Source: Candidatus Hecatellales archaeon
GTDB taxonomy: Archaea > Thermoproteota > Bathyarchaeia > Hecatellales > Hecatellaceae
Assembly (NCBI GenBank): GCA_003661965.1
Contig: QMXD01000002.1
Location: forward strand, 2,377 to 66,376
Length of the DNA stretch: 64,000 nt
Direction: 5' to 3'
Part shown: positions 1-64,000 of the stretch, piece by piece
Layout: every line of letters starts with the position of its first letter
Position numbering within the stretch: position 1 is the stretch's first letter
Program-made: the position numbers and the translations under genes
Notes under the pieces: generated by a model
Told to the model about the DNA's origin: nothing
Databases searched by the model: none
The model's input: only the letters and a program-made list of their open reading frames with translations

Positions 1-554
1 ACCTTATACCCATCAACCAAAACATCGTTAGGCCACTTAATCTTAGCGTTTAAACCATAAAGCCTCCTAACAGTTTTTGCAACAGCAACACTAGTGGTTA
101 AAGTTATTCTTTGAGCATATTGGGGTGGAAGATTAGGTCTTAAAACTATTGAAAGCCAAACACCACCCAAAGGTGAAACCCATTCACGTCCAATTCTCCC
201 CCTACCCCTAGTTTGTTTTTCAGCAACAACAACAGTTCCCTCAACACAATCTTGAACAGCAAGTTTTTTTGCAATCTCCTGGGTTGAGGTTACCTCCTTA
301 AAACAAAAAATTTTACAGCCAAGAATTTTTGACTTTAACCCGCTACCAATTTCGAAGGGTGATAGGATGTCTGGTGTTTCTATAAGCCTATAACCAACCT
401 TTGGTTTTGCCTCAATCCTATAGCCTCCCCTTTTTAAAGCCTCTATATGTTTCCAAACCGCTGTTCTTGAAACCTCAGCCTTTTTTGCTAAATCTTCACC
501 AGAAACATATTTTTTACTCTTTTTTAGTATGCTAAGAATTTTTGTTTTCGTCAA
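1..554 (-). CDS. birA: Biotin--[acetyl-CoA-carboxylase] ligase / biotin operon repressor BirA, N-terminal ~184 aa (C-terminus beyond window start)
   Basis: Minus-strand frame reads LTKTKILSILKKSKKYVSGEDLAKKAEVSRTAVWKHIEALKRGGYRIE... (HTH), then ...GRIGREWVSPLGGVWLSI... and KWPNDV (biotin-ligase motifs). Probable TTG start at 554..552, preceded by an in-frame TAA. Not in the ORF track because it runs off the window edge. Confidence 0.7.
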   Translation of the reverse strand, partial: MTKTKILSILKKSKKYVSGEDLAKKAEVSRTAVWKHIEALKRGGYRIEAKPKVGYRLIETPDILSPFEIGSGLKSKILGCKIFCFKEVTSTQEIAKKLAVQDCVEGTVVVAEKQTRGRGRIGREWVSPLGGVWLSIVLRPNLPPQYAQRITLTTSVAVAKTVRRLYGLNAKIKWPNDVLVDGYK

Positions 555-649
555 ACGTTAACCCCTAAAAAGCTGCAAGTTAACATTTTTTCCACTCTAA
601 AATAGTAAACGTTTTTAAGGTATAAGTTTATTCCAAAAATAAACTAGAA

Positions 650-1234
650 ATGGCTTTTGAAGAGGCGAAAAATTTAGGGAAGATTAAGTTGATACCTAAA
701 GAAGCTAAAACTGGAAAAGTTAACAGTAGGTTTGCTGAAGATGTGATTAATAGAGGCTCAATATTTTTTCCAAGAAAAGACATGGAAACTTTAAAGGCTT
801 GTATGCAATGTGGAGTTTGTGTTGGAGGATGTCCATCTGGTAGGAGAACTGCTTGGCGTATTAGAAGAATATTTTTGAAGGTTTTAAGGGGTTTTGAGGA
901 TGATGCCTTAAAAGATGAAAGCCTATGGGAATGTACAACCTGCTACACATGCCAAGAAAGATGTTTAAGAAAAGTTATGACAACAGATATTGTTAGAATT
1001 TTAAGAAACCTTGCTGTTGAAAAAGGCTATATGAACGAAAACCATGTTAGGGTTTGTATGCTTCTTTTTAAATATGGGCATGCTGTACCAATAAACGAAA
1101 AAATTAAAACAGTAAGAAAAGAGCTTGGTTTAGATGAAATCCCCCCAACAGTCCACAAGTATCCTGAAGCCTTAAACGAGGTTTCTCTTCTTGTTAAAGA
1201 AACAGGTTTTAGGTTAAAAGTTGAAAGGAGCTAA
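650..1234 (+). CDS. hdrC: Heterodisulfide reductase subunit C-like 4Fe-4S ferredoxin (HdrC)
   Basis: Two CxxCxxCxxxCP motifs (CMQCGVCVGGCP, CTTCYTCQERC). It sits immediately upstream of, and overlapping, an HdrB-like gene. Confidence 0.75.
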   Translation: MAFEEAKNLGKIKLIPKEAKTGKVNSRFAEDVINRGSIFFPRKDMETLKACMQCGVCVGGCPSGRRTAWRIRRIFLKVLRGFEDDALKDESLWECTTCYTCQERCLRKVMTTDIVRILRNLAVEKGYMNENHVRVCMLLFKYGHAVPINEKIKTVRKELGLDEIPPTVHKYPEALNEVSLLVKETGFRLKVERS

Positions 1235-1238
1235 AAAG

Positions 1239-2126
1239 ATGAAAGCCTATGCATATTTTCTTGGCTGTATAACACCAAACAGGTATCCAGGAATAGAATA
1301 TTCAACAATAGAGGTTTTTAGACTTTTTGGGGTTGAGCTTAAACCTATGCATGGAACCTCATGTTGTCCAGCTCCAGGTGTTTTCGGCTCTTTTGACCTA
1401 TGGAATTGGCTTGTTTTAGCTGCTAGAAACCTAAGTATAGCTGAGGATATGGGTTTAGATGTAACGGTTACATGTAACGGTTGTTATGCGACACTTCAAG
1501 AAGCAAACCATATGCTTCAACATGATGTGGGGTTAAAAGAGAAGGTTAATAGTCTTCTTGGGAAGGTGAATAGGGTTTATAGGGGGACTATTAAGGTTAT
1601 CCATGTTACAGAAATTTTGTATGATGTTGTTGGGTTGGAAACGATAAAAGATAGGGTTGTAAAACCTTTAAAGGATGTTAGGGTTGCAGTCCACTATGGA
1701 TGCCATTTTCTTAAGCCAAGCGATATTAGAGGTCATGGTTCACCTGAAAACCCAACCATGCTTGATGAGCTTGTTGAGGTTTTAGGTGCTGAAAGTGTGG
1801 AATATAAGGATAAGCTTATGTGTTGTGGTGCTGGTGGGGGTGTAAGAGCTGGAAGACCTGAAACAGCCCTAGAAATAACAAGGGAAAAGGTTGAGGCTAT
1901 GCTTGATGCTGGAGCTGATTGTGTTGTAACACCATGTGCCTTCTGCCATCTACAGTTTGATAGGGGGCAGGCGGAACTAACAGCAAAAACGAAACATGAA
2001 TACGATTTACCGGTTGTTTTTATAACCCAGCTTTTAGGTTTGGCTTTAGGTTTACCCCCTGAAAGGCTTGGACTACTAAAAAATGAGACTAGGTCTGATA
2101 GGCTTCTAGGTAAGCTTAACTTTTAG
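1239..2126 (+). CDS. hdrB: Heterodisulfide reductase subunit B (HdrB), two CCG domains
   Basis: CCG-domain motifs (SCCPAPG...; MCCGAGGGVRAGRPE; PCAFCHLQFD). An RBS-like aggagc lies upstream of the ATG at 1239. The track ORF from 1221 overlaps hdrC, so the ATG at 1239 is preferred. Confidence 0.8.
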   Translation: MKAYAYFLGCITPNRYPGIEYSTIEVFRLFGVELKPMHGTSCCPAPGVFGSFDLWNWLVLAARNLSIAEDMGLDVTVTCNGCYATLQEANHMLQHDVGLKEKVNSLLGKVNRVYRGTIKVIHVTEILYDVVGLETIKDRVVKPLKDVRVAVHYGCHFLKPSDIRGHGSPENPTMLDELVEVLGAESVEYKDKLMCCGAGGGVRAGRPETALEITREKVEAMLDAGADCVVTPCAFCHLQFDRGQAELTAKTKHEYDLPVVFITQLLGLALGLPPERLGLLKNETRSDRLLGKLNF

Positions 2127-2133
2127 CCTTAAC

Positions 2134-2775
2134 CTATTCAAACTCTAAAACTTTTCCAACACCACATTTTACATGTTTCTCAGGAAAAATTTTTTCTATC
2201 TCTTTTTTGGCTACCGTGCAATGGCATGGGCAAACCAAGGATACCTTTTCTAAAGCCTTATAGTTTCTAAACCCGTGAAAACCACCAATAACCCCGTAAA
2301 CCTCACCAAATTTTGAGGCTTCCCCTATAATGTTTTCTAAGCCTGGATGGGAGCATCCTGTAACCAAAACTAAGCCTTTACCTGTTTTAACAAGGAGAGA
2401 CTGTTCTATGTTCATTAGCTCCCCCAAAATATAGGTATCCTCAGATAGCCTAATAGGGTTTTTAACCCTAACAGTTTTTACTCCCATAATTTCTGTTGGG
2501 AAGCATTGTGGAACATAAAGTGTAACGTTTGGGTTTACCCTAAGAAAATCTGCTAATCCACCAGTATGGTCTAGGTGTGGATGGGAAATAACAACAACAT
2601 CTATGTTTTTGGGTGATATTTCAAGTTTTTTCATGTTGTGGAAAAGTATTGAGGGGTCGTAGCCTGTGTCAAACAAAATTTTTAGGGTTTTGGTTTCAAC
2701 TAGACAGGAGAAACCCCAATCTGGTTTTAGGTCTTCCCTTAGGGAAACATTATCGTAGATAACGGTTAGCTTCAA
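2134..2775 (-). CDS. MBL-fold metallo-hydrolase (COG1237-like; this family is annotated in methanogens as a dihydropterin-RFAP synthase of H4MPT biosynthesis)
   Basis: HxHxDH motif (ISHPHLDHTGG), a C-terminal GCSHPG..GFHG and CPCHC. The COG1237 assignment is from memory of that family. Confidence 0.5.
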   Translation of the reverse strand: MKLTVIYDNVSLREDLKPDWGFSCLVETKTLKILFDTGYDPSILFHNMKKLEISPKNIDVVVISHPHLDHTGGLADFLRVNPNVTLYVPQCFPTEIMGVKTVRVKNPIRLSEDTYILGELMNIEQSLLVKTGKGLVLVTGCSHPGLENIIGEASKFGEVYGVIGGFHGFRNYKALEKVSLVCPCHCTVAKKEIEKIFPEKHVKCGVGKVLEFE

Positions 2776-2865
2776 AACTTTTACCTCCTACAGAAGATAA
2801 ACATTTTTTAGTCGTATAGAAAAAACGTTTTATATGCTAAAAATCTTCCCATAAAACGTTTCCAC

Positions 2866-3438
2866 TCATATGGGGAGTGAAATTTTCTTTTTAGCCTTTC
2901 TTTTTACCTCAACACCACAAACCGGACAAACTTTTTCTGGTGGCTGGATAGAAAATTTTCTTTTACAACCTGGACAATACCAAACCCATCTAACCCTACT
3001 TTTTATACTTCCAACTAGTGAAGCATAGTTTATTTTAAGGTGGCTTGCAACGTTTTGGATTGAATAATCGTCTGTTATGATTGTTGGATTAAACTTTTTA
3101 TTTTTTAATTCTAGGGCTAAAGCCAAAACACTTAAATCTGTTTTTGAAAGTTTAGGTTTATCTCCAGTCTTTCTTGAACATTTTTCCACTAGGTCTAAAA
3201 ACTCTTTTTTTGGGGGGATAATTGCTAGTTTTTTAAGGTTAACAGCCACCGAATACTTAATTTGAAGCCAAAAACTACTAATTTCACCAACAACCTCTGG
3301 TGTTGTAAAAAGTTTTAGGTTTGTGTAGAAGGGGTCTAAACCCATTATAAAGGCTGAACTATCCAAAACCAAAACCTTTTCTTTCGCTCTAGACATAACA
3401 ACCAAAACCTTGTGAAGACAAGATTTATTTACTAACAT
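2866..3438 (-). CDS. nob1: Endoribonuclease Nob1 (PIN domain plus C-terminal zinc ribbon)
   Basis: PIN-like N-terminus (VLVLDSSAFI...ITDDYSIQNVA) and a C-terminal CPGCKRKF....CPVCG zinc ribbon, which is the archaeal Nob1 architecture. The true start may be the internal M (MSRAKEK...). Confidence 0.65.
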   Translation of the reverse strand: MLVNKSCLHKVLVVMSRAKEKVLVLDSSAFIMGLDPFYTNLKLFTTPEVVGEISSFWLQIKYSVAVNLKKLAIIPPKKEFLDLVEKCSRKTGDKPKLSKTDLSVLALALELKNKKFNPTIITDDYSIQNVASHLKINYASLVGSIKSRVRWVWYCPGCKRKFSIQPPEKVCPVCGVEVKRKAKKKISLPI

Positions 3439-3522
3439 GTGAATGGCTTAATTTAAGGGGTCTCTAAAATAAATTTAGGGTTAACCCTTACTAATGTTTC
3501 TGGCAGGTAAGGAGAGCAAAAC

Positions 3523-4347
3523 TTGTTTAGAAAGGTTGTGGTTGTTTCAAGGGTGGACCGTGAAGACGCTGTTAAGCTTTCAAGCCAGATAATAGACTTT
3601 ATTCGTGGGAAAGGTTTAACTGTAACTCCTGAAAACCGGTTAGCATCAAAACTTGGGGTTGAGGGTGAATCTTTAAACAGGGTTAAGGGAGACCTTGTGG
3701 TTGTTGTTGGTGGAGATGGAACAGTTTTATGGACTATCCATAACATGGCTACCCAAATACCCCTGTTTGTTATCAAGTTTGGTAGGGTTGGCTTTTTTGC
3801 GGATGTAACTCCTGAGGAGGCTTTTTCAGCCCTAGAAAAAGTTTTTCATGGTAACTATATGCTTGAAGAATGTTTAATGCTTAAAACAAGTCTAGACCTA
3901 CCTGAAGCCTTAAACGAGGTTAGGATAGGAACTCTTGTTCCCCAGCAAATGGTTGATATAAGTGTTTTTGTTGAGGGTGAAAGGGTTGCTAAGGATAGGG
4001 TTGATGCTATTGTTGTTGCAACCCCTGTAGGCTCCTCTGCCTATGCTTTAAGTGCAGGTGCAAACATAGTTGACCCAAACCTTGAAGCGTTTCTTATTGT
4101 TCCAATATGTCCTCTCTCCTCAAATTTTAAGCCACATGTTATCCCTACAAACTTTACAGTTACCATTAAACCTGAAAGCCAAACAGAATACCTTGTTTTG
4201 GTTGATGGTCAGATTAAAAAAACTTTTACCCAACCCTTAACGATTAAAATATGGAAGTCTGAAAGGAAAACTGTTTTTGTAAGAACAAGAAAAAACTTTT
4301 ATGAGAGGTTAAGAAGAAGACTTAATGTTTCTTGTGTAGACTTTTAA
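3523..4347 (+). CDS. nadK: NAD(+) kinase
   Basis: GGDGT motif (VVVVGGDGTVLW), an NE/D...G..P...SSAYALSAGA signature and a TTG start. The length of ~274 aa is typical. Confidence 0.8.
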   Translation: MFRKVVVVSRVDREDAVKLSSQIIDFIRGKGLTVTPENRLASKLGVEGESLNRVKGDLVVVVGGDGTVLWTIHNMATQIPLFVIKFGRVGFFADVTPEEAFSALEKVFHGNYMLEECLMLKTSLDLPEALNEVRIGTLVPQQMVDISVFVEGERVAKDRVDAIVVATPVGSSAYALSAGANIVDPNLEAFLIVPICPLSSNFKPHVIPTNFTVTIKPESQTEYLVLVDGQIKKTFTQPLTIKIWKSERKTVFVRTRKNFYERLRRRLNVSCVDF

Positions 4348-4400
4348 GAAAAAAATTTAATTAGGCTTGGGTTTAACCTTAAAATTTAAAGTGAGAAAAA

Positions 4401-4796
4401 ATGAGTAAGCCTGTTGATGTCGGCTCAATAAAAGAGGGTCAATATATAGTTATAGACAATGAGCCATGTAGGGTTGTTGAATGTGAAAAGTCTAAACCTG
4501 GAAAACATGGCTCTGCAAAAGCTAGGATTGTGGCTATAGGTGTTTTTGACAACGTTAAAAGAAGTATAGTAAGCCCTGTAGACTCAAAAATAGATGTTCC
4601 AATAATCGAGAAGAAAACAGGTCAGGTGATTTCAATATCTCCAACAAGTGTTCAGTTAATGGATTTAGAAACCTATGAAACCTTTGAAACATCAATACCA
4701 AGCGAGGAGGAGATAAAGTCTAAGCTTTCAAACGGTGTTGAGGTTGAGTATTGGAAGATTCTTGGGAGGGTTAAGATAGTTAGGGTTAAGGGGTAG
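4401..4796 (+). CDS. eif5a: Translation initiation factor 5A (aIF-5A), hypusine-containing
   Basis: Hypusination loop [13 protein letters not shown]. The length is 131 aa. It is immediately followed by deoxyhypusine synthase. Confidence 0.85.
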
Positions 4797-4844
4797 GTTA
4801 GCATTCCAAAAAGGAAAAACCCTCAAACAAACCATGTTAAACAG

Positions 4845-5750
4845 ATGGAGGTTTCCCCAAACATTAGTGTGTCAAAGCTTGTTAAAGAGATGGGTTTGTG
4901 TGGTGTTTTAGGTGCTGGAAGGGTTGCTAAAGCCTCAGAAATTCTAAAGGAAATGTTTTTTAACCCAGATTACACGGTTTATATTTCTTTGGCAGGACCT
5001 GTTGTTGCTGGTGGTTTAAGAAACATTGTTTCTAGGCTTATAGCAGAAAAACTTGTTGATGTTGTTGTTAGTAATGGGGGAAACCTAACCCACGACCTAA
5101 TAGAGGCTTTAGGGTTTAAACATTTACGTGGTGAAAACCATCCAAACGATGTTAACCTAAACAAGAAAAAAATCGGTAGGATTGGAGATGTTTATGTTAA
5201 ACAAAACGCTTTCCAAACACTTGAAAAAGAAGTTTATAGGATGCTTGATAGGCTTATAAAAGAACATGGGGAAACAAAAATTTTTCCTGTTTATAGGGTT
5301 CTTGAAGCTTTTGGGTTTATGGTTAAAGACGAAAACTCTATTTTGGCTTTAGCCTCAAAAATGGGTGTTCCTGTTTTTTCACCCGGCATCTACGACTCTA
5401 TGCTTGGCTACCATTTATGGACTTATGGGAGGCTTAAAGGCTTAAAATTTGATTTTTCACTCGACATGGAAAAAATGGCTGAAACTGTTTTTAAGTCAAA
5501 AAAGATTGGTGCTATTATTTTGGGTGGGGGGCTTCCAAAACATTTTGTTTTGGGTGCAAGCATGTTAAAAGGTGGGGTTGATGCTGCAATCCAAATCACC
5601 ATGGATAGACCTGAAACAGGAAGTCTTTCAGGAGCACCCTTAGAGGAGGCAATTTCATGGGGGAAGGCTAAAGCTAAAAGTAGACTTGTTAACGTTATCG
5701 GAGACTACACTGTTCTTTTCCCCTTAATTGTGGCTTCGGTTTTTAGCTAG
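4845..5750 (+). CDS. dys: Deoxyhypusine synthase
   Basis: 301 aa with GG..N..H and a glycine-rich NAD-binding segment typical of DHS, in synteny with aIF5A. The assignment is by overall similarity, recalled from memory. Confidence 0.7.
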   Translation: MEVSPNISVSKLVKEMGLCGVLGAGRVAKASEILKEMFFNPDYTVYISLAGPVVAGGLRNIVSRLIAEKLVDVVVSNGGNLTHDLIEALGFKHLRGENHPNDVNLNKKKIGRIGDVYVKQNAFQTLEKEVYRMLDRLIKEHGETKIFPVYRVLEAFGFMVKDENSILALASKMGVPVFSPGIYDSMLGYHLWTYGRLKGLKFDFSLDMEKMAETVFKSKKIGAIILGGGLPKHFVLGASMLKGGVDAAIQITMDRPETGSLSGAPLEEAISWGKAKAKSRLVNVIGDYTVLFPLIVASVFS

Positions 5751-5780
5751 CCTTAAACATGAGAAGAAGAATAATATTTT

Positions 5781-7133
5781 TTGGGTAGGCTGGGAAAAAC
5801 AGTGACACTTGAAAAGCTTAGCTCAACCCTTCAAGAATCCCTAAAAAAGATTCTTAGGCTTAGTATAGTTGATGAGGCAACTGTAAAAGAGCTTGTTAAA
5901 GATATTCAAAGAGCCCTACTCCAATCCGATGTAAACGTTCAGCTTGTTCTTAACCTATCAAAAAAAATTGAGGATAGAGCCTTACACGAAAAAATTCCTC
6001 CAGGTTTTTCAAGAAAAGAACATTTAATAAAAATTGTTTATGATGAGTTAACAAGTTTTCTTGGTGAAAAACCAGCTAAACTTCCTGTTGAACCTGGAAA
6101 AACAAACGTTTTAATGCTTGTAGGGATTCAAGGTTCAGGTAAAACAACAACAACCATTAAAATAGCAAGGTTTTTGAGGAAAAGAGGGATAAGGTCTGCT
6201 GTTGTTTGTGCTGACACCTATAGACCAGGAGCCTACGCCCAGCTTAAACAGCTAGCAAACCTTGCAGGTATACCTGTTTATGGGGATGAGTCTCTTAAGG
6301 ATCCTGTAAAAATAGCGTTGGAGGGTGTTAAAAGGTTTAGGGAGGAAGGTTATGAGGCAATAATTGTTGATACTGCTGGAAGACATAAAGACGAGAAAAG
6401 TTTGATAGGGGAGATGAAGGTTTTAGCTGAAACAGTTAAGCCAGACCATATAATGCTTGTTGTTGATGGGACGATAGGTCAGCAAGCTATGGTTCAGGCT
6501 AAAGCCTTTAACGAGGCTACAAGAATAGGCTCTATAGTTGTAACAAAGCTTGATGGTTCAGCACGTGGTGGTGGGGCTCTTTCAGCTGTGGCTGCTGTAA
6601 ACGCTCCGATAACCTTCATAGGGACTGGTGAAAAAATTGAGGATATTGAGCTTTTTGACCCTCCAAGGTTTGTTGGACGTTTGCTTGGGATGGGTGACCT
6701 TAAATGGCTTATTGAAAAGGCAAAAGAGGCTGAAATAACGGTTTCGGAGAAGAAGGTTAAATCTATTTTGAGTGGAAAGTTTACTTTGGAAGACCTTTAT
6801 GAGGAGATTGAAAGGATTAGGAAGCTTGGCTCCCTAGGAAAAATTCTTAAAATGATTCCTGGTTTTGGTTTACCGTTGGATGATTCTATGCTTAAGCTTA
6901 CAGAGGAGAGGATGGAGGGTTGGAAAGCCATAATCCAGTCTATGACAAAGGAGGAACGTGAAAACCCAAAAATTTTGAATGCTTCAAGGATTAGAAGGAT
7001 TGCAAGAGGTTCTGGGAGAAGCGAAAAAGAGGTTAAGGAGCTTATCCAACATTTTGAGACAACCAAAAAAATGTTAAAAACCCTAAAAAGAAGACATCTC
7101 CCAGTTAAAATGTTTGGTAAAGAAATGTTTTAG
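5781..7133 (+). CDS. srp54: Signal recognition particle protein SRP54
   Basis: N-domain plus GTPase (GIQGSGKTTTTIKIARFL; DTAGRH; TKLDG) and a C-terminal Met-rich M-domain. The track start at 5781 is TTG. The GTG at 5802 (MTLEKLSSTLQESLKKI) matches canonical SRP54 N-termini better. Confidence 0.9.
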   Translation: MGRLGKTVTLEKLSSTLQESLKKILRLSIVDEATVKELVKDIQRALLQSDVNVQLVLNLSKKIEDRALHEKIPPGFSRKEHLIKIVYDELTSFLGEKPAKLPVEPGKTNVLMLVGIQGSGKTTTTIKIARFLRKRGIRSAVVCADTYRPGAYAQLKQLANLAGIPVYGDESLKDPVKIALEGVKRFREEGYEAIIVDTAGRHKDEKSLIGEMKVLAETVKPDHIMLVVDGTIGQQAMVQAKAFNEATRIGSIVVTKLDGSARGGGALSAVAAVNAPITFIGTGEKIEDIELFDPPRFVGRLLGMGDLKWLIEKAKEAEITVSEKKVKSILSGKFTLEDLYEEIERIRKLGSLGKILKMIPGFGLPLDDSMLKLTEERMEGWKAIIQSMTKEERENPKILNASRIRRIARGSGRSEKEVKELIQHFETTKKMLKTLKRRHLPVKMFGKEMF

Positions 7134-7135
7134 GG

Positions 7136-7516
7136 TTGATTAGGTTGGCTTCCCCATCAAGAATCCCCATAAAAATTTTTGTTGAGGATGTTGGTGAAAG
7201 TAGAGGTGAGCTTATCCTTTTTCTCGCACCAAAAACAGTTAACATGATAGTTAAAGCTTTACCCTTAGAAGGTAAAATAGTAAAACTTGAAGGTGAAATC
7301 TATTTTTTAACCCCAATCAAAACTGGTGTTGAAAAAGGTAAGGATACAGTTGAACCTGGAACAATAGCATATTGGCCTCAGGCAAACGCAATCTGTATTT
7401 TTTATGAGGGAATGAGGCTTTATGGTAAAGTGAATATTATTGGAAAAATTTTGGAAAACCTTGAGGTTTTTAGGGAGGCTAAAAATAGTGGCATAATTAG
7501 GGTTGAAAAAGGGTGA
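7136..7516 (+). CDS. Cyclophilin-like fold protein (DUF369/Cyclophil_like family), function unknown
   Basis: 126 aa. The IAYWPQANAICIFY...GKVNIIGKI motif is reminiscent of small archaeal cyclophilin-like proteins. The gene is tightly coupled to srp54 with a 2-bp gap. The start is a TTG. Confidence 0.4.
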   Translation: MIRLASPSRIPIKIFVEDVGESRGELILFLAPKTVNMIVKALPLEGKIVKLEGEIYFLTPIKTGVEKGKDTVEPGTIAYWPQANAICIFYEGMRLYGKVNIIGKILENLEVFREAKNSGIIRVEKG

Positions 7517-7519
7517 TGT

Positions 7520-7849
7520 TTAGGCTGCTGAAACTGTTGGCTTATAGATTTTTATGCGTTTACATCCTGTAACTAGGCTTACAATTCCTCTTCTTCTAAG
7601 CTCCTCAAGAAAATCTTTGGCTACGCTAACACGAACCCCATAGGTTGAAGCGATGGTTGAGGGTGTTATTGCCTTCATTTTTACAAGTTGGTTTAGAAGC
7701 TCTTTATCGTCAAAGGCTGGAAGCCCAACCTTTAAAACCTTTTTTTCAACAACAGTTTTAGCTTTTCTTTTTGCAGCTCTTTCTCTCTCCTCTCTTAGTC
7801 TTTGAGCCTTTTCCATTGCACTTATACTTTTCCTCTTCTGACCACCCAA
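7520..7849 (-). CDS. rps25e: 30S ribosomal protein S25e
   Basis: Basic N-terminus followed by a winged-helix segment (LLNQLVKMKAITPSTIASTYGVRVSVAKDFLEELRRRGIV), characteristic of eS25. Confidence 0.7.
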   Translation of the reverse strand: MGGQKRKSISAMEKAQRLREERERAAKRKAKTVVEKKVLKVGLPAFDDKELLNQLVKMKAITPSTIASTYGVRVSVAKDFLEELRRRGIVSLVTGCKRIKIYKPTVSAA

Positions 7850-7999
7850 AAGAAAACCTCCACATATAGTCTAAAAACGGGGATTATTTTAAGGTTATGC
7901 GTCCACAACAAAAAAATTTTGAGTTTAAGCTTGAAAAAAATAAATAAAACAATTAATATCTTAAAAAATTCAACTTCCCTTTTAGGATTGCCCTCGGTA

Positions 8000-8155
8000 A
8001 TGAAAATTATTACTGTTAAGCTTCCAGACGCCCTAGTCCAAGGAATGGATGAGCTTGTTAGGGCAGGTATGTATCCAAGTCGAAGTGCCATAGTTAGAGC
8101 GGCTGTTAGAGACCTTCTAAAAAACGAGCTTTGGCAACAGCAAAACCAAAGGTAA
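8000..8155 (+). CDS. Ribbon-helix-helix (CopG/NikR-like) DNA-binding protein, 51 aa
   Basis: MKIITVKLPDALVQGMDELVRAGMYPSRSAIVRAAVRDLL is a canonical RHH beta-strand plus two helices. The track ORF from 7802 carries an implausible N-terminal extension across an AT-rich promoter, so the ATG at 8000 was chosen. Confidence 0.6.
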   Translation: MKIITVKLPDALVQGMDELVRAGMYPSRSAIVRAAVRDLLKNELWQQQNQR

Positions 8156-8164
8156 AATGACTGT

Positions 8165-8908
8165 TTAACCGTATAACATTCTTATTCTTTCAGCCTCTTT
8201 TATAGGGTTTTTTGCGTTAATGATCTTTCTTCCAACAATTAGAAAGCTTGAACCCATTTTTAATGCTTTTTCAGCTTTTCCACCTTGAACACCTATCCCA
8301 GGAGAATAGATTGGAATTTTTTCTCCAAGAACCTTTTTTATTTCACCTATTTTTCTTGGTTTTGTTGCACCTACAACAACACCATCAACCTTCCATCTTA
8401 AACTTTTTTCAGCAAAAAGAATGTATTGGGGTTTTGGCTTCCCCCCATCTAAAACCTTCCTCTCATAAAACTCTTTAGCACCTTTATGGCTCATGTAGAC
8501 AACGGTTATGACTCCCTTCCCGTTTTTATGGGCTAAGCTAAGAACAGGTTTTAATCCATCCTCAAAACCTATTATAGGGTTTACTGTTAAAGCATCAAAA
8601 CCTGCCCTAAAATAGTTTTTAGCTATTATAAGGTTTGTCGAACCAATATCGTTTATTTTACAATCCATTATGGCTGGAAGCCCAAACCTATGAATAAAAC
8701 CAACAATTTTTTTAACCCCATCAAAAAGACCTAAGGGAAGAACAAGATGCCTATTAATCTTTACCGCACAAATAAGGTTTGAGAGGTTTTCAAGCAAACT
8801 AAAACTTTTTCTTAAAAGTTTTTCCCTACTAGCCTCTACAAGGTCTAAAGCTAAAACTATCCTTGACCTATTTTTTTCTGAAGCCTTCCCAATTTTATCC
8901 TTAAACAT
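8165..8908 (-). CDS. pyrF: Orotidine 5'-phosphate decarboxylase (OMPDC-fold; PyrF more likely than 3-hexulose-6-P synthase)
   Basis: LALDL..., KINRHL, and a D-x-K-x-x-D-I-G-S-T motif (MDCKINDIGSTN) typical of OMP decarboxylase. Confidence 0.6.
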   Translation of the reverse strand: MFKDKIGKASEKNRSRIVLALDLVEASREKLLRKSFSLLENLSNLICAVKINRHLVLPLGLFDGVKKIVGFIHRFGLPAIMDCKINDIGSTNLIIAKNYFRAGFDALTVNPIIGFEDGLKPVLSLAHKNGKGVITVVYMSHKGAKEFYERKVLDGGKPKPQYILFAEKSLRWKVDGVVVGATKPRKIGEIKKVLGEKIPIYSPGIGVQGGKAEKALKMGSSFLIVGRKIINAKNPIKEAERIRMLYG

Positions 8909-8931
8909 TCCTATCCCTTTAACCTATAAAG

Positions 8932-9630
8932 CTAATCTGGGAAAAGTGGCATCTCCTTTACATCCACAATTTTTGCATAAAAAAACTTTGTGTCAGCAGT
9001 GTTTTTACAGTATTCCACGTTTTCACCACCAATTTTTGATGTATTATATCTTATGAAGGGTTCAAGTGGAGGGTTCCTCTCCCTAACATAGAAAAAGACC
9101 GGTAAAGCATTAGCCTCATAATAACGTTCAAAAGGAATACAAACCCCAAGAATATACCTCCTATCCTTTTTAAACCTCCAAATAGGGAAAGAAGTATACT
9201 CCTTTATAGAAACAAGGTATAAAAGCCTAACCATAGACTTAATCCCATCAAGCTCTATCCCAATAGGCTTTTTAAAGTTTGGAGGCTTTTTTTCAAAAGC
9301 ATCCTGAAAAATTTTTGGAGGCTTTTTTAAATTAATTATTGGAGCATAAGTATACCTTGTATCCTCAACGTTATCCGTAAACAAAAACTCCTCCCTCTCC
9401 AAATCACTTTTATAAGCCAAAAACGAGCCTAAACTACCCTTCACCCTTATATAGGCAAAAATAGGCAAATCACCCTTCCAAGAAACATAAACAGAAAAAG
9501 CTCCAAGAAACCTTTTACCATCATGTTTAAAATACCAAAGAAGCGGAGGATTATCCGTTAAAGCCAAAGCAAACCTAGAAAAACTTTCAATGTTTTTTAT
9601 ACTCAACAAAATTGGTGGTTTAGGCTTCAT
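8932..9630 (-). CDS. Hypothetical protein, 232 aa, no recognisable motif
   Basis: Long uninterrupted ORF with ordinary composition. It is divergent from the DUF72 gene across the repeat-containing intergenic region. Confidence 0.45.
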   Translation of the reverse strand: MKPKPPILLSIKNIESFSRFALALTDNPPLLWYFKHDGKRFLGAFSVYVSWKGDLPIFAYIRVKGSLGSFLAYKSDLEREEFLFTDNVEDTRYTYAPIINLKKPPKIFQDAFEKKPPNFKKPIGIELDGIKSMVRLLYLVSIKEYTSFPIWRFKKDRRYILGVCIPFERYYEANALPVFFYVRERNPPLEPFIRYNTSKIGGENVEYCKNTADTKFFYAKIVDVKEMPLFPD

Positions 9631-9716
9631 CCCCTACCACAAACACCCTAAAAACAATTAAACCCATCTACCTATATGAAGATTAAACCCCCACCAAACC
9701 TCAAATAAACCAGTTT

Positions 9717-9756
9717 AAAACATGTAATGCAGTGCAATGCACTGTAATGCACACCC
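9717..9756 (+). repeat. Copy 1 of a conserved ~38-bp intergenic element (AAAACATGTAATGCAGTGCAATGCACTGTAATGCACACCC)
   Basis: Near-identical to the minus-strand copy at 47054..47090 and ~80% identical to 26711..26749. It contains the near-palindrome CAGTGCA-A-TGCACTG flanked by TAATGCA direct repeats. It lies 59 bp upstream of the DUF72 start. Confidence 0.85.
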
Positions 9757-9814
9757 TCTAAACCAAAAATCTTTAGTTTTATTCCCCACAAATCTAGAAT
9801 CTAGAGGGTTAAAC

Positions 9815-10732
9815 ATGCCCATAAAAATTGGGTGTTGTGGTTTTCCAGTTTCAAAAACAAAGTATTATAGGGAGCTTCCACTTGTCGAGATTAACTCAAC
9901 CTTCTACAATTATCCAAAACAGTCTATCCTGTTAAAATGGAGAAGGGAGGCTCCTGAAAACTTTGAGTTTACCGTTAAAGCCCATCAGGACATAAGCCAT
10001 ACACATAGGTTTAACCCAAACAACGAATGTATTAAAGCCTTAAACCTAATGGTTGAAATATGTAAAACCCTAAACTCAAAAATACTTTTAATCCAAACAC
10101 CAGCCTCCTTCAAACCTGAAGAATCAAACCTTAAAAAAGTTAAAGAATTTTTTGGGAAAATAGGTAAACATAAAATTTTTTGGGTTTGGGAAACAAGAGG
10201 AGATGAATGGTTTAAACCAGAAACCAAAAAAACCCTAAAAAAAATTTTTGATGAGTATGGGATAATCCACTGTACAGACCCTTTTATCAGCCAACCAGCC
10301 AGAGTTGGAGAAATAGCATATTTTAGGCTTCATGGTTTAGGTAAACGCCTATACTACTACCAGTATTCTGATGATGAACTTAAAAAACTGCTAGAAACGG
10401 TTAAAAAGTTTAACAAAAAACGTGAGGTTTATGTCCTATTTAACAATTTAACAATGTTTACCGATGCCTTAAGGTTTAAAAGTCTTGTTGAAAAAGGGGA
10501 ACTCCCAAGCCTAACAGGATGTTTCGGCTTAGAATCCTTTAAAAAGGTTGTTGAAAAAACAAAATTTCCAACCTCAAAACCAAAACTTCTTAAGATGCAT
10601 GGGTGGAAGCTTTTCGACCTTAAACATGGGAAACAAATATTGGTGGAATCTGTTTTAGAGCAGATACCCACAAAAACCTACAATAGTCTTGATGAGCTTC
10701 TTAGTGAGGCTAAAAAAGTTTTGGGAGGTTAA
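9815..10732 (+). CDS. DUF72 (UPF0759/YecE-like) family protein
   Basis: MPIKIGCCGFPVSKTKYY...EINSTFYNYP...W...PENFEFTVKAHQDISH matches the DUF72 signature. The track start at 9737 lies inside the repeat element and is rejected. An ATG is present at 9815. Confidence 0.6.
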   Translation: MPIKIGCCGFPVSKTKYYRELPLVEINSTFYNYPKQSILLKWRREAPENFEFTVKAHQDISHTHRFNPNNECIKALNLMVEICKTLNSKILLIQTPASFKPEESNLKKVKEFFGKIGKHKIFWVWETRGDEWFKPETKKTLKKIFDEYGIIHCTDPFISQPARVGEIAYFRLHGLGKRLYYYQYSDDELKKLLETVKKFNKKREVYVLFNNLTMFTDALRFKSLVEKGELPSLTGCFGLESFKKVVEKTKFPTSKPKLLKMHGWKLFDLKHGKQILVESVLEQIPTKTYNSLDELLSEAKKVLGG

Positions 10733-10968
10733 GCTGAAATTAAGGTTACAGTCCTAATAATTCCTGGAATCTTACGCATCATCGTCACAATTTCATCCAA
10801 CTCTTTAAGTGTTGGTGTTTCAAGTCTTGCAACAACATCATACTCCCCATAAACAGTTTTAGCCTCAGTAACACCCTTAATCTTTTCAAGAGCTGTTTTT
10901 ACCTCAGACTCCTTACCAATCTCGGTAACTATTAAAACATAGATTACCACTGGCAAACCAAACACCAC
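10729..10968 (-). CDS. Stand-alone Lrp/AsnC ligand-binding (RAM) domain protein
   Basis: 79 aa with a beta-alpha-beta-beta-alpha-beta pattern (VIYVLIVTEIGKESEVKTALEKIKGVTEAKTVYGEYDVVARLETPTLKELDEIV) typical of AsnC C-terminal domains. Confidence 0.6.
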   Translation of the reverse strand: MVFGLPVVIYVLIVTEIGKESEVKTALEKIKGVTEAKTVYGEYDVVARLETPTLKELDEIVTMMRKIPGIIRTVTLISA

Positions 10969-10982
10969 TAACGCTAACTTAA

Positions 10983-12215
10983 ATGTTTATGTCTGTTTTA
11001 AATTTTACTACAATAAAAAGTTTTTTAAAGCAAAACCTAGCAGAAAAGTTTAAATCTAAAATTTTCTTCTTCAAAAGAAGGGCTTCACCTTTTCCAGTAG
11101 GTAACCTTAAACCAGAAAAAAAGGCTGTTTTAGCCTTAGCAGACGGAACAACTATTGTTGGTTATGGTTTTGGGGCTACTGGTAAAACCTCTGGCGAGGT
11201 TGTTTTTAACACAGGTATGGTTGGCTATGTTGAATCTATAACAGACCCCTCCTACAATGGTCAAATTCTGGTTCAAACCTACCCACTCATAGGTAATTAT
11301 GGGGTTTGCCCAGAACATTTTGAGTCTGGCGGTCCCAAAATAAGGGGGTATGTGGTTAGGGAGCTTTGTGTTGAACCCAGCCATTGGACCTCAAAAAAAA
11401 CCTTGGATGAGTGGCTTAAAGAAAACGGTGTTCCAGCCATTTACGGTGTTGATACAAGAATGCTTACAAAAAAGCTTAGGATTTTTGGGGTTATGCTTGG
11501 TGTTCTCCACGTTTATCCTCCCGGGGAGGAGCCTAACCTAGAGGAGATTAAAGAGGAGATTAAATATGTTCCAGACCCAAACCAGACAGATTTGGCTAGA
11601 GAGGTTTCAACAAGAAAAATTGTTAGATATGAAACCGACGGAAAATATAGGGTTGTGTTGGTGGATTGTGGAGTAAAAAAAAGTATAATAAGAAACCTTT
11701 TAGCTAGAAAGGTTAACGTTGTTCAGGTTCCAATAGACACCACAACAGATAAAATTCTTTCAGAAAAACCTGACGGAATAGTTTTATCAAACGGTCCTGG
11801 AAACCCAAAAATGGTTCCATACCTCATAAAAACGGTTAAACAGCTATTAGAGGTTAAAATCCCTGTTTTTGGTATATGTTTAGGCTGTCAGGTTTTGGCT
11901 TTAGCTCTTGGAGGAGACACCTATAAGCTAAAGTTTGGTCATAGGGGTCAAAACCATCCAGCAATAGACCTAAAAACCCAAAGATGCTATATTACAAGCC
12001 AAAACCATGGTTACGCTATAAATCCAGACTCCCTACCAGAAGATGTTGAAGTAACCTTTCTAAACGCAAACGATAAAACTGTTGAAGGTATAAAACATAA
12101 AAAACTACCTTTTACCGCTGTCCAATTTCATCCTGAGGCTGCTCCAGGACCTGTAGATACAGACTTTCTTTTTGACCTGTTTTTAAGGGATATGGAAAAG
12201 TTTAGGGGAGGTTAA
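10983..12215 (+). CDS. carA: Carbamoyl-phosphate synthase small (glutamine amidotransferase) subunit
   Basis: CarA N-domain (AVLALADGTTIVGYGFGATG...GEVVFNTGMVGY), GATase with GICLGCQ and HGY..N, and the FHPEA motif. The first ~40 codons translate an AT-rich promoter-like stretch, so the true start is uncertain. Confidence 0.85.
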   Translation: MFMSVLNFTTIKSFLKQNLAEKFKSKIFFFKRRASPFPVGNLKPEKKAVLALADGTTIVGYGFGATGKTSGEVVFNTGMVGYVESITDPSYNGQILVQTYPLIGNYGVCPEHFESGGPKIRGYVVRELCVEPSHWTSKKTLDEWLKENGVPAIYGVDTRMLTKKLRIFGVMLGVLHVYPPGEEPNLEEIKEEIKYVPDPNQTDLAREVSTRKIVRYETDGKYRVVLVDCGVKKSIIRNLLARKVNVVQVPIDTTTDKILSEKPDGIVLSNGPGNPKMVPYLIKTVKQLLEVKIPVFGICLGCQVLALALGGDTYKLKFGHRGQNHPAIDLKTQRCYITSQNHGYAINPDSLPEDVEVTFLNANDKTVEGIKHKKLPFTAVQFHPEAAPGPVDTDFLFDLFLRDMEKFRGG

Positions 12216-12220
12216 AGGGT

Positions 12221-15200
12221 TTGGCTTCCCGTAGGGAAACTGTTAAAAGGGTTTTGGTTGTTGGGAGTGGTGGTATAGTTATCGGTCAGGCTGCAGAATT
12301 TGATTATAGCGGCTCCCAAGCCTTAAAAGCCTTACGTGAAGAGGGAATAGAAACAATACTTGTAAACCCTAACGTTGCAACAATTCAAACAAGTTTAAGG
12401 ATGGCTGACAAGGTTTACCTTGAACCTGCTGTTCCAAACATTGTTGCTGAAATTATTAGAAAGGAAAAACCTGATGGGATTCTGCTTAGCTTTGGAGGGC
12501 AAACAGCGCTTAATGTTGGGGTTGAGCTTAAACGTATGGGTGTTTTGGAAAGTGAGGATGTTAAGGTTCTTGGAACATCAATAGAGACTATAGAGGCTAC
12601 AGAGGATAGAGACCTTTTCCGTAAAGCAATGTTGGAGGCGAACGTTCCAATCCCCCCAAGCCAAGCAGCCTACTCGCTTACAGAGTCTCTTAGGATAGCT
12701 GAAGAAATAGGTTATCCTGTGATTGTTAGGGTTGCGTATACGCTTGGTGGTGGAGGTTCAGGTGTAGCCTATAATGAGGCTGAGTTAAGAGACCTTGTTC
12801 CAAAAGCTTTAGAGCTTAGTCCAGCCCATCAAGTCCTTATTGAAAAGTATCTTGGAAACTGGAAGGAGATAGAGTATGAGGTTATGCGTGACTCTGCTGA
12901 CAACACGATTACCGTTGCTGCACTAGAAAACTTTGACCCTCTAGGTATCCACACAGGAGACAGTATTGTTGTCGCTCCAACCCAAACCCTAACAAACCGT
13001 GAATACCATATGCTAAGAAGTGCTTCTCTAAGAGTTATCCGTAGCCTAAAGGTTGTTGGTGAATGTAACATCCAGTTTGGGCTTGACCCCCAAAGCGAAA
13101 ACTATGTTGTTATTGAGGTTAATGCAAGAATGTCTAGGTCTAGTGCTTTAGCCTCAAAAGCTACGGGGTATCCCTTAGCCTACATAGCTGCTAAACTTGC
13201 TTTAGGTTATACTCTTCCAGAGCTTATAAACAAGGTTACAGGTGTAACAACAGCATGTTTTGAGCCTGCGTTAGACTATGTTGTTGTAAAGATTCCAAGA
13301 TGGGATTTTCAAAAGTTTCCAGGACCTGTAGACCCCCATCTTGGTTCTCAAATGAAGTCTGTTGGGGAGGTTATGGCTATTGCACGTTCTTTTGAGGAGG
13401 CTCTTCAAAAAGCAATTAGATGTCTTGAGGTTGGGAAGATTGGGCTTGTGGCAAACCCAAACCATCAATATGAGTTTTTGTCTGATGATAGGGTTAAGGA
13501 GCTGCTTAAAAATCCTACGGATGAAAGAATATTTATTATTGCTGAGGCTATTAGAAGAGGTTTTTCCATCCAAGAGATTAATAGGCTTACAGGGATTGAC
13601 TGCTGGTTTCTTTACAAGATAAGAAACATAGTTGAAATGGAAAAGGTTTTAAGAAATCTGTCTTTGGAGGATAAGGATGCCTCGGAAATCATACGTAAAG
13701 CAAAAATGCTTGGTTTTTCTGATAGGCAGATAGCCCTATGTATGGGTTTGGATGAAGATGAGGTTAGAGCTTTCAGGAAAAAGTTTGGAATAAAACCCTC
13801 ATTCAAAATTATTGATACTATGGCTGCTGAGTGGGCTTCAAAAACAAACTACTGTTATTTAACCTACGGTGACACCGAGGATGATGTTGATTTTTCACCC
13901 AAAAAGAAGGTTCTTATTCTTGGTGCAGGATGTATAAGGATAGGTAGCAGTGTAGAATTTGACTATTGTACAATGAATACTGCTTGGTCTTTAAAGGAGG
14001 AAGGAATAGATGAAATAATAGTTTTAAATAACAACCCTGAAACAGTTTCAACAGACTATGATATGTCGGATAAGCTTTACTTTGAAGAGATAACTCTTGA
14101 AAGGGTTCTTGACATAGTTGAAGCTGAAAATCCTTTAGGTGTTGTGGTTAACGTTGGAGGTCAAACACCAAACAACCTAGCCTTACCACTAAAAAAGCAT
14201 GGAGTTAAACTTTTAGGAACCCTAGCTGAAAACATTGATAGGGCTGAGGATAGGGCAAAGTTTAGCTCTCTTCTTGACAAGCTTAAGATTCCCCAGCCAC
14301 CATGGAACAATGTAACAAGCCTAGAGTCAGCTAAAGAGTTTGCTAGGAAGGTTGGTTATCCTGTCCTAGTTAGACCCTCCTATGTTCTTTCAGGAGCGGC
14401 TATGAGGGTTGCAACAACAGAAAAAGAGCTTCTTGAATATATAGAGAGGGCTACAAAAATTTCTCCAGAGCATCCTGTTGTTATAAGTAAGTTTATTGAG
14501 GATGCTAAGGAGGTTGAGGTTGATGCTGTTTCTGATGGTGAGGATGTTTTGATAGGTGCCATAATTGAGCATGTTGAGCTTGCTGGAACCCATAGTGGAG
14601 ATGCAACAATGATTATCCCGCCACAAACCCTAACCAAGGAGGAAATAGAAAAAATTGAAGACTATACGGTAAAAATAGCTAAAGAAATTCAGGTTATAGG
14701 ACCTTTTAACATCCAGTTTCTTGTTAAAAACGGTGAAGTTTACATTATTGAGCTTAACCTTAGAGCAAGCCGAAGTATGCCCTACACAAGCAAATGTACA
14801 GGTGTTCCCTTAATCTATATTGGTGGAAAAGTTATGATGGGAAAACGAATCAGAGAGTTTAAGGATAGCATTATAAACAGTAGGAGTATAAGCCACTTTG
14901 GTGTTAAAACCCCAACATTTTCCTTCCTTAGACTTAAGGGTGCAGACCCACTTTTAGGTGTAGAAATGACTTCAACAGGTGAGGTTGCATGTTTAGACTA
15001 TACGGTTGAGGGTGCAATGTTAAAAGCTTTTTTGGCTTCAGGGTTAAACTTCCCAGACCAGAAAAAATTCATCCTTATCACCGTTAGAAAAGAGGATAGA
15101 AAAACAGCCCTTGAAATTGCTAAAGATATTCAGGCTATGGGTTACCCGATACTTGCCACAGGTGGAACAGCAAAATTCCTTCAAGAACATGGAATAGAGG

Positions 15201-15487
15201 TTCTTGGGCTTGGTAAAATAAGTGATGGTATTAGAAGCATACCAAAAATGATTTCAGCTGGAGATATTGGACTTGTTATAAACACACCAACACCAACCAA
15301 AGAAAAAACGATAGACGACAGCTACATCATCAGACGTACAGCTGTAGAGTTTTCTGTTCCTGTTTTAACAAGGATAGAGACAAGTAAAGCCTTTATTAGA
15401 GCCTTAAAAGAGAAAGGTAGAACAGCCTTCCAAGTAAAATCTTTAAACGAGTATCATAAGGAGAATCCTTGGCTAAAATACATCTAA
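12221..15487 (+). CDS. carB: Carbamoyl-phosphate synthase large subunit
   Basis: 1088 aa with two ATP-grasp halves (VLVVGSGGIVIGQAAEFDYSGSQA...; KVLILGAGCIRIGSSVEFDYC) and a C-terminal MGS-like domain. The start is a TTG at 12221, 5 bp after the carA stop. Confidence 0.95.
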   Translation: MASRRETVKRVLVVGSGGIVIGQAAEFDYSGSQALKALREEGIETILVNPNVATIQTSLRMADKVYLEPAVPNIVAEIIRKEKPDGILLSFGGQTALNVGVELKRMGVLESEDVKVLGTSIETIEATEDRDLFRKAMLEANVPIPPSQAAYSLTESLRIAEEIGYPVIVRVAYTLGGGGSGVAYNEAELRDLVPKALELSPAHQVLIEKYLGNWKEIEYEVMRDSADNTITVAALENFDPLGIHTGDSIVVAPTQTLTNREYHMLRSASLRVIRSLKVVGECNIQFGLDPQSENYVVIEVNARMSRSSALASKATGYPLAYIAAKLALGYTLPELINKVTGVTTACFEPALDYVVVKIPRWDFQKFPGPVDPHLGSQMKSVGEVMAIARSFEEALQKAIRCLEVGKIGLVANPNHQYEFLSDDRVKELLKNPTDERIFIIAEAIRRGFSIQEINRLTGIDCWFLYKIRNIVEMEKVLRNLSLEDKDASEIIRKAKMLGFSDRQIALCMGLDEDEVRAFRKKFGIKPSFKIIDTMAAEWASKTNYCYLTYGDTEDDVDFSPKKKVLILGAGCIRIGSSVEFDYCTMNTAWSLKEEGIDEIIVLNNNPETVSTDYDMSDKLYFEEITLERVLDIVEAENPLGVVVNVGGQTPNNLALPLKKHGVKLLGTLAENIDRAEDRAKFSSLLDKLKIPQPPWNNVTSLESAKEFARKVGYPVLVRPSYVLSGAAMRVATTEKELLEYIERATKISPEHPVVISKFIEDAKEVEVDAVSDGEDVLIGAIIEHVELAGTHSGDATMIIPPQTLTKEEIEKIEDYTVKIAKEIQVIGPFNIQFLVKNGEVYIIELNLRASRSMPYTSKCTGVPLIYIGGKVMMGKRIREFKDSIINSRSISHFGVKTPTFSFLRLKGADPLLGVEMTSTGEVACLDYTVEGAMLKAFLASGLNFPDQKKFILITVRKEDRKTALEIAKDIQAMGYPILATGGTAKFLQEHGIEVLGLGKISDGIRSIPKMISAGDIGLVINTPTPTKEKTIDDSYIIRRTAVEFSVPVLTRIETSKAFIRALKEKGRTAFQVKSLNEYHKENPWLKYI

Positions 15488-15506
15488 AATAAGCAAAAAT
15501 TTTTGT

Positions 15507-16115
15507 TTAAAGAGCCATCTTTAAAAAGTATTGGTGTAACCTTCTATCCTCTGTAAGCTCTGGGTGAAAAGCTGCCACCAGAAGATTTTCCTCCTGCGCA
15601 GCAACAATTTTCCCCTCAAACTCAGCTAAAACTTTGGTTTTACCCCAAACCTTTTCTATGACTGGGGCTCGAATAAAAACAGCTGGAAAAGGTTTTTCAC
15701 CCAGAACAGGAATATTTAGGTCAACCTCAAAAGACTCTCTTTGTCTTCCGAAAGCGTTTCTAACAACCTTTATATCCATCAACCCCAACAATGGCTGTCT
15801 AACAACACCAACCTTTAAATCATAAACCTCCTTCGCAAGCAAAATAAGACCAGCACAAGTGCCAAAGATAGGTGTTCCATCCTTAGCCTTCCTAACAATC
15901 TCATCCATTAAACCTCTTTCCTTAGCAACCCTACCAATTGTTGTGCTTTCCCCACCTGGAATTATTAACGCATCAACCTCTTTAAGCTGGTTTAGGTTTT
16001 TAACGGTTTCACATACACCATTAATCCCCATAATTTTTAGAGTATCGTTTACAACTTCAACATGCTCAGAAACAGCTCCCTGAACCCCTAAAACACCTAC
16101 CCTAAGACTTTTCAA
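15507..16115 (-). CDS. pdxT: Pyridoxal 5'-phosphate synthase glutaminase subunit
   Basis: Class I GATase with VGVLGVQGAVSEH, GTCAG and HPE. It is directly downstream of pdxS. Confidence 0.9.
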   Translation of the reverse strand: MKSLRVGVLGVQGAVSEHVEVVNDTLKIMGINGVCETVKNLNQLKEVDALIIPGGESTTIGRVAKERGLMDEIVRKAKDGTPIFGTCAGLILLAKEVYDLKVGVVRQPLLGLMDIKVVRNAFGRQRESFEVDLNIPVLGEKPFPAVFIRAPVIEKVWGKTKVLAEFEGKIVAAQEENLLVAAFHPELTEDRRLHQYFLKMAL

Positions 16116-16120
16116 GACTT

Positions 16121-17047
16121 CTACAAGCCTCTAAACTGCATAAGCTGTTCAGGCTTTAAAGTTTTAATATCAACACCAACCATAGACTTTTTCTCAGTAA
16201 CCATCCTTGAAGCCTCAGCAACCACCGTAGGGTCTTCCCAATGGGTTGTAGCTAAAACTATTGCTTTACCCCTCTCCAAGGGATCCTCAGACTTAAAAAT
16301 TCCTGAGCCTACAAAAATTCCGTCTGCACCAAGCCACATCATTAAAGCTGCATCTGCAGGTGTTGCTATACCACCAGCAGCAAAATTAACCACAGGTAAT
16401 CTTCCAAGTTTAGCTGTCTCCTTTACAAGCTCAAAAGGAACCTTATATTCTCTCGCAACATCAAGCAACTGTTCATCGTTTGCTTTTTGAAGCTCCCTAA
16501 TTTTCCCCATAACAGCCTTCATATGTTTTACAGCCTCAGCAACATTCCCAGTTCCAGCCTCACCTTTAGTTCTAATCATAGCTGCACCCTCAGCTATACG
16601 TCTTAAGGCTTCCCCAAGGTCTCTTGCACCATTAACAAATGGAACCGTAAACTCCCACTTGTTAATATGGTGATGCTCATCAGCCGGGGTTAAAACCTCA
16701 CTTTCATCTATCATGTCAACCCCTATACTCTCCAAAACTTTTGCCTCCATATAGTGTCCTATCCTACATTTAGCCATAACAGGTATGGTAATATGGTCCA
16801 TAACCTCCTCAATAATTTTAATGTCACACATCCTTGCAACTCCACCAGCCTTTCTAACGTCTGCTGGAAGCTTATCCAAAACCATGACAGCAACAGCCCC
16901 AGCATCCTCAGCGATTTGTGCCTGTTCAACGTTTGTAACATCCATGATAACTCCGCCTTTCTGCATTTTTGCAAAACCACGTTTTAAGACTACTGTACCA
17001 TGAACAGGTTTTTGTCTTAGCCTAATCTGGGTGAAGGTTTCTTCCAT
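16121..17047 (-). CDS. pdxS: Pyridoxal 5'-phosphate synthase lyase subunit
   Basis: [34 protein letters not shown] is the canonical PdxS N-terminus. The internal ATG at 17047 was chosen. The track ORF extends to 17098 with a hydrophobic, junk-like extension. Confidence 0.9.
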
Positions 17048-17246
17048 GAAAAACACCACTAAAAAGTAAAGCGAAGAAGAATAAAAACTTTTTAGCATTT
17101 AAATTTAGAGAAAAATTTTTTGTTTCTATGTTAGACTACTTTTTCTTTTTTGTTGATTTCTTCTTTTTTGTTGATTTTCCTTTAGCCATTTTCTTTCATC
17201 CCCCAACAATAAAAAATTAGACTTTTCTATTTAAAATTTTTTTGTT

Positions 17247-17546
17247 TTAAAGCCTTCTCTTTCCGCCTCTATGAGTATGGGGGCTAACCATCAACCTTAC
17301 CGACTGATAATTCTTTTTACCAATCCAGCTTGAAAGAACAACCCTACCGTTTATCCTCTCCCTAAACGAGGGATAGCTAACTATTAGAGCAATTCTTCCG
17401 TTTTCAGGTTTATAGGAAAGAATTTTTGCATGGTGTTTTAGTCTACCTAAAAGCCTATAAAACTCAGATTTACCTATCGTGGGGATAATTTCCTTCCAAA
17501 CTTCTATTTTCTCTCTTATTCTTTTTATCGTATGTTTTTTTGGCAT
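17247..17546 (-). CDS. Hypothetical small basic protein, 99 aa
   Basis: ORF MPKKHTIKRIREKIEVWKEIIPTIGKSEFYRLLG... with no motif I can place. Confidence 0.35.
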   Translation of the reverse strand: MPKKHTIKRIREKIEVWKEIIPTIGKSEFYRLLGRLKHHAKILSYKPENGRIALIVSYPSFRERINGRVVLSSWIGKKNYQSVRLMVSPHTHRGGKRRL

Positions 17547-17702
17547 GGTGTCAACTACTTATTAGGTTTTAAACTATATAAACTGGTATTTAACACACAT
17601 AAAATATTTTAAACCAGCAAACTAACCAAAAAATTTAAAAGTGTAATGTTAGAGTAGTATAGGAAGGATTTTCGTAAAACAGTTTTTTGAGGTTCGTTTG
17701 CC

Positions 17703-18869
17703 TTGAAAGATTTGGCTGAAAGAGGAAAACTTATCGAAAGACCTGCTCACAGAGCCATAAGAGACTATGCTGCAAAACTAGGATACCGTGACCTAATATA
17801 TTTAAATGTAGGTGAACCTGACTTTTCAACACCAAAAAACATAGTTAATGCTGCAAAAAAAGCGATGGAAAAAGGTTTTACCCATTATACCGAGGAAAGA
17901 GGTCTTGTTAAGCTTAGGGAAAGTTTAGCATCAAAAATAAGGGCGGAAAGAAAGGTTGAAGTTGAAAAGGATGGGATTCTTATAACCAATGGGAGCGCTG
18001 AGGCAATATTCATTGCCTTAATGAGTTTAATCAATCCTGGTGATGAGGTTATTCTTTTTAAACCATATTATCCACCCTATCTTTCCTGTGTTAGGATAGC
18101 TGGAGGCAAACCTGTATTTATCCCCTTCAACACTGAAACTTTAACACCAAACATTGAAGCCTTAAAAGAGGTTGTAAACGAAAAAACTAAGGCTATCATT
18201 GTTAATAGTCCATGTAACCCTTCAGGTGTTGTCTACGATAAAGATGTTTTAAAGACTATCGCCGAAATTGCGGTAGATAAAGATCTATACGTCTTATCTG
18301 ACGAGGTATATGACAGGTTCATCTATAATGGAAGCTTTTACAGCATCTCCTCCTTCGACAAAAACCTTGAAAGAACAATCATTATTAACAGTTTTTCAAA
18401 AACCTATGCTATGACAGGTTGGAGGATAGGCTATCTCGCAGGAAACAAGGAGCTTGTTTCAAACATCCTTAAAATGAGAGGTGCTGTAAACGTTTGTGTA
18501 AACGCAATCTCACAAATAGCTGCCTTAGAAGCCCTAAAAAAGTCTTCCGAAAAACATGTTAAAAAAATGTTGGCTGAATATGCTAAAAGAAGAAAGTTTG
18601 TTTTGGATATGCTTTCCAAGGTTCCTGAGCTTAAATGTCCAAAACCAGATGGAGCATTCTATATTTTTCCTAATGTTTCAGCTATAGAAAAGGATTCTTT
18701 AAAGTTTACGATGTATCTGTTGGAGAAGGCTCATGTGGTTGTAAGTCCTGGAAACTCTTTCGGCTCCAACGAACATATAAGAATATCCTATTCATGTTCA
18801 ATGGAAAACCTGAGAAAAGCCTTTAACAGGATAGTTAAGGCTGTTAAAGAGTATAAGGCTAAAACATAA
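17703..18869 (+). CDS. Class I/II PLP-dependent aminotransferase (aspartate aminotransferase-like)
   Basis: YLNVGEPDFSTP, NSPCNPSG, and the PLP-lysine region SFSKTYAMTGWRIGY. The start is a TTG. Confidence 0.85.
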   Translation: MKDLAERGKLIERPAHRAIRDYAAKLGYRDLIYLNVGEPDFSTPKNIVNAAKKAMEKGFTHYTEERGLVKLRESLASKIRAERKVEVEKDGILITNGSAEAIFIALMSLINPGDEVILFKPYYPPYLSCVRIAGGKPVFIPFNTETLTPNIEALKEVVNEKTKAIIVNSPCNPSGVVYDKDVLKTIAEIAVDKDLYVLSDEVYDRFIYNGSFYSISSFDKNLERTIIINSFSKTYAMTGWRIGYLAGNKELVSNILKMRGAVNVCVNAISQIAALEALKKSSEKHVKKMLAEYAKRRKFVLDMLSKVPELKCPKPDGAFYIFPNVSAIEKDSLKFTMYLLEKAHVVVSPGNSFGSNEHIRISYSCSMENLRKAFNRIVKAVKEYKAKT

Positions 18870-18899
18870 AATTTTTTACTGTGGGAGGTTAGATTAAAA

Positions 18900-19472
18900 A
18901 TCAGAAGAATTCTAGTTCTTAACAACAGTAGTGAAACCTTAGATAAGCTTGTTAACTTCCTTAAAAGCTTTAACGAGGTTAAAGTTGACGTTAAAAAACC
19001 TGGAGAGATTCTTCAACCCAACAACTATCATGGAGTAGTTATTTCAGGTGGTTTTCTCCCAAACGAAAGATACAGAGAGCTTCTTATCTGGTATAAGAAT
19101 TTTCTTAGTGAGGTTCAATGTCCAGTTTTGGGGATATGTTTAGGGCTTAGAATATTTGGCTATTGTTATGGTGCTAGGATAAGAAAAATGGAGAAGGAGG
19201 AAAACGGGATAGTAAAAATATTTTTCCATAGGGAGTATCCTCTTGCCCCTGGAAGAAAAGAGTTAACGGTTTATGAAACCCACCTATACGAGCTTATTTC
19301 TACTGGTGAATATCTTGAAAACTATGGTAGTTCAACTGTATGCAGAATTCAGGCGGTAAAACATAAAAGTAAACCTCATTATGCTGTTCAGTTTCATCCT
19401 GAAGTTGGTGAAAACAACGAGGGACCGCTTATCCTAGAAAATTTTGTTAGGCTTTGTGTAAAACAGTCATAA
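18900..19472 (+). CDS. guaAA: Class I glutamine amidotransferase, GMP synthase subunit A (GuaA-A)-like, with an atypical start
   Basis: GICLG... and a C-terminus IQAVKHKSKPHYAVQFHPEVGENNEGPLILENFV that closely resembles archaeal GuaA-A. The reading frame is open back to 18870 with no ATG/GTG/TTG. A strong SD (GGGAGGT, 18883..18889) sits 10 nt before the ATC at 18900. The track shows only the C-terminal 114 aa from the ATG at 19128. Confidence 0.55.
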   Translation: MRRILVLNNSSETLDKLVNFLKSFNEVKVDVKKPGEILQPNNYHGVVISGGFLPNERYRELLIWYKNFLSEVQCPVLGICLGLRIFGYCYGARIRKMEKEENGIVKIFFHREYPLAPGRKELTVYETHLYELISTGEYLENYGSSTVCRIQAVKHKSKPHYAVQFHPEVGENNEGPLILENFVRLCVKQS

Positions 19473-19538
19473 TAGTTTCTATAAGTTTTAGACAAGCTTA
19501 AAGGTTTTTAGGTAGAATTTAGGTTAGGTGGTTTTCTT

Positions 19539-20309
19539 TTGGAGGTTATTGTGGAAAACTCTGATGTTCTACTCTACCTTGATAATAAAAGAAAGTATTT
19601 GGTTAAGGCTAGAAAAGGAGAAGTTCTTCATACACATAAAGGGTTTATTAGGGTTGATAACCTAATAGGTAAACCTTTTGGAGTTAAGATTAAAAGTAGT
19701 ATGGATGTTGAGTTTGTTGCATTAAAACCAACCCTAAAAGACTATCTGCAAAAAATCGCTAGAAAAACCCAAATAATCTATCCAAAGGATGCTGGGTTAA
19801 TCCTCCTATACACAAACATAGGTCCAGGTTCAAGGGTTGTTGAGGGTGGAACTGGGAGTGGTGCTTTAGCAGGTTTGCTTGCCTCATATGTAAAGCCAGA
19901 TGGGAAAGTTTACAGTTATGAGACAAGAGAAGAATTCTTAAAAACAGCTGAAAAAAACCTTAGAAGGATGGGTATTTCAGAATTTATTGTTTTAAAGAAG
20001 GCTGACCTAACCCAAGGTATAGAGGAAAAAGATGTTGATGCTGTTGTGCTTGACATGCCAACCCCATGGCTTGTTGTCCCCCACGCATACAACGCACTAA
20101 AAAATACGGGCACCCTAGCCTCCTTCAGCCCTACAATAGAGCAAGTTATAAAAACCGTTGAAGCTATGCGTAAAAACGGGTTTTTAAACATAGAAACCTT
20201 TGAATGTTTGGTTAGAAGGTATCAGGTTGAGGCTGGCAAAACAAGACCTGAAACTTTAACAGTAAGCCATACAGGCTACTTAACCTTTGGTAGAAAGTTT
20301 CTTCTTTAA
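19539..20309 (+). CDS. trmI: tRNA (adenine57/58-N1)-methyltransferase TrmI (Gcd14 family)
   Basis: SAM-MTase motif VVEGGTGSGALAGLLA with a TrmI-like N-terminal domain. The start is TTG at 19539 or GTG at 19551, the latter 5 nt after GGAGGT. Confidence 0.75.
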   Translation: MEVIVENSDVLLYLDNKRKYLVKARKGEVLHTHKGFIRVDNLIGKPFGVKIKSSMDVEFVALKPTLKDYLQKIARKTQIIYPKDAGLILLYTNIGPGSRVVEGGTGSGALAGLLASYVKPDGKVYSYETREEFLKTAEKNLRRMGISEFIVLKKADLTQGIEEKDVDAVVLDMPTPWLVVPHAYNALKNTGTLASFSPTIEQVIKTVEAMRKNGFLNIETFECLVRRYQVEAGKTRPETLTVSHTGYLTFGRKFLL

Positions 20310-20316
20310 GCCTAAC

Positions 20317-20841
20317 CTACTTTTCCCCATACCTATTTACAAAAAGAATTTCCTCAAGACTTTTTCTTGGTTTTGCTGTTAGTGTTTCAGCAGGGAAACC
20401 TAGCGAAATAATAGAGACTAAAAATTTTTCTTTTGGCACATTAAGAATCTCCTTAATTTTTTCCTCATAAACACCACCGTAAACTCCAAGCCAACATGCA
20501 CCCAAACCTAAGGCGTGAGCTGCTAAAAGCATGTTTTGAGCTGCAGCAGCCCCATCCTCCACAGCATGGTTTGAGGTTTTAGGGTCTGTTACAACAGCAA
20601 TCCCACATGCAGCATCAGCCAAAAACCTTCCAGAGGGAAAGACTTCAGCAATTTTACGTTTTATTTCCTCATCCTTTAAAACTATAAAATTCCATAGTTG
20701 ACTGTTTTTAGCTGAGGGTGCCCATCTACCAGCCTCTAAAACCTTTAACAAAACTTCTTCTGGTATGGGTTCTTTACGGTATCTTCTAATACTTCTCCTA
20801 GTTTTTATGGCTTCAAACACATCCAACCTATAACCATCCAA
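20317..20841 (-). CDS. Nitroreductase family protein (FMN-dependent)
   Basis: VFEAIKTRRSIRRY...APSAKNSQLWNFIV signature. The start was moved to the TTG at 20841 so that the gene begins after the atpE stop. The track ORF from 20874 overlaps atpE by 26 nt. Confidence 0.75.
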   Translation of the reverse strand: MDGYRLDVFEAIKTRRSIRRYRKEPIPEEVLLKVLEAGRWAPSAKNSQLWNFIVLKDEEIKRKIAEVFPSGRFLADAACGIAVVTDPKTSNHAVEDGAAAAQNMLLAAHALGLGACWLGVYGGVYEEKIKEILNVPKEKFLVSIISLGFPAETLTAKPRKSLEEILFVNRYGEK

Positions 20842-20848
20842 AAAAAGT

Positions 20849-21454
20849 TTATTCGGCAAAAAGAATTTTTGCAATCTCCTTTTTTATAGCTTTCTCAGCA
20901 GCAGCAACTCTAGCCTCAAAAGTTTCATCAATCCTTATCTTTCCATCCAAGGTTTCAAGAATACATCCTCCAACAGTGTTTATCGGAGTGTTATCCACAG
21001 TTATTTTTAGGTTTGATGGAAGCTTAAGGTTTTTAAGAATCTCGTTTTTACGTTTAAGGTCTTTACTGTTCAGTCTTACCCTAACCTCAGCCTCCCCAAG
21101 TTGGAGTGCTGTTGTCTCAATAATGGAGCAGAGACTTTTAATATAAGCCTCACTCTCAACAGTTTTTTCAAGCTTTTTTAAGGCTTCTTGGAAAGCTTTC
21201 CCAATTAGGTTGTTTTTCTCCTCTAACATTTTTATTGATGCTACACGTCTAGCCTCACTAAGCCTTCTTCCCTCCAAAGTTTTTATCTCTTCTAGGGCTT
21301 TTGCTTTTACCGTTTCAGCCTCCTTTTCAGCCTCAACCTTTACCTTCTCAATTTTTTCTTTCGCCTCTTTTTCAGCTTCCTCTATCCTTCTTTTAGCCTC
21401 AGCCTGAGCTTCAGCCAAAATTTCTTCTCCAATCTTTGGGATTAGGGTGCTCAT
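20849..21454 (-). CDS. atpE: A-type (V-type) ATP synthase subunit E
   Basis: Coiled-coil E/K-rich N-terminus and a C-terminal ...VGGCILETLDGKIRIDETFEARV... matching subunit E. Confidence 0.8.
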   Translation of the reverse strand: MSTLIPKIGEEILAEAQAEAKRRIEEAEKEAKEKIEKVKVEAEKEAETVKAKALEEIKTLEGRRLSEARRVASIKMLEEKNNLIGKAFQEALKKLEKTVESEAYIKSLCSIIETTALQLGEAEVRVRLNSKDLKRKNEILKNLKLPSNLKITVDNTPINTVGGCILETLDGKIRIDETFEARVAAAEKAIKKEIAKILFAE

Positions 21455-21774
21455 GGTTTAACCCCCAAAACAACCTCAATTATCCTATCTACAGCCTTAC
21501 CCATATTTTTGGAAGACTTTTTCTTAAGCTCATTAATTTTAGCCTCATTTTCTTTTTGAATCTCCTTTACCTTTTTTTCAACCTCTTTTTCAGCCTTTTT
21601 TACCATTTCCTCACTTTCACTTTTTGCTTTTTCAATAACCTCACGTTTAACCTTTTCAGCCTCAGCCTCAGCATCAACAACAATTTTTCTAGCCTTAGCT
21701 TCAGCCTCCTCTATTATTTTGCGTGCCTCCTCCTCTATCTCACGTATTTTTTTGATTACTTCAACCGATGACAA
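21451..21774 (-). CDS. atpH: A-type ATP synthase subunit H
   Basis: 107-aa E/K/A-rich coiled coil (IEEAEAKARKIVVDAEAEAEKVKREVIEKAK...) immediately upstream of atpE with a 4-nt overlap. Confidence 0.7.
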   Translation of the reverse strand: MSSVEVIKKIREIEEEARKIIEEAEAKARKIVVDAEAEAEKVKREVIEKAKSESEEMVKKAEKEVEKKVKEIQKENEAKINELKKKSSKNMGKAVDRIIEVVLGVKP

Positions 21775-21856
21775 GCCTCACCGCCACTAAAACCTCAAAT
21801 CCTAAATTAAACATTTTTGAGGTTAGTTCACTATATAAATACTTCCACCAACCAGC

Positions 21857-23137
21857 CTACATAAAATCCTGAAGACTTAAACTTTTCTTGGATGGTTTTC
21901 CAGTTTCCTCTTTTTTCTCGTCTATGATGAGTTTCCCATATACACCATCATATCCAGGTTCAACCTTCACCCTATCCTCCCTAACATCCACTATCACCTT
22001 TGCAGCCTCCTTCCCAACAACCTCAGCAATCTCCTCAAACCTTGCCTCAAGCAAAACCTTATACTCGTTCCCAAACCTGTTTACAAGCCTACCGTAAACC
22101 TCCCATGTTTTCCTGTTTGATGGGCTTCCAAAACCAAAAACCCATGCTAAAATCTCAGATAAAGGTAAAAGATGAACATAGCCAGGTCTGTTTGGAGGTT
22201 TATATCCTTCAGGTCTGTCAGCCAACTCTTCAACCCTCTCCTCAACACCCTTAGTCATCCTCCTACCACATACGGGGCATATTCCCCCATGTTTTATAGC
22301 CTCAGATGCTGGCATAGAAACACCACAACCTCTATGTCCAGTCCAATGGTATTTTCCGTAGGCAGGGTTTACCTCTACCGTAAAAAGAATTTTTTCAGGG
22401 TTTCCAGACCTAACAGCCTCAACAATCTCACGATAACTAAAATTTTTAACCTCTAAAACGTTTGCCTCCCTTCCAAGTCTCCAAGGCCAATAGCTATGGC
22501 TGTCGGAGTTTGATATTATTGTTACTTTGTCAAGTTCACTGATTCTCCAGTTCATTGGTGGGTCTGAGGATAGTCCTGTTTCTAAAGCAAAAATTTTGTT
22601 TGATTTGTCTTGGTAGCATTCTTTTAGGCTGTTAAATCCGCTAAAGGCTCCAAAAAGACTAAACCATGGTGTCCATGCGTGGGCTGGGAAAACAACGTTT
22701 TCTTTTGACACTTCTAGGGTTACTTCAACAAGTTCTGGTGGTGTTGTTTTTAGGGTTGGTCTTCCATCAGCCTCTAAAGAGCCGTATTTGGCTAAAACCT
22801 CGTTAACCTGTTCTGCTGTTTCAAGGGATGGTGTCCATATTACATGGTGTATTCTTTTTGTTTTTCCCTCATAGTCAAAAACGGTGTTGACCTCTGTTGT
22901 TACCATAAAAAAGACTTTAGAATCTTTTTGGTTTCTGACAACATATAATCCACTATCGTTAAACTCAGCAAGGTTTTCTTTTAACTCTTTAAGCCATAAC
23001 GGATGGGTAAAATCTCCTGTTCCAACAACGTTTAACCCTTTAATTTGGGCGTAGTAGGCTATGTTTTTAACGTTCATATCTTGGCTTGTAGCCCTACTAT
23101 ACCTTGAATGGAGGTGGGCATCCATAAAAACCCTCAA
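21857..23137 (-). CDS. endoQ: Endonuclease Q (PHP-domain plus zinc-finger DNA repair nuclease for deaminated bases)
   Basis: N-terminal PHP motifs (MDAHLHSRYSRATS; GLNVVGTGDFTHPLW; HHVIW; PAHAWTPWFSLFG; SNSDSHS), a CPVCG zinc finger, and a length of ~426 aa, all matching EndoQ architecture. Confidence 0.65.
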   Translation of the reverse strand: MRVFMDAHLHSRYSRATSQDMNVKNIAYYAQIKGLNVVGTGDFTHPLWLKELKENLAEFNDSGLYVVRNQKDSKVFFMVTTEVNTVFDYEGKTKRIHHVIWTPSLETAEQVNEVLAKYGSLEADGRPTLKTTPPELVEVTLEVSKENVVFPAHAWTPWFSLFGAFSGFNSLKECYQDKSNKIFALETGLSSDPPMNWRISELDKVTIISNSDSHSYWPWRLGREANVLEVKNFSYREIVEAVRSGNPEKILFTVEVNPAYGKYHWTGHRGCGVSMPASEAIKHGGICPVCGRRMTKGVEERVEELADRPEGYKPPNRPGYVHLLPLSEILAWVFGFGSPSNRKTWEVYGRLVNRFGNEYKVLLEARFEEIAEVVGKEAAKVIVDVREDRVKVEPGYDGVYGKLIIDEKKEETGKPSKKSLSLQDFM

Positions 23138-23179
23138 ACCTAAAACACCAAACCCAAGAAAAAAGGGAGAATAATAAAG

Positions 23180-24505
23180 CTAAAAATTTTTAGATTCTTC
23201 GTCTACCAAAACCAAAATTAAAACTAAACCCACAAAAGAAACAGCAAGAATAAGGTTTAGGGTAACATCTGTTAAAGCTAAAGGTTGAATTTGGCTGGAG
23301 GTAACCTCAAACTCCACAGTTTTAACATTCTCCCCATTCACCTTAAAAATAAAGGTGTAGTGTCCAGGCCTAAGAAACCCTAAATTATAGGTTGAGGATT
23401 CTACAGTTATTACTTGGATTGCTGGTCCCTCCCAAGCTTCAACTTTTGCATCCACACTAAACACAGAGTTTTCTTTTTTAAGTGTTCCCCAGTCAACATG
23501 AAAATCTCCACTTTTAAAGGTTATGGAAACCTTAGCTAGGGTTTCTCCGTTTTTGGTTTTTTCTATGGATATTTTAACTTGTTCTGGGTTTGGCTTGTAT
23601 AGGGTCCATTTCCAAGCCTTAAGAAGGAGGTCTTCTTTGAGGTTTTGGAGGCTTCCCCTATAGGTGATAACTGAAAACCTTATGGTTTGGTTTGGCTGGA
23701 ATAGGTTTGCTATTCTTTTGTCTGCTTCAGCAACAACTTTTAACGGTATAATTTTGTTTCTCATTACCACCATGTAGTTGTTGGCTGGTAGGGTTGCTGG
23801 AAACCTTATCCTATCACTTGTTAAAAGAAAAACTGTGATGCTGGTTTTTCCTTTGGCTATAGAGGAAATTTTTAGTGGGAAGTATGCCTCCTTAGAGTCG
23901 AATTTATACATTAAAGGTTTAACTGTTTTAATGTTTTCTCCAACGTTTACAAGGTCAAAAACAAAATATTCAAATCCACGTTTAGTGTAGTCGTTAACAA
24001 GGCTTAAAACCTTCTCAAGGTTTGGTTTTGGAAGCCCATGTTTCCCTGTAAAATCTTCAACCCAACGAATAAAGTCTTTTGTATCCTTAACCCTAACCAC
24101 CGTAACATCATGAACACCTATCTTCTCATGGAAAACTACCTCTACACCCTCAACACCAGCTAAACCCTTCCCATAAACAACCCTTTTAGACCTAAAATAC
24201 CTTAACAAAACATCAAAAGACTTGGGTGAAGCCTCCTCAATTTCTGGTTTTGAGGGTAGGGGGAGAACCTCTAAAACAGGAGTTTTACCCTTAAGGGTTT
24301 TTAAATCAACCGAAAGAATAAGAATCTCCTTTTCACCGTTCCATGCAACTATAGCTTTTTGGCTTGGCTCATAGATTGGTATGTCACCTATTGGAATAAC
24401 ACCCTTATCAGCATAGGCTAAAAAACATGTTTGGCTAAGCAGGAAAACTGAAAATATTAACGTTAGTAGAAGCTTTTTTGTCAAGCTTTTCAACCAAGTT
24501 AACAT
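23180..24505 (-). CDS. Exported hypothetical protein with N-terminal signal peptide and C-terminal transmembrane anchor
   Basis: N-terminus LTLIFSVFLLSQTCFLAYA (signal-like) and a C-terminal hydrophobic helix LNLILAVSFVGLVLILVLV followed by DEESKNF. No catalytic motif was recognised. Confidence 0.5.
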   Translation of the reverse strand: MLTWLKSLTKKLLLTLIFSVFLLSQTCFLAYADKGVIPIGDIPIYEPSQKAIVAWNGEKEILILSVDLKTLKGKTPVLEVLPLPSKPEIEEASPKSFDVLLRYFRSKRVVYGKGLAGVEGVEVVFHEKIGVHDVTVVRVKDTKDFIRWVEDFTGKHGLPKPNLEKVLSLVNDYTKRGFEYFVFDLVNVGENIKTVKPLMYKFDSKEAYFPLKISSIAKGKTSITVFLLTSDRIRFPATLPANNYMVVMRNKIIPLKVVAEADKRIANLFQPNQTIRFSVITYRGSLQNLKEDLLLKAWKWTLYKPNPEQVKISIEKTKNGETLAKVSITFKSGDFHVDWGTLKKENSVFSVDAKVEAWEGPAIQVITVESSTYNLGFLRPGHYTFIFKVNGENVKTVEFEVTSSQIQPLALTDVTLNLILAVSFVGLVLILVLVDEESKNF

Positions 24506-24585
24506 AGCTTGGCTTGTATCCTATTAATCTTTTGAAAATGTTCGATAAAAACCGAACAGTCTAACAAAACACTAAAATTTTTTCT

Positions 24586-25734
24586 TTGGTAAATACTTAT
24601 GCTAGGTTATTAAAGATGGGTTTAGGAGACTATGTAAAAGAAATTAAAAACTGTCTTGAATGTTACGCATGCCACGAGGTTTGTCCAACCTATCTAACAA
24701 CAAAAAACGATTTTCACTCTCCAACCTCAAGACTTAAAGTTGCTAAAACCATTTTAGCGGATGAACCAATCCAAGAATGGATGGTTGAATCATCCTATTT
24801 TTGCACCCAGTGTGAGGCATGTGAAAAGGTTTGCCCCTCAAACATAAGAATTTCAAAGATTGTTGGTGAAGTTAGGGTTGAGCTTTTTAAGAGGGGTTTT
24901 GCACCTCTTGAACCCCATAAAAAAATTTTGGATTCTATCCTAAAAAACCAAAATTCTGTTGGTGGGGCTCCTGAAAAAAGGTGGGATTGGCTTCCTGAAC
25001 AATACAAGCAAAAGTTTGAAAACAACTCTTCAACCATGTTTTTTGTTGGCTGTCTTGCATCCTATCTAACAAGGGATGCTGCAATTTCAACTGTAAAGGT
25101 TTTAGAAAAGGTTGGAGTTGATTTTAGGCTTGTTAAAGATGAGGGTTGTTGTGGTGCTCCCTTCATAAACTTTGGTGACATGGAGAACGCTGAAAAAACC
25201 GTTAAAGAAAAACTTGACCTATTCGATGATTTAGGAGTAAAAAGGGTTTTGGTTATTTGTGCTGGATGCTACCGAACCTTTAAAGAATTCTACCCAAAAA
25301 TTTCTGGAGAAAACAAGGTTAAGTTTCAGCATGTGGTTGAGGTTTTAGATGAGCTTTATAGGAATGGAAAACTAAAAATGGGTAAATCTAAAAAAACCTT
25401 TATCTACCATGACCCATGCCATCTTGGAAGACTTTTTGGGGTTTATGAGGAGCCTAGAAGACTTTTAAAGGCTGCTGGAAACCTTGTAGAATTCGACGAG
25501 AATAGGGAAAACGTTTTTTGTTGTGGCGCAGATTCGGGTGTTAGAGCAGCCTTTAAAGACCCCTCAGTCCAAATGGCTCTAAAAAGGGTTAATGAAGCAT
25601 CAAAAAAGGCTGACATTTTAACAACAGCATGCTCCTTTTGTCTTTTCAACCTTAACTATGCATCAATAAAGTCTGGTAGAAAGCTTCCGGTAAAATATTT
25701 GACAGAAATAGTTTTGGAGGCTTTGGAAGACTAA
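24586..25734 (+). CDS. HdrD/GlcF-like iron-sulfur protein (two 4Fe-4S ferredoxin motifs plus two CCG domains)
   Basis: CLECYACHEVCP and CTQCEACEKVCP, then CCG motifs (EGCCGAPF; VFCCGADSGVRAAF; CSFCLFNL). The start is TTG at 24586, with an alternative ATG at 24616. Confidence 0.75.
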   Translation: MVNTYARLLKMGLGDYVKEIKNCLECYACHEVCPTYLTTKNDFHSPTSRLKVAKTILADEPIQEWMVESSYFCTQCEACEKVCPSNIRISKIVGEVRVELFKRGFAPLEPHKKILDSILKNQNSVGGAPEKRWDWLPEQYKQKFENNSSTMFFVGCLASYLTRDAAISTVKVLEKVGVDFRLVKDEGCCGAPFINFGDMENAEKTVKEKLDLFDDLGVKRVLVICAGCYRTFKEFYPKISGENKVKFQHVVEVLDELYRNGKLKMGKSKKTFIYHDPCHLGRLFGVYEEPRRLLKAAGNLVEFDENRENVFCCGADSGVRAAFKDPSVQMALKRVNEASKKADILTTACSFCLFNLNYASIKSGRKLPVKYLTEIVLEALED

Positions 25735-26720
25735 TGGTGGAAAATCTGATTGAAGACAAAAAACTTTTAAAATCAAAGTTTCTTGGAGCTTTGGTTGGAA
25801 CCGCTGTAGGTGACGCTTTAGGTATGCCTTTTGAAGGCTACGACCCAAAATATATCCAGTCAAGGTATGGAGAAGTTAAAGATATGTTTCCCGGTAAACT
25901 TCCAGCAGGCTCCTATACCGATGATACTGAAATGATGATTGGGGTTGCGGAGTCGCTTATTGAAAATTGTGGGTTTAACGGTGAACACATGGCTAAAACA
26001 TTCATAAAAAATTTTAATTCAAGTAGAGGTTATGGTTTTGGTGTTCAAATAGTTTTAAAGCTAATATCAGAAGGGGAATCATGGGAAAACGCTGCTGAAA
26101 ATCTTTTTGGCGGTATAGGCTCCTATGGGAATGGGGCTGCTATGAGGATTGCACCAGTAAGCATATTCTACTACGACAATTTTGATGAGCTTATAAAAAT
26201 AGCTGTTAAAACCGCAAAAATAACCCATACCCATCCACTTGGGGTTGAAGGTGCTGTTCTTCAAGCCTACGCTATAGCTTTAGCCTTAAACCAGCATCCA
26301 CTAAAAAACCTAAACATAGAAAACTTTTTACAATCCCTCCAAAACCTTGCCAAAAGCGAAACCTACAAAAACAAAATCAAAAAAATAAAAATTTTACTCA
26401 ACAAAAAAACAAGCAAATGGGAAGTTATTTTTTTGCTTGGAAACGGAATAGAAGCCTTTAACTCCGTCCCAACAGCAATCTACTCCTTCCTAGCCAACCA
26501 TAAAAACTTTGAGGATGCCGTAACCTACGCAGTAAACCTAGGTGTAGACACAGACACCATAGGAGCCATGACAGGAGCAATAAGCGGAGCCTACCACGGA
26601 TTTGAAGCCATACCAAAAAAATGGCTAAACAAACTTGAAAACCTAAACCACATAAAAAACCTAGCCGAAAAAATATGGGAAATCAAAACAACCCAAACAC
26701 AGCCTAAACCAAACATATAA
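25734..26720 (+). CDS. ADP-ribosylglycohydrolase family protein (DraG/ARH-like)
   Basis: LGALVGTAVGDALGMPFEG, SYTDDTEMM and LGVDTDTIGAMTGAISGAYHG are the ARH metal-binding motifs. Its ATG overlaps the upstream stop (TAATG). Confidence 0.75.
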   Translation: MVENLIEDKKLLKSKFLGALVGTAVGDALGMPFEGYDPKYIQSRYGEVKDMFPGKLPAGSYTDDTEMMIGVAESLIENCGFNGEHMAKTFIKNFNSSRGYGFGVQIVLKLISEGESWENAAENLFGGIGSYGNGAAMRIAPVSIFYYDNFDELIKIAVKTAKITHTHPLGVEGAVLQAYAIALALNQHPLKNLNIENFLQSLQNLAKSETYKNKIKKIKILLNKKTSKWEVIFLLGNGIEAFNSVPTAIYSFLANHKNFEDAVTYAVNLGVDTDTIGAMTGAISGAYHGFEAIPKKWLNKLENLNHIKNLAEKIWEIKTTQTQPKPNI

Positions 26721-26749
26721 TGCACTACACCGCAGTGTAATGCACAGCC
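26711..26749 (+). repeat. Copy 2 of the conserved intergenic element (AAACATATAATGCACTACACCGCAGTGTAATGCACAGCC)
   Basis: ~32/39 identical to copy 1. It lies 81 bp upstream of the hdrC2 start and is followed by a 7-bp inverted repeat TTATCCT-N10-AGGATAA (26750..26773). Confidence 0.75.
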
Positions 26750-26829
26750 TTATCCTAGCCTCCCACAGGATAAAACATCAAACCAACAAAAGTTTTAAGT
26801 TTTGGCTTCAGAAATTTAAAATATAAAAT

Positions 26830-27255
26830 TTGTTTGGTTTGGCTGATGTGGAAAGGTGTGTTTTGGTGGTTTTAGAGGACCGAAAACTCCTAGAGAAAAT
26901 TAAGGAGCTTAGCGGTATAGATCTTAGTGTTTGTATGCAGTGTGGTATATGTTCTGGAAGCTGTCCTGCAGTCGACCAGATGGATATAACACCAAGAATG
27001 ATGGTTAGACTTATCCAGCTTGGACGTGAAAAAGAGGTTTTAGATTCTAAGGCTATGTGGATTTGTCTTTCATGTTTTACCTGTTATGCTCGTTGTCCAC
27101 GTGAAATAGATTTTGCTAAGCTTGGTGAAGCCTTAAGACAGGTAAGACTTAGAAAAGGTTTAGACTATATCCGTATCTCAGAAATCCCTGAAGAAGAGTT
27201 TAAAAAGCTTCCTCAAATAGCCCTTGTAAGCTGTTTCCGTAAATTCACCTCCTAA
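26830..27255 (+). CDS. hdrC: HdrC-like 4Fe-4S ferredoxin (second copy)
   Basis: CMQCGICSGSCP and CLSCFTCYARCP motifs. The start is a TTG. Confidence 0.75.
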   Translation: MFGLADVERCVLVVLEDRKLLEKIKELSGIDLSVCMQCGICSGSCPAVDQMDITPRMMVRLIQLGREKEVLDSKAMWICLSCFTCYARCPREIDFAKLGEALRQVRLRKGLDYIRISEIPEEEFKKLPQIALVSCFRKFTS

Positions 27256-27258
27256 AGG

Positions 27259-28164
27259 GTGAAAACTTTGAAAATTCCATATTATCCAGGTTGCACCCTA
27301 AAAACCTCAGCCAAAAACCTTGAGGTTTCAGCCTTAGAGTCTGCTAAGGTTTTAGGTGTAGAGCTTGTTGAACTTCCAAGATGGAATTGTTGTGGTGCTG
27401 TTTTTTCTATGGCTACCGACGACCTAATACATCAGCTTGCCCCGATAAGAAACCTTATAAGAGTTCAGGAGATGAATGAGAAGGGTATTGTTGAAAACGA
27501 GAATCGTGTTGTGGTTTTATGTTCAATGTGTTTTAACACCCTAAAAAGAAGTAACATGTTTGTAAAGGAGGATAAGGAGAGACTAGAAAAAATTAACAAT
27601 TTTTTGTCTGATACCGAGGAGCCATATCAGGGAAACATTGAGGTTATCCACTTTTTGGAGCTTTTAAAAAACGATATAGGATTTGATAGGGTGGCTGAAA
27701 AGGTAAAAAAACCTTTAAAAAACCTTAAGATTGCACCGTATTATGGCTGTCTACTTTTAAGACCTGAGGAAATCGCCATAGACAACCCTCAATCACCAAA
27801 AGTTCTTGAGAATCTTCTTGAGGCTTTAGGTGCTACTGTTGTTGACACCCAGTTTAAAACTAGGTGTTGTGGAAGCTATCAGACGGTTAACCGTAAAGAG
27901 CTTGTTGCTGAACTTGCATATGACATCCTTAACCAAGTAAAGATTAGTGGTGCTGATTGTGTTGTTACAAGCTGTCCTCTTTGCATGTTTAATCTTGACA
28001 CTAGACAGGAGGAGGTTAAAAAGGCTCACCCAGAATTTAAAACAATTCCAGTTTTCTACTTTACCCAGCTTATGGCTTTAGCCTTTGATTTAGGAGAAAG
28101 CTTTTATAGGTTTGATTTAAACTATGTGAATCCGAAACCGTTACTATCTGAAAAAATCTTTTAA
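27259..28164 (+). CDS. hdrB: HdrB-like CCG-domain protein (second copy)
   Basis: YPGCTL...NCCGAVFS...; RCCGSYQ; SCPLCMFNLD. The start is GTG at 27259, 4 bp after the hdrC2 stop. Confidence 0.8.
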   Translation: MKTLKIPYYPGCTLKTSAKNLEVSALESAKVLGVELVELPRWNCCGAVFSMATDDLIHQLAPIRNLIRVQEMNEKGIVENENRVVVLCSMCFNTLKRSNMFVKEDKERLEKINNFLSDTEEPYQGNIEVIHFLELLKNDIGFDRVAEKVKKPLKNLKIAPYYGCLLLRPEEIAIDNPQSPKVLENLLEALGATVVDTQFKTRCCGSYQTVNRKELVAELAYDILNQVKISGADCVVTSCPLCMFNLDTRQEEVKKAHPEFKTIPVFYFTQLMALAFDLGESFYRFDLNYVNPKPLLSEKIF

Positions 28165-28215
28165 AGACCTAGAAAATGTTAAGGTTAGTTTGGAAATAGC
28201 CTTTTATGTGTTAGG

Positions 28216-29013
28216 ATGGGTGGGAAGTTGGTGGAAAAAACTCTGGAAGAAAAAACCTCAGAAAGGTTCTTGGATATTATGGAGAGAATAAAAGAGTCAA
28301 ACAAGTCTGTCACCACTGGTATTGATGAGAAGGAGATTAAACATTGGGTAACAATCTACATTATGGGTAAAGCTTACAAGGTTCCAGCAGACCTAACACT
28401 TATGCAGGCAATGGAGTTTGCTGGTTACAGGTTTATTAGGGGAGCAGGTTGTAGAGCAGGATTTTGTGGGGCATGCGCAACAATCTACAGGAAAAAGGGT
28501 GAATATAAGCTTAGAACAGCCTTAGCATGTCAAACAAGAGTTGAGGATGGAATGTATCTTGTACAGATACCTTTTGCTCCAGCAGAAAAACCTGTTTACA
28601 ACCTTGACAAGGAGGGTGGGGGTTTAGATGTTGTTTTTAAACATTTTCCAGAGGTTGCTAGATGTGTCTCCTGTAACACATGCACCAAAGCATGCCCCCA
28701 AACCTTAGAAGTTATGGATTGTATTCAGGCAATTCTTCGTGGAGATTTTAAGTTTGCAGCTGAAAACTCCTTTGACTGTATTCAGTGTGGCTTATGTTCA
28801 ATTAGATGTCCAGCTGAAATAATTCATTATCACCTTTTCCAGATGGTTAGAAGAATTCATGGAAAGTTTGGTGTCCCCCCAGAACCAAACCTAGAAAAAA
28901 GAATTAAAGAGATAGAAGAGGGAAAGTTTAACGAAGAATTTGAAAAGCTCCTTAAACTCAGCCCAGAGGAGCTTAAAGAAATCTACAGGAAGAGAGAAAT
29001 AAAGCTTGACTAG
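28216..29013 (+). CDS. Succinate dehydrogenase/fumarate reductase iron-sulfur subunit-like protein (2Fe-2S plus two 4Fe-4S)
   Basis: 2Fe-2S segment CRAGFCGACA, 4Fe-4S CVSCNTCTKACP and CIQCGLCSIRCP. This is the SdhB/FrdB/TfrB N-domain architecture. Confidence 0.7.
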   Translation: MGGKLVEKTLEEKTSERFLDIMERIKESNKSVTTGIDEKEIKHWVTIYIMGKAYKVPADLTLMQAMEFAGYRFIRGAGCRAGFCGACATIYRKKGEYKLRTALACQTRVEDGMYLVQIPFAPAEKPVYNLDKEGGGLDVVFKHFPEVARCVSCNTCTKACPQTLEVMDCIQAILRGDFKFAAENSFDCIQCGLCSIRCPAEIIHYHLFQMVRRIHGKFGVPPEPNLEKRIKEIEEGKFNEEFEKLLKLSPEELKEIYRKREIKLD

Positions 29014-29033
29014 TCTTTTGGAGGTGAATAGTA

Positions 29034-30692
29034 ATGTCTGAACTAAAATTTATTGAAGGATACCCGGAATACATGTATAAGCTTATAGAAATTGTTCATG
29101 AGACAAGAAGCGCTAGACTAAAAGAAAAACCACGTTTTATGACTCTTGAGGAAAGAGAGGAAGTATTAAAAATACATCCAGACTATGCTCCTGGAGGTAA
29201 AAGAGAAATTAGGATTGGACCTAACAAGGGGGATGTAGCCCCAAACGAGGTTGTAGATCTGCTTGAAGCTTACCCCCTTATTAACCCAAACGAGATAGAC
29301 CTAAACAATGTTGACTATGAGCCTGACATACTTATAATAGGTGGAGGTTTAGCAGGCACAACAGCCGCCTTATGGGCTAACGATAACGGTATCCCTGCAG
29401 AAAATATTTTACTTGTTACAAAGCTTAGACATGGAGACTCTAACTCCGTTATGGCTCAGGGTGGAACTCAGGCTGCTGATAGACCTGACGACTCCCCAAT
29501 AATCCACTTTATCGATACGATGGGTGGAGGACATTTTGCTAATAAGCCTGATGTTGTTAGAGCTCTTGTTGAAGATGCTCCAAGCATTATTAAGTGGCTG
29601 GTTGAGCTTGGAGCGATGTTTGATAGGGATGAAAACGGATACTTCTTAGAGCTTTCTGGTGGAGGTGCTTCAAGAAGAAGAATGCATGCTGCTGGAGACT
29701 ATACAGGGCTTGAGGAGATGAGGGTTGTTAGAGATGAGTTTAGGAATAGGGGTATCCCATGTCTTGAGTTTAACCCTGCTATAGAGCTTCTTACGGATAA
29801 TGATGGAAAAGTTGTAGGTGCGGTTTTATGGAATATGGAAACAAGAGAGTATAAGATTGTTAAGGCTAAAGCAACAATACTTGCAACAGGAGGTTTTGGA
29901 AGACTCCATATTAGAGGTTTCCCAACAACAAACCATTATGGAGCCACGTGTGACGGTGTTGTTTTAGCCTACAGGGCTGGAGCAAAACTTAGAGATATGG
30001 ATACAGTCCAATACCATCCTACAGGTGCAGCCTACCCACAACAGATAATAGGTCTTCTTCTAACCGAAAAGTTAAGAACTGCTGGTGCTCAAGTTGTAAA
30101 CGTTGATGGTGAAGCTTTCGTTAACCCTCTTGAACCTAGGGATGTTGAAGCATCAGCAATCATAAGAGAATGCTACATAAGAAACAAGGGAATCACAACA
30201 CCAACAGGAATTAGAGGTGTATGGTTAGATATTCCAATGATAGACTTGGTTAGAGGTGAAGGCTCAATAAAAAAGCTTTTCCCAGGTATGGTTAGAATGT
30301 ATAACAGGTTTGGAATAAACATAACAAAAAATCCTGTGCTTGTTTTTCCAACACTCCACTACCAAAACGGTGGTGTTGAAACAGACCCCTACGGTCAAAC
30401 AAACGTTAAAGGGTTGTTTGTTGCTGGTGAAGTTTCCGGAGGAGTTCATGGGAAGAATAGGCTTATGGGAAACTCAACCCTAGACTGCTTGGTTTTTGGT
30501 AGGAGAGCAGGAATAACAGCTGCAAACTATGTTAAAAGCGGAGTAAAAATTGGTAAATTAACCCTAAACCATGTGGAAAAATATGTTAAAGAGCTTGAAA
30601 ACACTGGAATAAAAACGAGTAGAAGGTCTCCGATTCTCCTACCAGACTATAGGGGGAAGGCAGTTCTAGCCAGAATGATTGATGTCTTCTAG
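29034..30692 (+). CDS. Fumarate reductase/succinate dehydrogenase flavoprotein-like FAD-binding subunit with ~95-aa N-terminal extension
   Basis: ILIIGGGLAG (FAD Rossmann), RHGDSNSVMAQGG (His at the covalent-FAD position), HYQNGG and RLMGNSTLDCLVFGRRAG, which are SdhA/FrdA/NadB-family signatures. The N-terminal 95 aa precede the Rossmann motif and have no counterpart I recognise. Confidence 0.7.
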   Translation: MSELKFIEGYPEYMYKLIEIVHETRSARLKEKPRFMTLEEREEVLKIHPDYAPGGKREIRIGPNKGDVAPNEVVDLLEAYPLINPNEIDLNNVDYEPDILIIGGGLAGTTAALWANDNGIPAENILLVTKLRHGDSNSVMAQGGTQAADRPDDSPIIHFIDTMGGGHFANKPDVVRALVEDAPSIIKWLVELGAMFDRDENGYFLELSGGGASRRRMHAAGDYTGLEEMRVVRDEFRNRGIPCLEFNPAIELLTDNDGKVVGAVLWNMETREYKIVKAKATILATGGFGRLHIRGFPTTNHYGATCDGVVLAYRAGAKLRDMDTVQYHPTGAAYPQQIIGLLLTEKLRTAGAQVVNVDGEAFVNPLEPRDVEASAIIRECYIRNKGITTPTGIRGVWLDIPMIDLVRGEGSIKKLFPGMVRMYNRFGINITKNPVLVFPTLHYQNGGVETDPYGQTNVKGLFVAGEVSGGVHGKNRLMGNSTLDCLVFGRRAGITAANYVKSGVKIGKLTLNHVEKYVKELENTGIKTSRRSPILLPDYRGKAVLARMIDVF

Positions 30693-30697
30693 TAGGG

Positions 30698-31351
30698 CTA
30701 ATCTTTTATCTCTTTAAGAATTTGCTCTATACTTTTTTCAACCTCACCTATACTTTTGTTTCCATCAACATCAACAAGAATCCCCTTTTTACGGTAATAT
30801 TCAATTAAAGGTTTTGTTTGCTCCAAGTAAACTTTTAGTCTTCTTTTTATGGCTTCCTCCCTATCATCATCCCTCTGATAAAGCTCACCACCACACTTAT
30901 CACACCTACCCTGAACCTTTGGAGGGTTAAAAATCAAATGGTAAACAGCACCACAAACCCTGCAAACTCTTCTATTTGAAAGCCTCCTAATAATTTCCTC
31001 CTCACCAACCTCAAGGTTTATTACAGCATCAACCTTTCTATTAAGCCTCTCCAAAATCCTATCTAAAACCTCAGCCTGAAAAACCGTTCTTGGAAAACCA
31101 TCCAAAAGAAAACCTTTTTCACAGTCAGACTGTTTTAGTCTTTCCTCAACAACCCTAACAACTATATCGTCAGGAACAAGCTCACCTTTATCCATATACT
31201 CCTTAACCTTAAAACCAAGCTCAGTCTTTTTTGCAGCAGCCTCACGAAACATATCCCCTGTTGAAATATGTGGAATACCCATTTTTTTGGCTATTCTTTC
31301 AGCCTGAGTTCCTTTACCTGCTCCTGGAGGACCAAAAAGTATAAGATGCAT
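30698..31351 (-). CDS. adk: Adenylate kinase, bacterial-type long form with zinc-ribbon LID
   Basis: MHLILFGPPGAGKGTQ P-loop; LID CRVCGAVYHLIFNPPKVQGRCDKCGGELYQRDDD with four Cys. The track ORF extends 22 codons upstream of MHLILFG. The ATG at 31351 was chosen. Confidence 0.85.
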   Translation of the reverse strand: MHLILFGPPGAGKGTQAERIAKKMGIPHISTGDMFREAAAKKTELGFKVKEYMDKGELVPDDIVVRVVEERLKQSDCEKGFLLDGFPRTVFQAEVLDRILERLNRKVDAVINLEVGEEEIIRRLSNRRVCRVCGAVYHLIFNPPKVQGRCDKCGGELYQRDDDREEAIKRRLKVYLEQTKPLIEYYRKKGILVDVDGNKSIGEVEKSIEQILKEIKD

Positions 31352-31758
31352 TTTTAGCCACCCTTTTTTCGCCTTTATTGTGGTTAGGTCGGACCTTTCA
31401 AGCTTCCTCATCCACATGTCAGAATAGCCTTTCCCTCATCCCCTTTTATACGTATCCCAAATAGGGGAAATAACTGTTTCCATGGTTACCTTTAAAAGTC
31501 TTTTTGTCTAACCGAAAAGAGCAAAAGGTGGCATTGGTTAGCCAATCAGTAAAGCTTGCTAGGAATGTTGGTATAACAACAAGATGGATTCTACTTCAAA
31601 GACTTAAACAAAAAACTTTTTGAAGAATTAAAAGACCAATTTGAGACTGTGTTAAACCAAGAAAAATTTTTAGATGCTATACATGAGGGATTTAAAGGTT
31701 GGAAACAAAATCTAAAAACTAAAATTATTTAGTTAGGAGTATGTTTTAAGATAGTAGG

Positions 31759-31846
31759 GCGGCGGTGGCCGAGTCAGGTCAAAGGCGGAGGACTCAAGAT
31801 CCTCTCCCGTAGGGGTTCGCAGGTTCAAATCCTGCCCGCCGCACCA
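31759..31846 (+). tRNA. tRNA-Leu (anticodon CAA), class II, genomically encoded CCA
   Basis: Manual fold: acceptor GCGGCGG/CCGCCGC, anticodon stem GAGGA/TCCTC with loop CTCAAGA, long variable arm, T-arm GCAGG-TTCAAAT-CCTGC, discriminator A then CCA. Confidence 0.85.
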
Positions 31847-31848
31847 TT

Positions 31849-31862
31849 CCTCTTTTTTGGAA
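31849..31862 (+). terminator. Oligo-T stretch (TTCCTCTTTTTTGG) immediately 3' of tRNA-Leu
   Basis: Archaeal transcription terminates at oligo-dT tracts. A T6 run lies 3-14 nt after the tRNA 3' end. Confidence 0.35.
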
Positions 31863-31948
31863 GGTTTAAACAGACTTTAGACTTCTGCTTTTACTGTTAA
31901 CTTTATTAATGTTATCTGGGGATATGATAGGTTGTTGAAGGGAATTTT

Positions 31949-32350
31949 ATGGGTGAAGATTTAACTGAGAGACAGAAGGCTCTTAAGGAGAGATTCATTA
32001 AGGAGAGAGGGTATTGGTCTGAGGGTCTTTGGGGTGAGGTTCTTAAGCTAGACCCTGACTTTTTTGAAGCCTACCTAAATTTTTCAGCTGTACCATGGAA
32101 AAAGGGTGTTCTTCCACCAAAGGTTAAGGAGCTTATCTATATAGCCATCGACGCTTCAACAACCCACCTGTATGAGCCTGGTCTTAGACAACATATTCGG
32201 AACGCCTTAAAATATGGTGCAACCAAGGAGGAGATTATGGAGGTTTTTGAGCTTGTGAGTGTTCTTGGAATTCACACATGCACTTTGGGTGTTCCTGTGT
32301 TGGTTGAAGAAGTTAAAAGGTTTGAGGAGGAAAAGAAGGGGAAAACCTAA
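31949..32350 (+). CDS. Carboxymuconolactone decarboxylase (AhpD-like) family protein
   Basis: 133 aa. The pattern is the same as CMD-family proteins (…FFEAYLNF…KELIYIAIDASTTHLY…). Assignment is by fold-family resemblance. Confidence 0.5.
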   Translation: MGEDLTERQKALKERFIKERGYWSEGLWGEVLKLDPDFFEAYLNFSAVPWKKGVLPPKVKELIYIAIDASTTHLYEPGLRQHIRNALKYGATKEEIMEVFELVSVLGIHTCTLGVPVLVEEVKRFEEEKKGKT

Positions 32351-32387
32351 TCTAACATACCTCTTTTTATTTTTGTTGACATAAAAA

Positions 32388-33212
32388 ATGGTGGGTATAA
32401 ATTTAGAGAGGATTGTTAAGAAGGTTGTAGAGGATTTAAAGGATAAAGGAAGGGTTGCTGTTGCTTTTTCTGGTGGTGTTGATTCTGCTGTTGTTACAGC
32501 TTTAGCCTATAAAGCCTTAGCTGAAAACTCTTTAGCTGTAACCATAGATTCTCCTTTACTTCCCTCAGGAGAACTTTTTGACGCAAAAAAGGTTGCGAAA
32601 AGTGTTGGAATAAAACATTTGGTTGTTAAGTTTGATGAGTTTAAGATTTCTAGATTTGCAGAAAACCCGTTAAACCGTTGTTACCTATGCAAAAAACACC
32701 GTTTTATTTTTTTAAAAAAGTTTTTGGAGAGGAGGGGGTTTAAAGTTATTGTTGATGGGACGAGTTTAAGCGACCTAAAAGAGTATCGTCCAGGGGTTTT
32801 TGCCTTAAAAGAGGAGGGAATTTATAGTCCACTTTTAAAGCATAAGATAGATAAAAATTTAGCAAGAAAAATTGCGGTTTTTCTTGGGCTTCCAAACCAT
32901 GATAAACCACCTAATACATGTTTAGCTACAAGGTTCCCCTACGGTTGTAAGTTAACCCCGGAAAAGCTAAAACGTGTGGATAAAGCTGAAAAATATCTTC
33001 GTGAACGTTTTGGTGTTAGGGTTGTTAGGGTTAGAGACCATGATGGGTTAGCAAGAATAGAGGTTGGAAAAAAGGATTTTAGGCTTCTTCTAAAAAGGGA
33101 AGCTATGGATAAAATTTCTGTTAGATTTAAAAAGCTTGGTTTTAGGTTTGTAACCTTAGACCTTGAAGGGTATAGGTTTGGAAGTTTTGATAGAGTAGCC
33201 TTAAAACGTTAA
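32388..33212 (+). CDS. PP-loop ATP pyrophosphatase, LarE/TIGR00268 family
   Basis: PP-loop VAFSGGVDSAV, conserved CYLCK, and a length of ~274 aa. Confidence 0.65.
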   Translation: MVGINLERIVKKVVEDLKDKGRVAVAFSGGVDSAVVTALAYKALAENSLAVTIDSPLLPSGELFDAKKVAKSVGIKHLVVKFDEFKISRFAENPLNRCYLCKKHRFIFLKKFLERRGFKVIVDGTSLSDLKEYRPGVFALKEEGIYSPLLKHKIDKNLARKIAVFLGLPNHDKPPNTCLATRFPYGCKLTPEKLKRVDKAEKYLRERFGVRVVRVRDHDGLARIEVGKKDFRLLLKREAMDKISVRFKKLGFRFVTLDLEGYRFGSFDRVALKR

Positions 33213-34345
33213 CCATAAGCTTTTATTATCTGGTAGGTTGTGGTTCTTTCTGCAGGAATTCTTCCAGCATCTTTAATTACTCTCACTATTTCTTCTACAG
33301 GAAGGTTTTGACCTGTGGTTGCCCCAGCAGCCCTAGAAATATTTTCCTCCATCAGAGTTCCACCAAAATCGTTTGCGCCAGCATTTAAGGCTACCTGAGC
33401 AAACTTTACCCCAAGCTTAACCCATGAAACCTGAATATTATCTATTAAACCGTTAAAAAATATTCTTGAAACAGCATACATTTTTAGGTCTTCAAAGCCT
33501 GTTGCTCCAGGTTTTGATTTCCCCTCCAAATAGATTGGGGTGTTCCAATGGACAAAGGTTAATGGGACAAACTCTGTAAAGCCATGTGTTTCCCTCTGGA
33601 TTTCTTTTAGCATGGATAGGTGGACTGCCCAATCTTCAGGTTTATCTATATGTCCATACATGATGGTTGAGGTTGAAGGTATACCAAGCCTATGTGCAGT
33701 TTTAACGGTTTCAACCCACTCTTTACAGGTTATCTTTTTAGGGCAAATTTCTCTTCTAACCTCATCAACCAAAATTTCAGCTGAGGTTCCAGGGATACTT
33801 CCAAGCCCAGCCTCCTTTAACATTTTTAAAGTTTCTTTTACGGTTAACCCTGCTTTACGGCTACCATAAACAATTTCCATGGGTGAAAATCCATGGATAT
33901 GGATTTTTGGTGTATAAGCCTTAATACTTTTAACGATTTCCTCGTAGTAGTAGGCGTCGATTTTTGGGTGAAGCCCCCCCTGAACACAAACCTCCGTTGC
34001 TCCCATAAGCCAAGCCTCTTTAGCCTTTAACCCTACCTCTTCAGGTTTTAGCAGGTAGGCTTCAGGGTCCCCTATTTTTTTGCTGAAAGCACAAAAGCCA
34101 CAGTCGTTATAGCATACGTTTGTAAAGTTTATGTTTCTGTTACAAACATAGGTAACTATGTCTCCAACCTTTTTACGTCTTAACCAGTCAGCAACAAGAA
34201 TTAAAGCTTGAAAATCCAGGTTTTTTGTTTTAAAAAGTTCTAGGGCTTCCCCTCTAGAAACCTCTTTTCCATCTAGGGCTTTATCTAAAATTTTTGCAAC
34301 TATAGGGTCTAAAGCCTTAAAAAACTCCTCTTTAAATGTCTCCAT
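33209..34345 (-). CDS. cofH: FO synthase subunit CofH (radical SAM; F420 chromophore biosynthesis)
   Basis: Radical-SAM motif NFTNVCYNDCGFCAF (the CofH/MqnC-like CxxxCxFCAF variant). It is adjacent to and overlapping cofG. Confidence 0.8.
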   Translation of the reverse strand: METFKEEFFKALDPIVAKILDKALDGKEVSRGEALELFKTKNLDFQALILVADWLRRKKVGDIVTYVCNRNINFTNVCYNDCGFCAFSKKIGDPEAYLLKPEEVGLKAKEAWLMGATEVCVQGGLHPKIDAYYYEEIVKSIKAYTPKIHIHGFSPMEIVYGSRKAGLTVKETLKMLKEAGLGSIPGTSAEILVDEVRREICPKKITCKEWVETVKTAHRLGIPSTSTIMYGHIDKPEDWAVHLSMLKEIQRETHGFTEFVPLTFVHWNTPIYLEGKSKPGATGFEDLKMYAVSRIFFNGLIDNIQVSWVKLGVKFAQVALNAGANDFGGTLMEENISRAAGATTGQNLPVEEIVRVIKDAGRIPAERTTTYQIIKAYG

Positions 34346-35579
34346 TTTTCACGTAACCTTCCGAATCAACCCTCTCAAAAACCGTATCCTTAAATTTTTC
34401 CGGAATAAACCAAGGTTTTTCTTTTACATATTCTGGGTAAATAGGTAAACGTTGCTTTAAAACAAACCCACAATTTTGGGTGATTTCTTTTAACTCGTAA
34501 AGTTTAGGCCAAGGTTTTTCTGGGTTTATATGGTCTGGGGTTATGGGTGAAACTCCACCCCAATCGTTTATTCCAGCGTAGGGGAGTAGGTCTATTATGG
34601 GTTTTGTTAGGTTTGGTGGAACCTGAATATTCATGTTTGAACCAAAAAATATTCTTGCAACAGCAACTGTTTTAAGTAGGGTAAACCATGAGGGTTCAGG
34701 ATGGTTTTCCATTGGTGTGCCTTTTTTAGCCATAAAAGGCTGAATAATAATTTCTTGTAGATGCTGATATTTTTCATGAATTTCTCTTAAAACGTTAAAA
34801 GAGTCTATAATTTCTTCTGGTGTTTCACCAATACCAAGCAGAATCCCTGTGGTAAAAGCTATATTTAGTTTTCCAGCATTCTCTATTGTTTCTAAACGTA
34901 TTTTTGGGTTTTTCCCAGGACTAAACTCATGCGGTCCACCTTTTTCGCAAAGTCTACTGCTAACGTTTTCAAGCATCAAGCCTAAGCTTAGGTTAACCTC
35001 TCTTAAATCCCTTAAATCTTCGATGGTTAAAACTCCAGGGTTGCTGTGGGGTAGGAGTCCTGTTTTTTCAAAAACGGTTTTACACATGTCGTATAGGTAT
35101 TCTATGGTTGTGTTGTAGCCTAACCTTTTTAGCTGGATTTTTGCTTCCCCGTATTTTTCTTCAGGTTTTTCTCCTAATGTGAAGAGAGCCTCGTTACATC
35201 CCATTTTTTTTCCTTTTTCAGCTATTTCTAAAACTTGTTTGGGGGTTAGAAAACCAGCCTTTTTGTTTGAGGGTTCTAGTCGAAAACCACAATATTTACA
35301 TGCGTTTCTACATAGGTTTGTTAACGGTATAAAAACCTTTTTTGAGAAACTTACTTTATCTTTTTTCCCCTTAAACTTTAGGAGGTTTGCTGTAGCCATT
35401 AAAACTGGTAGATGTTTAAAGTCTAGGTTTATTAGCTGATATGCCTCTTCAACGTTTATCTTTTTTCCTTCTAAGGCTTTAGCTAAAATTTCGCCTATGT
35501 TAGCTTCAAAGTCACCAATAGTCGGTTTTTGCTTGTCTTCTAAATCCTTTTTAAGGTTTTGAAGGTTTAGTTTTCCCAC
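34332..35579 (-). CDS. cofG: FO synthase subunit CofG (radical SAM)
   Basis: LTNLCRNACKYCGF, the CofG-type CxxxCxYC motif. The length is 415 aa. Confidence 0.8.
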   Translation of the reverse strand: MGKLNLQNLKKDLEDKQKPTIGDFEANIGEILAKALEGKKINVEEAYQLINLDFKHLPVLMATANLLKFKGKKDKVSFSKKVFIPLTNLCRNACKYCGFRLEPSNKKAGFLTPKQVLEIAEKGKKMGCNEALFTLGEKPEEKYGEAKIQLKRLGYNTTIEYLYDMCKTVFEKTGLLPHSNPGVLTIEDLRDLREVNLSLGLMLENVSSRLCEKGGPHEFSPGKNPKIRLETIENAGKLNIAFTTGILLGIGETPEEIIDSFNVLREIHEKYQHLQEIIIQPFMAKKGTPMENHPEPSWFTLLKTVAVARIFFGSNMNIQVPPNLTKPIIDLLPYAGINDWGGVSPITPDHINPEKPWPKLYELKEITQNCGFVLKQRLPIYPEYVKEKPWFIPEKFKDTVFERVDSEGYVKNGDI

Positions 35580-35580
35580 T

Positions 35581-36246
35581 TTAACCCTTCCTTTTATAGG
35601 TTAAAACTAGGTCTTCTCCAGCTTTTTCCACCTTAACAAGTTTAAGCTTTAATCCTTCTCTCACCCTTGTATATCCCTCACCCTCCACAAGTGTTATGGC
35701 TTTTTTTCCTCCAACAATAACTGGGGCTATTGCAACCCTAACCTCGTCAACAAGGTTTGCTTTAACCATACCCCAGTTAAGGTTTCCCCCACCCTCAACC
35801 ATAAGTGTTTTAATTTTCATTCTCCAAAGTTTTTTAAGTAAAAGTTTTAGGTTAACTTTTCTCCCTGAACCCGAAACAACAATTTTTGCTCCTGCCTTTT
35901 TTAGGGCTTTAAGCTTCTTTTTTGATGCTTTACTTGTAACAGCAATAACTATCCTATCGTTTCCCCTATACTTGAATATGTTTGCGTTTACAGGTGTTCT
36001 GGCTAAACTGTCAACAACTATTTTTGTTAAAGGGTTTTTACGTGGATGTTTTACCCTTAGCTTAGGATTATCGGTTAAAATTGTTCCTATACCAACCATT
36101 AAACCATCAACCTTTGCTCTAAGCCTATGAACCCTCCTCCAATCTTCCGGGCTTGAAATTTCAGAGTCACGAGTTTTTGTTGCAATTTTTCCGTCAAGAG
36201 TCATAGCAGCGTTTAAAATTACGTAGGGTCTATTTTCTATTTTCAA
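35581..36246 (-). CDS. 2,5-diamino-6-ribosylamino-4(3H)-pyrimidinone 5'-phosphate reductase (archaeal riboflavin pathway, DHFR-like)
   Basis: ILNAAMTLDGKIATKTRDSEISSPEDW...LMVGIGTILTDNPKLRV...GGGNLNW matches the RibD-C/ArfC-like reductase domain. Confidence 0.7.
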   Translation of the reverse strand: MKIENRPYVILNAAMTLDGKIATKTRDSEISSPEDWRRVHRLRAKVDGLMVGIGTILTDNPKLRVKHPRKNPLTKIVVDSLARTPVNANIFKYRGNDRIVIAVTSKASKKKLKALKKAGAKIVVSGSGRKVNLKLLLKKLWRMKIKTLMVEGGGNLNWGMVKANLVDEVRVAIAPVIVGGKKAITLVEGEGYTRVREGLKLKLVKVEKAGEDLVLTYKRKG

Positions 36247-36250
36247 AGTT

Positions 36251-37504
36251 TTATCCCTTCAACAATCCAACCCTATCTAAAACTTTTTTTCCCTCAACTA
36301 AAACTATTTTTATGTTTTCAGGTCTACCCCTAACTATCAAAGAGGCTAAAATGTTATGGGAAAAAGCCAAATTATCCATGGTAAAATCTATAAAGACTAG
36401 GTTTGCAAGTTTTCCCTCCTCTATTGAGCCTACCTTATCCTCTAAACCAAGAATTTTTGCACCGTTTATGGTTGCCATCCTAAAAATCTCCTCTAAAGGT
36501 ATGGGTGGAAAACTTTTTTCAAAAATGTTTGCAAGATTTAAAATGTAACTCATCTCCTCAAACATGTTTGGCTGATTAACCATAACATTATCAGAACCTA
36601 AAGCCACAGTAACCCCCATACCCAACATTTTTTTGATTGGTGGAAAACCTAAGCCAAGCTTAAGATTTGACCTAGGACAAACAACAACACCAACCTTCGC
36701 CTCCACAACCTCTTTAAGGTCTTCATCTGTTGGATGGGTAAGATGAACAAGAAAATCTGCCTTTAAAAGTTTAACAGCCCTATAAACCTCACTATAATCC
36801 GTTCTCCTCCTCGATATTTCTTGGGTGGCTGGATGTTCAGCAACATGGGTTGCTATAAGCTTTTTACCCTTAAAAATACTTGAAAACTGTTTAAGAGCCT
36901 TATCCGTATACTCGTTTGGACTGCTTAACCCAATTCCATCAGCAAACCTAAAAATCTTATAGGTTTCCTTTAAGGCTTGACCTGAAAGAGGCTTCAAATT
37001 TTTTTCTAGGTCTTCTTCATCCATATAGTAGTTTGGTCTACCCAGAATTATCGGCTGAATTCTAAAACCTTCTAAGGCTTCCCTTAAAACTTTAATACCT
37101 TTAACCCCACCCTCCCTAAAATCAGCAAAAGTTGTTATCCCTAAGGCTAACATATCTCTTAGGGTCGACCTTATTCCACGAATAAGAGTTTTCCTGCTGG
37201 TTTTTCTAAGAAACCTATGTTTTAAACCGTTTGGAGGTTTCATAAGGCTTAAAAGATCCTGTCCAAAACCAAGCTCTTTTGCAGCGGAATCTCCAAGATG
37301 AATATGTGTGTTAACAAATCCTGGTATAACAAGAAAACCTTTTCCATCTATTCTTTTTGATGTTGAACCTTTAAACCTTCCAGAACCAACCTCAACAATT
37401 TTTTCTCCATCAACAGCAACATACCCATTCCTAATAATCTTCATTTCTCTACCTGCAACAACCATTATCCTCTCAAAAACCCTCATTCCAACTTCAAAAC
37501 ACAA
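36251..37504 (-). CDS. Amidohydrolase-family metal-dependent hydrolase/deaminase
   Basis: HxH metal motif in GFVNTHIHLGDS and later His/Asp positions. The length is ~400 aa. The true start is probably an internal Met (MRVFERI or MVVAGREMKII). Confidence 0.6.
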   Translation of the reverse strand: MCFEVGMRVFERIMVVAGREMKIIRNGYVAVDGEKIVEVGSGRFKGSTSKRIDGKGFLVIPGFVNTHIHLGDSAAKELGFGQDLLSLMKPPNGLKHRFLRKTSRKTLIRGIRSTLRDMLALGITTFADFREGGVKGIKVLREALEGFRIQPIILGRPNYYMDEEDLEKNLKPLSGQALKETYKIFRFADGIGLSSPNEYTDKALKQFSSIFKGKKLIATHVAEHPATQEISRRRTDYSEVYRAVKLLKADFLVHLTHPTDEDLKEVVEAKVGVVVCPRSNLKLGLGFPPIKKMLGMGVTVALGSDNVMVNQPNMFEEMSYILNLANIFEKSFPPIPLEEIFRMATINGAKILGLEDKVGSIEEGKLANLVFIDFTMDNLAFSHNILASLIVRGRPENIKIVLVEGKKVLDRVGLLKG

Positions 37505-37547
37505 AAAAATCTACCTGTTTAAACCTTTATTTTCCCCTATAAACTAA

Positions 37548-38585
<1,038 letters not shown>

Positions 38586-38600
38586 AAATATTTTTAGTGA

Positions 38601-38675
38601 TGGGCCGGGCCGGATTTGAACCGGCGACCTTTCGGTTATCAGCCGAACGCTCTAACCAGGCTGAGCCACCGGCCC
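38601..38675 (-). tRNA. tRNA-Ile (anticodon GAU), no encoded CCA
   Basis: The reverse complement folds as GGGCCGG acceptor, D-arm GCTC/GAGC, anticodon stem TTCGG/CCGAA with loop CTGATAA, and T-arm GCCGG-TTCAAAT-CCGGC. Confidence 0.85.
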
Positions 38676-38742
38676 GCTTTTTGTCTTCTAAAATTATCCT
38701 TCATTTGGTTTGTTTTTAAAGTTTTGTTTTAAGGTTTTGAGG

Positions 38743-40284
38743 TTAGATTACGTTTTCTTCTATGGTTGACTGTTTGATTTGTAGGTGTGTTTTCCTGTTT
38801 TTGTTTTCTGGTTTATGTTCGTCTAGGTATTCTTTGTAGTCGAATATTTTTATTGGGACTGCAAAATGGATTTTTGGCTGGGAAACTAGTAGGGCTTCAC
38901 CAACATCCAACATTTTTAGTTCTGTGTCTGAGTATTCTAGGTATGGGGTGTTTTCTGAAAGATAGTTTCTGTCGTCTTTTAGGGTTGTTTTAAGTATTAT
39001 TTTTGTCCATAGTTCTGCAAAAACATCCTTGTTTATTCCTGATGGTCTTGGGGTTACAGCGTTTAATCCAACCTTATATTTTCTGTAGGTTAAGGCTATA
39101 TCAGAAAAAATTGTGTCTTTTTCAGCTAAAAACTTGTGTGCTTCTTCAAGGGTTATAAGTAGGTAGGGTAGTCTTCTCCAAGAGTTAAAATCTTTACGCC
39201 AAAGCTCCCTATAATATTCAACAACCCTACCTGCAACCCAACATACAACCTGTCTTTGGGTTTCTTCACGTAAACCTGAAATGTCAACAAGAACAGTCTT
39301 ATTTTTTGTTAATGCATCTATAACGGAATAGGTAAAATCATAGTCAACATCAACAAATATTTTTTCGTTTAAACTTGAAAGTTTTCTTAGTAGTGCTTCA
39401 ACAACACCTTTTTGTCTTGTTGGTGTATGTCTAATAACACCATCAACATCCTCACTCTCATAGATTTCTAGGGTTTTTGTTATCCAGTCTGGTGAGCCTA
39501 TCCTATTGTAAAGCTTTTCTGCGTAGTGTTGCTGGGGGCTTGTAAGGTCTGGAAGAAGAAAACTTAAGCTTTTTGGTGTAAGTTTTCTTAACCCTATCTG
39601 CATTACCCCATAAGGAACCTTTTTTTCAGGTTTTTCCGTCCCAAAATATACAAGGTTTTCCTGTGCATATGGGTGGTCAGCTAAACCTTTCCCTATCTCC
39701 TTTCCTGTTAAAAGTTCTCCAGCAAAATCAAAAATTAAGCCTACAGCCTCTCCCCCTGTAAACATTATTGATGCGTTTAAAACAAGTTCAGCGTTTGTTT
39801 TACCTGAACCTATCTGTCCAACTATAGCCATCATCCTAGGAATATTTTTAACATCTAACCCAACAGTCTTTTTTGTTACAACACCACCAGAACGTAAATA
39901 GCCTATTTCAAGCTGACCTGAAATTTTTAATGTTTCATAGTCGGTTTCATCAAGAGTTTCAACAATCCAACCGTAGTCTGGGTTTAAGGTTGGCGCTCTA
40001 ACAACACCATCCACATCCCTTTCAAGAAAAACCACAGCCTCAATATACCGGTATTGGGAATACGGTCCAACTGTCCTCATAGAACCCTTTAAATCTTGAA
40101 GTTCAGGGACTTCTTCAAGTGTTGATTTACTTCCAGCATCTGTTATTCTTGAATAGTAAATTTTGGATGAGTTTTCTCCACGAATCTTTATAAGTTGTCC
40201 GTAGCTTACAGACTCGTTGCTGGTTGCAACAAGTATAACTCTGTCTCCCTTGCTTTGTTTAACCTTCCCTATCTCCCTACCCAA
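38743..40284 (-). CDS. herA: HerA-family ATPase/helicase (DUF87)
   Basis: N-terminal HAS-barrel-like segment, Walker A MAIVGQIGSGKTN, Walker B LLITLEEAHKF, and a C-terminal ...RPSGINKDVFAELWTKIILKTT... typical of HerA. Confidence 0.7.
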   Translation of the reverse strand: MGREIGKVKQSKGDRVILVATSNESVSYGQLIKIRGENSSKIYYSRITDAGSKSTLEEVPELQDLKGSMRTVGPYSQYRYIEAVVFLERDVDGVVRAPTLNPDYGWIVETLDETDYETLKISGQLEIGYLRSGGVVTKKTVGLDVKNIPRMMAIVGQIGSGKTNAELVLNASIMFTGGEAVGLIFDFAGELLTGKEIGKGLADHPYAQENLVYFGTEKPEKKVPYGVMQIGLRKLTPKSLSFLLPDLTSPQQHYAEKLYNRIGSPDWITKTLEIYESEDVDGVIRHTPTRQKGVVEALLRKLSSLNEKIFVDVDYDFTYSVIDALTKNKTVLVDISGLREETQRQVVCWVAGRVVEYYRELWRKDFNSWRRLPYLLITLEEAHKFLAEKDTIFSDIALTYRKYKVGLNAVTPRPSGINKDVFAELWTKIILKTTLKDDRNYLSENTPYLEYSDTELKMLDVGEALLVSQPKIHFAVPIKIFDYKEYLDEHKPENKNRKTHLQIKQSTIEENVI

Positions 40285-40287
40285 AAC

Positions 40288-41346
40288 CTATTCACCTTCA
40301 ATATCTTCTATCATGTCAAAGTCGTAGGTTAAACCAAGCAAATGTTTTCTAAAACCAGCAACATCAGACTCCCTAAGAAGAAACTCAAGCAAACCTTCTC
40401 TATCTAAATTTAGTTGAACAAGCTCAAAATACTCTAAAAGTTTTGCTCTAGGTATTCTTGTTCTTTCATGAGCTAAAAACAGTGGAGCAGGATAACCGTT
40501 GCATCTTGCATCCATCGATAAACCTGCAAGCTCGGATAGAATTTCAGCAAGATATTTTTTTCCTTTTTCCACAAGATAATCCATAATATCACATCGGAAA
40601 ACTCTTGGACTTAAAGGTGAAAGTTTAACACATGTAACATCCCCATAAAGGTTTTTTCTGTTTGCAGCCTCAAGTATTGGATGGTAAAACCAGCATTTCC
40701 CAAGTTTACCTTCCCTTTGAAGTTTTAACCCGTAAAGGTTTATGGTTGTAAGTAAATCCCTATTTTTTTCGTCATGAAGGTTTGGAGAGTTTTTAGGTAT
40801 CATTAAAAGCTTTATTTTCTTCTTTAAACATGCCTGATAAAGCTCCACAGAATAGCTGCTTCCACCTCTCATACCAAAAAATGCTGCTCCATCCATCAAA
40901 CAAAAATCTTCGCTATCAAGTTTTTTAACAAGCTTTATAGCCATCTCACTTTCATACTCTCTAAGCTTGGTCCAAATCCTATATTTTCTTTCGTTTATGG
41001 GGGCTATGGTGGAAAAAATATGGTCTTGGTATCCCTCCTCTGAAACCACCCATCTCCCATTCAAATTTTCTACGATAACGTAGGCGCAACGGCTAACCCC
41101 TATACGCCAATTGTTTCCCCTCATTAAAGGATAGGATGAAGCATCAACCGAAAGAAATTTTACTTGGGCTTCCTTAGGATTTATCTCTAAAAACCTTGAA
41201 GGATAAATTTCATCTGCTATAAAGGGTTCCTCAACCTGAATTTTTTCGTTGCTGTATCCCTTCTCAATATACCTTTTTACCTCTTCGATACACTTTTTTA
41301 GGTCTAGCTCCACCTTTAACCCCAAAAGATTTTTAGGGTAAACCAT
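40288..41346 (-). CDS. nurA: NurA-domain 5'-3' nuclease
   Basis: FLSVDASSYPL...IGVSRCAYVIV and a later LMDGAAFFG resemble the NurA catalytic motifs. The gene is immediately upstream of herA with a 3-bp gap. Confidence 0.6.
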   Translation of the reverse strand: MVYPKNLLGLKVELDLKKCIEEVKRYIEKGYSNEKIQVEEPFIADEIYPSRFLEINPKEAQVKFLSVDASSYPLMRGNNWRIGVSRCAYVIVENLNGRWVVSEEGYQDHIFSTIAPINERKYRIWTKLREYESEMAIKLVKKLDSEDFCLMDGAAFFGMRGGSSYSVELYQACLKKKIKLLMIPKNSPNLHDEKNRDLLTTINLYGLKLQREGKLGKCWFYHPILEAANRKNLYGDVTCVKLSPLSPRVFRCDIMDYLVEKGKKYLAEILSELAGLSMDARCNGYPAPLFLAHERTRIPRAKLLEYFELVQLNLDREGLLEFLLRESDVAGFRKHLLGLTYDFDMIEDIEGE

Positions 41347-41429
41347 TATTTAAGGAAGAGAGGCTAGTAAAAGTATTTTATTTCTCGTAAAGAAAACTAT
41401 TAAGAAGATAGGTTAAGGGTGGATGACCT

Positions 41430-42059
41430 ATGAAGATAATGATTCTTTCAGATTTTCATGGTGTGGCAAGGTTTGCAGAAAAAATGAGGGATTTAGCTGT
41501 TTCACAAAAGTTTGATTGTATAGTTGTTTGTGGAGACCTAACAGACCTTGGACCCGTCAAGGTTGCACGTCAAATAATAGGAACCCTATCAGAGTCAAAG
41601 CTTCCAGTTTTATACGTTCCTGGAAACATGGACCCTAGAAACCTTGTGGACGAGTTGGATTCGGGTTTCCATGTTCATGGTAGGGGGAAGATTATTGGTG
41701 ATGTTGGTTTTGTTGGTGCAGGCTCCTACAGTAACCTTAAGGGTTTGCTTGAGCAAGGATTAAAAAGTTTGGTTAAAACTCCTAGGTTTCTTGTTTTTGT
41801 AACCCATGTTCCACCAAAGGGGACTAAGGTTGATTTGGCTTGGGATGGTTCCCATATTGGAAGTTTGGAGGTTAGGGAGGCTGTTGAAAAGTATAAGCCA
41901 AACCTTGTTGTTTGCGGTCATGTTCATGAGGCTAGAGGTGTTGATAGGATAGGTGAATCTGTTGTTTGTAATCCCGGACCTGCCTACAACGGTTTTTATG
42001 CTGAGGTTTTTTTGGATGAAAAGGTTAAGGTTAAACTTTTAAGCCTTAAAACTGTTTAA
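41430..42059 (+). CDS. Metallophosphoesterase (calcineurin-like, YfcE/MJ0936-type)
   Basis: MKIMILSDFHG, CGDLTD, GNMD and CGHVHE are metallophosphatase motifs. At 209 aa it is too small for Mre11. Confidence 0.7.
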   Translation: MKIMILSDFHGVARFAEKMRDLAVSQKFDCIVVCGDLTDLGPVKVARQIIGTLSESKLPVLYVPGNMDPRNLVDELDSGFHVHGRGKIIGDVGFVGAGSYSNLKGLLEQGLKSLVKTPRFLVFVTHVPPKGTKVDLAWDGSHIGSLEVREAVEKYKPNLVVCGHVHEARGVDRIGESVVCNPGPAYNGFYAEVFLDEKVKVKLLSLKTV

Positions 42060-42222
42060 GGTTTTTGGTGGGTGTGGTTATGCTGTTGAATAGGATTAGG
42101 GTTACACCATAATCCAGCAGTTAGCCTTAGCCTATATAGGTGAACGTGTTTTAGGTTTACCAAAATCCTATTAGCCTAACCTAAGGTTACATTTTTAATT
42201 TAGAACTGTTTTTGAAATATTC

Positions 42223-43029
42223 ATGGAGTTGTTTTTTCTTGGAACTGGTGGTGGACGTTTCTCAATAATAACCCAAAAAAGAAGAACTGGTGGAATTAGA
42301 ATAATCCATGATAAGCTAAACATACATTTGGATCCTGGACCTGGAGCCCTAATTTATTCTCTTGAGAAAAACATGGATCCTAGAAAGATAAACATGGTTA
42401 TGGTTTCTCATTCACATCCAGACCATTATACTGATGCTGAAATTCTTATTGAGGCTATGACTGGTGGTGCCCTAAAAAAGTCTGGAACCCTTATTTGTGC
42501 AAAAAGTGTAACCGTTGGAAACGATGTTTGCGGTCCCTCAATATCAAAATACCATAAAAGTCTTCCAAGGGAGGTTGTTGAGTTGGAGGCTGGTGGAAAA
42601 TATGTTTCTGACGCTGTTAAAATTGAGGCTGTTAAATCTATCCATTATGACCCTGACACTATAGGGTTTAAGTTAACGTTTTCGGATGGAAAAACTTTGG
42701 GTTATACTTCGGATACAGAATATTTTGAGGGTTTGGGGGAAGCCTATAAAAACGTTGACCTTCTTGTTTTGTGTGTTATAAGACCTAGAGGTATGCCTCT
42801 TAAATGGCATATGTGTATTGATGATGCTGTTAAGGTTGTTGGGGAGGCTAAACCTAAAAAGGCTATTTTAACCCATTTTGGTATGAGGATGATTCTTAAC
42901 ACAACACCAGAGGTTGAAGCAAAATATGTTGAGGAGCAGACAGGTATACCTACTATTGCGGCTTATGATGGGATGGTGTTTAGGGTGAAGAGGGGGGAAA
43001 GAAAAAAAGATTTAACAAGCTTTCTTTAA
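42223..43029 (+). CDS. MBL-fold metallo-hydrolase
   Basis: LGTGGG...VMVSHSHPDHYTD...; 268 aa. Confidence 0.6.
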   Translation: MELFFLGTGGGRFSIITQKRRTGGIRIIHDKLNIHLDPGPGALIYSLEKNMDPRKINMVMVSHSHPDHYTDAEILIEAMTGGALKKSGTLICAKSVTVGNDVCGPSISKYHKSLPREVVELEAGGKYVSDAVKIEAVKSIHYDPDTIGFKLTFSDGKTLGYTSDTEYFEGLGEAYKNVDLLVLCVIRPRGMPLKWHMCIDDAVKVVGEAKPKKAILTHFGMRMILNTTPEVEAKYVEEQTGIPTIAAYDGMVFRVKRGERKKDLTSFL

Positions 43030-43086
43030 AATTTAAAACTTAAGTTTGGCTGACCTAAAGTTTTGTTGGAGGCTTAAGCTTTAACC

Positions 43087-45492
43087 TTGAAGTTTAAACC
43101 GAAAATCGCTGATAAAAGATGGGATCCGAAGAAGGAGCAGGAGATTTTTGAGGAGTGGTTAAACAAGAAAATTTATAGGGTTAACAAGTTTTCCGCAAAG
43201 CCAATCTACAGTATTGATACTCCTCCACCTTATGCTTCTGGTAGGTGGCATGTTGGTGGTGCAACTCATTATGCTCAGATAGATATGGTTGCAAGATATA
43301 AGCGTATGAAGGGTTATGAGGTTCTTTTTTCTTTTGGTATAGACCGAAACGGTTTACCTGTTGAGGTTGAGGTTGAAAAAAGGTATGGTATAACAGCCCA
43401 TAAAACTTCTAGGGAGAAGTTTATTAGGCTGTGTAAAGAGTTTCTTGACCAAGTTGAAAATGAGATTGTTAATACTGCTAAAAGGCTTGGGATGAGCTGT
43501 GACTTTGAAAACATGTATAGGACTGATAGCCCAGAATATAGGAGGATAACCCAAGAAACCTTTATCGAGCTTTGGAATAAAGGCTTAATATATTCTGATA
43601 ATAGACCTACAAACTGGTGTCCTGTCTGCCAAACAACTATTGCTGATGCTGAACTTGAATATGTGGCTGAGGAGACAAACCTATACTATATAAGGTTTAG
43701 GGTTGAGGAAGGTGGAGAAATAGTTATAGCAACAACAAGACCTGAGCTTTTATGCACATGTAGGATGGTTATCTATCATCCTGAAGATGAAAGGTATAAG
43801 CATCTTGAGGGGAAACATGCTGTTGTCCCTATCTACGGTCAAAAAGTTCCTATCAAAGCCAACAGTTATGCTAAACCAGGGTTTGGAACAGGAATAGCTA
43901 TGATATGTTCCTTTGGAGACTATACCGACATCAGAATTTTTAGGGAGTTAAACCTCAAACCCACGATTGCAATAACAAAGGATGGGACGATGAATGAGGT
44001 TGCAGGACCATATATGGGTTTAACCGTTAAGGAGGCTAGAGAAAAAATAGTTGAGGATTTGGAGAGGGATGGTTTACTTGTTAAAAAGGAAAAAATCAAG
44101 CATAACACTCCTGTTTGTTGGAGGTCTAAAAATCCTGTCGAATTTATTTTTATGGAGGAATATTATCTTAAACAGCTTCCATTTATTGAAAACCTAAGAA
44201 AGGTTATTGACCAGATAGAGTTTTATCCTCCAGAATCAAAACAGCTTTTGTTAAACTGGGTAAACTCTATTACTGTGGATTGGCCTATCTCAAGAAGAAG
44301 GTTTTATGGGACTGAAATCCCCATCTGGTATTGTGCTAAATGTGGAAAACCTTATCTTCCACCACCAGGACGATATTATCAGCCTTGGAGGGAAAAACCT
44401 CCAACCGAAAAATGTGAGTGTGGCTCTAAAGATTTTGTAGGTGAAACTAGAACCTTTGACACATGGATGGATTCAAGTATAAGCCAACTCTACATTTTGG
44501 GTTATAAGAGGGATAAAGAGTTTTTTGAGAAGGCTTTCCCATGTAGTTTAAGACCTCAAGGGATGGATATTGTTAGAACATGGTTATATTATTCTATTCT
44601 TAGAACCTACCAGCTTCTTTCAGCACCAGCCTTTAAACATGTAAGAATTTCAGGTATGGGTTTGGATGAGCATGGGGAGGCTATGCATAAGTCTAAAGGA
44701 AACATTATTTGGCCTGAACCATACCTAGAAAAGTATGGTGCTGATGCTTTTAGGCTTTGGGGTGCTTCTGAGGCTAAGCTAGGCTCAAACTATAGGTTTA
44801 GCACCGAAAGACTTGAGGGATGTTTCCGTTTTCTTACAAAGCTTTGGAATGTTTCAAGGTTTATTTCTTCTTTCCCTGTAGAGGTGGAAAACTATAGTTT
44901 AACTCCAACAGATAGGATGATTTTAAACGAGCTTTATAGGCTTGTTGTAGAATGTGAAAAGGGTTATGAGGAGATGGATTTTTTTATTCCAGCAAACGCC
45001 ATCAGAGAGTTTGTTTGGAATGTTTTTGCAGACCATTATGTTGAGGCTGTTAAGGCAAGAGCCTACAACACGGATGGAAGTTTTCATGGGGAGGAGCAGG
45101 CTGGAGCATGGTATACCCTCCACCTATGCCTTAAAACAATTCTTAAGCTTCTTGCTCCAATATGTCCATTTATAACTGAGGCTATTTGGAAACAAGTTTA
45201 CTCTGAAAACTCAATCCATCTGGAAAGTTTCCCGGAGCCTAAAAGGGAATGGTTAAGTGAGTATGGTGGGTTTATCAGCCAATTTATGGGGTTTAACTCT
45301 ACTGTTTGGAGGTATAAAAAGAGCAGGGGGATGGCTTTAAACCAAAAGCTTAGCCTTGTTTATGCACCAAAAGTTTTAGAGCCTTTTAGCCTAGACCTAA
45401 AAGCCATGCATAAAATTGAAAACCTATCCTTTGAAACACCAAAAGAAACCGAGAAACTTGAAAAATTTGGTGATGCGTATTTTAGGCTTTAG
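43087..45492 (+). CDS. valS: Class I aminoacyl-tRNA synthetase of the Val/Ile/Leu group, most likely valyl-tRNA synthetase
   Basis: PPPYASGRWHVGGATHY (HIGH-region), RYKRMKGYEVLF, WCPVCQTTIADAELEY, ATTRPELL, GTGIAMICSFGD (editing domain), MHKSKGN (KMSKS-region). 801 aa, TTG start. Confidence 0.65.
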   Translation: MKFKPKIADKRWDPKKEQEIFEEWLNKKIYRVNKFSAKPIYSIDTPPPYASGRWHVGGATHYAQIDMVARYKRMKGYEVLFSFGIDRNGLPVEVEVEKRYGITAHKTSREKFIRLCKEFLDQVENEIVNTAKRLGMSCDFENMYRTDSPEYRRITQETFIELWNKGLIYSDNRPTNWCPVCQTTIADAELEYVAEETNLYYIRFRVEEGGEIVIATTRPELLCTCRMVIYHPEDERYKHLEGKHAVVPIYGQKVPIKANSYAKPGFGTGIAMICSFGDYTDIRIFRELNLKPTIAITKDGTMNEVAGPYMGLTVKEAREKIVEDLERDGLLVKKEKIKHNTPVCWRSKNPVEFIFMEEYYLKQLPFIENLRKVIDQIEFYPPESKQLLLNWVNSITVDWPISRRRFYGTEIPIWYCAKCGKPYLPPPGRYYQPWREKPPTEKCECGSKDFVGETRTFDTWMDSSISQLYILGYKRDKEFFEKAFPCSLRPQGMDIVRTWLYYSILRTYQLLSAPAFKHVRISGMGLDEHGEAMHKSKGNIIWPEPYLEKYGADAFRLWGASEAKLGSNYRFSTERLEGCFRFLTKLWNVSRFISSFPVEVENYSLTPTDRMILNELYRLVVECEKGYEEMDFFIPANAIREFVWNVFADHYVEAVKARAYNTDGSFHGEEQAGAWYTLHLCLKTILKLLAPICPFITEAIWKQVYSENSIHLESFPEPKREWLSEYGGFISQFMGFNSTVWRYKKSRGMALNQKLSLVYAPKVLEPFSLDLKAMHKIENLSFETPKETEKLEKFGDAYFRL

Positions 45493-46984
45493 CTTTAAGT
45501 TGGAGAAGCCTGTTTAACCCGTTAATCATAGCTTCAACACTTGCAAGCACAATATCAGGTTTTGCTGCTCTTGCAGAAACAATTTTTCCATCAGCATCCT
45601 CAACCTTAACAACAACCTCAGCCACAGCATCTGAGCCTCCAGTTAAAGCTTCAAGCCTAAACTCTTTTAACCTAACGTTTATCAGTCTATCAGTAATTTT
45701 TTGAATAGCCTTTATTGCAGCATCAACAGGTCCAACACCAGTTTCTGAGGAGACATATTCTTTTCCCTCAAGAATTAGTTTAACTGAGGCTGTTGGAATT
45801 ACACCACTACCAGTAACAACTGTTAAATCTTTTAGGTCAACTATTTTTGGTTTTTCAACTGTTTTTCCGCAGATTAGGCTTGCTATGGATATTAGGTCTG
45901 TTGTTGTCACAAGCTTACCCTGGTCACCAAACTCTTTAACCTTTTGAAGAATTTGTTTAAGCTGTTCTTCTGTTGGTTTAAATCCAAGTTCTTCAATCTC
46001 CTTTTTTAAGCCATGGGTTCCAGCATGTTTTCCAGCCACCAAAATAGATTTTCTTCCAACAAGTTCTGGGGTTATAGGTTCATAGGTTAGAGGCATTTCA
46101 ACAACTCCACGGGTATGGATTCCAGACTCATGGGCAAAAGCATTTTCACCAACGATAGGCTTGTTTGGAGGAATCATTACACCTGTAAGCTTTGATACAA
46201 GTTTTGAGGTTTCATAGATAAGGTTTGTTTTAATCTTAACTTTTTCCCTGTAAAGCGAATATAAAGCCATAACAACCTCTTCAAGTGAAGCGTTTCCAGC
46301 TCTTTCCCCAATACCGTTAACGGTAACATGAACTTGGGTTGCTCCAGCCTCAACACCAGCAAGCGAGTTGGCAACAGCTAAACCAAAATCGTTGTGGCAG
46401 TGGACACTTATCGGAACCTTAACATGTTTTTTAATTTCACCTATAAGTAAACCCATCCTTTTAGGTGTCATAACACCAACAGTGTCAGGGACGTTTATCC
46501 TGTCAGCTCCAGCCTCAACGGCCCTCCTATAAGCCTCTACTAGAAAAGGGATTTCTGTTCTTGTAGCATCTTCAGCTGAAAACTCAACAGTTACTCCGTG
46601 GCTTTTAGTGTATTCAACCCATCTAGAAATTTTTTCTAGGACTTCTTCTTTGGTTAGGCGGAGTTTATGTTTAAGGTGGAGTTGTGAGGTTGCAATAAAA
46701 ACATGAACACTATCAACATCACATTTTAAGGCTGCATCTATATCTTCTTTTGTTGTTCTTGCTAAACCACAAATTTCAGCTTTAAGCCCCTCTTTTACAA
46801 TAAGCCTAACAGCTTCAACTTCCCCTTTTGAGGCTATAGGGAAACCTGCCTCAATAACATCAACCCCAAGCTTGTCAAGCTGTTTTGCTATTGTAAGTTT
46901 GTCTTCTGGTGTTAAAGCCACACCCGGAGTTTGTTCTCCATCCCTAAGGGTTGTGTCAAATATTCTAATGTGGTTTTGGCTCAT
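45482..46984 (-). CDS. leuA: 2-isopropylmalate synthase / (R)-citramalate synthase family (LeuA/CimA)
   Basis: IFDTTLRDGEQTPGVAL, HCHNDFGLAVANSLAGVEAGA, and a C-terminal LeuA regulatory domain. It is divergent from leuB. Confidence 0.8.
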   Translation of the reverse strand: MSQNHIRIFDTTLRDGEQTPGVALTPEDKLTIAKQLDKLGVDVIEAGFPIASKGEVEAVRLIVKEGLKAEICGLARTTKEDIDAALKCDVDSVHVFIATSQLHLKHKLRLTKEEVLEKISRWVEYTKSHGVTVEFSAEDATRTEIPFLVEAYRRAVEAGADRINVPDTVGVMTPKRMGLLIGEIKKHVKVPISVHCHNDFGLAVANSLAGVEAGATQVHVTVNGIGERAGNASLEEVVMALYSLYREKVKIKTNLIYETSKLVSKLTGVMIPPNKPIVGENAFAHESGIHTRGVVEMPLTYEPITPELVGRKSILVAGKHAGTHGLKKEIEELGFKPTEEQLKQILQKVKEFGDQGKLVTTTDLISIASLICGKTVEKPKIVDLKDLTVVTGSGVIPTASVKLILEGKEYVSSETGVGPVDAAIKAIQKITDRLINVRLKEFRLEALTGGSDAVAEVVVKVEDADGKIVSARAAKPDIVLASVEAMINGLNRLLQLKAKA

Positions 46985-47053
46985 GACGTATAGTTGATTG
47001 TTGGTTGTTGCTTAAATAGTTTTTATTTTACTCTGAATTTTTAGTGTTTTTGA

Positions 47054-47090
47054 GGGGCATTACACTGCATTGCACTGCATTACATGTTTT
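47054..47090 (-). repeat. Copy 3 of the conserved intergenic element, minus orientation
   Basis: The reverse complement AAAACATGTAATGCAGTGCAATGCAGTGTAATGCCCC matches copy 1 at ~33/34 positions over the core. It lies 70 bp upstream of the leuA start in the element's orientation. Confidence 0.85.
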
Positions 47091-47176
47091 AAAGAGGGTT
47101 TGTTTTACAGGAAATTTTAATTTTTGGTTTAAACATAAGTTTAAGGTGTGTGTTTTTAGATACTTTAGGTTAGGTT

Positions 47177-48325
47177 TTGGGTTTGGTGGGAAGTTTGACC
47201 TATAGGATTGCTGTAATTCCTGGGGATGGTGTTGGTCCTGAGGTTATTCGTGAGGGTTTAAAGGTTTTGGATTCTGTGGCTGAGGTTTACAATGTAAAGT
47301 TTGATTTTAGGTTTTATCCTTATGGTGGTGGTTATTATCTTAAGACTGGTGAGGTTCTTCCTGATGAGGCTTTAAAAGAGATTGGGGGGATGGATGCTAT
47401 CTATTTTGGGGCTGTTGGTCATCCTGAGGTTCCTCCTGGTGTTTTGGAGAGGGGTTTACTTTTAAAGCTTAGGTTTTATTTTGACCAGTATGTGAATCTT
47501 AGACCTGTAACCTTGTATCCTGGTGTTGAAACTCCGCTTAAGGGTAAGGGTTCTCAAGACATTAATTTTTATGTTGTTAGGGAGAATACTGAAGATTTTT
47601 ATGTTGGTTTGGGTTGTAGGTTTAGGTCTGATAGGTATAAGGCTAACTTAAACGTTAAACGTAGACTTTATAGTTTAAGGTTTAACGTTGAAACTTTGGC
47701 TGATAAACCTGAAGAGTTAGCCTACCAGATTGGTGTTATTACAAGGAGGGGTGCTGAAAGGGTTATACGTTATGCTTTCGACTTTTGTAGGAGGAGAGGC
47801 TTAAAACGTGTATCCTCTGTTGATAAGGCAAATGTGCTTAGCGAAATTTATGGTCTTTGGCGTGATGTTTTTAACGAGGTTTCAAAAGATTATCCTGAAA
47901 TTGAAACAGAGTTTACTTTTGTTGATGCTATGGCTATGTGGTTTGTTAAAAACCCTGAAAGGTTTCAGGTTGTTGTAGCACCAAACATGTTTGGAGATAT
48001 TTTAACAGATTTAGGTGCAATAATTCAAGGTGGGATGGGTTTAGCTCCAAGCGGAAACATAAACCCTGAAGGTGTCTCAATGTTTGAGCCTATCCACGGT
48101 TCAGCACCAAAATATGCTGGAAAAGGTTTAGCAAACCCTATCGCAGCAATTTTAGCTGGAAAACTTATGCTTGAACATTTTGGTGAGAATGAGGCTGCTC
48201 AGGCAATAGATAATGCTGTTAAAAAGGTTTTGGTTGAGGGAAAAGTTAGACCAAGAGACCTTGGAGGGAAAGCCTCAACCTCAGAGGTTGGTGATGCGGT
48301 AGCAGAAAAAATTTCTAAACAATAA
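47177..48325 (+). CDS. leuB: 3-isopropylmalate dehydrogenase family (isocitrate/isopropylmalate DH superfamily)
   Basis: RIAVIPGDGVGPEV and G..NLFGDILTDLGA, with a length of 382 aa. The start is probably the TTG at 47189 (MTYRIAVIPGDG). Confidence 0.75.
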   Translation: MGLVGSLTYRIAVIPGDGVGPEVIREGLKVLDSVAEVYNVKFDFRFYPYGGGYYLKTGEVLPDEALKEIGGMDAIYFGAVGHPEVPPGVLERGLLLKLRFYFDQYVNLRPVTLYPGVETPLKGKGSQDINFYVVRENTEDFYVGLGCRFRSDRYKANLNVKRRLYSLRFNVETLADKPEELAYQIGVITRRGAERVIRYAFDFCRRRGLKRVSSVDKANVLSEIYGLWRDVFNEVSKDYPEIETEFTFVDAMAMWFVKNPERFQVVVAPNMFGDILTDLGAIIQGGMGLAPSGNINPEGVSMFEPIHGSAPKYAGKGLANPIAAILAGKLMLEHFGENEAAQAIDNAVKKVLVEGKVRPRDLGGKASTSEVGDAVAEKISKQ

Positions 48326-48374
48326 AAATTTTTAACCTCAACAATTGGAAGATTTAACTTTTCTTAAAGGAGTG

Positions 48375-49094
48375 TTAAGCTTTTAAACCAAGATAAAGTT
48401 TTCCTATTTCCTTATCCTCAAGAATTTCTTTTGAAGAACCTTCCTTAACACATCTTCCATCCACAAGTATATAGCCTCTATCAGATACTGCTAAACCTTT
48501 TCTTGCATTCTGTTCAGCCATAAGTACAGAAATCCCAGAATCACATATCTCCCTAATATAGGATAAGACTTGGGATGCAGCTATAGGGGAGAGTGAGGCT
48601 GTTGGCTCGTCAAAAAGAAGAATTTTTGGCTTTAAAACCATAACCCTACCCAAAGCCAATATTTGTCTTTCTCCACCACTAAGGTTTCCTGCCCTCTCAT
48701 TTTTCTTCTGTCTCAAAACAGGAAACATATCGTAAACTTCTGATATGCTAGCCTTTACCTCATTCTTATCCTTTTTTGGGTATGCTCCAATCTCCAAGTT
48801 TTCTTCAACGGTTAAATTTGTAAAAACATTGTTGATTTGGGGAACATAACCTATACCCATTCTTATAAGCCTATCAGTTCTTAACCCTGTAATATCTTGG
48901 TTTTCATAAAGAATTTTTCCGTCAAAAAGCTTGGAAAAACCTAGAATACTTTTTATTAGGGTTGATTTTCCACTGCCATTTGGACCTACAATAACAACAA
49001 TCTCATTTTTTTTAAGTTCAACTGTTACCTTGTGAACCACAACAAGTTTACCGTATCCTGCAACAACATCTACTGCTTTAAGTATGGTTGACAT
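48375..49094 (-). CDS. livF: Branched-chain amino acid ABC transporter ATP-binding protein (LivF-like)
   Basis: Walker A GPNGSGKST, LSGGERQ, ILLFDEP. Confidence 0.8.
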   Translation of the reverse strand: MSTILKAVDVVAGYGKLVVVHKVTVELKKNEIVVIVGPNGSGKSTLIKSILGFSKLFDGKILYENQDITGLRTDRLIRMGIGYVPQINNVFTNLTVEENLEIGAYPKKDKNEVKASISEVYDMFPVLRQKKNERAGNLSGGERQILALGRVMVLKPKILLFDEPTASLSPIAASQVLSYIREICDSGISVLMAEQNARKGLAVSDRGYILVDGRCVKEGSSKEILEDKEIGKLYLGLKA

Positions 49095-49861
49095 TAGGCT
49101 TCACCCAAATAAACATCAACAACAACCTTATTTTTTACAACCTCCTCAGGTGGGCTTTCAGCTATTATTGAACCGTTATGCATAACATAAACCCAGTCAG
49201 CATGTTCAAGCAAAATTTCAATCCTATGTTCAATCGTGAAAAAGGTTAGGGAAAGCTCATCCCTAAGCTGTGTTATCTTCTCAAAAATTCTTCTTGCAAG
49301 AGTTGGATTTACACCAGCAGCAGGCTCATCCAAAAGAAGCATTTTAGGCTCAGTCATTAAAACTCTACCCAACTCTAAAAGCTTCATCTGCCCACCTGAA
49401 AGTTCGCTGGCAGGTTTATCTTTAAACCTATCCAACTCTATTATTTCAAGTATTTCAAGAGCTTTTTCAGCCAGTTTTTCCTCCTCCTCAGACCATCTAC
49501 GTTTTTTAAGGAAAACGTTTAAAATTTTGTCTCCAGGGTGGCTACGGCATGAAACCATCATGTTGTCAAGTACTGTTAGCTTTTGGAAGAGTCTTGGGGT
49601 TTGGAAGGTTCTTGCAAGACCTTTTTCATAAATCTTGTAGGGTGCTAACCCATCTATCCTTTCACCGTTAAAATAGATTTTTCCCCTTTCAGGCTTATAA
49701 ACCCCTGAAATAGTGTTAAAAAGTGTTGTTTTTCCTGAGCCGTTTGGACCTATTAAACCTGTAATACTGTTTTCTTTAACCGTAAGGGTTACATTATCTA
49801 CAGCCTTAAGACCTCCAAAACTTTTTGTCAGGTTTTCTGTTTTTAGGATCGTTTTTTCCAT
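49094..49861 (-). CDS. livG: Branched-chain amino acid ABC transporter ATP-binding protein (LivG-like)
   Basis: GPNGSGKTT, LSGGQMK, LLLDEPAAG. Confidence 0.8.
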   Translation of the reverse strand: MEKTILKTENLTKSFGGLKAVDNVTLTVKENSITGLIGPNGSGKTTLFNTISGVYKPERGKIYFNGERIDGLAPYKIYEKGLARTFQTPRLFQKLTVLDNMMVSCRSHPGDKILNVFLKKRRWSEEEEKLAEKALEILEIIELDRFKDKPASELSGGQMKLLELGRVLMTEPKMLLLDEPAAGVNPTLARRIFEKITQLRDELSLTFFTIEHRIEILLEHADWVYVMHNGSIIAESPPEEVVKNKVVVDVYLGEA

Positions 49862-50805
49862 TTCGATGCAACCTCTAAGGCTGGTGTTTTAACCTTACTT
49901 TCCCTAAATAAGCCTTGAGGTCTATACATCAATATAAGGATTATAAGGATTCCGATTATCATAACCCTTAGGTTGTGTGGGTCAACAGGAAGCAAAAGAT
50001 AGTCTTTAGCTATTCTTGCTCCTCTTTCTAGGGCTTGAACAAAAACAGCCCCTAAAATAACACCAAGATTGTTGGCTGGTCCTCCAAGAATAACCATCAT
50101 CCATACGGTAAAGGTGAGGATAGGTTCAAACGTGTAGGGGTCGATAAACCTTACATACTGGGAAAATAGGCTTCCTGAAACCCCAGCCATAGCTGAACCT
50201 AACGTAAACATTTGAGCCTTATACTTAAAAACGTCTTTCCCTAAAACTTGGGCTGCAAGCTCATCTTCCCTAATTGCTCTTATGGTTCTACCGTAGGGTG
50301 AGTTAACAACCCTTTGAGCTATAAAATAGCATATGGCTAAGGCAGCGTAAACTATTGTAAGCTGGATAAGCATCATGGTTTGGATTGGGACACCTGTAAT
50401 TGTTATGGCTGAGGGAACGGTTATACCTTGAACTCCTCCAGCAATCCACTCCTCATTTTTAAATATAAACCTTAAAATTTCCCCAAACGCCAAGGTTACG
50501 ATTGCAAGATAGTCTGCTTGAAGTTTTAAGGCTGGTAGGGATGCTACAAAACCTACAAAACCAGCAGCGAAGGTTGCTACGGTTATACATGCCAAATATG
50601 GGAAACCCATGTTAGCCAAAATTGAGGATGTGTAAGCTCCAACCATAAAAAACGCTACCTTACCAAAGTTTGCTAAACCTGTAAACCCATATTCAAGGTT
50701 TAAACTAACAGCCAAAATAGCAAATATACCTACAAAAACAGCCATGTCTAACACGTAGATTAAAGGCTCAGACAACCTTACCTCCCTCACCAAAAAGCCT
50801 TCCAA
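49843..50805 (-). CDS. livM: Branched-chain amino acid ABC transporter permease (LivM-like)
   Basis: Polytopic membrane protein, operonic with livGF. Confidence 0.7.
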   Translation of the reverse strand: MEGFLVREVRLSEPLIYVLDMAVFVGIFAILAVSLNLEYGFTGLANFGKVAFFMVGAYTSSILANMGFPYLACITVATFAAGFVGFVASLPALKLQADYLAIVTLAFGEILRFIFKNEEWIAGGVQGITVPSAITITGVPIQTMMLIQLTIVYAALAICYFIAQRVVNSPYGRTIRAIREDELAAQVLGKDVFKYKAQMFTLGSAMAGVSGSLFSQYVRFIDPYTFEPILTFTVWMMVILGGPANNLGVILGAVFVQALERGARIAKDYLLLPVDPHNLRVMIIGILIILILMYRPQGLFRESKVKTPALEVASKWKKRS

Positions 50806-51682
50806 AACCTGAAGGTTTAAGGATTAGAGTTAAAATTAGGATTAGGAAGGCTATAGCAAACTTATAGTCTGTTGAAAGCTTAAACATTACAAGAAAAACA
50901 ACACCAAAATTTTCAGCTAAACCTATAACGTAGGCTGCTATAAGCGCCCCATAAAAACTTCCTATACCACCCAAAATTACAACAGCAAAAGCTGGAAGCA
51001 GAATCTCCCAACCTATAAGGGGAACAAGCCTTGTATCCGCAGCCCTAAAAAGACCTCCAACCCCAGCTAAAGCAGCACCAACAATCCAAACAACCAAAGC
51101 TATTTTTTCAACATCAACACCAGAAGCCATAGCCAAATCAGGATTGTTTGCTGAAGCCCTTATAGCTTTTCCAAGCCTAGTCCTAGTTAACACTATATGC
51201 ATAACCCCAACCATAACTATGGCTGAAAGAATAAGAGCAACCCATAAACCTGTAATCCTAACAGGTCCAACATCAAAATAGGGCCAAACCATCCTAAAAG
51301 AAAGCTGTTCCCCACCCCAAACCTGCTTAATTAAATGTCTAACAAAAAAATCAAGCCCTATAGATGCAACCATCAAATGGATGATTGTTGCACCCCTATG
51401 GGTTAAAGGTCTAAAAACTAGGAGGTAGGATGCTGCTCCTAAGGCTGCTGAGGAAATAAAGGCTGCAATAAACGAGTAGGGAAAACCAAGTTTAAGCTGT
51501 TCAGCTATGGTGTAGCCTGCATAAGCCCCTAAAGCCATAAACTCTGCATGAGCAAAATTTGGGAATCTTGTTAAACCGTAGGTTAAGGTTAAACCTACAG
51601 CAGCAAGCAGGTATAGGCTACCTGTAACAGCCGAATTAAACAACACTTGAAGCCAATTAACAACAACCAAAAATAACACCAA
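50768..51682 (-). CDS. livH: Branched-chain amino acid ABC transporter permease (LivH-like)
   Basis: Polytopic membrane protein with ...GSLYLLAAVGLTLTYG... typical of LivH. Confidence 0.7.
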   Translation of the reverse strand: MVLFLVVVNWLQVLFNSAVTGSLYLLAAVGLTLTYGLTRFPNFAHAEFMALGAYAGYTIAEQLKLGFPYSFIAAFISSAALGAASYLLVFRPLTHRGATIIHLMVASIGLDFFVRHLIKQVWGGEQLSFRMVWPYFDVGPVRITGLWVALILSAIVMVGVMHIVLTRTRLGKAIRASANNPDLAMASGVDVEKIALVVWIVGAALAGVGGLFRAADTRLVPLIGWEILLPAFAVVILGGIGSFYGALIAAYVIGLAENFGVVFLVMFKLSTDYKFAIAFLILILTLILKPSGFGRLFGEGGKVV

Positions 51683-51707
51683 AAAAGGTTTTTATTGGGG
51701 TTTGGTT

Positions 51708-53051
51708 TTAAGGCCATCTTCCAATACCGACAAACTTATACTTTCCATCAACCTTTTCAACTTTCCATATCTCATAGAATTGGGTTAGCTGGTCTCCATT
51801 CTTGTCAAACATCTTATGTCCTGTTGCACCAATATAGTATTGGCTAACATATTGTAGGGCATCCTTAATCTTTGCACCATCATATTGTCCAGCGTAGGCT
51901 ATGGCTAAGGCTGCAAGCATTGTTGCATCGTAGGCTGTATCCTGATACATTGTTGGGGCTTTCCCATACTCCTTCTTAAAGCTTTCAGCAAACAGCTTGT
52001 AGGTTATCAGTCCAGTTGGAGCTATTGGTCTTGTTCCTATTACAGCTCTCTTCATAAACTCAGCAGCATCAGCAACCTTAAACATGGGTTCACCGTAAAC
52101 ACCCTCAGCAGCAATCCATTGAATATTGTCTAACCCCATCTCTAAAGCCTGTCTAAACATAACCTGTCCATCCTCATACCATCCAACATAAATTACAGCT
52201 TCAACACCAGCATCCTTAATCTGTGAAAGCTCTGTTCTAAAGTCCATTTTTGTTGGGTCGTATCTGATTGAAAGAACAATCTTGTCTCCAAGAACCTCTT
52301 TTGCTTTTTCCTCTATACCTATACCGTATGGGTTGTTTAAGACTAGGGTTGCAATCTTTGTAAATCCTTTCTTAAGAGCAGTATCTGCTAAGGCTTTTCC
52401 CTGTAAAGCATCACTTCCAACAGTTCTAAATATGTAGTCGTCTGGGAATTCTGTGGTTATTTTTGGTGAGGTGGCTGTAGGTGAAATTACAACAACCTTC
52501 CTCTCGTTTGCATATTTACCTATCGCCATAACCTCAGGGCTTGCCATAGGACCTATAACAACCTTACAACCATCAACCTCAACAAGCTTTTTAAAGGCTT
52601 CAAGAGCTGTTTTAGGGTCTGTAGCAGTATCCTCCACTATAAGTTCAACAGGTCTTCCAGCAATACCACCCTTCCTGTTAATCTCTTTTACAGCCAATTC
52701 AACACCAAGCTTAATCTTTTGACCCATAGGTCCTAGAAAACCGCTAAGACACATTAAAGAACCTATTTTTATCTTGTCTGGTAGGGTTGGACCCTTAGGT
52801 TTTCCAGCTTTAAGCCCCTCCTTGTATCCTGTCTCATATCCAGCCTTATACCCTTCACTTTTACCTTTCTCGTAGGCTTTTGCTCCACCAGCCATAACAC
52901 CCTTATCGTATCCAGCCTTATATCCTGCATCGTATCCTGCTGATTGTCCAGCAAAATAGCCTCCAACACCAGCAACAACAGCAACAACGATTATTAGGGC
53001 AACTAGGACAGCTGTTGTTTTTGTTGTGGCTGAAGAATTCATACCGGTCAC
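51708..53051 (-). CDS. ABC transporter substrate-binding protein, branched-chain amino acid (LivJ/K) family, with N-terminal membrane anchor and Gly/Tyr-rich linker
   Basis: N-terminal TM helix (AVLVALIIVVAVVAGVGGYFAG), then a repetitive GYDAGYKAGYDKG...GYKAGYETGYKEGLKAG linker, then a type-I periplasmic-binding-fold region (GPMASPEVMAIGKY...). Confidence 0.7.
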   Translation of the reverse strand: MTGMNSSATTKTTAVLVALIIVVAVVAGVGGYFAGQSAGYDAGYKAGYDKGVMAGGAKAYEKGKSEGYKAGYETGYKEGLKAGKPKGPTLPDKIKIGSLMCLSGFLGPMGQKIKLGVELAVKEINRKGGIAGRPVELIVEDTATDPKTALEAFKKLVEVDGCKVVIGPMASPEVMAIGKYANERKVVVISPTATSPKITTEFPDDYIFRTVGSDALQGKALADTALKKGFTKIATLVLNNPYGIGIEEKAKEVLGDKIVLSIRYDPTKMDFRTELSQIKDAGVEAVIYVGWYEDGQVMFRQALEMGLDNIQWIAAEGVYGEPMFKVADAAEFMKRAVIGTRPIAPTGLITYKLFAESFKKEYGKAPTMYQDTAYDATMLAALAIAYAGQYDGAKIKDALQYVSQYYIGATGHKMFDKNGDQLTQFYEIWKVEKVDGKYKFVGIGRWP

Positions 53052-53095
53052 CCTTTTTTATTTTTTCCAGAAGACCAACTATTTATTTCTATTGG

Positions 53096-53851
53096 TTAGA
53101 TTTCAGGGACCTCCTCCCTAAGAAAACCTATTATCTCTTCCCTGAACCTTATAAACTGGCTGCTAAGCTTGTTTCTAGGTCTCTCCAAGCCAATAAATAT
53201 CTCTTTTTTAACCTTTGCTGGTCTTCTTGTTAAAACAAGAACTCTGTCAGCTAGATAAACTGCCTCCTCAACATTATGGGTTACAAGTATGGTTGTCTTT
53301 TTTAGTTTTTCATGGATAGAGTAAAGCTCCTTATGCATTATCCATCTTGTTTGTGCATCTAGGTCTCCAAAAGGTTCATCCATCAAAATTATTGAGGGGT
53401 TTACAGCTAAAGCCCTTGCAATAGCAACCCTTTTACGCATCCCACCTGAAAGCTGATGTGGATAGTAAGATTTAAAGTTCTCCAAGCCGACAAGCCTAAC
53501 AACATCCTCCACAATTTTAGGGTTGTAGTTTCCCCTAACCTCCAAACCAAATTTTATGTTATCCCAAACATTCCTCCAAGGAAATAAGGCTTCCTCCTGA
53601 AAAACAAACCCTATCCTAATCTTTTTAGGGTTTGGTGTTTCACCTTCAACCCTAACCCTCCCAGAGGAGGGCTTTTCAAGTCCAGCTATAATCCTTAGTA
53701 AGGTTGTTTTCCCACATCCTGAAGGCCCAACAAAACATAAAAATTCTCCATCATAAACCTTAAAGGAAATGTTATCTAAAACCTGAAGCCTTTCACCGTT
53801 AGGGTTAACAAAAAACTTTGAAACTTTTTCAACCTCAACCTTATATTTCAT
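53096..53851 (-). CDS. ABC transporter ATP-binding protein, NitT/TauT (nitrate/sulfonate/bicarbonate) family
   Basis: GPSGCGKTT, LSGGMRKRVAIARAL, ILMDEPFGDLD. Confidence 0.8.
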   Translation of the reverse strand: MKYKVEVEKVSKFFVNPNGERLQVLDNISFKVYDGEFLCFVGPSGCGKTTLLRIIAGLEKPSSGRVRVEGETPNPKKIRIGFVFQEEALFPWRNVWDNIKFGLEVRGNYNPKIVEDVVRLVGLENFKSYYPHQLSGGMRKRVAIARALAVNPSIILMDEPFGDLDAQTRWIMHKELYSIHEKLKKTTILVTHNVEEAVYLADRVLVLTRRPAKVKKEIFIGLERPRNKLSSQFIRFREEIIGFLREEVPEI

Positions 53852-54666
53852 AGGGTTACCTCTCTACGCCACCTAAAAACTCTTTTTTCAACCCTTAGAA
53901 AGGTTTCATTCATAAGAAGCCCAATAATACCTATCAAAACCATACCAACAATCATACCTGAAACGTTTAAAAGTTCACCATATTTTAGGATTAGCCAGCC
54001 TAAACCAGCCATCTCCCCACCAATCATTTCAGCAGCAACAATACACATCCACCCAACACCCAAACCAATCCTCATACCTGCAAAAACCTCTGGTAAAGCA
54101 TTTGAAAAAACAGTTTTAACCACAATAGTTTTTTTATCAGCACCAAAAACCTTAGCAACATCGATAAGGGTAGGATTTACAGTTTGAACACCAGCCATAG
54201 TGTTAAGTAGGATAGGGAAAAAGGCTCCAAGCCAAATAATAAGCATATATCTAGCACAACCCGTTAAAAGAATTATTGCTAAAGGTATCCATGCGATTGG
54301 AGGTATAAACCTTAAAGGTTCAAGTATAGACCTAACAGAACCGTATGCCACCCTTTTTAAACCCATAACCAAACCTAAAGGTATACCTGTAACCACAGCT
54401 AAACCAAAACCTAAGAGTACACGTGAAACACTTGCAACAATATGGGTTGTTAGACTTATCCCTTCAACATCACCCTTTAAAAGCAGAATAAGAAAAGCCT
54501 CCCAAACATCTAGTGGGTTTGGAAAAAACGGTGAAGAAATGGTTATGGATAAAATTTCCCAGAGAAAAAGGAATATTGTGAGGGAAACAAAATTATTCAA
54601 AAACGTTTTATAACTTTTCCCCAAAAACTTTGAAGCCATATTTTTCCCTAACCTAAGATTTTTCAA
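53848..54666 (-). CDS. ABC transporter permease, NitT/TauT family
   Basis: Six-TM permease with the EAA-like region of binding-protein-dependent transporters. Confidence 0.7.
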   Translation of the reverse strand: MKNLRLGKNMASKFLGKSYKTFLNNFVSLTIFLFLWEILSITISSPFFPNPLDVWEAFLILLLKGDVEGISLTTHIVASVSRVLLGFGLAVVTGIPLGLVMGLKRVAYGSVRSILEPLRFIPPIAWIPLAIILLTGCARYMLIIWLGAFFPILLNTMAGVQTVNPTLIDVAKVFGADKKTIVVKTVFSNALPEVFAGMRIGLGVGWMCIVAAEMIGGEMAGLGWLILKYGELLNVSGMIVGMVLIGIIGLLMNETFLRVEKRVFRWRREVTL

Positions 54667-55636
54667 CCTCAGCTAGAAGTTTTGTGTTAACAAGGCTTTC
54701 CACAAACCTATCAACATCAGAAATATCTCTAGCAGAAACTTTTCCTTGTTCTATAAGGAAGGGAACAAAAATTTTTATGCTTTTAACGTTTACATGGTAA
54801 TCCCAAACCATCCTACCCCAACATTCATCAACAACGTTTAAGGGTTTCCCAGTCATCTCCGAAAAAATTTTTTTGGCTTCTTCAGGGTTTTCCCTAATAA
54901 ACCTCATAGCCTTAACATGAACCCTAACAAGCTTTTTAGCTATTTCAGGTTTTTCCTTTAAAAGCTTCCCAGAAACATAAAAAACACAACATTGATGGTT
55001 AGGTAGAATATCGTGAGAAGTATAAATTATATGTCCAATCTTTTTTATAACAGCCTCAGCACAAAAAGGCTCCCAATCAATATACGCATCAATTTCACCC
55101 CTCCCTAAAAGCAAAGGTAAATCTGAAAACTTGTAATGTTTAACATTCATCCTAAGATTAAACCTTTCTTCAACCATCCTAATCATACAGTCTTGAATAG
55201 ACCCTAAACCAGGTGTCCCCACAGTTTTTCCATCAAGCTCAAAAACGTTTTTTATCTCTGGTTTTGCCACTATAGCTGAACCTTCAAGGTTTGCTGAAGC
55301 CACCACAACAAGGTTTGCACCTTTTGCTTTTGCTATTATTGCAGGTACAATTCCAACATATCCAGCGTCAAGCTCACCAGCCTTAAAAGCCATCATTTCA
55401 GGCATACCGTAAAGATACTCCATTCTTACTGGTTTTATACCCTCCTCCTCATACCAACCCTTATAGTAGGCTACAAAAAAGGCTAAATGGTGAATGTCTG
55501 TGGAAATATAGCCTATCCTAACAGGAGTTAGCTTTTCAGCCTCCCTTTTAACCTCAAAAACCATAAAATATCCAAGAATGGAAAAAAGAAGTATACCTAT
55601 AGCTAGTCCAACCATAACCTTCCTTTTATCCAACAT
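54653..55636 (-). CDS. ABC transporter substrate-binding protein, NMT1/THI5-like (SsuA/TauA/NrtA family)
   Basis: N-terminal TM/signal anchor, then a periplasmic binding-protein type-II fold. It is operonic with the NitT/TauT permease and ATPase. Confidence 0.65.
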   Translation of the reverse strand: MLDKRKVMVGLAIGILLFSILGYFMVFEVKREAEKLTPVRIGYISTDIHHLAFFVAYYKGWYEEEGIKPVRMEYLYGMPEMMAFKAGELDAGYVGIVPAIIAKAKGANLVVVASANLEGSAIVAKPEIKNVFELDGKTVGTPGLGSIQDCMIRMVEERFNLRMNVKHYKFSDLPLLLGRGEIDAYIDWEPFCAEAVIKKIGHIIYTSHDILPNHQCCVFYVSGKLLKEKPEIAKKLVRVHVKAMRFIRENPEEAKKIFSEMTGKPLNVVDECWGRMVWDYHVNVKSIKIFVPFLIEQGKVSARDISDVDRFVESLVNTKLLAEVEKS

Positions 55637-55761
55637 TTTTCACCATAGGTGTTTTAACATGTTAGCTTAAAAATCTATTAGGGACAGCAAAATATATATT
55701 TTCCCCAATCTAGTATTCTTTACCGTCACTTTAAGGATAATTTTTATGAGATGATGTACAA

Positions 55762-56289
55762 TTGTGTGGTTGGGAACTTGTAAAAGCTGGTTTAACCTCA
55801 AACGAAGAATTCGCTAAAACCCTAAAAACTAAAATTAAACAGTTAGGTTTAACCGTGGGAGAGTTTAGCAAAAATTCTGGTATCCCTTTAAGCACCCTAA
55901 ACAAGATATTAGAAGAAAAACGTGACTTAAGACTTTCAACCTTTAGACAAATAGTTAAAACAGTTAGTAGAATTGAGGGTGGAGGTTTTAGTGAACCTTT
56001 TGTCGCTGTTATTGCTGCAAGAACAACCCTAGACGAAATTAAAACAAGAGTTATTCATACGGGTAAAATAAAAATACCAATCCGTGAATATTCAGCCATA
56101 ACCATTGAAGATGTCTTAAAGGCTGCTGTTAAAGCTGAAAAAGAGGGTGCAACAGTAATTGTTTGTGCACCCATAGTTAGTGAGCTTGTAAAAGACTTTG
56201 TAACCATACCAATAGTAACAATGCATATTTGTGAAGAAGACCTTATGGAGGCAATAAAAACAGCAGCCCAAAAAACAGTTAAAGCCTAA
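55762..56289 (+). CDS. Putative transcriptional regulator: N-terminal HTH (XRE-like) plus uncharacterised C-terminal domain
   Basis: LGLTVGEFSKNSGIPLSTLNKILEEKRDLRLSTFRQIV is a helix-turn-helix. The C-terminal ~100 aa are unassigned. Confidence 0.5.
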   Translation: MCGWELVKAGLTSNEEFAKTLKTKIKQLGLTVGEFSKNSGIPLSTLNKILEEKRDLRLSTFRQIVKTVSRIEGGGFSEPFVAVIAARTTLDEIKTRVIHTGKIKIPIREYSAITIEDVLKAAVKAEKEGATVIVCAPIVSELVKDFVTIPIVTMHICEEDLMEAIKTAAQKTVKA

Positions 56290-56345
56290 CCTTTAGAAGC
56301 AATCAATTTTCCACTTTTATTAACATTTATTTCTGCGGTTTGGTG

Positions 56346-58379
<2,034 letters not shown>

Positions 58380-58389
58380 AAAAAATTTT

Positions 58390-58465
58390 TGGTGGGCCGG
58401 GCAGGACTCGAACCTGCGACCAACGCCGTGTGAGGGCGTCGTCATAGCCTCTAGACCACCGGCCC
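58390..58465 (-). tRNA. tRNA-Val (anticodon CAC), encoded CCA
   Basis: The reverse complement is GGGCCGGTGGTCTAGAGGCTATGACGACGCCCTCACACGGCGTTGGTCGCAGGTTCGAGTCCTGCCCGGCCCACCA. The anticodon stem ACGCC/GGCGT and loop CTCACAC give CAC. Confidence 0.85.
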
Positions 58466-58547
58466 TAAAATAAAACCTAGCCTTTCCCCTTTATCTTCTA
58501 TAATCTTGGCTGTCTAAAAATTTTAGGGGTTAGATTGGAAAAAACTA

Positions 58548-58715
58548 TTACTTTTTAGCTCCAAGCTCTCTTTTTTTCCATCTAAGGTTTGTGCTTTTAC
58601 ATTTTCTACATTTCCAGGCTGTTGGAGCGTTTCTTGCTCCACATTTTCTACATATTTTATAGTATAGTCTATGTTGTTGGGCTAGGGTTCGTTTTAAAAA
58701 GTCTGTAACTGGCAA
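58548..58715 (-). CDS. rpl40e: 50S ribosomal protein L40e (C4 zinc-ribbon), ~55 aa, not in the ORF track
   Basis: Minus-strand translation M(TTG)PVTDFLKRTLAQQHRLYYKICRKCGARNAPTAWKCRKCKSTNLRWKKRELGAKK*. The CRKCGARN...CRKCKSTNLR pattern matches archaeal/eukaryotic L40e. Confidence 0.7.
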   Translation of the reverse strand: MPVTDFLKRTLAQQHRLYYKICRKCGARNAPTAWKCRKCKSTNLRWKKRELGAKK

Positions 58716-58766
58716 GGTTTTTAGCCTCTAACCTGTTTTCTTTCAGCCTTTTTTCTAAAATGTTTT

Positions 58767-59645
58767 CTAGCCTTTAAGTTTTTCTTTTAATATTTTTGCT
58801 ATGTCGAAGGGTGTTTCAGCAACAGAAACACCAGCAGCCTTAAACGCTTCAATTTTTGTTTGGGCTGTTCCAACCCTACCCATAATTATTGCTCCAGCAT
58901 GACCCATCCTTTTACCTGGGGGGGCTGTTCTACCAGCCACATAGGCAACAACAGGTTTAGGATACTTTACCTCTTCAACATATTTTGCCGCAAGCTCCTC
59001 GGCATTTCCACCAATCTCACCGATTAAAACAACAGCTCTAGTTTCTTTGTCATCTTTAAACATTTCCAAGACTTCAACAAAGTTTAATCCTGTAACAGGG
59101 TCTCCACCTAAACCTAAACATGTGCTTTGTCCAAACCCTATTTTGCTTATTTCCCATGCAACCTCATAGGTTAAAGTTCCGCTTCTTGAAGCAATACCGA
59201 TTATTCCAAGGGAAAACATGTGGTTTGGCATTATTCCAACCTTAACCTTCTCGTTTGGGTTTATTATTCCTGGTGTGTTTGGACCTATGATTGTTGCGTT
59301 TTCCATTTTTGCTTTTGCAATACACTCGATTGTGTCTTTTACCGGAATCCCCTCAGTAATAACAACTATTGTTTTTATACCTGCATCTAAAGCCTCTAAT
59401 ATTGCGTCTTTCGCAAAAGCTGCTGGAACAAAAATTATCGAGGTGTTTGCTTTCTCTTTTTGAACAGCCTCCTCAACGGTATCATATACAGGGATTCCTT
59501 GAATGGTTGTTCCACCTTTAGCTGGACTTGTTCCAGCAACAATTTTTGTTCCGTATTTAAGCATAAGCTCTGTATGGAAGCTTCCTTCTCTACCAGTTAT
59601 ACCTTGAACAACAACTCTTGTATCCTTTCCGACAATTATACCCAA
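58767..59645 (-). CDS. sucD: Succinyl-CoA synthetase alpha subunit
   Basis: CoA-binding and His-loop motifs (VQGITGREGSFH; GIASRSGTLTYE; MGHAGAII). Confidence 0.9.
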   Translation of the reverse strand: MGIIVGKDTRVVVQGITGREGSFHTELMLKYGTKIVAGTSPAKGGTTIQGIPVYDTVEEAVQKEKANTSIIFVPAAFAKDAILEALDAGIKTIVVITEGIPVKDTIECIAKAKMENATIIGPNTPGIINPNEKVKVGIMPNHMFSLGIIGIASRSGTLTYEVAWEISKIGFGQSTCLGLGGDPVTGLNFVEVLEMFKDDKETRAVVLIGEIGGNAEELAAKYVEEVKYPKPVVAYVAGRTAPPGKRMGHAGAIIMGRVGTAQTKIEAFKAAGVSVAETPFDIAKILKEKLKG

Positions 59646-59649
59646 CCCT

Positions 59650-60780
59650 TCACCCCCTAACCGTTTTTACAGCCTCCCTAACAGCCTCCTCAACATCCTT
59701 AAAAACGTTGATACCAGCATCCTCCAAAATTTTTCTACCTTCTTCCTCCCTTGTCCCAACAAGTCTTACAATAAGCGGTCTTTTAACACCTGTCTCCCTA
59801 AGAGCCTCAAGTATCCCTCTTGCAACCTCATCACATCTTGTTATACCACCAAGTATATTTACAAGCACAACCTTTACATCAGGTTTTGATAAAAGAATTT
59901 TTACACCCTCCTTAATAATTTCTGCTCTTGCACCACCACCAATATCCAAAAAGTTTGCAGGTTCTCCACCAAAAGTCTTAATTAGGTCCATTGTTGCCAT
60001 AGCTAAACCAGCACCGTTAACAAGACACCCAATGTTTCCTGTAAGGTCAACATAGGATAAACCATGTCTTCTGGCTTCAGCCTCTCTTTCGCCATACTCT
60101 AAAAATGCTCTTTCACTAAACTCTTTATGTCTAAAAAGTGCATCATCGTTAATTATTATTCTTGCATCAGCAGCCACAAAACTTCCATCCGAGATTTTAA
60201 CTAGAGGGTTTGACTCAACAAGTTCAGCATCATAATCCATAGTTATCTTGTAGAGGCTGTAAATTATGTTTGAGAAAGTTCTTAAATCTTTTCCACCAAA
60301 ACCAAGCTTTTTAACAATTTTTCTTGCATGAAACTCGGCAAACCCATAAAGAGGATCCACATTAAGCCTAACTATTTTTTCTGGAGATTTTTCTGCAACC
60401 TCCTCAATATCAACTCCACCCTCGGTTGATGCTAAAACAACATAGCTTCTAGCAGACCTATCAACAGTTACCGACGCATAATACTCATCAACAATATCAA
60501 GTTTTTCTTCAACAAGTAGGCTTTCAACCCTTAAACCTTTAATTAGGCTACCCAACATTTTTGAGGCTATCTGGTAGGCTTCTTCAGGGTTTGATGCAGG
60601 TTTAATGCCTCCAGCCTTCCCTCTTCCAGCCACAAGAATCTGAGACTTTAAAACAACGGGTTTTCCTATTTCTTTAGCAGCGCTTTCAGCATCTTTAGGT
60701 GTGGTTACAACCTTCCCTTTTGGTGTTGGAATACCATACTTTTGAAAAATGTTTTTTGCTTCAAACTCAAAAAGCTTCAC
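59650..60780 (-). CDS. sucC: Succinyl-CoA synthetase beta subunit (ATP-grasp)
   Basis: MKLFEFEAKNIFQKYGIPTP...VLKSQILVAGRGKAGG plus a C-terminal CoA-ligase domain. It is immediately upstream of sucD. Confidence 0.9.
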   Translation of the reverse strand: MKLFEFEAKNIFQKYGIPTPKGKVVTTPKDAESAAKEIGKPVVLKSQILVAGRGKAGGIKPASNPEEAYQIASKMLGSLIKGLRVESLLVEEKLDIVDEYYASVTVDRSARSYVVLASTEGGVDIEEVAEKSPEKIVRLNVDPLYGFAEFHARKIVKKLGFGGKDLRTFSNIIYSLYKITMDYDAELVESNPLVKISDGSFVAADARIIINDDALFRHKEFSERAFLEYGEREAEARRHGLSYVDLTGNIGCLVNGAGLAMATMDLIKTFGGEPANFLDIGGGARAEIIKEGVKILLSKPDVKVVLVNILGGITRCDEVARGILEALRETGVKRPLIVRLVGTREEEGRKILEDAGINVFKDVEEAVREAVKTVRG

Positions 60781-60936
60781 TTCCTGCTCTCCTCCCCTCT
60801 AACATTAAACTTTGGGTTAAACTTTAAAATATATAGTTAGGCTTAAGCTTTATTAAACCGTAACATACTTATCTTTGAATTGTATCAGTATTAGGTTGTC
60901 AGCAGGGAGTCAACAACAGCTACGGAGAACTGGAAA

Positions 60937-61209
60937 ATGTCTCAAACAAACAGTATCCTAGTTGGCAAAAAACCTGTAATGAACTATGTGTTAGCGGCTT
61001 TAACACTGTTCCAGACAGAGCCTGAAGTCTGTATTAAGGCTAGGGGTAGAGCGATTTCTAGGGCTGTTGATGTTGTTGAAATAGTTCGTAGACGTTTTCT
61101 TCAAGATGTGAAGGTTAAAGACATAAAGATAGGCACTGAACAGATAGCTTCTGAGGAAGGAGGGCTTCCAACAAACGTTAGCACTATTGAAATATTGCTT
61201 TCAAGGTAG
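60937..61209 (+). CDS. albA: DNA/RNA-binding chromatin protein Alba
   Basis: [19 protein letters not shown]...[24 protein letters not shown]...NVSTIEILL is the canonical Alba signature. Confidence 0.9.
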
Positions 61210-61300
61210 ATTATGGCTGTAGAGGTTAAGATAAACAAAAACCACATATTTTTTTAGTTGGGTAAGGCTTGTTATATTTATGCTGTTTAGGTGAAAATTC

Positions 61301-62044
61301 TTGCGTATAACTTTTGTGGGTTCCGGTGGAGTGGCTGTAACTAGGCAACGTTGTTGTGCATGTTTTTTGATAGATGAGGATATTTTGATAGATTGTGGGT
61401 CAGGTGCTGTTAAAAACCTTAGAAAGATGGGTGTAAACCTATCAAACATTAAAAAAATTCTCATATCCCACTATCATGCTGACCATATAAGCGACCTTGT
61501 TCCTTTGCTTTGGGCTTTGGAGCTTGAAGGGTATAGGGAGCCTATCGAAATAATGGGTTATGGGAGGATAGAAAAGGTTGTTAAAGGCATGTTAAAAACC
61601 ATGAAAACACCTGAATCCTACACTGTTTTTAACCTAAGGTTCACATCGCTTAGGGGAGGAGAAGAAATAGGTGAAATTAAATGTTTTTTAACCAAACATA
61701 AACCAAAAAATTTGGCTTACAGGATTGAAAGAAACGGTAAAAGTGTATGTTATAGTGGGGATACAAGGTTTTATAAGCCTCTTGCAAACTTCGCCTCAAA
61801 CTGTAACGTTTTAATCCATGATACAACCTTTCTTGACGAGCAGAAGGAGCTTGCCTCCCTAACAAACCATTCTACAGCCTCTCAGGCTGGGAAGATTGCT
61901 AGGATGGCTAATGTAGACATACTTGTTCTTACCCACTTTTTCCCAAACAACGTTGAAAACGAGGAGGAATATGTTAAACAAGCATCAAAAGAGTTTAAAG
62001 GTAAAATTATTCTTGCCAGAGACCTTCAAACCATAGAAATTTAG
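61301..62044 (+). CDS. MBL-fold metallo-hydrolase (RNase Z/ElaC-like short form)
   Basis: ILISHYHADHISDL; 247 aa; TTG start. Confidence 0.6.
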   Translation: MRITFVGSGGVAVTRQRCCACFLIDEDILIDCGSGAVKNLRKMGVNLSNIKKILISHYHADHISDLVPLLWALELEGYREPIEIMGYGRIEKVVKGMLKTMKTPESYTVFNLRFTSLRGGEEIGEIKCFLTKHKPKNLAYRIERNGKSVCYSGDTRFYKPLANFASNCNVLIHDTTFLDEQKELASLTNHSTASQAGKIARMANVDILVLTHFFPNNVENEEEYVKQASKEFKGKIILARDLQTIEI

Positions 62045-62084
62045 GTTACCATAAACTCTAAATATTCAACCATTCTTTTAACAT

Positions 62085-62624
62085 ATGACAATAATGTTAA
62101 CCAAAATATGTGCCGTAGACCTTAAAAGTGGTATATTATGTCCAAAATGTGAGGAAAAGGTTAGGTCTGGGGAAGTCTCCCAGCTAGACCTTAAAGTTGC
62201 AAAAATTTTGCTTGAACTTGAAAACAAGTATCCTGCACTTCAAACAGTATACTTCCATAAAGCCATAGAATCTGGAGACAACCTTGTCATCCTTGTTGAT
62301 AAAAGTGATGTTTCAAAAATCCTTAGCTATGGTGGGAAAATCCTACGTGAAATTTCTGAGAAGACTGGTAAAAGGAGGATAAGAATATTGGCTTACAACG
62401 ATGAGCCTAGACGTTTTCTTGAATACCTTTTTGCTCCAGCTTCAATCCTAACCATCAACAAGGTTTGGCTTCCAGACGGTTCTGAGGAGACAAAGGTTGT
62501 TATACCAAGAAAGGATATAAGAAAGCTTCCGAGCGATATTAACGTTTTAAAGGAGTTTGCAAAAAACATTATGGGTATGACTTTAAGGGTTGAGTTTGAA
62601 AGTCCAAGGTCAAGGGTTGTTTGA
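62085..62624 (+). CDS. nusA: Archaeal NusA-like transcription elongation factor (two KH domains) with N-terminal CxxC segment
   Basis: KH-like GxxG segments (SYGGKILREISEKTGKRRIRIL; AKNIMGMTLRVEF). The overall pattern is that of short archaeal NusA. The N-terminus has CPKCEEK. Confidence 0.55.
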   Translation: MTIMLTKICAVDLKSGILCPKCEEKVRSGEVSQLDLKVAKILLELENKYPALQTVYFHKAIESGDNLVILVDKSDVSKILSYGGKILREISEKTGKRRIRILAYNDEPRRFLEYLFAPASILTINKVWLPDGSEETKVVIPRKDIRKLPSDINVLKEFAKNIMGMTLRVEFESPRSRVV

Positions 62625-62721
62625 GGAGGCTTCCTCAGCAAAATTATTTATTTTAGCCTATACTAGGATTTGTTTAACACTGTAAAGCCTAACCGTTAAA
62701 CCATTGGAGGCTTTTTGTATA

Positions 62722-64000
62722 TGGATAAGCTTGAAGATTGGAGAAGAACCCATTTTTCAAGTGAAATAACCCCTAACCTTGACGGTCAAACTGTTACTGT
62801 TTTTGGATGGGTTCAAACAGTTAGAGACCTTGGAAAAATGAAGTTTATTGTTTTAAGTGACCGTGAAGGAGAAATCCAAATAACAGTTCCAGCTAAAACT
62901 GTAAGCCAAACGGTTTTTGAGAAGGTTAATGGATTAAAAAAACAGTCTGTTATAGGGGTTAGGGGGGTTGTTAAAAAAAGTGATAAAGCCCAACGTGGGG
63001 TTGAAATTTTCCCTGAAGAAATTAAAGTTTTAAATTATGCTAAACATCCACTTGCATTAGACCCTACAGGTAGGATACCAGCAGACCTTGATGTAAGACT
63101 TGATGCAAGAATTCTTGACCTTAGAAGACCTGAAAATAGGGCTATCTTTAGGATAAACCACCAAGTTTTATCCTCGATAAGAAAATTTTTTGAGATGCAA
63201 GGGTTTATAGAGGTTCAAACACCAAAAATAATAGCAACAGCAACAGAAGGGGGGGCTGCACTTTTCCCTGTCGTATATTTTGATAGGGAGGCTTTTCTTG
63301 CCCAAAGTCCCCAACTTTACAAGGAGCAGTTAACCTCTGTTTTTGAGAAGGTTTACGAGATTGCTCCGTTTTTTAGGGCTGAAGAGTCAAGAACAACAAG
63401 ACATACTGCAGAATTTATCTCTGTTGATATTGAGCAGGCTTTTGTTGATTGGAGGGATGTTGTAGAGCTTCTTGAAAACCTTATAGTTTTTGTTTTAAAA
63501 GAGGTAAAAGAAAAATGTCAAAAAGAGCTTGAAATCTTAAAACGTGAAATTAAGATTCCACCTCAACCCTTTCGACGCTACACCTACGACGAGGTTTTAA
63601 AGGTTTTAGAGAAAAAAGGTTTTCCTGTTAGTTGGGGGGAGGATATACCAACACCAGCCCTAAGAGCCTTAGGTGAAATTCACCGTGAAGAATACTATTT
63701 TATCGTTGACTGGCCCACAAAATCTAAACCTTTCTACATAAAACCTAGAGACGATAAACCTGAGGTTTGTGAGGCTTTTGACCTAATGTATAGCTGGATA
63801 GAGCTTGCTTCTGGAGGGACCAGAATCCATGATAAGGAGCTTTTGGTTAAAAGGTTGAGGGAGCAGGATTTAAACCCTGAAAGTTTTAGTTCCCATCTTA
63901 AGGTTTTTGATTGGGGTATGCCTCCTCATGCAGGTTGGGCTTTAGGTTTAGGTAGGTTTTTAATGGTTCTTACTGGGAGAGAAAACATACGTGAATGTGT
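62722..64000 (+). CDS. aspS: Aspartyl-tRNA synthetase (class II, archaeal/eukaryal type), N-terminal ~426 aa; continues beyond window end
   Basis: OB-fold anticodon-binding N-domain, class II motifs [16 protein letters not shown] (motif 2) and GGTRIHD..., and a C-terminal [14 protein letters not shown] (motif 3 region). The start is an ATG at 62722. Confidence 0.85.

Follow-up and report, generated by a model that had tools for sequence, protein, structure and literature searches.

The window analysed here, a 64,000-nucleotide stretch of contig QMXD01000002.1 from a Candidatus Hecatellales archaeon, holds three copies of a palindromic element of about 40 bp, and these raise the question of whether they are operators of one regulon or copies of a small repeat. 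A sequence-only reading had located the copies and proposed them as binding sites for a dimeric transcription factor. All three were recovered at the coordinates given there: the pattern TAATGCA-N13-TAATGC with at most one mismatch has exactly three matches in the window versus 0.07 expected, and 0 of 100 shuffles reached three. The element is real, young and copied, and it has been gained and lost between close relatives. The best reading, preferred tentatively and at slightly under even confidence, is that it may be a duplicated site array, specific to the lineage, for a DNA-binding protein that acts as an oligomer, in most cases 10-56 bp upstream of the BRE/TATA. The features under discussion are as follows.

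9714..9756, plus strand, copy 1 (nhmmer envelope, 48.8 bits)
9723-9732, 9733-9742 and 9743-9752, plus strand, decamer boxes of copy 1 (pattern search, TRF)
9764..9782, plus strand, putative BRE/TATA of DUF72, AAAAATCTTTAGTTTTATT (by eye from the window promoter consensus; the regular expression is not matched exactly)
9815..10732, plus strand, DUF72 gene
26710..26750, plus strand, copy 2 (nhmmer envelope, 40.4 bits)
26750..26773, plus strand, inverted repeat TTATCCT-N10-AGGATAA, directly after copy 2 and not counted as part of the element
26788..26799, plus strand, BRE/TATA of the hdrC-like operon, AAAAGTTTTAAG (promoter-consensus search; conserved in the sister-species contig L130)
26830..30692, plus strand, gene cluster of HdrC-like (Fer4), HdrB-like (CCG), SdhB-like and SdhA-like proteins
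45482..46984, minus strand, leuA (2-isopropylmalate synthase)
47011..47024, minus strand, BRE/TATA of leuA, AAAAACTATTTAAG (promoter-consensus search)
47052..47093, minus strand, copy 3 (nhmmer envelope, 48.0 bits), in the divergent leuA(-)/leuB(+) intergenic region
47177..48325, plus strand, leuB-type Iso_dh gene, divergent from leuA

Each copy spans about 40-45 bp and consists of three tandem decamers, TGTAATGCAs / TGCAATGCAs / TGTAATGCAC. Every decamer is a 9-bp near-palindrome (TGYA-A-TGCA) and the period is exactly 10 bp, which places the three boxes on one helix face; the same arrangement can be described as six TGYA-N pentamers. TRF reports period 10 with 2.7-2.8 units in copies 1 and 3 and additionally period 5 with 6.0 units in copy 1, and exact matches to TGYAATGCAS in the pattern search are confined to the elements. 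The consensus is TTTAAAACAT-R-TAATGCA-S-TGCAATGCA-S-TGTAATGCAC-A-SCCT. Copy 1 reads TTTAAAACA-TGTAATGCAG-TGCAATGCAC-TGTAATGCAC-ACCC; its middle box TGCA-A-TGCA is a perfect 9-bp palindrome and its outer boxes are TGTA-A-TGCA. The longer palindrome noted earlier (15 bp, CAGTGCA-A-TGCACTG) is perfect in copy 1 and off by one position in copy 3; copy 2, with the middle box TACACCGCAG, has a degenerate form of it. The two TAATGCA direct repeats ascribed to each copy are found as a pattern in all three, but copy 3 has TAATGCC as its second repeat. Identity between copies 1 and 3 is 33 of 34 positions in the core as first drawn and 31 of 33 in the core used here. The archaeal copies also have common non-repeat flanks, AAACAT on the left and CACAsCCT on the right, and homology between independent copies ends at about -6 and +38. 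The sequence-only reading did not recognise the element as a described archaeal motif, and a literature search found no described motif similar to it.

Several other features of the sequence were considered. A mini-ORF inside the element, ATG-N15-TAA (MQCNAL*), is an automatic by-product of the TAATG spacing; it is absent from L130 and from the sister-species assembly L124, and was rejected. Avoidance of TGCA, as from restriction, was rejected as well, TGCA occurring 199 times with no avoidance. Positioning of histones or nucleoid proteins by the alternating W-rich and S-rich pentamers fails in that generic bendability leaves the near-identity of the copies unexplained. If TTTAAAA in the left flank were a TATA box, the element would be a portable promoter; copy 2, L130 and the metagenome copy L115 described below do not conserve this heptamer.

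The genes named downstream in the earlier reading (DUF72, an HdrC-like Fer4 protein and LeuA) are agreed. Copy 1 is flanked by two divergent genes, a 232-aa gene of unknown function (minus strand, with pyrF behind it) and the DUF72 gene, and is about 10 bp upstream of the latter's putative BRE/TATA. The DUF72 gene is monocistronic, as a convergent RAM-domain gene comes next. Copy 1 is unchanged in ENA contig L135. The element is absent from this site in the sister species, where the intergenic region is 78 bp versus 184 bp in the window. A 51-aa RHH_1 gene is found at 8000-8155; the sister species has this gene equally but no copy 1.

The ADP-ribosylglycohydrolase ORF upstream of copy 2 ends at 26720, with its stop codon inside the first TAATGCA of the copy. 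The BRE/TATA of the hdrC-like operon is 39 bp downstream of the copy and 42 bp upstream of the TTG start at 26830. The reported inverted repeat between copy 2 and this BRE/TATA is real and is absent from the orthologous spacer of L130. The sister-species ortholog of copy 2 (L130:9431-9469) is identical at 24 of 28 core positions, and conservation resumes at the core promoter; the spacer between these two blocks is unalignable, 41 bp in the window versus 56 bp in L130. The HdrB proteins of the two species are 84% identical. Both orthologs have middle-box variants specific to site 2, TACACCGCA and TGCACTGCA versus the consensus TGCAATGCA, which points to vertical inheritance under constraint and not to gene conversion. 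The 71-72% relatives L131 and L132 lack the element here.

The BRE/TATA of leuA is 29 bp downstream of copy 3 and 40 bp upstream of the ATG, and is conserved across all relatives compared whether the element is present or absent. The element is present at this site in L124 and is missing as a ~77-bp indel from L125, L138, L126 and L139, which covers two of three sister-species assemblies and both 84% relatives. One such indel separates assemblies with identical LeuA proteins. Box 3 of the L124 copy is degraded (TGTCATACAG). A phylogenetic footprint at orthologous promoters is thus seen at site 2, not at site 1 and partly at site 3. Both sister-species copies carry the identical box 3 change TGTAAT -> TGTCAT, which would fit, weakly and at two sites, co-evolution with a binding protein.

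Four further copies were found beyond the window. Two are the orthologs in the sister species (L130, L124) and two are at new loci in JGI metagenome Ga0180301 (L096, L115). The L096 copy is located 22 bp past the degenerate last repeat of a CRISPR array, after the CRISPR trailer, and is directed towards the 3' end of an L22 gene that is convergent with it, with no start codon downstream and no promoter context. The L115 copy has the orientation opposite to both flanking genes. The five independent loci comprise two divergent, two tandem and one convergent intergenic contexts, all non-coding, and their neighbouring genes (DUF72 and pyrF; Hdr/Sdh-like; leuA and leuB; an MG2-domain protein; CRISPR and L22) have no functional theme. 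A promoter is present at four of the five loci, and there the element is upstream of the predicted BRE/TATA, with gaps of about 10, 29, 39 and 56 bp (the last in L130) and of ~80 bp, by eye, in L115. The 15-bp spacer difference between the site-2 orthologs corresponds to half a helical turn out of phase.

These loci change the geometry that was first described. A position 60-80 bp upstream of a start codon holds approximately within the window (58 bp for copy 1, 80 bp for copy 2, 69 bp for copy 3), but L096 has no start downstream and the nearest start in L115 is ~120 bp away. Fixed spacing to the promoter is contradicted within the window itself, where the BRE/TATA gaps are about 10, 39 and 29 bp. 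Orientation with the downstream gene is kept in the window but reversed relative to both neighbours in L115; copies 1 and 3 lie in divergent regions, so the claim is true either way and carries no information there.

An HMM search (nhmmer --max) scored the known copies at 39-49 bits; the rest of ~290 kb of related DNA gave no hit above 2.5 bits on the element strand, and the hits in between, at 8.6-15 bits, all come from known copies matching themselves on the reverse strand. PWM and nhmmer scans of this DNA gave no degenerate copies, a comparison biased by the fact that two of the five sites came from the strict-pattern search. The density is three copies per ~71 kb of the window species and one per 41 kb sister contig (about one per 20-40 kb), and a ~7 kb extension beyond the window ends, reached via the terminal proteins, contained no further copy. 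The strict pattern had only three chance matches, all bacterial, in the GTDB species representatives, a set without the window organism's genome, and zero matches in viral contigs. It matched more than 118 metagenome contigs, nearly all of them long decamer satellites, and among the matches listed only L096 and L115 are true relatives. The information content of the element is ~43 bits versus the 15-20 that suffice to single out a few sites when the genome is 1.5-3 Mb long. Non-orthologous copies are identical at 26-32 of 33 positions (30-32 in three of ten pairs). Near-identical non-orthologous copies, empty orthologous sites and the lack of degenerate copies indicate spread by copying, not independent site evolution.

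The anatomy, the copy set, the pattern of gain and loss, the site-2 conservation and the placement with respect to predicted promoters are established; binding by a protein, and an effect of that binding on transcription, are what we infer. The element would be a putative array of sites for one sequence-specific protein, bound as several cooperating dimers. The module has been copied into new intergenic positions within the window species and the sister species, and where it landed upstream of a BRE/TATA (four of five loci) it would be a candidate upstream site of the activator or architectural type. A classical archaeal operator overlaps the TATA box or the transcription start, and the element is too far upstream for that. 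This reading is favoured by the near-palindromic boxes phased at exactly 10 bp, by the site-2 copy kept at 24 of 28 positions beside an unalignable spacer, and by the non-coding location of all five loci with the element upstream of the BRE/TATA where a promoter is present. Several findings count against it. The high information content without degenerate copies looks like a young repeat family and not a regulon, the L096 copy has no gene to regulate, and the reversed orientation in L115 and variable BRE/TATA spacer make the geometry inconsistent. Absence from orthologous promoters in close relatives implies that the element is dispensable, the neighbours have no functional theme, and box 3 has decayed in L124. 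No candidate binding protein was identified. Of single readings a protein-binding site is still the best, but the supports first offered for a regulon fail outside the window: position and orientation relative to promoters are not consistent (variable gaps, L115 reversed, L096 promoterless), and the graded site family matching an operator's information content is absent, with nothing between 2.5 and 39 bits. The regulon idea is partly supported.

Tandem-box operators for cooperating dimers are exemplified by the MetJ met-boxes (8-bp palindromes), the TorR tor-boxes (decamer direct repeats) and the ParR/parC iterons, and two to five head-to-tail near-palindromic boxes at about one helical turn are the architecture expected for ribbon-helix-helix or winged-helix oligomers. 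The element resembles these sites in its short near-palindromic boxes set head-to-tail at about one helical turn. They are bacterial and have known proteins, whereas the element is archaeal, has 9-bp boxes at a 10-bp period and is known from sequence alone. Archaeal upstream activator sites include the Ptr2 sites of Methanocaldococcus and the TGM motif of TrmBL1/Tgr when it is upstream of the BRE/TATA. Further examples are the sites reported for Tar (TK0271) of Thermococcus, preceding aromatic amino-acid genes (PMC6737238), and the EarA boxes (PMC5512572). Like all four, the element lies upstream of the BRE/TATA and not over it and has palindromic or repeated boxes, and like the Tar sites one copy precedes amino-acid biosynthesis genes (leuA/leuB). 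Unlike them, it has a sequence that is unrelated as far as those motifs are described, far higher information, no degenerate copies, no consistent conservation at orthologous promoters and one copy without a downstream gene.

The strongest competitor, rather unlikely in our estimate, takes the element for a short dispersed repeat, neutral or selfish, that plays no part in regulation. It would be REP-like or left over from a miniature mobile element, would reach intergenic DNA through copying by a trans-acting enzyme or through ectopic recombination, and would be tolerated only where harmless. The similarity of the non-orthologous copies, the strictly bimodal family, the decay of box 3 in L124 and the absence from relatives at 71-84% protein identity all suit this reading, as does the mix of divergent, tandem and convergent contexts, which is as expected for random intergenic placement. 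Orthologous sites show the presence/absence polymorphism of MITEs (the ~77-bp leuA indel, even where LeuA is identical; site 1 empty in the sister species), although the boundaries of the empty sites are not clean. The element shares with REP/BIME, Neisseria Correia and Sulfolobus SM MITE elements near-identical short copies that are intergenic only, strain-polymorphic and lineage-specific. It differs from them in its 40-45 bp length, its low density and its lack of TIRs, TSDs, a long stem-loop and any transposase or RAYT seen. The ends are direct (TGTAATGCA at both) and not inverted, and the longest flanking direct repeats, 5-8 bp, are inconsistent in length and position and not significant (P = 0.11-0.99 versus shuffled flanks). 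All copies are single and not paired, neither the window nor the flanking loci contain a transposase or RAYT-like gene, and no RAYT gene occurs in ~290 kb of related loci. The earlier statement that this is not a mobile repeat keeps the support of the missing TSDs and TIRs but is made doubtful by the near-identical copies and empty orthologous sites. The site-2 copy, kept across species beside a randomised spacer, argues for purifying selection and against a neutral repeat.

A bolder form of the protein-binding reading, which we regard as doubtful, makes the element a ~40-bp copy-and-paste cis-regulatory module that spreads among Hecatellales/Bathyarchaeia promoters and carries three helically phased palindromic boxes for an oligomeric regulator. 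If true, a module landing upstream of promoters would draw unrelated genes (leuA/leuB, the Hdr/Sdh-like operon, DUF72/pyrF) into one regulon, and would be an archaeal case of regulatory rewiring by a mobile binding-site cassette without known transposon hallmarks.

It is improbable that the element is a site for a chromosome-organising or roadblock protein, scattered in the manner of matS/MatP, parS/ParB or insulators, not tied to genes and perhaps blocking read-through. Palindromic boxes at dispersed loci ~17-20 kb apart in the window, independent of gene orientation, recall matS and parS, and neither orientation nor phase is constant with respect to promoters. The copies lie between transcription units of every geometry, including the CRISPR array end facing the convergent ribosomal protein gene, and copy 2 and the L115 copy are just past the 3' ends of co-directional genes. 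Chromosome-organising sites are usually conserved across related species, and matS and parS may lie inside genes; the element is strictly non-coding, is gained and lost between sister species (missing at site 1 and from most assemblies at site 3) and is wholly missing from slightly more distant relatives. No partition or condensin-loader gene was seen nearby, and five loci are too few for judging a chromosomal pattern.

It is very unlikely that the element acts as RNA, with its central part forming a hairpin of 7-8 bp (UGCAsUG-CAAUG-CAsUGUA) that would belong to a 5' leader, 3' end or small RNA. Copy 1 folds at -13.8 kcal/mol (z = -3.0), and the RNAalifold consensus is a helix of eight pairs, of which one is compensatory (CG:4, GC:2); six of seven sequences have a G-U pair on the gene-sense strand (A-U in L130). 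The covariation is not significant, 67 of 500 shuffles being equally good; any sequence with repeated TGCA palindromes folds, and the opposite strand of copy 2 folds as well or better (-16 kcal/mol). Since the conserved core promoters are downstream of copies 1 and 3, transcripts from the known promoters would include neither copy. The direction of the element with respect to flanking transcription varies among the loci, and Rfam gave no match at gathering score and chance-level hits only at E<=10. Independent replication slippage, which would make the copies chance decamer microsatellites akin to the long (GTGTAATGCA/GTGTGTTGCA)n arrays behind the metagenome matches, is effectively refuted by the common unit order and common flanks: those arrays run to tens or hundreds of units and are found, without the element flanks, in eukaryote-like contigs with little coding sequence and a different GC content, whereas the archaeal copies, three where 0.07 were expected, all have three units with the same distinct middle unit.

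Almost nothing is known of gene regulation and repeat dynamics in uncultivated Bathyarchaeia-type archaea, and either way the element is a local, lineage-specific feature and not a new principle. Should it be no more than a short dispersed repeat, it would still record that intergenic DNA has turned over very recently between sister populations occurring together, and would show that 40-bp segments can be copied without TIRs or TSDs being left behind. If a protein binds the element, it would be a well-defined 30-bp bait for finding the regulator, and natural strains with and without it at the leuA promoter (L124 type versus L125 type) allow its effect to be compared.

The sequence-only reading placed the three sites of the window correctly:

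9714..9756, plus strand: copy 1, intergenic, flanked by DUF72 and by a divergently oriented unknown gene of 232 aa that has pyrF behind it
26710..26750, plus strand: copy 2, overlapping an ADP-ribosylglycohydrolase ORF at its stop codon and followed by the HdrC/HdrB/SdhB/SdhA-like cluster
47052..47093, minus strand: copy 3, intergenic, between the divergent leuA and leuB

The pattern TAATGCA-N13-TAATGC (one mismatch or fewer) matches these three places alone in 64 kb against a chance expectation of 0.07, and 0 of 100 dinucleotide-preserving shuffles gave three matches. The build is more regular than the earlier description of two direct repeats around a palindrome and consists of three tandem decamers per copy, TGTAATGCAs / TGCAATGCAs / TGTAATGCAC. 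A pattern search found exact TGYAATGCAS in the window only within the elements. Tandem Repeats Finder reports period 10 with 2.7-2.8 copies in copies 1 and 3, and additionally period 5 with six ATGCA-type units in copy 1. The middle box, TGCA-A-TGCA, is a 9-bp perfect palindrome from which the outer boxes, TGTA-A-TGCA, differ by one base; the three near-palindromic boxes, being tandem decamers, therefore all lie on one face of the helix. The middle box of copy 2 is degenerate (TACACCGCAG). The inverted repeat TTATCCT-N10-AGGATAA next to this copy is confirmed as perfect (26750-26773); the sister species has not kept it in its orthologous spacer.

The window has a GC content of 38%, and the best matches of its LeuA, DUF72, and HdrB-like homologues are all in Bathyarchaeia-type MAGs. 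An NCBI protein assigned to 'Candidatus Hecatellales archaeon' matches the HdrB-like protein of the window at 100% identity over 99% of its length. A promoter-like motif, AAA-N1-3-TTTTAAG (AAA-N1-3-T(T/A)TT(T/A)A(G/A)), begins 34-43 bp ahead of several start codons, a distance that points to very short 5' leaders in this archaeon:

plus strand: upstream of the starts at 650, 19539, 26830 (hdrC; motif at 26788), and 41430
minus strand: upstream of the starts at 46984(-) (leuA; motif at 47024) and 53851(-)

The distance from the end of the element to the predicted BRE/TATA is about 10 bp for copy 1, 39 bp for copy 2, and 29 bp for copy 3, so the spacing to the promoter is not fixed, and the element sits upstream of the core promoter rather than on top of it. 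Two of the three copies lie in divergent regions, where agreement with the orientation of a downstream gene says nothing. At site 2, the ADP-ribosylglycohydrolase ORF of the window extends about 12 codons past its end in the sister species (region 26684-26720) and stops at the TAA in the first TAATGCA of the element; the ancestral stop AAACTAA, seen in the sister-species contig L130, reads CCCAAAC in the window.

Looking up orthologous loci in relatives recovered two further copies, both in the sister species, one orthologous to copy 3 (contig L124) and one to copy 2 (L130). At site 2 the core is identical at 24 of 28 positions, the stretch between element and promoter, 41 bp in one species and 56 bp in the other, cannot be aligned, and the promoter beyond it is again about 85% identical. 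Because the two orthologs have site-specific deviations of the middle box in common, they indicate vertical descent under constraint and not homogenisation. The 71-72% relatives have no element at site 2, where their intergenic regions measure 66 and 25 bp. Both sister-species copies, at two loci (L124:9899-9931 and L130:9433-9465), carry the box 3 change TGTAAT to TGTCAT, which is absent from window-lineage copies and may be due either to chance or to a binding protein that co-evolved with them. The mechanism best supported by the three near-palindromic boxes at one-turn spacing and the cross-species conservation at site 2 is an array of sites at which a protein would bind cooperatively, a tentative assignment that falls short of even odds. 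The predicted protein would act upstream of BRE/TATA at those loci that have a promoter. Conceivable binders include the RHH_1 protein encoded at 8000-8155, Lrp/AsnC-type partners of the RAM protein at 10729-10968, and HTH proteins.

The copies form a discrete family. A hidden Markov model built from seven copies was applied, with every filter switched off, to the window plus 17 archaeal loci related to it (~290 kb, partly redundant). The known copies score 39-49 bits, and nothing else exceeds 2.5 bits except their reverse-strand self-matches (8.6-15 bits); position weight matrix scans agree. The five window-lineage sites contain ~43 bits of information (small-sample corrected), and 15-20 bits are enough to specify 5-100 sites in a genome of 1.5-3 Mb. 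Non-orthologous copies are identical at 26-32 of 33 positions, and the homology of independent copies stops at about -6 and +38 relative to the core. This similarity is too strong for independent evolution at each locus; therefore, the copies descend from one another. Independent slippage is effectively excluded as their origin.

Close relatives differ in which copies they have. At site 1 the sister species lacks the element, and its intergenic region measures 78 bp versus 184 bp in the window, with the same gene order and a DUF72 that is 83% identical. At site 3 the element is present in the window and L124, within a ~77-bp segment, and is replaced by a few unrelated bases at the leuA loci L125 and L138 and in the 84% relatives L126 and L139. 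The LeuA of L125 is identical to that of L124, yet only L124 of this pair has the element; the L138 LeuA, likewise 92% identical to that of the window, belongs to a separate cluster at ≥90% identity. The leuA BRE/TATA directly downstream is kept in all of these relatives. The junction just upstream of it (window 46985-47176) is a rearrangement hotspot with other insertions, namely an M24 peptidase gene plus a duplicated 48-codon leuB 5' fragment (L124:8134-10000) and a 3.7-kb island with RHH_1 and N6_N4 DNA methyltransferase genes (L139:2263-6000).

Its surplus of information, the lack of degenerate copies, the indels between strains, and one copy without a promoter show the element behaving like a young repeat that has been duplicated. 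A non-regulatory dispersed repeat is therefore a serious rival, although we consider it unlikely. The near-identical non-orthologous copies and strain-level indels also cast doubt on the earlier view that the element is not mobile. Two hallmarks of a MITE are missing: no terminal inverted repeats were found at the copies, and the direct repeats that flank them do not exceed in length those of shuffled flanks (P = 0.11-0.99), giving no sign of target-site duplication.

Searches with a strict pattern returned three chance matches, all bacterial, in GTDB genomes (a set that this genome is not part of), no match in viral contigs, and at least 118 metagenome stretches. Long satellites of decamers, (GTGTAATGCA/GTGTGTTGCA)n, make up nearly all of the metagenome matches listed; they reach ~100 units and are nested in 120-250-bp higher-order repeats (e.g. 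L044:1809-2788). They occur in Ga0105051-55, Ga0209491, Ga0335396/8, Ga0126342, and ERZ17385xx, and were rejected as relatives of the element based on their long arrays and on their contigs, which are low-coding, eukaryote-like, and different in GC content. Among the matches listed, two Ga0180301 contigs (JGI), L096 and L115, match the three-box element exactly, flanks included, and have 38-39% GC and archaeal genes around it. In L096 the element follows a CRISPR array (5700-6251, minus strand), with 22 bp between it and the degenerate repeat that terminates the array. This array has seven 36-nt repeats, CTTGCAATAAAAAATCCCAAAAGAGTGAATTGAAAG, ending in ATTGAAAG, and is cut off by the contig end. 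The element is directed at the 3' end of L22, a convergent gene, and thus has nothing downstream to regulate. L096 also encodes an MCM with a LAGLIDADG intein (36-2849). The L115 element lies between two minus-strand genes, opposite in orientation to both, and the start of an MG2-domain gene is ~120 bp away. The promoter rules of spacing and orientation break down at these two loci, one without a downstream gene and the other reversed.

Of the five loci, two are divergent, two are tandem, and one is convergent, the expectation for random intergenic placement, and the genes next to them have no functional theme in common. With sites that are not graded and a geometry that is not constant, the element lacks these marks of a classical regulon, and that proposal is not upheld. 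A site that organises DNA or acts as a roadblock independently of genes is conceivable but improbable. An RNA hairpin is a still less probable reading: a central hairpin is predicted, but its single compensatory pair is not significant (67 of 500 shuffles are as good), the repeated TGCA palindromes fold on either strand, and the element does not qualify as a structured RNA. Rfam detects tRNAs alone at gathering score and nothing beyond chance-level matches near the elements. TGCA shows no counter-selection of the restriction-avoidance kind in this genome. Other palindromic tetranucleotides are strongly depleted in the window (1-64000; observed versus second-order expected), CGCG (0 versus 5.4), GATC (14 versus 135), GGCC (18 versus 104), and GTAC (15 versus 83), a pattern typical of restriction avoidance.

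The sequence-only interpretation stands in part: a putative protein-binding site survives, and fixed spacing and orientation, a regulon, and immobility fall away. In its putative mode of working, the element most resembles the tandem-box operators of MetJ, TorR, and ParR, and it is placed where the archaeal activator sites of Ptr2, TGM, Tar, and EarA sit. It spreads as REP or MITE-type repeats do, but apparently without their defining features. The element is a short intergenic repeat, or a putative array of binding sites, specific to its lineage and not a new principle; its interest is moderate and lies in a little-known organism that offers natural variants with and without it.

Follow-up and report, generated by a model that had tools for sequence, protein, structure and literature searches.

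Overlapping genes for an HdrD-type iron-sulfur protein and an ARH3-type ADP-ribosylglycohydrolase in a Hecatellales archaeon: probably a lineage-specific neighborhood rather than a shared pathway

In the window, that is, the entire 64,000-nucleotide stretch of archaeal DNA analyzed here, a gene for an HdrD-like iron-sulfur protein is followed on the same strand by a gene for an ADP-ribosylglycohydrolase (ARH), with the last base of the TAA stop codon of the former (25732-25734) doubling as the first base of the ATG of the latter (25734-25736). The ARH gene is followed by an intergenic region and then by a cluster of genes that encode relatives of heterodisulfide reductase and fumarate reductase subunits (Table 1).

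Table 1. Genes and sequence signals at the locus, in window coordinates
Feature	Positions	Strand	Basis and remarks
HdrD-type Fe-S protein ORF	24586-25734	+	ORF list; Pfam, NCBIfam and PDB matches; motifs
GGAGG, Shine-Dalgarno-like	25716-25720	+	13 nt ahead of the ATG of the ARH gene, still within the 3'-terminal part of the HdrD-like ORF
TAATG stop/start overlap	25732-25736	+	Read from the sequence
ARH3-type ADP-ribosylglycohydrolase, 328 aa	25734-26720	+	PF03747; PDB and Foldseek matches; motifs
Imperfect hairpin immediately past the stop codon of the ARH gene	26721-26744	+	Terminator scan, found on the minus strand
TATA-box-like element TTTAAAATATAAAAT	26815-26829	+	About 26 nt upstream of the hdrC-like GTG 26848
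HdrC-like 2x[4Fe-4S] protein	26830-27255	+	TIGR03290, 80 bits (cut-off 160)
HdrB/SdhE-like protein, two CCG domains	27259-28164	+	Pfam, NCBIfam
2Fe-2S + 2x[4Fe-4S] protein, divergent, like SdhB and the TfrB N-terminal part	28216-29013	+	Pfam, NCBIfam
Flavoprotein of the SdhA/FrdA/TfrA/NadB superfamily	29034-30692	+	FAD_binding_2, E = 1e-70

The ORF of the HdrD-like protein opens with a TTG codon; translation probably begins at the in-frame ATG 24616, which gives a protein of 372 amino acids, equal to the gene-caller length in the relatives. The protein contains two CxxCxxCxxxCP ferredoxin motifs (from residues 13 and 63) followed by two CCG domains, with the CCG motifs at residues 178-180 and 302-304, and the Pfam search detects both the 4Fe-4S dicluster domain Fer4_8 (E = 3e-12) and, in two stretches, the CCG domain (E = 1e-29). 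All 18 cysteines lie inside the ferredoxin and CCG motifs, and all are invariant across 31 homologs, including those of the CCG region (positions 146, 178, 179, 215, 218, 268, 302, 303, 339 and 342), which follow the cluster-binding pattern of HdrB and complete the architecture of HdrD. The CCG domains of HdrB bind non-cubane [4Fe-4S] clusters and are the site of disulfide reduction. The PDB matches of the protein are the HdrB and HdrC subunits, and the top NCBIfam match is TfrB (E = 1e-68, profile positions 129-486 of 488).

The ARH protein matches the ADP_ribosyl_GH family PF03747 over nearly the entire profile (positions 1-286 of 287, E = 1e-76; 258.9 bits with a cut-off of 26.2). Its AlphaFold model is all helical and of high confidence (pLDDT 94.2, pTM 0.93), and Foldseek retrieves ARH3, MJ1187 and 2CWC with a probability of 1.00, ARH3 ranking first (TM 0.80-0.85) and MJ1187 next, which is also the order of the PDB sequence matches (E = 8e-48 to 8e-44 for ARH3, 5e-38 for MJ1187). 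The catalytic and metal-binding motifs are intact: E34 within FEG, at the position of the catalytic Glu flap, Y61-T62-D63-D64-T65 and D272-T273-D274-T275 align with the corresponding motifs of ARH3, and these motifs are invariant or nearly so in 35 orthologs; V271, just before the last of these motifs, is Gly in more than 90% of the orthologs. The adenine clamp is of the ARH3 type as well, with F125 and Y131 at the same six-residue spacing and FGGIGSYGNG of the window protein aligned to FNGKGSYGNG of mouse ARH3; this Phe/Tyr clamp has been described as ARH3-specific (PMC7050489). By sequence, fold model and motifs, the hydrolase of the window is of the ARH3 type, not the DraG type. A DraG-like identity was rejected on account of the NCBIfam scores (TIGR02662, 117.1 bits compared with a cut-off of 337), the ranking of the PDB matches and the clamp; the score against the model of the Tri1 ADP-ribosylarginine hydrolase (NF041672) is likewise far below the cut-off (116.5 bits compared with 490).

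The HdrD-like and ARH genes are probably a short bicistronic unit that would be transcribed as one, as judged from their overlap. The same TAATG occurs at four related loci (L081-L083 and L084), and elsewhere in the group it is replaced by a gap of 10 nt (L170) or 53 nt (L089); the GGAGG, to which a Shine-Dalgarno-like role can be ascribed, also precedes the ARH gene in L081 and L084. Such an overlap of stop and start codons is typically seen in pairs of genes with related functions, an observation that speaks against considering these two genes unlinked.

Immediately downstream, the imperfect hairpin, which occurs once in the window, is followed by T-runs at 26789-26805, and together they possibly mark the end of a transcription unit; L081 has a similar sequence, but L084, L089 and L170 do not. 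An Rfam scan of positions 24300-27400 gave no match. The TATA-like element, of which AAATATAAAA is shared by the window, L081 and L084, suggests, given the usual layout of archaeal promoters, that the downstream cluster has a promoter of its own. A scan for sigma-70 promoters returned no more hits than shuffled sequences, and the sigma-70 model is not meaningful for an archaeon. The probable start of the hdrC-like gene is the GTG at 26848. In the cluster, the HdrB/SdhE-like protein scores 183 bits against the HdrB model (cut-off 345) and 175 against that of the SdhE membrane anchor (cut-off 500), and the flavoprotein, which has an N-terminal extension of roughly 95 amino acids and lacks the Succ_DH_flav_C domain, scores 316 against TfrA (cut-off 718), with SdhA, NadB and FrdA as its PDB matches.

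As far as the content of the locus is concerned, these results uphold the preliminary description, which had reported an HdrD-like protein with two ferredoxin motifs and two CCG domains, the TAATG overlap, an ARH with all its metal-binding motifs, and the position of the pair upstream of hdrCB and a fumarate-reductase-like cluster; the structure model it had called for indeed has an ARH3-like fold, with the di-metal motifs present in the sequence. It had also considered the pairing unusual, and this proves to be the case. An HdrD-like gene lies near the ARH ortholog in only 1 of 80 species-level loci (in 70 of these, the sequence extends 1.5 kb or more upstream), and in this single instance (L009) the HdrD-like protein is 25% identical to that of the window and is encoded 846 nt from the ARH gene. 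Conversely, none of 80 loci from metagenomes that encode HdrD-like relatives (30-44% identity; in 62 of them, the sequence extends 1 kb or more downstream) has an ARH gene in the vicinity, the usual neighbor being a GlcD-like flavoprotein, an FAD-linked oxidase (39 of the 80). The context of the HdrD-like protein P0127, which is 49% identical, is uninformative, the contig ending 130 nt past the gene.

The pair is retained in L081-L084, L089 and L170, all within a single clade of Bathyarchaeia/Hecatellales. Conservation of the adjacency in relatives, which had been proposed as a test of the link, thus holds down to 62-64% identity of the ARH proteins (64% in L170, 62% in L089). Where the clade keeps the pair, the order of the flanking genes is mostly retained as well, although in L084 the pair persists despite a break of synteny upstream. 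Such persistence over substantial divergence, together with the break in L084, is a point against functional independence of the two genes.

Other members of the clade (L085-L088 and L171-L176) lack the pair. In L086-L088, the ARH gene occupies the same chromosomal slot without an HdrD-like gene, so that the association of the ARH is not specific to HdrD; canonical TfrAB genes adjoin the ARH gene in this slot in the sister lineages, L087 among them. In L085, L171 and L172, ARH genes with a similar identity of 62% are found among genes for PRTase, HAD and metallophosphatase proteins, and in L175 and L176 a gene for a thioredoxin-reductase-like (TrxB-like) flavoprotein lies 10 nt upstream of the ARH gene. 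The HdrD-like protein and the flavoprotein of the window were considered as orthologs of TfrB and TfrA of the sister lineages and rejected as such, with 28% and 36% identity, respectively. The two fumarate-reductase-like systems of the clade are therefore not orthologous, and the ARH stayed in place while its redox neighbor changed. Within the clade, then, the ARH repeatedly adjoins thiol/flavin redox genes of three kinds (HdrD with HdrCB and the flavoprotein, TfrAB, and TrxB-like), which counts against the genes being unlinked; the ARH could be linked to this type of redox enzyme rather than to HdrD itself.

Outside the clade, the ARH belongs to a large and widespread group of orthologs (5131 proteins at E ≤ 1e-20), with relatives at 36-57% identity found at no fewer than 586 places in species-representative genomes of archaea, Chloroflexota, Planctomycetota and others. 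Clustering by BLAST of all ORFs within 5 kb of the ARH gene in 89 loci revealed no constant neighbor and nothing that recurs in more than 9 loci; the most recurrent, a GTPase-like gene, comes from eight loci of the Chloroflexota/Dehalococcoidia type and L074, and reflects lineage synteny common to these. Likewise, in a Pfam scan of 43 operon-like neighbors, the commonest family appears 4 times. When the HdrD-linked ARHs are compared with the others, 5 clade-specific positions emerge, none of them catalytic, the nearest to a metal motif being N268, which is Ser in 84% of the other ARHs.

The adjacency of the HdrD-like and ARH genes was thus not found beyond one lineage with general synteny and most likely reflects a gene order peculiar to that lineage rather than participation in one pathway. 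The reading we favor, with a probability of about 0.6, is that the two genes are co-expressed and functionally unlinked, one encoding an HdrD-type Fe-S protein and the other an ARH3-type hydrolase for general ADP-ribose clean-up. The first product would be a soluble protein resembling the C-terminal three quarters of TfrB, in which the two [4Fe-4S] ferredoxin-type motifs would carry electrons and most likely connect a thiol/disulfide couple with a flavoprotein, for example the downstream fumarate-reductase-like enzyme. The second would be a hydrolase dependent on divalent metal that cleaves O-linked ADP-ribose, and it belongs to a prokaryotic group that is widespread, evolves slowly and occurs in many unrelated contexts, which points to a general role; the candidate substrates are ADP-ribose on protein hydroxyls or on nucleic-acid phosphate ends, where the Tpt1/KptA reaction places it, and O-acetyl-ADP-ribose. 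The stop/start overlap would then serve co-expression of the pair. For this assignment count the lack of an active-site signature that would distinguish the HdrD-linked ARHs, and the TATA-like element and T-runs that separate the ARH gene from the hdrC-like gene. Grouping with housekeeping ARHs, which had been named in advance as an outcome that would weaken the link, is observed, inasmuch as the orthologs form a broad archaeal and bacterial group with no Hdr association and an apparently housekeeping character.

A refinement of the unlinked reading, unlikely in this specific form, is that the ARH reverses or processes ADP-ribosyl transfer of the Tpt1/KptA type to nucleic-acid phosphate ends, the HdrD-like neighbor being irrelevant. 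Tpt1/KptA and ARH genes form operon-like pairs in L021 (Hadarchaeota), with a 3-nt overlap, and in L056 (Bythopirellula), with a NUDIX gene upstream. Human ARH3 removes the ADP-ribose that TRPT1 attaches to the 5'-phosphate of RNA, so the pairing fits genuine ADP-ribose chemistry, whereas the arginine-specific ARH1, tested on the same ADP-ribosylated RNA ends, is inactive (PMC6582358), and Tpt1 is conserved in archaea that have no known 2'-phosphate substrate for it (PMC7050489). However, these are only 2 of the 43 operon-like neighbors, and no Tpt1 gene is among the window genes.

The preliminary description had raised a more far-reaching possibility modeled on DraT/DraG, namely, that a thiol/disulfide or fumarate-reductase-like subunit is reversibly ADP-ribosylated and reactivated by the co-expressed ARH. 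This is improbable. The translational coupling, the adjacency retained to 62-64% ARH identity, the TfrAB or TrxB-like neighbors in sister lineages and the intact catalytic site would all be compatible with such a switch, but the enzyme is of the ARH3 rather than the DraG type, which leaves the analogy with DraG weak; orthologs in 80 other species have no Hdr or CCG partner, one distant case excepted; no ARH gene accompanies HdrD-like relatives outside the clade; and no change in the active site is specific to the clade. The adjacency itself is not independent evidence because synteny in the clade extends to unrelated flanking genes. Among the approximately 60 window genes scanned, there are no genes for ADP-ribosyltransferases (ART), Sir2, macrodomain or Tpt1 proteins, so that the transferase partner that had been envisaged is missing from the window. 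A literature search for a connection between ARH and Hdr proteins retrieved nothing relevant. Of the preliminary description, then, the account of domains, motifs, overlap, position and rarity stands, and the regulation of a redox enzyme by ADP-ribosylation is left unsupported.

It is quite improbable, too, that an ARH3-type hydrolase was recruited in this one Bathyarchaeia/Hecatellales lineage to be the dedicated partner of soluble enzymes of the fumarate reductase/Hdr kind that depend on thiols or flavins, from which it would remove inhibitory or damaging ADP-ribose, either on a subunit or on the thiol substrate; a hint in this direction comes from the ARH staying beside three different redox enzymes while the neighbors change. 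Least probable of all is the use of the ARH fold for a redox-linked hydrolysis of small molecules, be it to process a cofactor that carries ribose or ADP-ribose or to free a thiol cofactor of an ADP-ribose adduct: the operon-like arrangement, the recurrent thiol/flavin redox neighbors in the clade and the fact that we know of no physiological substrate for any prokaryotic ARH3-like enzyme (the structure of MJ1187 is solved, and the one paper mentioning it that a literature search retrieved is apparently unrelated to ADP-ribosylation) would accommodate it, but the pair is not accompanied by biosynthetic genes, and every element with which ARH3 binds ADP-ribose (the clamp F125/Y131, the GSYGNG loop and the two metal motifs) is conserved, also in orthologs with unrelated neighbors, which argues for a true ADP-ribosyl substrate.

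Were the two genes a functional module after all, they would provide the first case of an enzyme of the heterodisulfide reductase or fumarate reductase type controlled by ADP-ribosylation, and a role would for the first time be assigned to an ARH3-like protein of archaea; the dedicated-partner scenario in particular would amount to an archaeal analog of the DraT/DraG switch that handles O-linked ADP-ribose and acts on energy metabolism. The main lesson is that an overlap of stop and start codons is insufficient for inferring a shared pathway. The pairing with Tpt1/KptA and NUDIX genes provides a testable lead on the widespread ARH3-like group of archaea and bacteria and is perhaps the more useful by-product of this analysis.

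Among known systems, the HdrD-like protein has the architecture of HdrD of the HdrDE enzyme of Methanosarcina, in which an HdrC-like 2x[4Fe-4S] part and an HdrB-like part containing two CCG domains form a single chain, and all cluster-binding cysteines are in place. It differs from HdrDE and HdrABC in that no gene for the HdrE cytochrome b or for HdrA adjoins it, and its scores are far under the cut-offs of the HdrB and HdrC models (56 compared with 345 and 34 compared with 160). TfrB, subunit B of the CoM/CoB-dependent thiol:fumarate reductase, resembles it also in context, a fumarate-reductase-like flavoprotein cluster adjoining the HdrD-like gene, but the N-terminal 2Fe-2S domain is missing (the alignment begins at profile position 129), the score against NF004898 is 232 bits compared with a cut-off of 385, and the identity to TfrB of L087 is 28%. 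The Fe-S subunits of the GlcF/GlpC/LldF type share the combination of Fer4 and two CCG domains, but no GlcD-like gene adjoins the HdrD-like gene in the window, and the scores are under the cut-offs of the GlcF, GlpC and LdhH models.

On the side of the hydrolase, DraG, the ADP-ribosyl-[dinitrogen reductase] hydrolase, is the classical ARH that reactivates an Fe-S enzyme. It shares the fold family PF03747 with the window protein, but its PDB chains match the latter at an E-value of only about 1e-18, the adenine-binding features of the window protein are those of ARH3, and its partners, draT, nifH and the PII context, are not among the approximately 60 window genes. The stand-alone prokaryotic proteins with the ARH fold, MJ1187 of Methanocaldococcus jannaschii (PDB 1T5J; 31% identity, TM 0.81-0.88) and the ADP-ribosylglycohydrolase-related protein 2CWC of Thermus thermophilus, resemble the window protein less closely than eukaryotic ARH3 does. 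We know of no PARP/HPF1-type serine ADP-ribosylation system in the source organism. The window protein is prokaryotic and shorter than vertebrate ARH3 (328 compared with about 347-366 amino acids); the latter (ADPRHL2/ADPRS; PDB 2FOZ, 6G1P and 7AKR) is nevertheless its best sequence match, at 32-36% identity, and shares with it YTDDT, DTDT, the flap glutamate and the F-x5-Y clamp with the GSYGNG loop.

The HdrD-like gene and the gene for the ADP-ribosylglycohydrolase (ARH) lie where the preliminary description placed them, and the stop codon of the former does share one base with the start codon of the latter, with a GGAGG located 13 nt 5' of the ARH ATG. An in-frame ATG within the HdrD-like reading frame yields a product of 372 aa, as long as those called by gene finders in its relatives. 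The downstream hdrCB and fumarate-reductase-like cluster is likewise present, in the order HdrC-like protein, HdrB/SdhE-like protein, Fe-S protein with a 2Fe-2S and two 4Fe-4S sites, and a flavoprotein of the SdhA/FrdA/TfrA/NadB type, none of these proteins reaching the curated cut-off of the enzyme it is named after. The 110-nt spacer between ARH and hdrC contains an imperfect hairpin, two T-runs and a TATA-like element (AAATATAAAA), the TATA-like core and the T-runs being conserved also in two close relatives (L081, L084); no Rfam family matches in the region scanned around it (24300-27400). As judged from these signals, the spacer probably separates two transcription units, with a terminator for the first and a promoter for the second, which suggests a bicistronic HdrD-like/ARH unit, followed by hdrCB-Fe-S-flavoprotein genes that would be under their own promoter.

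Coordinates of the genes and signals discussed, as positions in the window
Feature	Position	Strand	Remark
hdrC-like gene, second pair	650-1234		~23 kb upstream of HdrD-ARH
hdrB-like gene, second pair	1221-2126		two CCG stretches, E 2.5e-38
GATase gene	18870-19472		
DUF2330 gene	23180-24505	-	441 aa; divergent from HdrD-like gene
HdrD-like ORF	24586-25734	+	first codon TTG
in-frame ATG	24616	+	
TAA stop, HdrD-like	25732-25734	+	
ARH gene	25734-26720	+	
ATG start, ARH	25734-25736	+	
ARH-hdrC spacer	26721-26829		
imperfect hairpin	26721-26744		immediately 3' of ARH stop
T-runs (two)	26789-26805		between ARH and hdrC genes
TATA-like TTTAAAATATAAAAT	26815-26829		~26 nt 5' of GTG 26848
HdrC-like gene	26830-27255	+	GTG 26848 aligns with hdrC start of relatives
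HdrB/SdhE-like gene	27259-28164	+	
Fe-S protein gene	28216-29013	+	
flavoprotein gene	29034-30692	+	
molybdopterin-oxidoreductase ORF	56951-58321		

The flavoprotein is atypical, with a ~95-aa N-terminal extension and without the Succ_DH_flav_C domain, and falls below the cut-offs of all NCBIfam Tfr, Sdh, Frd and NadB models. Because it carries LLTEKLRTAGAQ at the site where the TfrA of L087, a locus of a sister lineage, has LITEAARGEGGY, its substrate may not be fumarate. A second pair of hdrC-like and hdrB-like genes is found farther upstream in the window.

Within the Bathyarchaeia/Hecatellales clade, the gene order of the window, from HdrD-like through ARH, HdrC, HdrB, the Fe-S protein and the flavoprotein to adk on the opposite strand, is kept in L081-L083 (ARH 88-89% identical), in L084 (85%; upstream genes different) and in L089 (62%; 53-nt HdrD-ARH gap); in L170 (64%; 10-nt gap), the contig ends within the next gene, so that only the start of the order is visible. 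The adjacency is thus conserved down to 62% ARH identity, in one clade, and the TAATG overlap is limited to relatives with at least 85%. Three sister-lineage loci (L086-L088; ARH 59-60%) have the window's own syntenic block of aminotransferase, GATase, TrmI, V-ATPase E, MJ0043-like and small DUF2330-related genes, and lack the HdrD-like gene; there, ARH is directly followed by canonical TfrA (570 aa) and TfrB (527 aa) (L086:5926-10221, L087:8001-12337, L088:8001-12337). The window HdrD-like protein and flavoprotein are not orthologues of this TfrB and this TfrA, to which they are just 28% and 36% identical, so that two non-orthologous fumarate-reductase-like systems occupy one chromosomal slot. 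ARH lies between HAD-hydrolase and metallophosphatase genes in L085, L171 and L172 (62%), after a gene of unknown function or a Na+/H+ exchanger gene in clade members at 58%, and 10 nt after the end of a thioredoxin-reductase-like flavoprotein gene (Pyr_redox_2, E 1e-46) in two members at 55% (L175:5037-6951, L176:5052-6951). This TrxB-like gene is a third kind of thiol/flavin redox neighbour in the clade. In a rough neighbour-joining tree, all these ARHs fall into one clade, in which the HdrD-linked ones are scattered among the rest; the pairing is therefore probably ancestral to a family-level group, with several later losses or rearrangements. The position of ARH is independent of HdrD.

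The DUF2330 protein has hydrophobic N- and C-terminal segments, and the corresponding position in L086-L089 holds only a ~165-180-aa protein, which groups with the C-terminal part of the window protein. By homology, the GATase gene is intact (residues 1-183 are 81% identical to the L081 protein), yet none of ATG, GTG and TTG stands where its start should be (CTA, where L081 has TTG), so that ORF lists give only a 114-aa fragment from 19128; either a non-canonical start, for example ATT at 18909, or a sequence error could account for this. The molybdopterin-oxidoreductase ORF, which matches Pfam only from profile position 143 of 353 and has ~660 nt of apparently non-coding sequence 5' of it, could represent a gene that has been truncated or split. 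The window further encodes archaeal housekeeping proteins (V-type ATPase subunit E, aIF5A, deoxyhypusine synthase, Alba), CofH-type radical-SAM proteins and succinyl-CoA synthetase.

The ARH orthologue group is large, with 5131 proteins matching at E<=1e-20; a cluster-mate at >=90% identity is annotated as coming from a Candidatus Hecatellales archaeon MAG and relatives at ~60% as Bathyarchaeota. Relatives of ARH (36-57% identity) are encoded at 586 or more places in species-representative genomes and span Methanophagales, Bathyarchaeia, Hadarchaeota, Chloroflexota, Planctomycetota, Nitrospirota and others. A tblastn search of the best 80 of these loci (70 of them extending 1.5 kb or more upstream), with the window HdrD-like, HdrC, HdrB, Fe-S and flavoprotein sequences as queries, gives a single HdrD-like gene (L009; 25% identical to the window protein, 846 nt from ARH) and a single partial flavoprotein match; by a rough estimate, one in 80 is expected by chance, CCG proteins being common in anaerobe genomes. 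From the other side, none of 80 metagenome loci encoding HdrD-like relatives (30-44% identity; 62 with at least 1 kb downstream) contains an ARH gene. The neighbour met most often there, and typical of relatives at 30-35% identity, is the FAD-linked oxidase of GlcD-like type (39 of the 80 loci, L090-L169), the usual GlcD/GlcF-type pairing, and the closest HdrD-like relatives (40-49%; Asgard-related archaeal and other MAGs) have no neighbour in common.

Clustering of all ORFs within 5 kb of ARH reveals no family in more than nine loci, lineage synteny aside. Among 43 same-strand neighbours less than 120 nt from ARH, the largest Pfam family has four members (ArsR-type HTH with DUF4430), and Tpt1/KptA, DUF1847 and GFO/IDH/MocA have two each. 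A ~185-aa gene follows ARH within 65 nt in archaeal MAGs (L002:993-1556, L003:10964-11497, L006:4292-4849 and L007:8076-8642, labelled Methanophagales, Methanosarcinales, 'Halobacteria' and Methanospirareceae), and those of L006 and L007 were individually confirmed as ArsR-type HTH with DUF4430. Tpt1/KptA is an RNA 2'-phosphotransferase/ADP-ribosyltransferase. Its gene and ARH are in operon-like arrangements in two loci: with a 3-nt overlap in a Hadarchaeota locus (L021:4585-6260), and in the order NUDIX, ARH, Tpt1, with two more ARH paralogues upstream, in a Bythopirellula locus (L056:9439-11497). These pairs fit real ADP-ribose chemistry for the orthologue group; human ARH3 strips the ADP-ribose that TRPT1/KptA puts on RNA 5'-phosphates (PMC6582358).

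Best supported, at a probability of about 0.6, is a reading in which the HdrD-type protein and a general-purpose ARH3-type hydrolase owe their co-expression to lineage-specific gene order and act in no common pathway. The former would be an electron-transfer/disulfide-reductase protein, probably serving the adjacent fumarate-reductase-like flavoprotein system; the latter would most likely take O-linked ADP-ribose off proteins or nucleic-acid ends, or degrade O-acetyl-ADP-ribose, the breakdown of which (metabolite salvage, NAD recycling) has been raised as an ARH3 role (PMC7050489). A functional link between ARH and a redox enzyme, put forward initially as control by ADP-ribosylation, is kept alive by the recurrence of thiol/flavin redox neighbours of the clade ARHs (HdrD with HdrCB-flavoprotein, TfrAB, the TrxB-like protein), which co-expression without a shared pathway leaves unexplained. 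Such a link appears unlikely. This recurrence is not separable here from inherited synteny, and the adjacency, though unusual, is restricted to one clade. The ADP-ribosyltransferase partner that had been envisaged is absent from the ~60 window genes scanned with Pfam, as are Sir2, macrodomain, Tpt1 and NUDIX genes. When six HdrD-linked ARHs are set against 111 other orthologues, only five clade-specific positions emerge, none of them catalytic, the closest to a metal motif being N268 (Ser in 84% of the other orthologues). The literature searched holds no ARH-Hdr precedent, co-mentions of both terms sitting in unrelated lists. For the role of the ARH3-like orthologues, which are very widespread among prokaryotes, the ARH-Tpt1-NUDIX clusters offer a better way in than the window locus; the ARH-Tpt1/KptA pairs are a possible lead to the substrate of these enzymes.

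Both proteins are further members of already known kinds. The HdrD-like protein has the two ferredoxin motifs and two CCG domains first ascribed to it (Fer4_8, a 4Fe-4S dicluster domain, E 3e-12; CCG, two stretches, E 1e-29), with CxxCxxCxxxCP at residue 13 and again at 63, and CCG at 178 and 302; these motifs account for all of its 18 cysteines, which are invariant across 31 homologues. It has the architecture of HdrD, combining HdrC-like and HdrB-like parts in one chain, and its best family match is TfrB (profile positions 129-486 of 488; 232 bits, cut-off 385), whose 2Fe-2S domain it lacks. The hydrolase, which matches PF03747 (ADP_ribosyl_GH) end to end (E 1e-76), is ARH3-type: among solved structures it comes closest to ARH3 chains of vertebrates (E 8e-48 to 8e-44) and then to MJ1187 (5e-38), and a confident AlphaFold model (35 orthologues as input; pLDDT 94.2, pTM 0.93) retrieves the same two in Foldseek, ARH3 at the top (TM 0.80-0.85, 32-36% identity). 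The analogy with DraG is weak, the DraG chains matching at just ~1e-18 and the protein scoring 117 bits against the NCBIfam DraG cut-off of 337; Tri1 identity is rejected as well (116 bits, cut-off 490). The metal-binding motifs are intact as proposed, E34, YTDDT (61-65) and DTDT (272-275) aligning with the Glu flap and metal motifs of ARH3, and F125 and Y131, within FGGIGSYGNG, reproduce the Phe143/Tyr149 clamp, the ARH3-specific mode of adenine binding (PMC7050489).

Follow-up and report, generated by a model that had tools for sequence, protein, structure and literature searches.

A candidate soluble fumarate reductase fed through heterodisulfide reductase-type subunits, encoded by a four-gene cluster in a bathyarchaeon

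The locus described here raises the question of what reaction is served when genes for heterodisulfide reductase-type (Hdr) subunits adjoin genes for an iron-sulfur (FeS) protein and a flavoprotein of the succinate dehydrogenase/fumarate reductase kind. The four genes span 26830-30692 of the 64-kb window (the whole stretch of DNA that was analysed), lie throughout on the + strand and are separated by gaps of only 3, 51 and 20 bp in the ORF listing (Table 1). A first-pass annotation had described these genes, the cofactor motifs they encode and their close spacing on one strand, and all of this is borne out by the ORF listing, Pfam and NCBIfam searches and a motif scan. Reading from sequence, we favor on balance, and with modest confidence, the interpretation that the four products form a cytoplasmic, membrane-anchor-free fumarate reductase that would receive its electrons through the Hdr-type subunits, its most likely role being in a reductive branch of the TCA cycle. 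The true start of hdrC2 is probably the GTG at 26866, yielding a 129 aa product, because the gene called there on this contig has that length and a TATA-like box lies at 26812-29; hdrB2 may start at the TTG at 27268. Judging only from its sequence, the A/T-rich TATA-like element, AAATTTAAAATATAAAAT, may be an archaeal promoter from which the four genes are transcribed.

Table 1. Coordinates of the four-gene cluster and of the features immediately upstream in the window.
Feature	Position	Strand	Description
HdrD-like / TfrB-C-terminal-like gene	24586..25734	+	two [4Fe-4S] motifs and two CCG domains (Pfam); possible accessory gene
ADP-ribosylglycohydrolase family gene	25734..26720	+	Pfam PF03747, 259 bits; possible accessory gene
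TATA-box-like element, A/T-rich, AAATTTAAAATATAAAAT	26812..26829	+	sequence read; immediately 5' of hdrC2
hdrC2	26830..27255	+	141 aa ORF; HdrC-like ferredoxin subunit, two [4Fe-4S] motifs
hdrB2	27259..28164	+	301 aa; HdrB/SdhE-like subunit, two complete CCG domains
iron-sulfur subunit	28216..29013	+	265 aa; [2Fe-2S] and two [4Fe-4S] motifs; distant SdhB/FrdB homolog
catalytic flavoprotein	29034..30692	+	552 aa; SdhA/FrdA/NadB superfamily

The two Hdr-type subunits retain the cofactor motifs of their namesakes in a divergent sequence background. HdrC2 matches Fer4 dicluster families in the Pfam search and, judging by its two CxxCxxCxxxC motifs (CMQCGICSGSC and CLSCFTCYARC in the motif scan), has ligands for two [4Fe-4S] clusters. 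The CCG domain is matched twice in HdrB2 by Pfam, both Cx(n)CCx(n)CxxC motifs were found in the motif scan, ten cysteines are conserved among 25 family members, and binding of two [4Fe-4S] clusters of the non-cubane type is predicted for the protein. HdrC2 scores 80 bits against TIGR03290 (cutoff 160) and HdrB2 183 bits against the HdrB model TIGR03288 (cutoff 345), which sets them apart as a paralogous lineage from canonical HdrCB, represented in the window by a first hdrCB pair (650-2126) that passes both cutoffs with 202 and 420 bits and that indeed stands alone, as first annotated, with a divergent BirA-like gene upstream. The HdrB2 score against the SdhE model (175 bits, cutoff 500) is nearly equal to that against the HdrB model, and its TfrB score is 45 bits. 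The maximum 19-residue Kyte-Doolittle hydropathy of HdrB2 is 1.14, and no transmembrane helix was found in any of the four proteins.

The FeS subunit combines a CxxxxCxxC...C motif with two CxxCxxCxxxCP motifs (Fer2 and Fer4 in Pfam), in which 12 of 12 cysteines are invariant across 15 diverse homologs and a full four-Cys motif takes the place of the 3Fe-4S motif; by sequence, it is thereby equipped to ligate one [2Fe-2S] and two [4Fe-4S] clusters. The label 'SdhB-like' that it had been given holds at the profile level, where hhalign aligns it with E. coli SdhB/FrdB over 149 columns (probability 95.3%, E 2.1e-8), but not in plain HMM and PDB searches, which return mostly generic ferredoxin-type matches and Wolinella FrdB only at E ~2e-5. 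Scores of the cluster against the TfrB model span 29-45 bits, with a cutoff of 385.

The flavoprotein, in which Pfam places FAD_binding_2 at residues 98-481, finds its best NCBIfam model in TfrA, with 316 bits against a cutoff of 718, and reaches 290 bits with the NadB models (cutoff 453). In an alignment with E. coli SdhA, FrdA and NadB, residues H328, T344, E345, R348, H442 and R476 are invariant and correspond respectively to H232, T244, E245, R287, H355 and R390 of E. coli FrdA; all six are also invariant in relatives that are 47-74% identical to the window flavoprotein. The dicarboxylate site of the FrdA/SdhA type is, by this alignment, intact. The family as a whole has Asn in place of the histidine that binds FAD covalently (FrdA H44), and the FAD is predicted to be held non-covalently. 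Loss of covalent FAD in FrdA/SdhA enzymes abolishes succinate oxidation, whereas fumarate reduction is retained. The alignment also reveals that the entire C-terminal helical domain of SdhA/FrdA/NadB is missing and that an N-terminal extension of ~95 aa, which occurs in this family only, is present, neither of which the earlier annotation had recorded. An AlphaFold2 model of moderate confidence only (pLDDT 72, pTM 0.77) returned FrdA, SdhA and flavocytochrome c3 as the top Foldseek matches. No curated NCBIfam cutoff is met by any of the four proteins, and the cluster is therefore neither TfrAB, type-E Sdh, NadB nor canonical HdrBC, in agreement with the original view that it departs from both TfrAB and type-E Sdh.

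Gene context was surveyed in 39 distinct related loci with Pfam confirmation (precomputed Pfam for L033). The FeS gene lies directly upstream of the flavoprotein gene in every one of them, and the HdrC, HdrB, FeS and flavoprotein genes occur together in ~17 of the 39, mostly in the order C-B-FeS-flavoprotein that the first reading had suggested looking for in related genomes; since these ~17 loci carry the labels of at least nine archaeal and bacterial groups, the arrangement is not due to chance. The hdrCB genes directly adjoin the FeS-flavoprotein pair in ~17 loci and belong to the same cluster in 4 more. The module is widespread in metagenomes and uncultured anaerobes, and the family is common in bacteria (Thermotogae, Gemmatimonadota, Planctomycetota, Spirochaetes). 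Recurrent neighbors encode HdrCB, HdrA/MvhD, [NiFe]-hydrogenase, Flx NADH-dehydrogenase, SucCD, 2-oxoacid:ferredoxin oxidoreductase and ATP-citrate lyase, with hdrA present in 14 and kor genes in 17 of the 39 loci. Three loci (L011, L027, L048) read hdrA-mvhD-[NiFe] small-[NiFe] large-hdrC-hdrB-FeS-flavoprotein; flxDCBA-like genes stand beside the pair in L033, L041 and L040, and L002 has flxD, flxC and flxA homologs. The pair is followed by sucC-sucD-kor in L004, L055 and L018, by genes for NfnA-like and GltD-like NAD(P)H-binding subunits in relatives of the L039 type, and is directly preceded by aclB-aclA-aconitase in L016. The HdrC subunit that had appeared to be 'extra' finds an explanation, as many relatives have hdrA, together with mvhD, hydrogenase or flx genes, in the same cluster. 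Within the 64-kb window itself, Pfam scans found no hdrA, mvh, flx, kor, sucCD or fumarase genes. The HdrD-like and ADP-ribosylglycohydrolase genes, the start of the latter overlapping the stop of the former, lie directly upstream of the cluster in all Bathyarchaeia relatives and are conserved in synteny there only.

The supposition that this is a third, previously unseen arrangement does not hold. Tubeworm symbionts and Thioflavicoccus possess frdB-frdA-hdrC-hdrB interspersed with korABCD, hdrA and flxABCD (PMC6315080 and supplement; PMC11636981), in the published symbiont order frdB-frdA-hdrC-hdrB-korDABC-hdrA-flxDCBA (PMC6315080), and this set, found in rTCA clusters, has been put forward as a fumarate reductase that is putatively coupled to bifurcation (PMC6315080; PMC11636981). 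A comparable 'succinate operon' of fumarate reductase and Flx-Hdr genes is found in the succinate producer Pseudoclostridium thermosuccinogenes (PMC7282089). The systems of Ca. Endoriftia, the Escarpia symbiont, Thioflavicoccus mobilis and P. thermosuccinogenes are known from genomic and transcriptomic descriptions only, and in the literature searched we found no report of biochemical characterization, purification, assay or electron-donor proof for the family. Like the window, these systems place a two-gene FeS and flavoprotein module beside hdrC-hdrB, with a proposed function of fumarate reduction in an rTCA or succinate pathway; the window's family is equated with the published bacterial loci through the gene order and domain content of homologous loci. 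Among relatives 74-76% identical to the window, L033 and L041 have the symbiont gene set in the order hdrB-korDABG-hdrA-flxDCBA-FeS-flavoprotein, and in L005 and L051 the genes run frdB-frdA-hdrC-hdrB and are followed by different ones. The window differs in its archaeal host (Bathyarchaeia), in its additional HdrD-like and ADP-ribosylglycohydrolase genes, and in having hdrCB, FeS and flavoprotein genes only. The arrangement is thus already known genomically, and the window represents a Bathyarchaeia member without hdrA nearby.

Other known systems share parts of this architecture. Methanothermobacter TfrAB is likewise soluble and quinone-independent, with an SdhA-like flavoprotein and electron input through Fe-S and CCG domains, but its TfrB unites one [2Fe-2S], two [4Fe-4S] and two CCG modules in a single polypeptide, where the window has separate genes and an HdrC-like subunit; relative to TfrA, ~120 C-terminal residues of the model are missing from the flavoprotein, in addition to the N-terminal extension, and scores fall far under the cutoffs of both models. 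Type-E SQR (SdhABEF, Sulfolobales) and MFR (SdhABE, Campylobacterota) also pair SdhA-like and SdhB-like subunits with a CCG-domain subunit and lack a heme b anchor. Unlike them, the window lacks the covalent-FAD His, its Fe-S subunit corresponds to SdhB by profile-profile comparison only, its fourth subunit is an HdrC-type ferredoxin, and its relatives are associated with hdrA and not with respiratory genes. The bifurcating heterodisulfide reductases MvhADG-HdrABC and FlxABCD-HdrABC share the HdrC-HdrB pair and its cluster motifs, and relatives of the window have hdrA, mvhD, hydrogenase or flx in the same operon, yet the presumed terminal acceptor here is fumarate, reached through two added subunits, and not heterodisulfide. 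The fumarate reductase genes of Hydrogenobacter thermophilus are reportedly dispersed in the genome and not clustered. The five-subunit NADH-dependent enzyme of that organism (Miura et al. 2008; PMC13147460) and FrdABEF of Syntrophobacter fumaroxidans (Sfum_4092-4095; PMC5947623), multi-subunit systems that are soluble and have no membrane anchor, are likened to the window by description only.

Several other readings have to be weighed. In a thiol:fumarate reductase in the strict sense, which we regard as unlikely, HdrB2 or the upstream HdrD-like protein would oxidize a thiol pair (CoM-SH and CoB-SH, or some other dithiol, either of low molecular weight or on a protein, for instance one like DsrC), electrons would pass via the FeS subunit and FAD to fumarate, and a separate heterodisulfide reductase would regenerate the thiols. 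Thiol mediation is one option proposed by Rubin-Blum et al., TfrA is the top model for the flavoprotein, both CCG motifs of HdrB2 are complete, and a canonical hdrCB pair is also in the window. Moreover, the HdrD-like product matches the dicluster-plus-CCG half of TfrB (model positions 129-486, 232 bits, cutoff 385) and fits the CCG part of a split TfrB better than hdrB2 does, completing with the FeS gene the TfrB domain set. Against this, neither Tfr cutoff is met, the HdrD-like gene is confined to Bathyarchaeia loci, and the hdrA, hydrogenase and flx genes in the same operons favor direct wiring. The abundance of the family in the four bacterial groups named above also argues against it, as to our knowledge these do not synthesize CoM or CoB. 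A succinate dehydrogenase of the type-E kind, working oxidatively and passing electrons through an SdhE-like HdrB2 to quinone or to an HdrA confurcation yielding H2 or NADH, appears distinctly improbable. The third motif of the FeS subunit is of the four-Cys form, as is that of type-E SdhB, and HdrB2 scores almost alike with the SdhE and HdrB models. Coupling of succinate oxidation to a complex of HdrBC and hydrogenase was proposed in a study of Culexarchaeia (PMC9723716). The SdhE cutoff is missed, however, neither a membrane anchor nor an amphipathic candidate was found, and the neighbors in relatives are markers of the reductive TCA cycle, ATP-citrate lyase and 2-oxoacid:ferredoxin oxidoreductase. 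The family-wide Asn, a change that disables succinate oxidation in characterized enzymes, speaks against this direction as well.

We consider it very unlikely that the flavoprotein merely has the FrdA fold and acts on another C4/C5 dicarboxylate or enoate. The failure to reach any curated cutoff, the odd architecture and the absence of TCA genes from the window would fit such an enzyme, but the invariance of all six fumarate-site residues and the recurrence of sucCD, kor, acl and aconitase in relatives would not. The first-pass annotation had raised L-aspartate oxidase (NadB), acting in NAD biosynthesis, as an outcome that would overturn it, and this is effectively refuted. Although the NadB score approaches that of TfrA, FAD is non-covalent in NadB too, and a gene for a PP-loop ATPase weakly similar to NAD_synthase is found 1.7 kb downstream, the NadB cutoff is missed, NadB ranks only ~47th in the fold search, and relatives do not keep the PP-loop gene in synteny. 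The candidate is ruled out by Gly at the position of the NadB-specific Glu121, by the constant FeS partner, alongside Hdr subunits, and by the lack of Pfam domains of the nadA/nadC type in the ~46 ORFs of the window that were scanned, a scan that left aside several ORFs, mostly at 53.8-62.6 kb.

We therefore return to the Hdr-fed fumarate reductase. The substrate had been thought beyond reading from sequence; fumarate is indicated because the fumarate-site residues are all conserved and sucCD, kor, aclAB and aconitase are neighbors in relatives. Fumarate would be reduced to succinate at the FAD of the flavoprotein, with electrons passing from a donor module to HdrC2, HdrB2, the FeS subunit, FAD and finally fumarate, and there is structural precedent for non-cubane domains of the HdrB type that do no more than relay electrons (bioRxiv 10.64898/2026.08.18.745454). 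We acknowledge points against this proposal: the functional statements on the complex are all inferred from sequence, the 10 cysteines that hold the clusters in catalytic HdrB are all present in HdrB2, compatible with a thiol/disulfide reaction, the donor and pathway genes are missing from the window, and in Endoriftia tfrAB falls outside the differential-expression pattern of the remaining cluster (PMC11636981). As no HdrA is encoded within the 64 kb, the donor module of this bathyarchaeon would be encoded elsewhere, or HdrB2 itself would oxidize a thiol. In relatives with HdrA and MvhD, the donor would be an Mvh-type [NiFe] hydrogenase or a Flx-type or NuoEF-like NADH-dehydrogenase. In many relatives, judging by gene content, the module probably forms the high-potential arm of an HdrA complex that bifurcates electrons, in which fumarate would take the place of heterodisulfide as high-potential acceptor and the low-potential electron would pass through ferredoxin to 2-oxoglutarate synthase.

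Our analysis places the hdrC2-hdrB2-FeS-flavoprotein cluster as a new archaeal member, without an adjacent hdrA gene, of a known kind of enzyme. The first-pass annotation had described a tightly spaced, plus-strand cluster of four genes at 26830-30692, with modules resembling HdrC, HdrB, SdhB and SdhA/FrdA, and the open reading frames, Pfam domains and a motif scan bear this out, the spacers between the four ORFs being 3, 51 and 20 bp in gene order. In the motif scan, HdrB2 carries two complete Cx(n)CCx(n)CxxC motifs, all 10 cysteines of which are kept in 25 homologs, and the FeS protein carries a CxxxxCxxC and two CxxCxxCxxxC motifs, with its 12 cluster cysteines invariant among 15 diverse homologs. 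The third cluster motif of the FeS subunit has four cysteines, thus predicting a second [4Fe-4S] cluster in the position that a [3Fe-4S] cluster occupies in classical enzymes. No 19-residue window in any of the four proteins shows transmembrane-like hydropathy, and membrane anchoring was rejected because a hydrophobic segment is absent from every subunit. The hdrC2 gene probably starts at GTG 26866, and the gene as called on this public contig has a product of 129 aa; hdrB2 may start at TTG 27268, which follows an AGGGTGA Shine-Dalgarno-like motif, and the flavoprotein ATG is preceded by a strong GGAGGTGA motif.

Features of the window and gene orders at database loci with flavoprotein homologs (L handles; intervening genes typed by Pfam scans, those of L033 by precomputed Pfam)
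Feature	Location	Strand	Content
BirA-like biotin ligase/repressor ORF	1 to ~560	-	divergent from first hdrCB pair; runs off left edge
First hdrC/hdrB pair	650-2126	+	canonical; no hdrA adjoining
DUF2330 protein (441 aa) and MJ0043_C-domain protein genes	21857-24505	-	divergently upstream of cluster; order kept in L030
HdrD/TfrB-C-terminal-like gene and overlapping ADP-ribosylglycohydrolase (DraG-like) gene	24586-26720	+	HdrD-like product: two [4Fe-4S] motifs, two CCG
TATA-like box	26812-26829		A/T-rich; spotted by eye
hdrC2	26830 onward	+	ORF 141 aa; Pfam 4Fe-4S dicluster; two CxxCxxCxxxC motifs
hdrB2	within 26830-30692	+	ORF 301 aa; Pfam CCG x2
FeS gene	within 26830-30692	+	ORF 265 aa; Pfam Fer2 and 4Fe-4S dicluster
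Flavoprotein gene	29034-30692	+	ORF 552 aa; Pfam FAD_binding_2, residues 98-481
PP-loop ATPase gene	32388-33212	+	weak NAD_synthase and Asn_synthase Pfam matches (36 and 32 bits)
F420-like island	33209-38585		CofH/CofG-like radical SAM pair 33209-35579 (-); RibD_C-domain reductase; amidohydrolase; luciferase-like (F420-dependent type) oxidoreductase 37593-38585 (+)
L011 (Desulfurococcales MAG), L027 (Thermotogae MAG), L048 (related metagenome locus)	[NiFe] genes 3548-5991 (L011), 3516-5976 (L027)		hdrA-mvhD-[NiFe] small subunit-[NiFe] large subunit-hdrC-hdrB-FeS-flavoprotein
L033, L041			hdrB-korDABG-hdrA-flxDCBA-FeS-flavoprotein
L005			FeS-flavoprotein-hdrC-hdrB-hdrA::nuoE-nuoF-like-nuoG-like
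L039 type (Stahlbacteria-like; also L038, L052)	11756-14416 (L039)		FeS-flavoprotein-NfnA-like-GltD/NfnB-like (order of L039); no Hdr genes in any of the three
L004, L055, L018 (Magnetococcales)	8001-14183 (L018)		flavoprotein-sucC-sucD-kor; no Hdr genes within 8 kb in L018
L016 (Nitrospirae)	1818-9587		aclB-aclA-aconitase-FeS-flavoprotein; no Hdr genes within 8 kb

None of the four cluster proteins reaches a curated NCBIfam cutoff. The flavoprotein scores 316 bits against TfrA (NF004900; cutoff 718), 290 bits against NadB (TIGR00551; cutoff 452.75) and at most 283 bits against the SdhA/FrdA models, whose cutoffs are at least 541 (567 for the model scoring 283); the TfrA match spans model positions 6-426 of 546, and its early stop indicates that the C-terminal part is absent. 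HdrB2 scores 183 bits against HdrB (TIGR03288; cutoff 345) and 175 bits against SdhE (NF042965; cutoff 500), and HdrC2 scores 80 bits against HdrC (TIGR03290; cutoff 160). Against TfrB (NF004898; cutoff 385) the FeS protein, HdrB2, HdrC2 and the HdrD-like protein encoded upstream score 28.6, 45, 31 and 232 bits, respectively, and the FeS protein stays at or below 29 bits on any SdhB or TfrB model (dhsB, 25 against 88 bits). HdrB2 and HdrC2 therefore fall outside the canonical HdrBC equivalogs, though their cluster-binding cysteine motifs are complete, and because the first hdrCB pair scores above both cutoffs (HdrC 202 bits, HdrB 420 bits), the second pair is a divergent paralogous lineage and not a duplicate heterodisulfide reductase. 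Such genes ought not to be annotated as succinate dehydrogenase, NadB or heterodisulfide reductase.

Searches of the PDB by sequence and by profile with the FeS subunit returned chiefly generic ferredoxin-type matches, with Wolinella FrdB reached at only E ~2e-5, and the SdhB relationship was recovered by profile-profile comparison only. With hhalign, the subunit aligns to E. coli SdhB/FrdB over 149 columns (probability 95.3%, E 2.1e-8), the N-terminal [2Fe-2S] domain and the two cluster motifs that follow it all being in register, as expected within the SdhB/FrdB superfamily. Since this alignment holds while the curated SdhB models are not reached, the subunit is, judged by its sequence, a distant SdhB/FrdB homolog and not an equivalog; the earlier label "SdhB-like" is right at that level.

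The flavoprotein was aligned together with four family members and with E. coli SdhA, FrdA and NadB; to these three E. coli proteins it is 33, 33 and 34% identical. It matches PF00890 (FAD_binding_2) with 239 bits and belongs to the SdhA/FrdA/NadB superfamily, with the fumarate-site residues lying within that fold: H328, T344, E345, R348, H442 and R476 are invariant and correspond to FrdA H232, T244, E245, R287, H355 and R390, so that a C4-dicarboxylate site and the proton-donating arginine are present. The histidine that binds FAD covalently in SdhA/FrdA is replaced by Asn137. FrdA/SdhA enzymes that lose this covalent bond no longer oxidise succinate but still reduce fumarate, and the non-covalent FAD predicted here thus favours the reductive direction. 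The C-terminal helical domain (~150 aa) is missing altogether throughout the family, which instead has an N-terminal extension of ~95 aa. This extension is a family signature: its 291 matches at E <= 1e-3, among 1.84 billion cluster representatives, occur only at the N terminus of family members or their fragments. Two apparent fusion proteins from the same search (protein matches P0176 and P0180) were set aside, as they look like frameshifted or chimeric gene calls. An AlphaFold2 model of the flavoprotein (pLDDT 72, pTM 0.77) retrieved FrdA, SdhA and flavocytochrome c3 fumarate reductases as the top Foldseek matches (FrdA/SdhA E ~1e-24), with NadB near 47th place.

At E <= 1e-20 the flavoprotein has over 8000 matches in the database, a number that beyond the best 120 may take in further members of the superfamily; identity is 73-92% for the best 120, and the sources named among them (Bathyarchaeota, Thermoplasmatota, KSB1, Aerophobetes, WOR-3, Aminicenantes, Deltaproteobacteria and others) are all uncultured. 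A search with the Eubacteriales-type homolog of L002 likewise returned only names of uncultured MAGs and no cultured organism. The window genes and the neighbours of the flavoprotein at L033 were mapped onto 56 fetched loci, which de-replication reduced to 39 distinct ones (L002 collapsing into the L041 cluster); the closest to the window are Bathyarchaeia-labelled and 93% identical. The FeS gene lies immediately upstream of the flavoprotein gene in all 36 distinct loci with upstream sequence. The first-pass annotation had suggested looking for the four-gene order in relatives, and hdrC-hdrB proved to be directly adjacent to the FeS-flavoprotein pair in about 17 of the 39, labelled Bathyarchaeia, Methanobacteriota, Desulfurococcales, Thermoplasmata, Gemmatimonadota, Planctomycetota, Bipolaricaulota, Thermotogae and Spirochaetes; in 4 more it sits farther off within the same cluster. 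An hdrA gene, usually with mvhD, occurs near the flavoprotein gene in 14 loci, kor (2-oxoacid:ferredoxin oxidoreductase) genes in 17 and flx-like NADH-dehydrogenase genes in 3. By its varied neighbourhoods the catalytic pair is a module with links to the TCA cycle that combines with electron-input modules of several kinds. The Bathyarchaeia flavoprotein shares 73-78% identity with those of many bacterial candidate phyla (matches P0001-P0175), far above the expectation for vertical descent across domains, which implies strong constraint and lateral transfer of the module.

Several of these neighbourhoods are distinctive in themselves. L011, L027 and L048 each have an entire Mvh-Hdr-type operon whose last genes are the fumarate-reductase-like pair. 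In L039, where the NfnA-like gene encodes a DHODB_Fe-S_bind/NAD_binding_1 protein, upstream of the pair lie a gene that Pfam types as an Mrp/NUBPL-type ATPase and ORFs that by eye resemble hyp hydrogenase-maturation genes; the arrangement is possibly a different, NAD(P)H-linked input module. A distant clade (Magnetococcales, Nitrospirae and one deltaproteobacterium), 45-55% identical to the window flavoprotein, has sucCD-kor or acl neighbours and no Hdr genes.

The first-pass annotation had seen in the cluster a third arrangement, distinct from thiol:fumarate reductase and type-E succinate dehydrogenase. That arrangement does exist, but it is not confined to the window and is not new to the literature, as metagenome loci and publications on bacteria (PMC6315080, PMC11636981, PMC7282089) attest. 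Rubin-Blum et al. 2019 (PMC6315080) reported the order frdB-frdA-hdrC-hdrB-korDABC-hdrA-flxDCBA-aclBA from rTCA clusters of tubeworm symbionts and Thioflavicoccus, and proposed that electrons reach 2-oxoglutarate synthase and a "thiol:fumarate reductase" either by way of thiols or by direct bifurcation; the cluster was found to be co-expressed, tfrAB excepted (Mitchell et al. 2024, PMC11636981). A "succinate operon" of Pseudoclostridium thermosuccinogenes was described with reference to the authors' own 2019 preprint (Koendjbiharie et al. 2020, PMC7282089), and a 2026 survey takes up the proposal made there (PMC13147460); the tie of the window cluster to this operon is an indirect one. Our literature search found no biochemical characterisation of the family, a bifurcating fumarate reductase included. 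The hdrC-hdrB adjacency is common to the window and to this Hdr/Flx-linked putative fumarate reductase of Endoriftia, Thioflavicoccus and P. thermosuccinogenes; in that system, however, hdrA, flxABCD and korABCD are co-located, whereas tblastn with L033 proteins found no hdrA, flx, mvhD/Mvh or kor homolog in the 64-kb window. Genes for hdrA, flx and kor are present among homologous loci with flavoproteins 71-76% identical to that of the window (L033, L041, L004 and L055), which carry the published symbiont gene set, a likeness judged by gene content. Syntrophobacter FrdABEF, a fumarate-induced four-gene enzyme without an anchor (PMC5947623), resembles the cluster by description alone.

In the window and eight database loci, all Bathyarchaeia (L001, L025, L030-32 and L035-37), the genes run HdrD-like, ADP-ribosylglycohydrolase, hdrC, hdrB, FeS, flavoprotein, and a convergent adenylate kinase gene comes after them; hdrA is absent within 10 kb from all Bathyarchaeia loci compared. 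The two genes upstream of hdrC2 are conserved there in Bathyarchaeia relatives only. Elsewhere in the window, the DUF2330 protein has hydrophobic segments predicted at both termini, deoxyhypusine synthase and SRP54 are encoded (a relative has topoisomerase VI and a V-type ATPase subunit), which marks the host as an archaeon, and what looks like a cofactor F420 island suggests, from its gene content, that the organism makes and uses F420. The PP-loop ATPase is probably not NadE, and relatives show no synteny between its gene and the cluster; it ought not to be taken for an NAD-biosynthesis neighbour.

The first-pass annotation had held that the substrate could not be read from sequence, a view we do not share, as fumarate can be argued from the site residues and the gene context. 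Together the four proteins offer motifs for nine Fe-S clusters and FAD, an intact fumarate site, no covalent-FAD histidine and no membrane anchor, in an operon structure conserved across two domains of life. On these grounds a cytoplasmic fumarate reductase fed via Hdr-type subunits is, by somewhat better than an even chance, the general mechanism: fumarate would be reduced to succinate in the cytoplasm, with electrons entering through HdrC2 and HdrB2. A 2026 preprint gives structural precedent for HdrB-type non-cubane domains as pure electron relays (bioRxiv 10.64898/2026.08.18.745454). In the Bathyarchaeon the donor could be an HdrA-containing core encoded elsewhere, or a thiol that HdrB2 or the HdrD-like protein oxidises. 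The latter would be a Tfr-like reading, and the HdrD-like protein does align to the half of TfrB that holds the dicluster and CCG domains (232 bits over model positions 129-486); in TfrAB, however, a single TfrB polypeptide holds the [2Fe-2S], two [4Fe-4S] and two CCG modules that are split over genes in the cluster, and we consider a strict thiol:fumarate reductase unlikely.

An oxidative enzyme like type-E succinate dehydrogenase is less probable again: HdrB2 does match SdhE below its cutoff, but the SdhA of type-E SQR/MFR has a covalent-FAD histidine and a C-terminal helical domain, and the cluster flavoprotein has neither. Slightly lower still we place action on some other substrate, a reading that the shortfall on every curated model might favour and that the six invariant site residues disfavour. 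The first-pass annotation had itself proposed grouping with NadB, together with co-occurring NAD-biosynthesis genes, as a result that could overturn it. The flavoprotein misses the NadB cutoff, has Gly in place of Glu121 (in E. coli NadB a glutamate specific to L-aspartate oxidase) and has an obligatory FeS partner; among most of the other window ORFs, Pfam scanning turned up neither nadA nor nadC, nor sucCD or fumarase. NadB identity was accordingly rejected, which settles that caution in favour of the first-pass annotation, and we give it hardly any credence.

For the favoured fumarate reductase, the relatives with hdrA in the operon suggest a further step. There, flavin-based bifurcation would use fumarate (E0' ~ +30 mV) in place of heterodisulfide as its exergonic acceptor, and ferredoxin would be reduced by the second electron. 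It is possible, and we offer it tentatively, that HdrC2-HdrB2-FeS-flavoprotein is a portable "fumarate arm" docking onto HdrA-based bifurcating cores, which would differ by donor (Mvh hydrogenase, Flx or NuoEF-like NADH dehydrogenase, others), and that in Bathyarchaeia the arm is encoded apart from the core. The reaction would be H2 (or NADH) + oxidised ferredoxin + fumarate -> reduced ferredoxin + succinate, which to our knowledge has never been demonstrated. The Bathyarchaeia HdrD-like protein and ADP-ribosylglycohydrolase could indicate a second (thiol) input or regulation by ADP-ribosylation.

Within the reductive TCA branch, fumarate reduction is, as far as we know, the only step with no known electron donor in most quinone-free anaerobes and in non-methanogenic archaea. 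That the module recurs in operons alongside HdrA, hydrogenase or NADH-dehydrogenase genes and alongside 2-oxoglutarate synthase suggests a way of reducing fumarate that conserves energy and generates ferredoxin and that, if true, would supply quinone-free anaerobes with both succinate and low-potential ferredoxin for 2-oxoglutarate synthase. The interest of the cluster lies in a possible electron-bifurcating fumarate reductase, built on a module that is very widespread and a flavoprotein that is unusually conserved; if demonstrated, it would represent a new class of flavin-based electron bifurcation and would change estimates of the energetics of carbon fixation in rTCA organisms.
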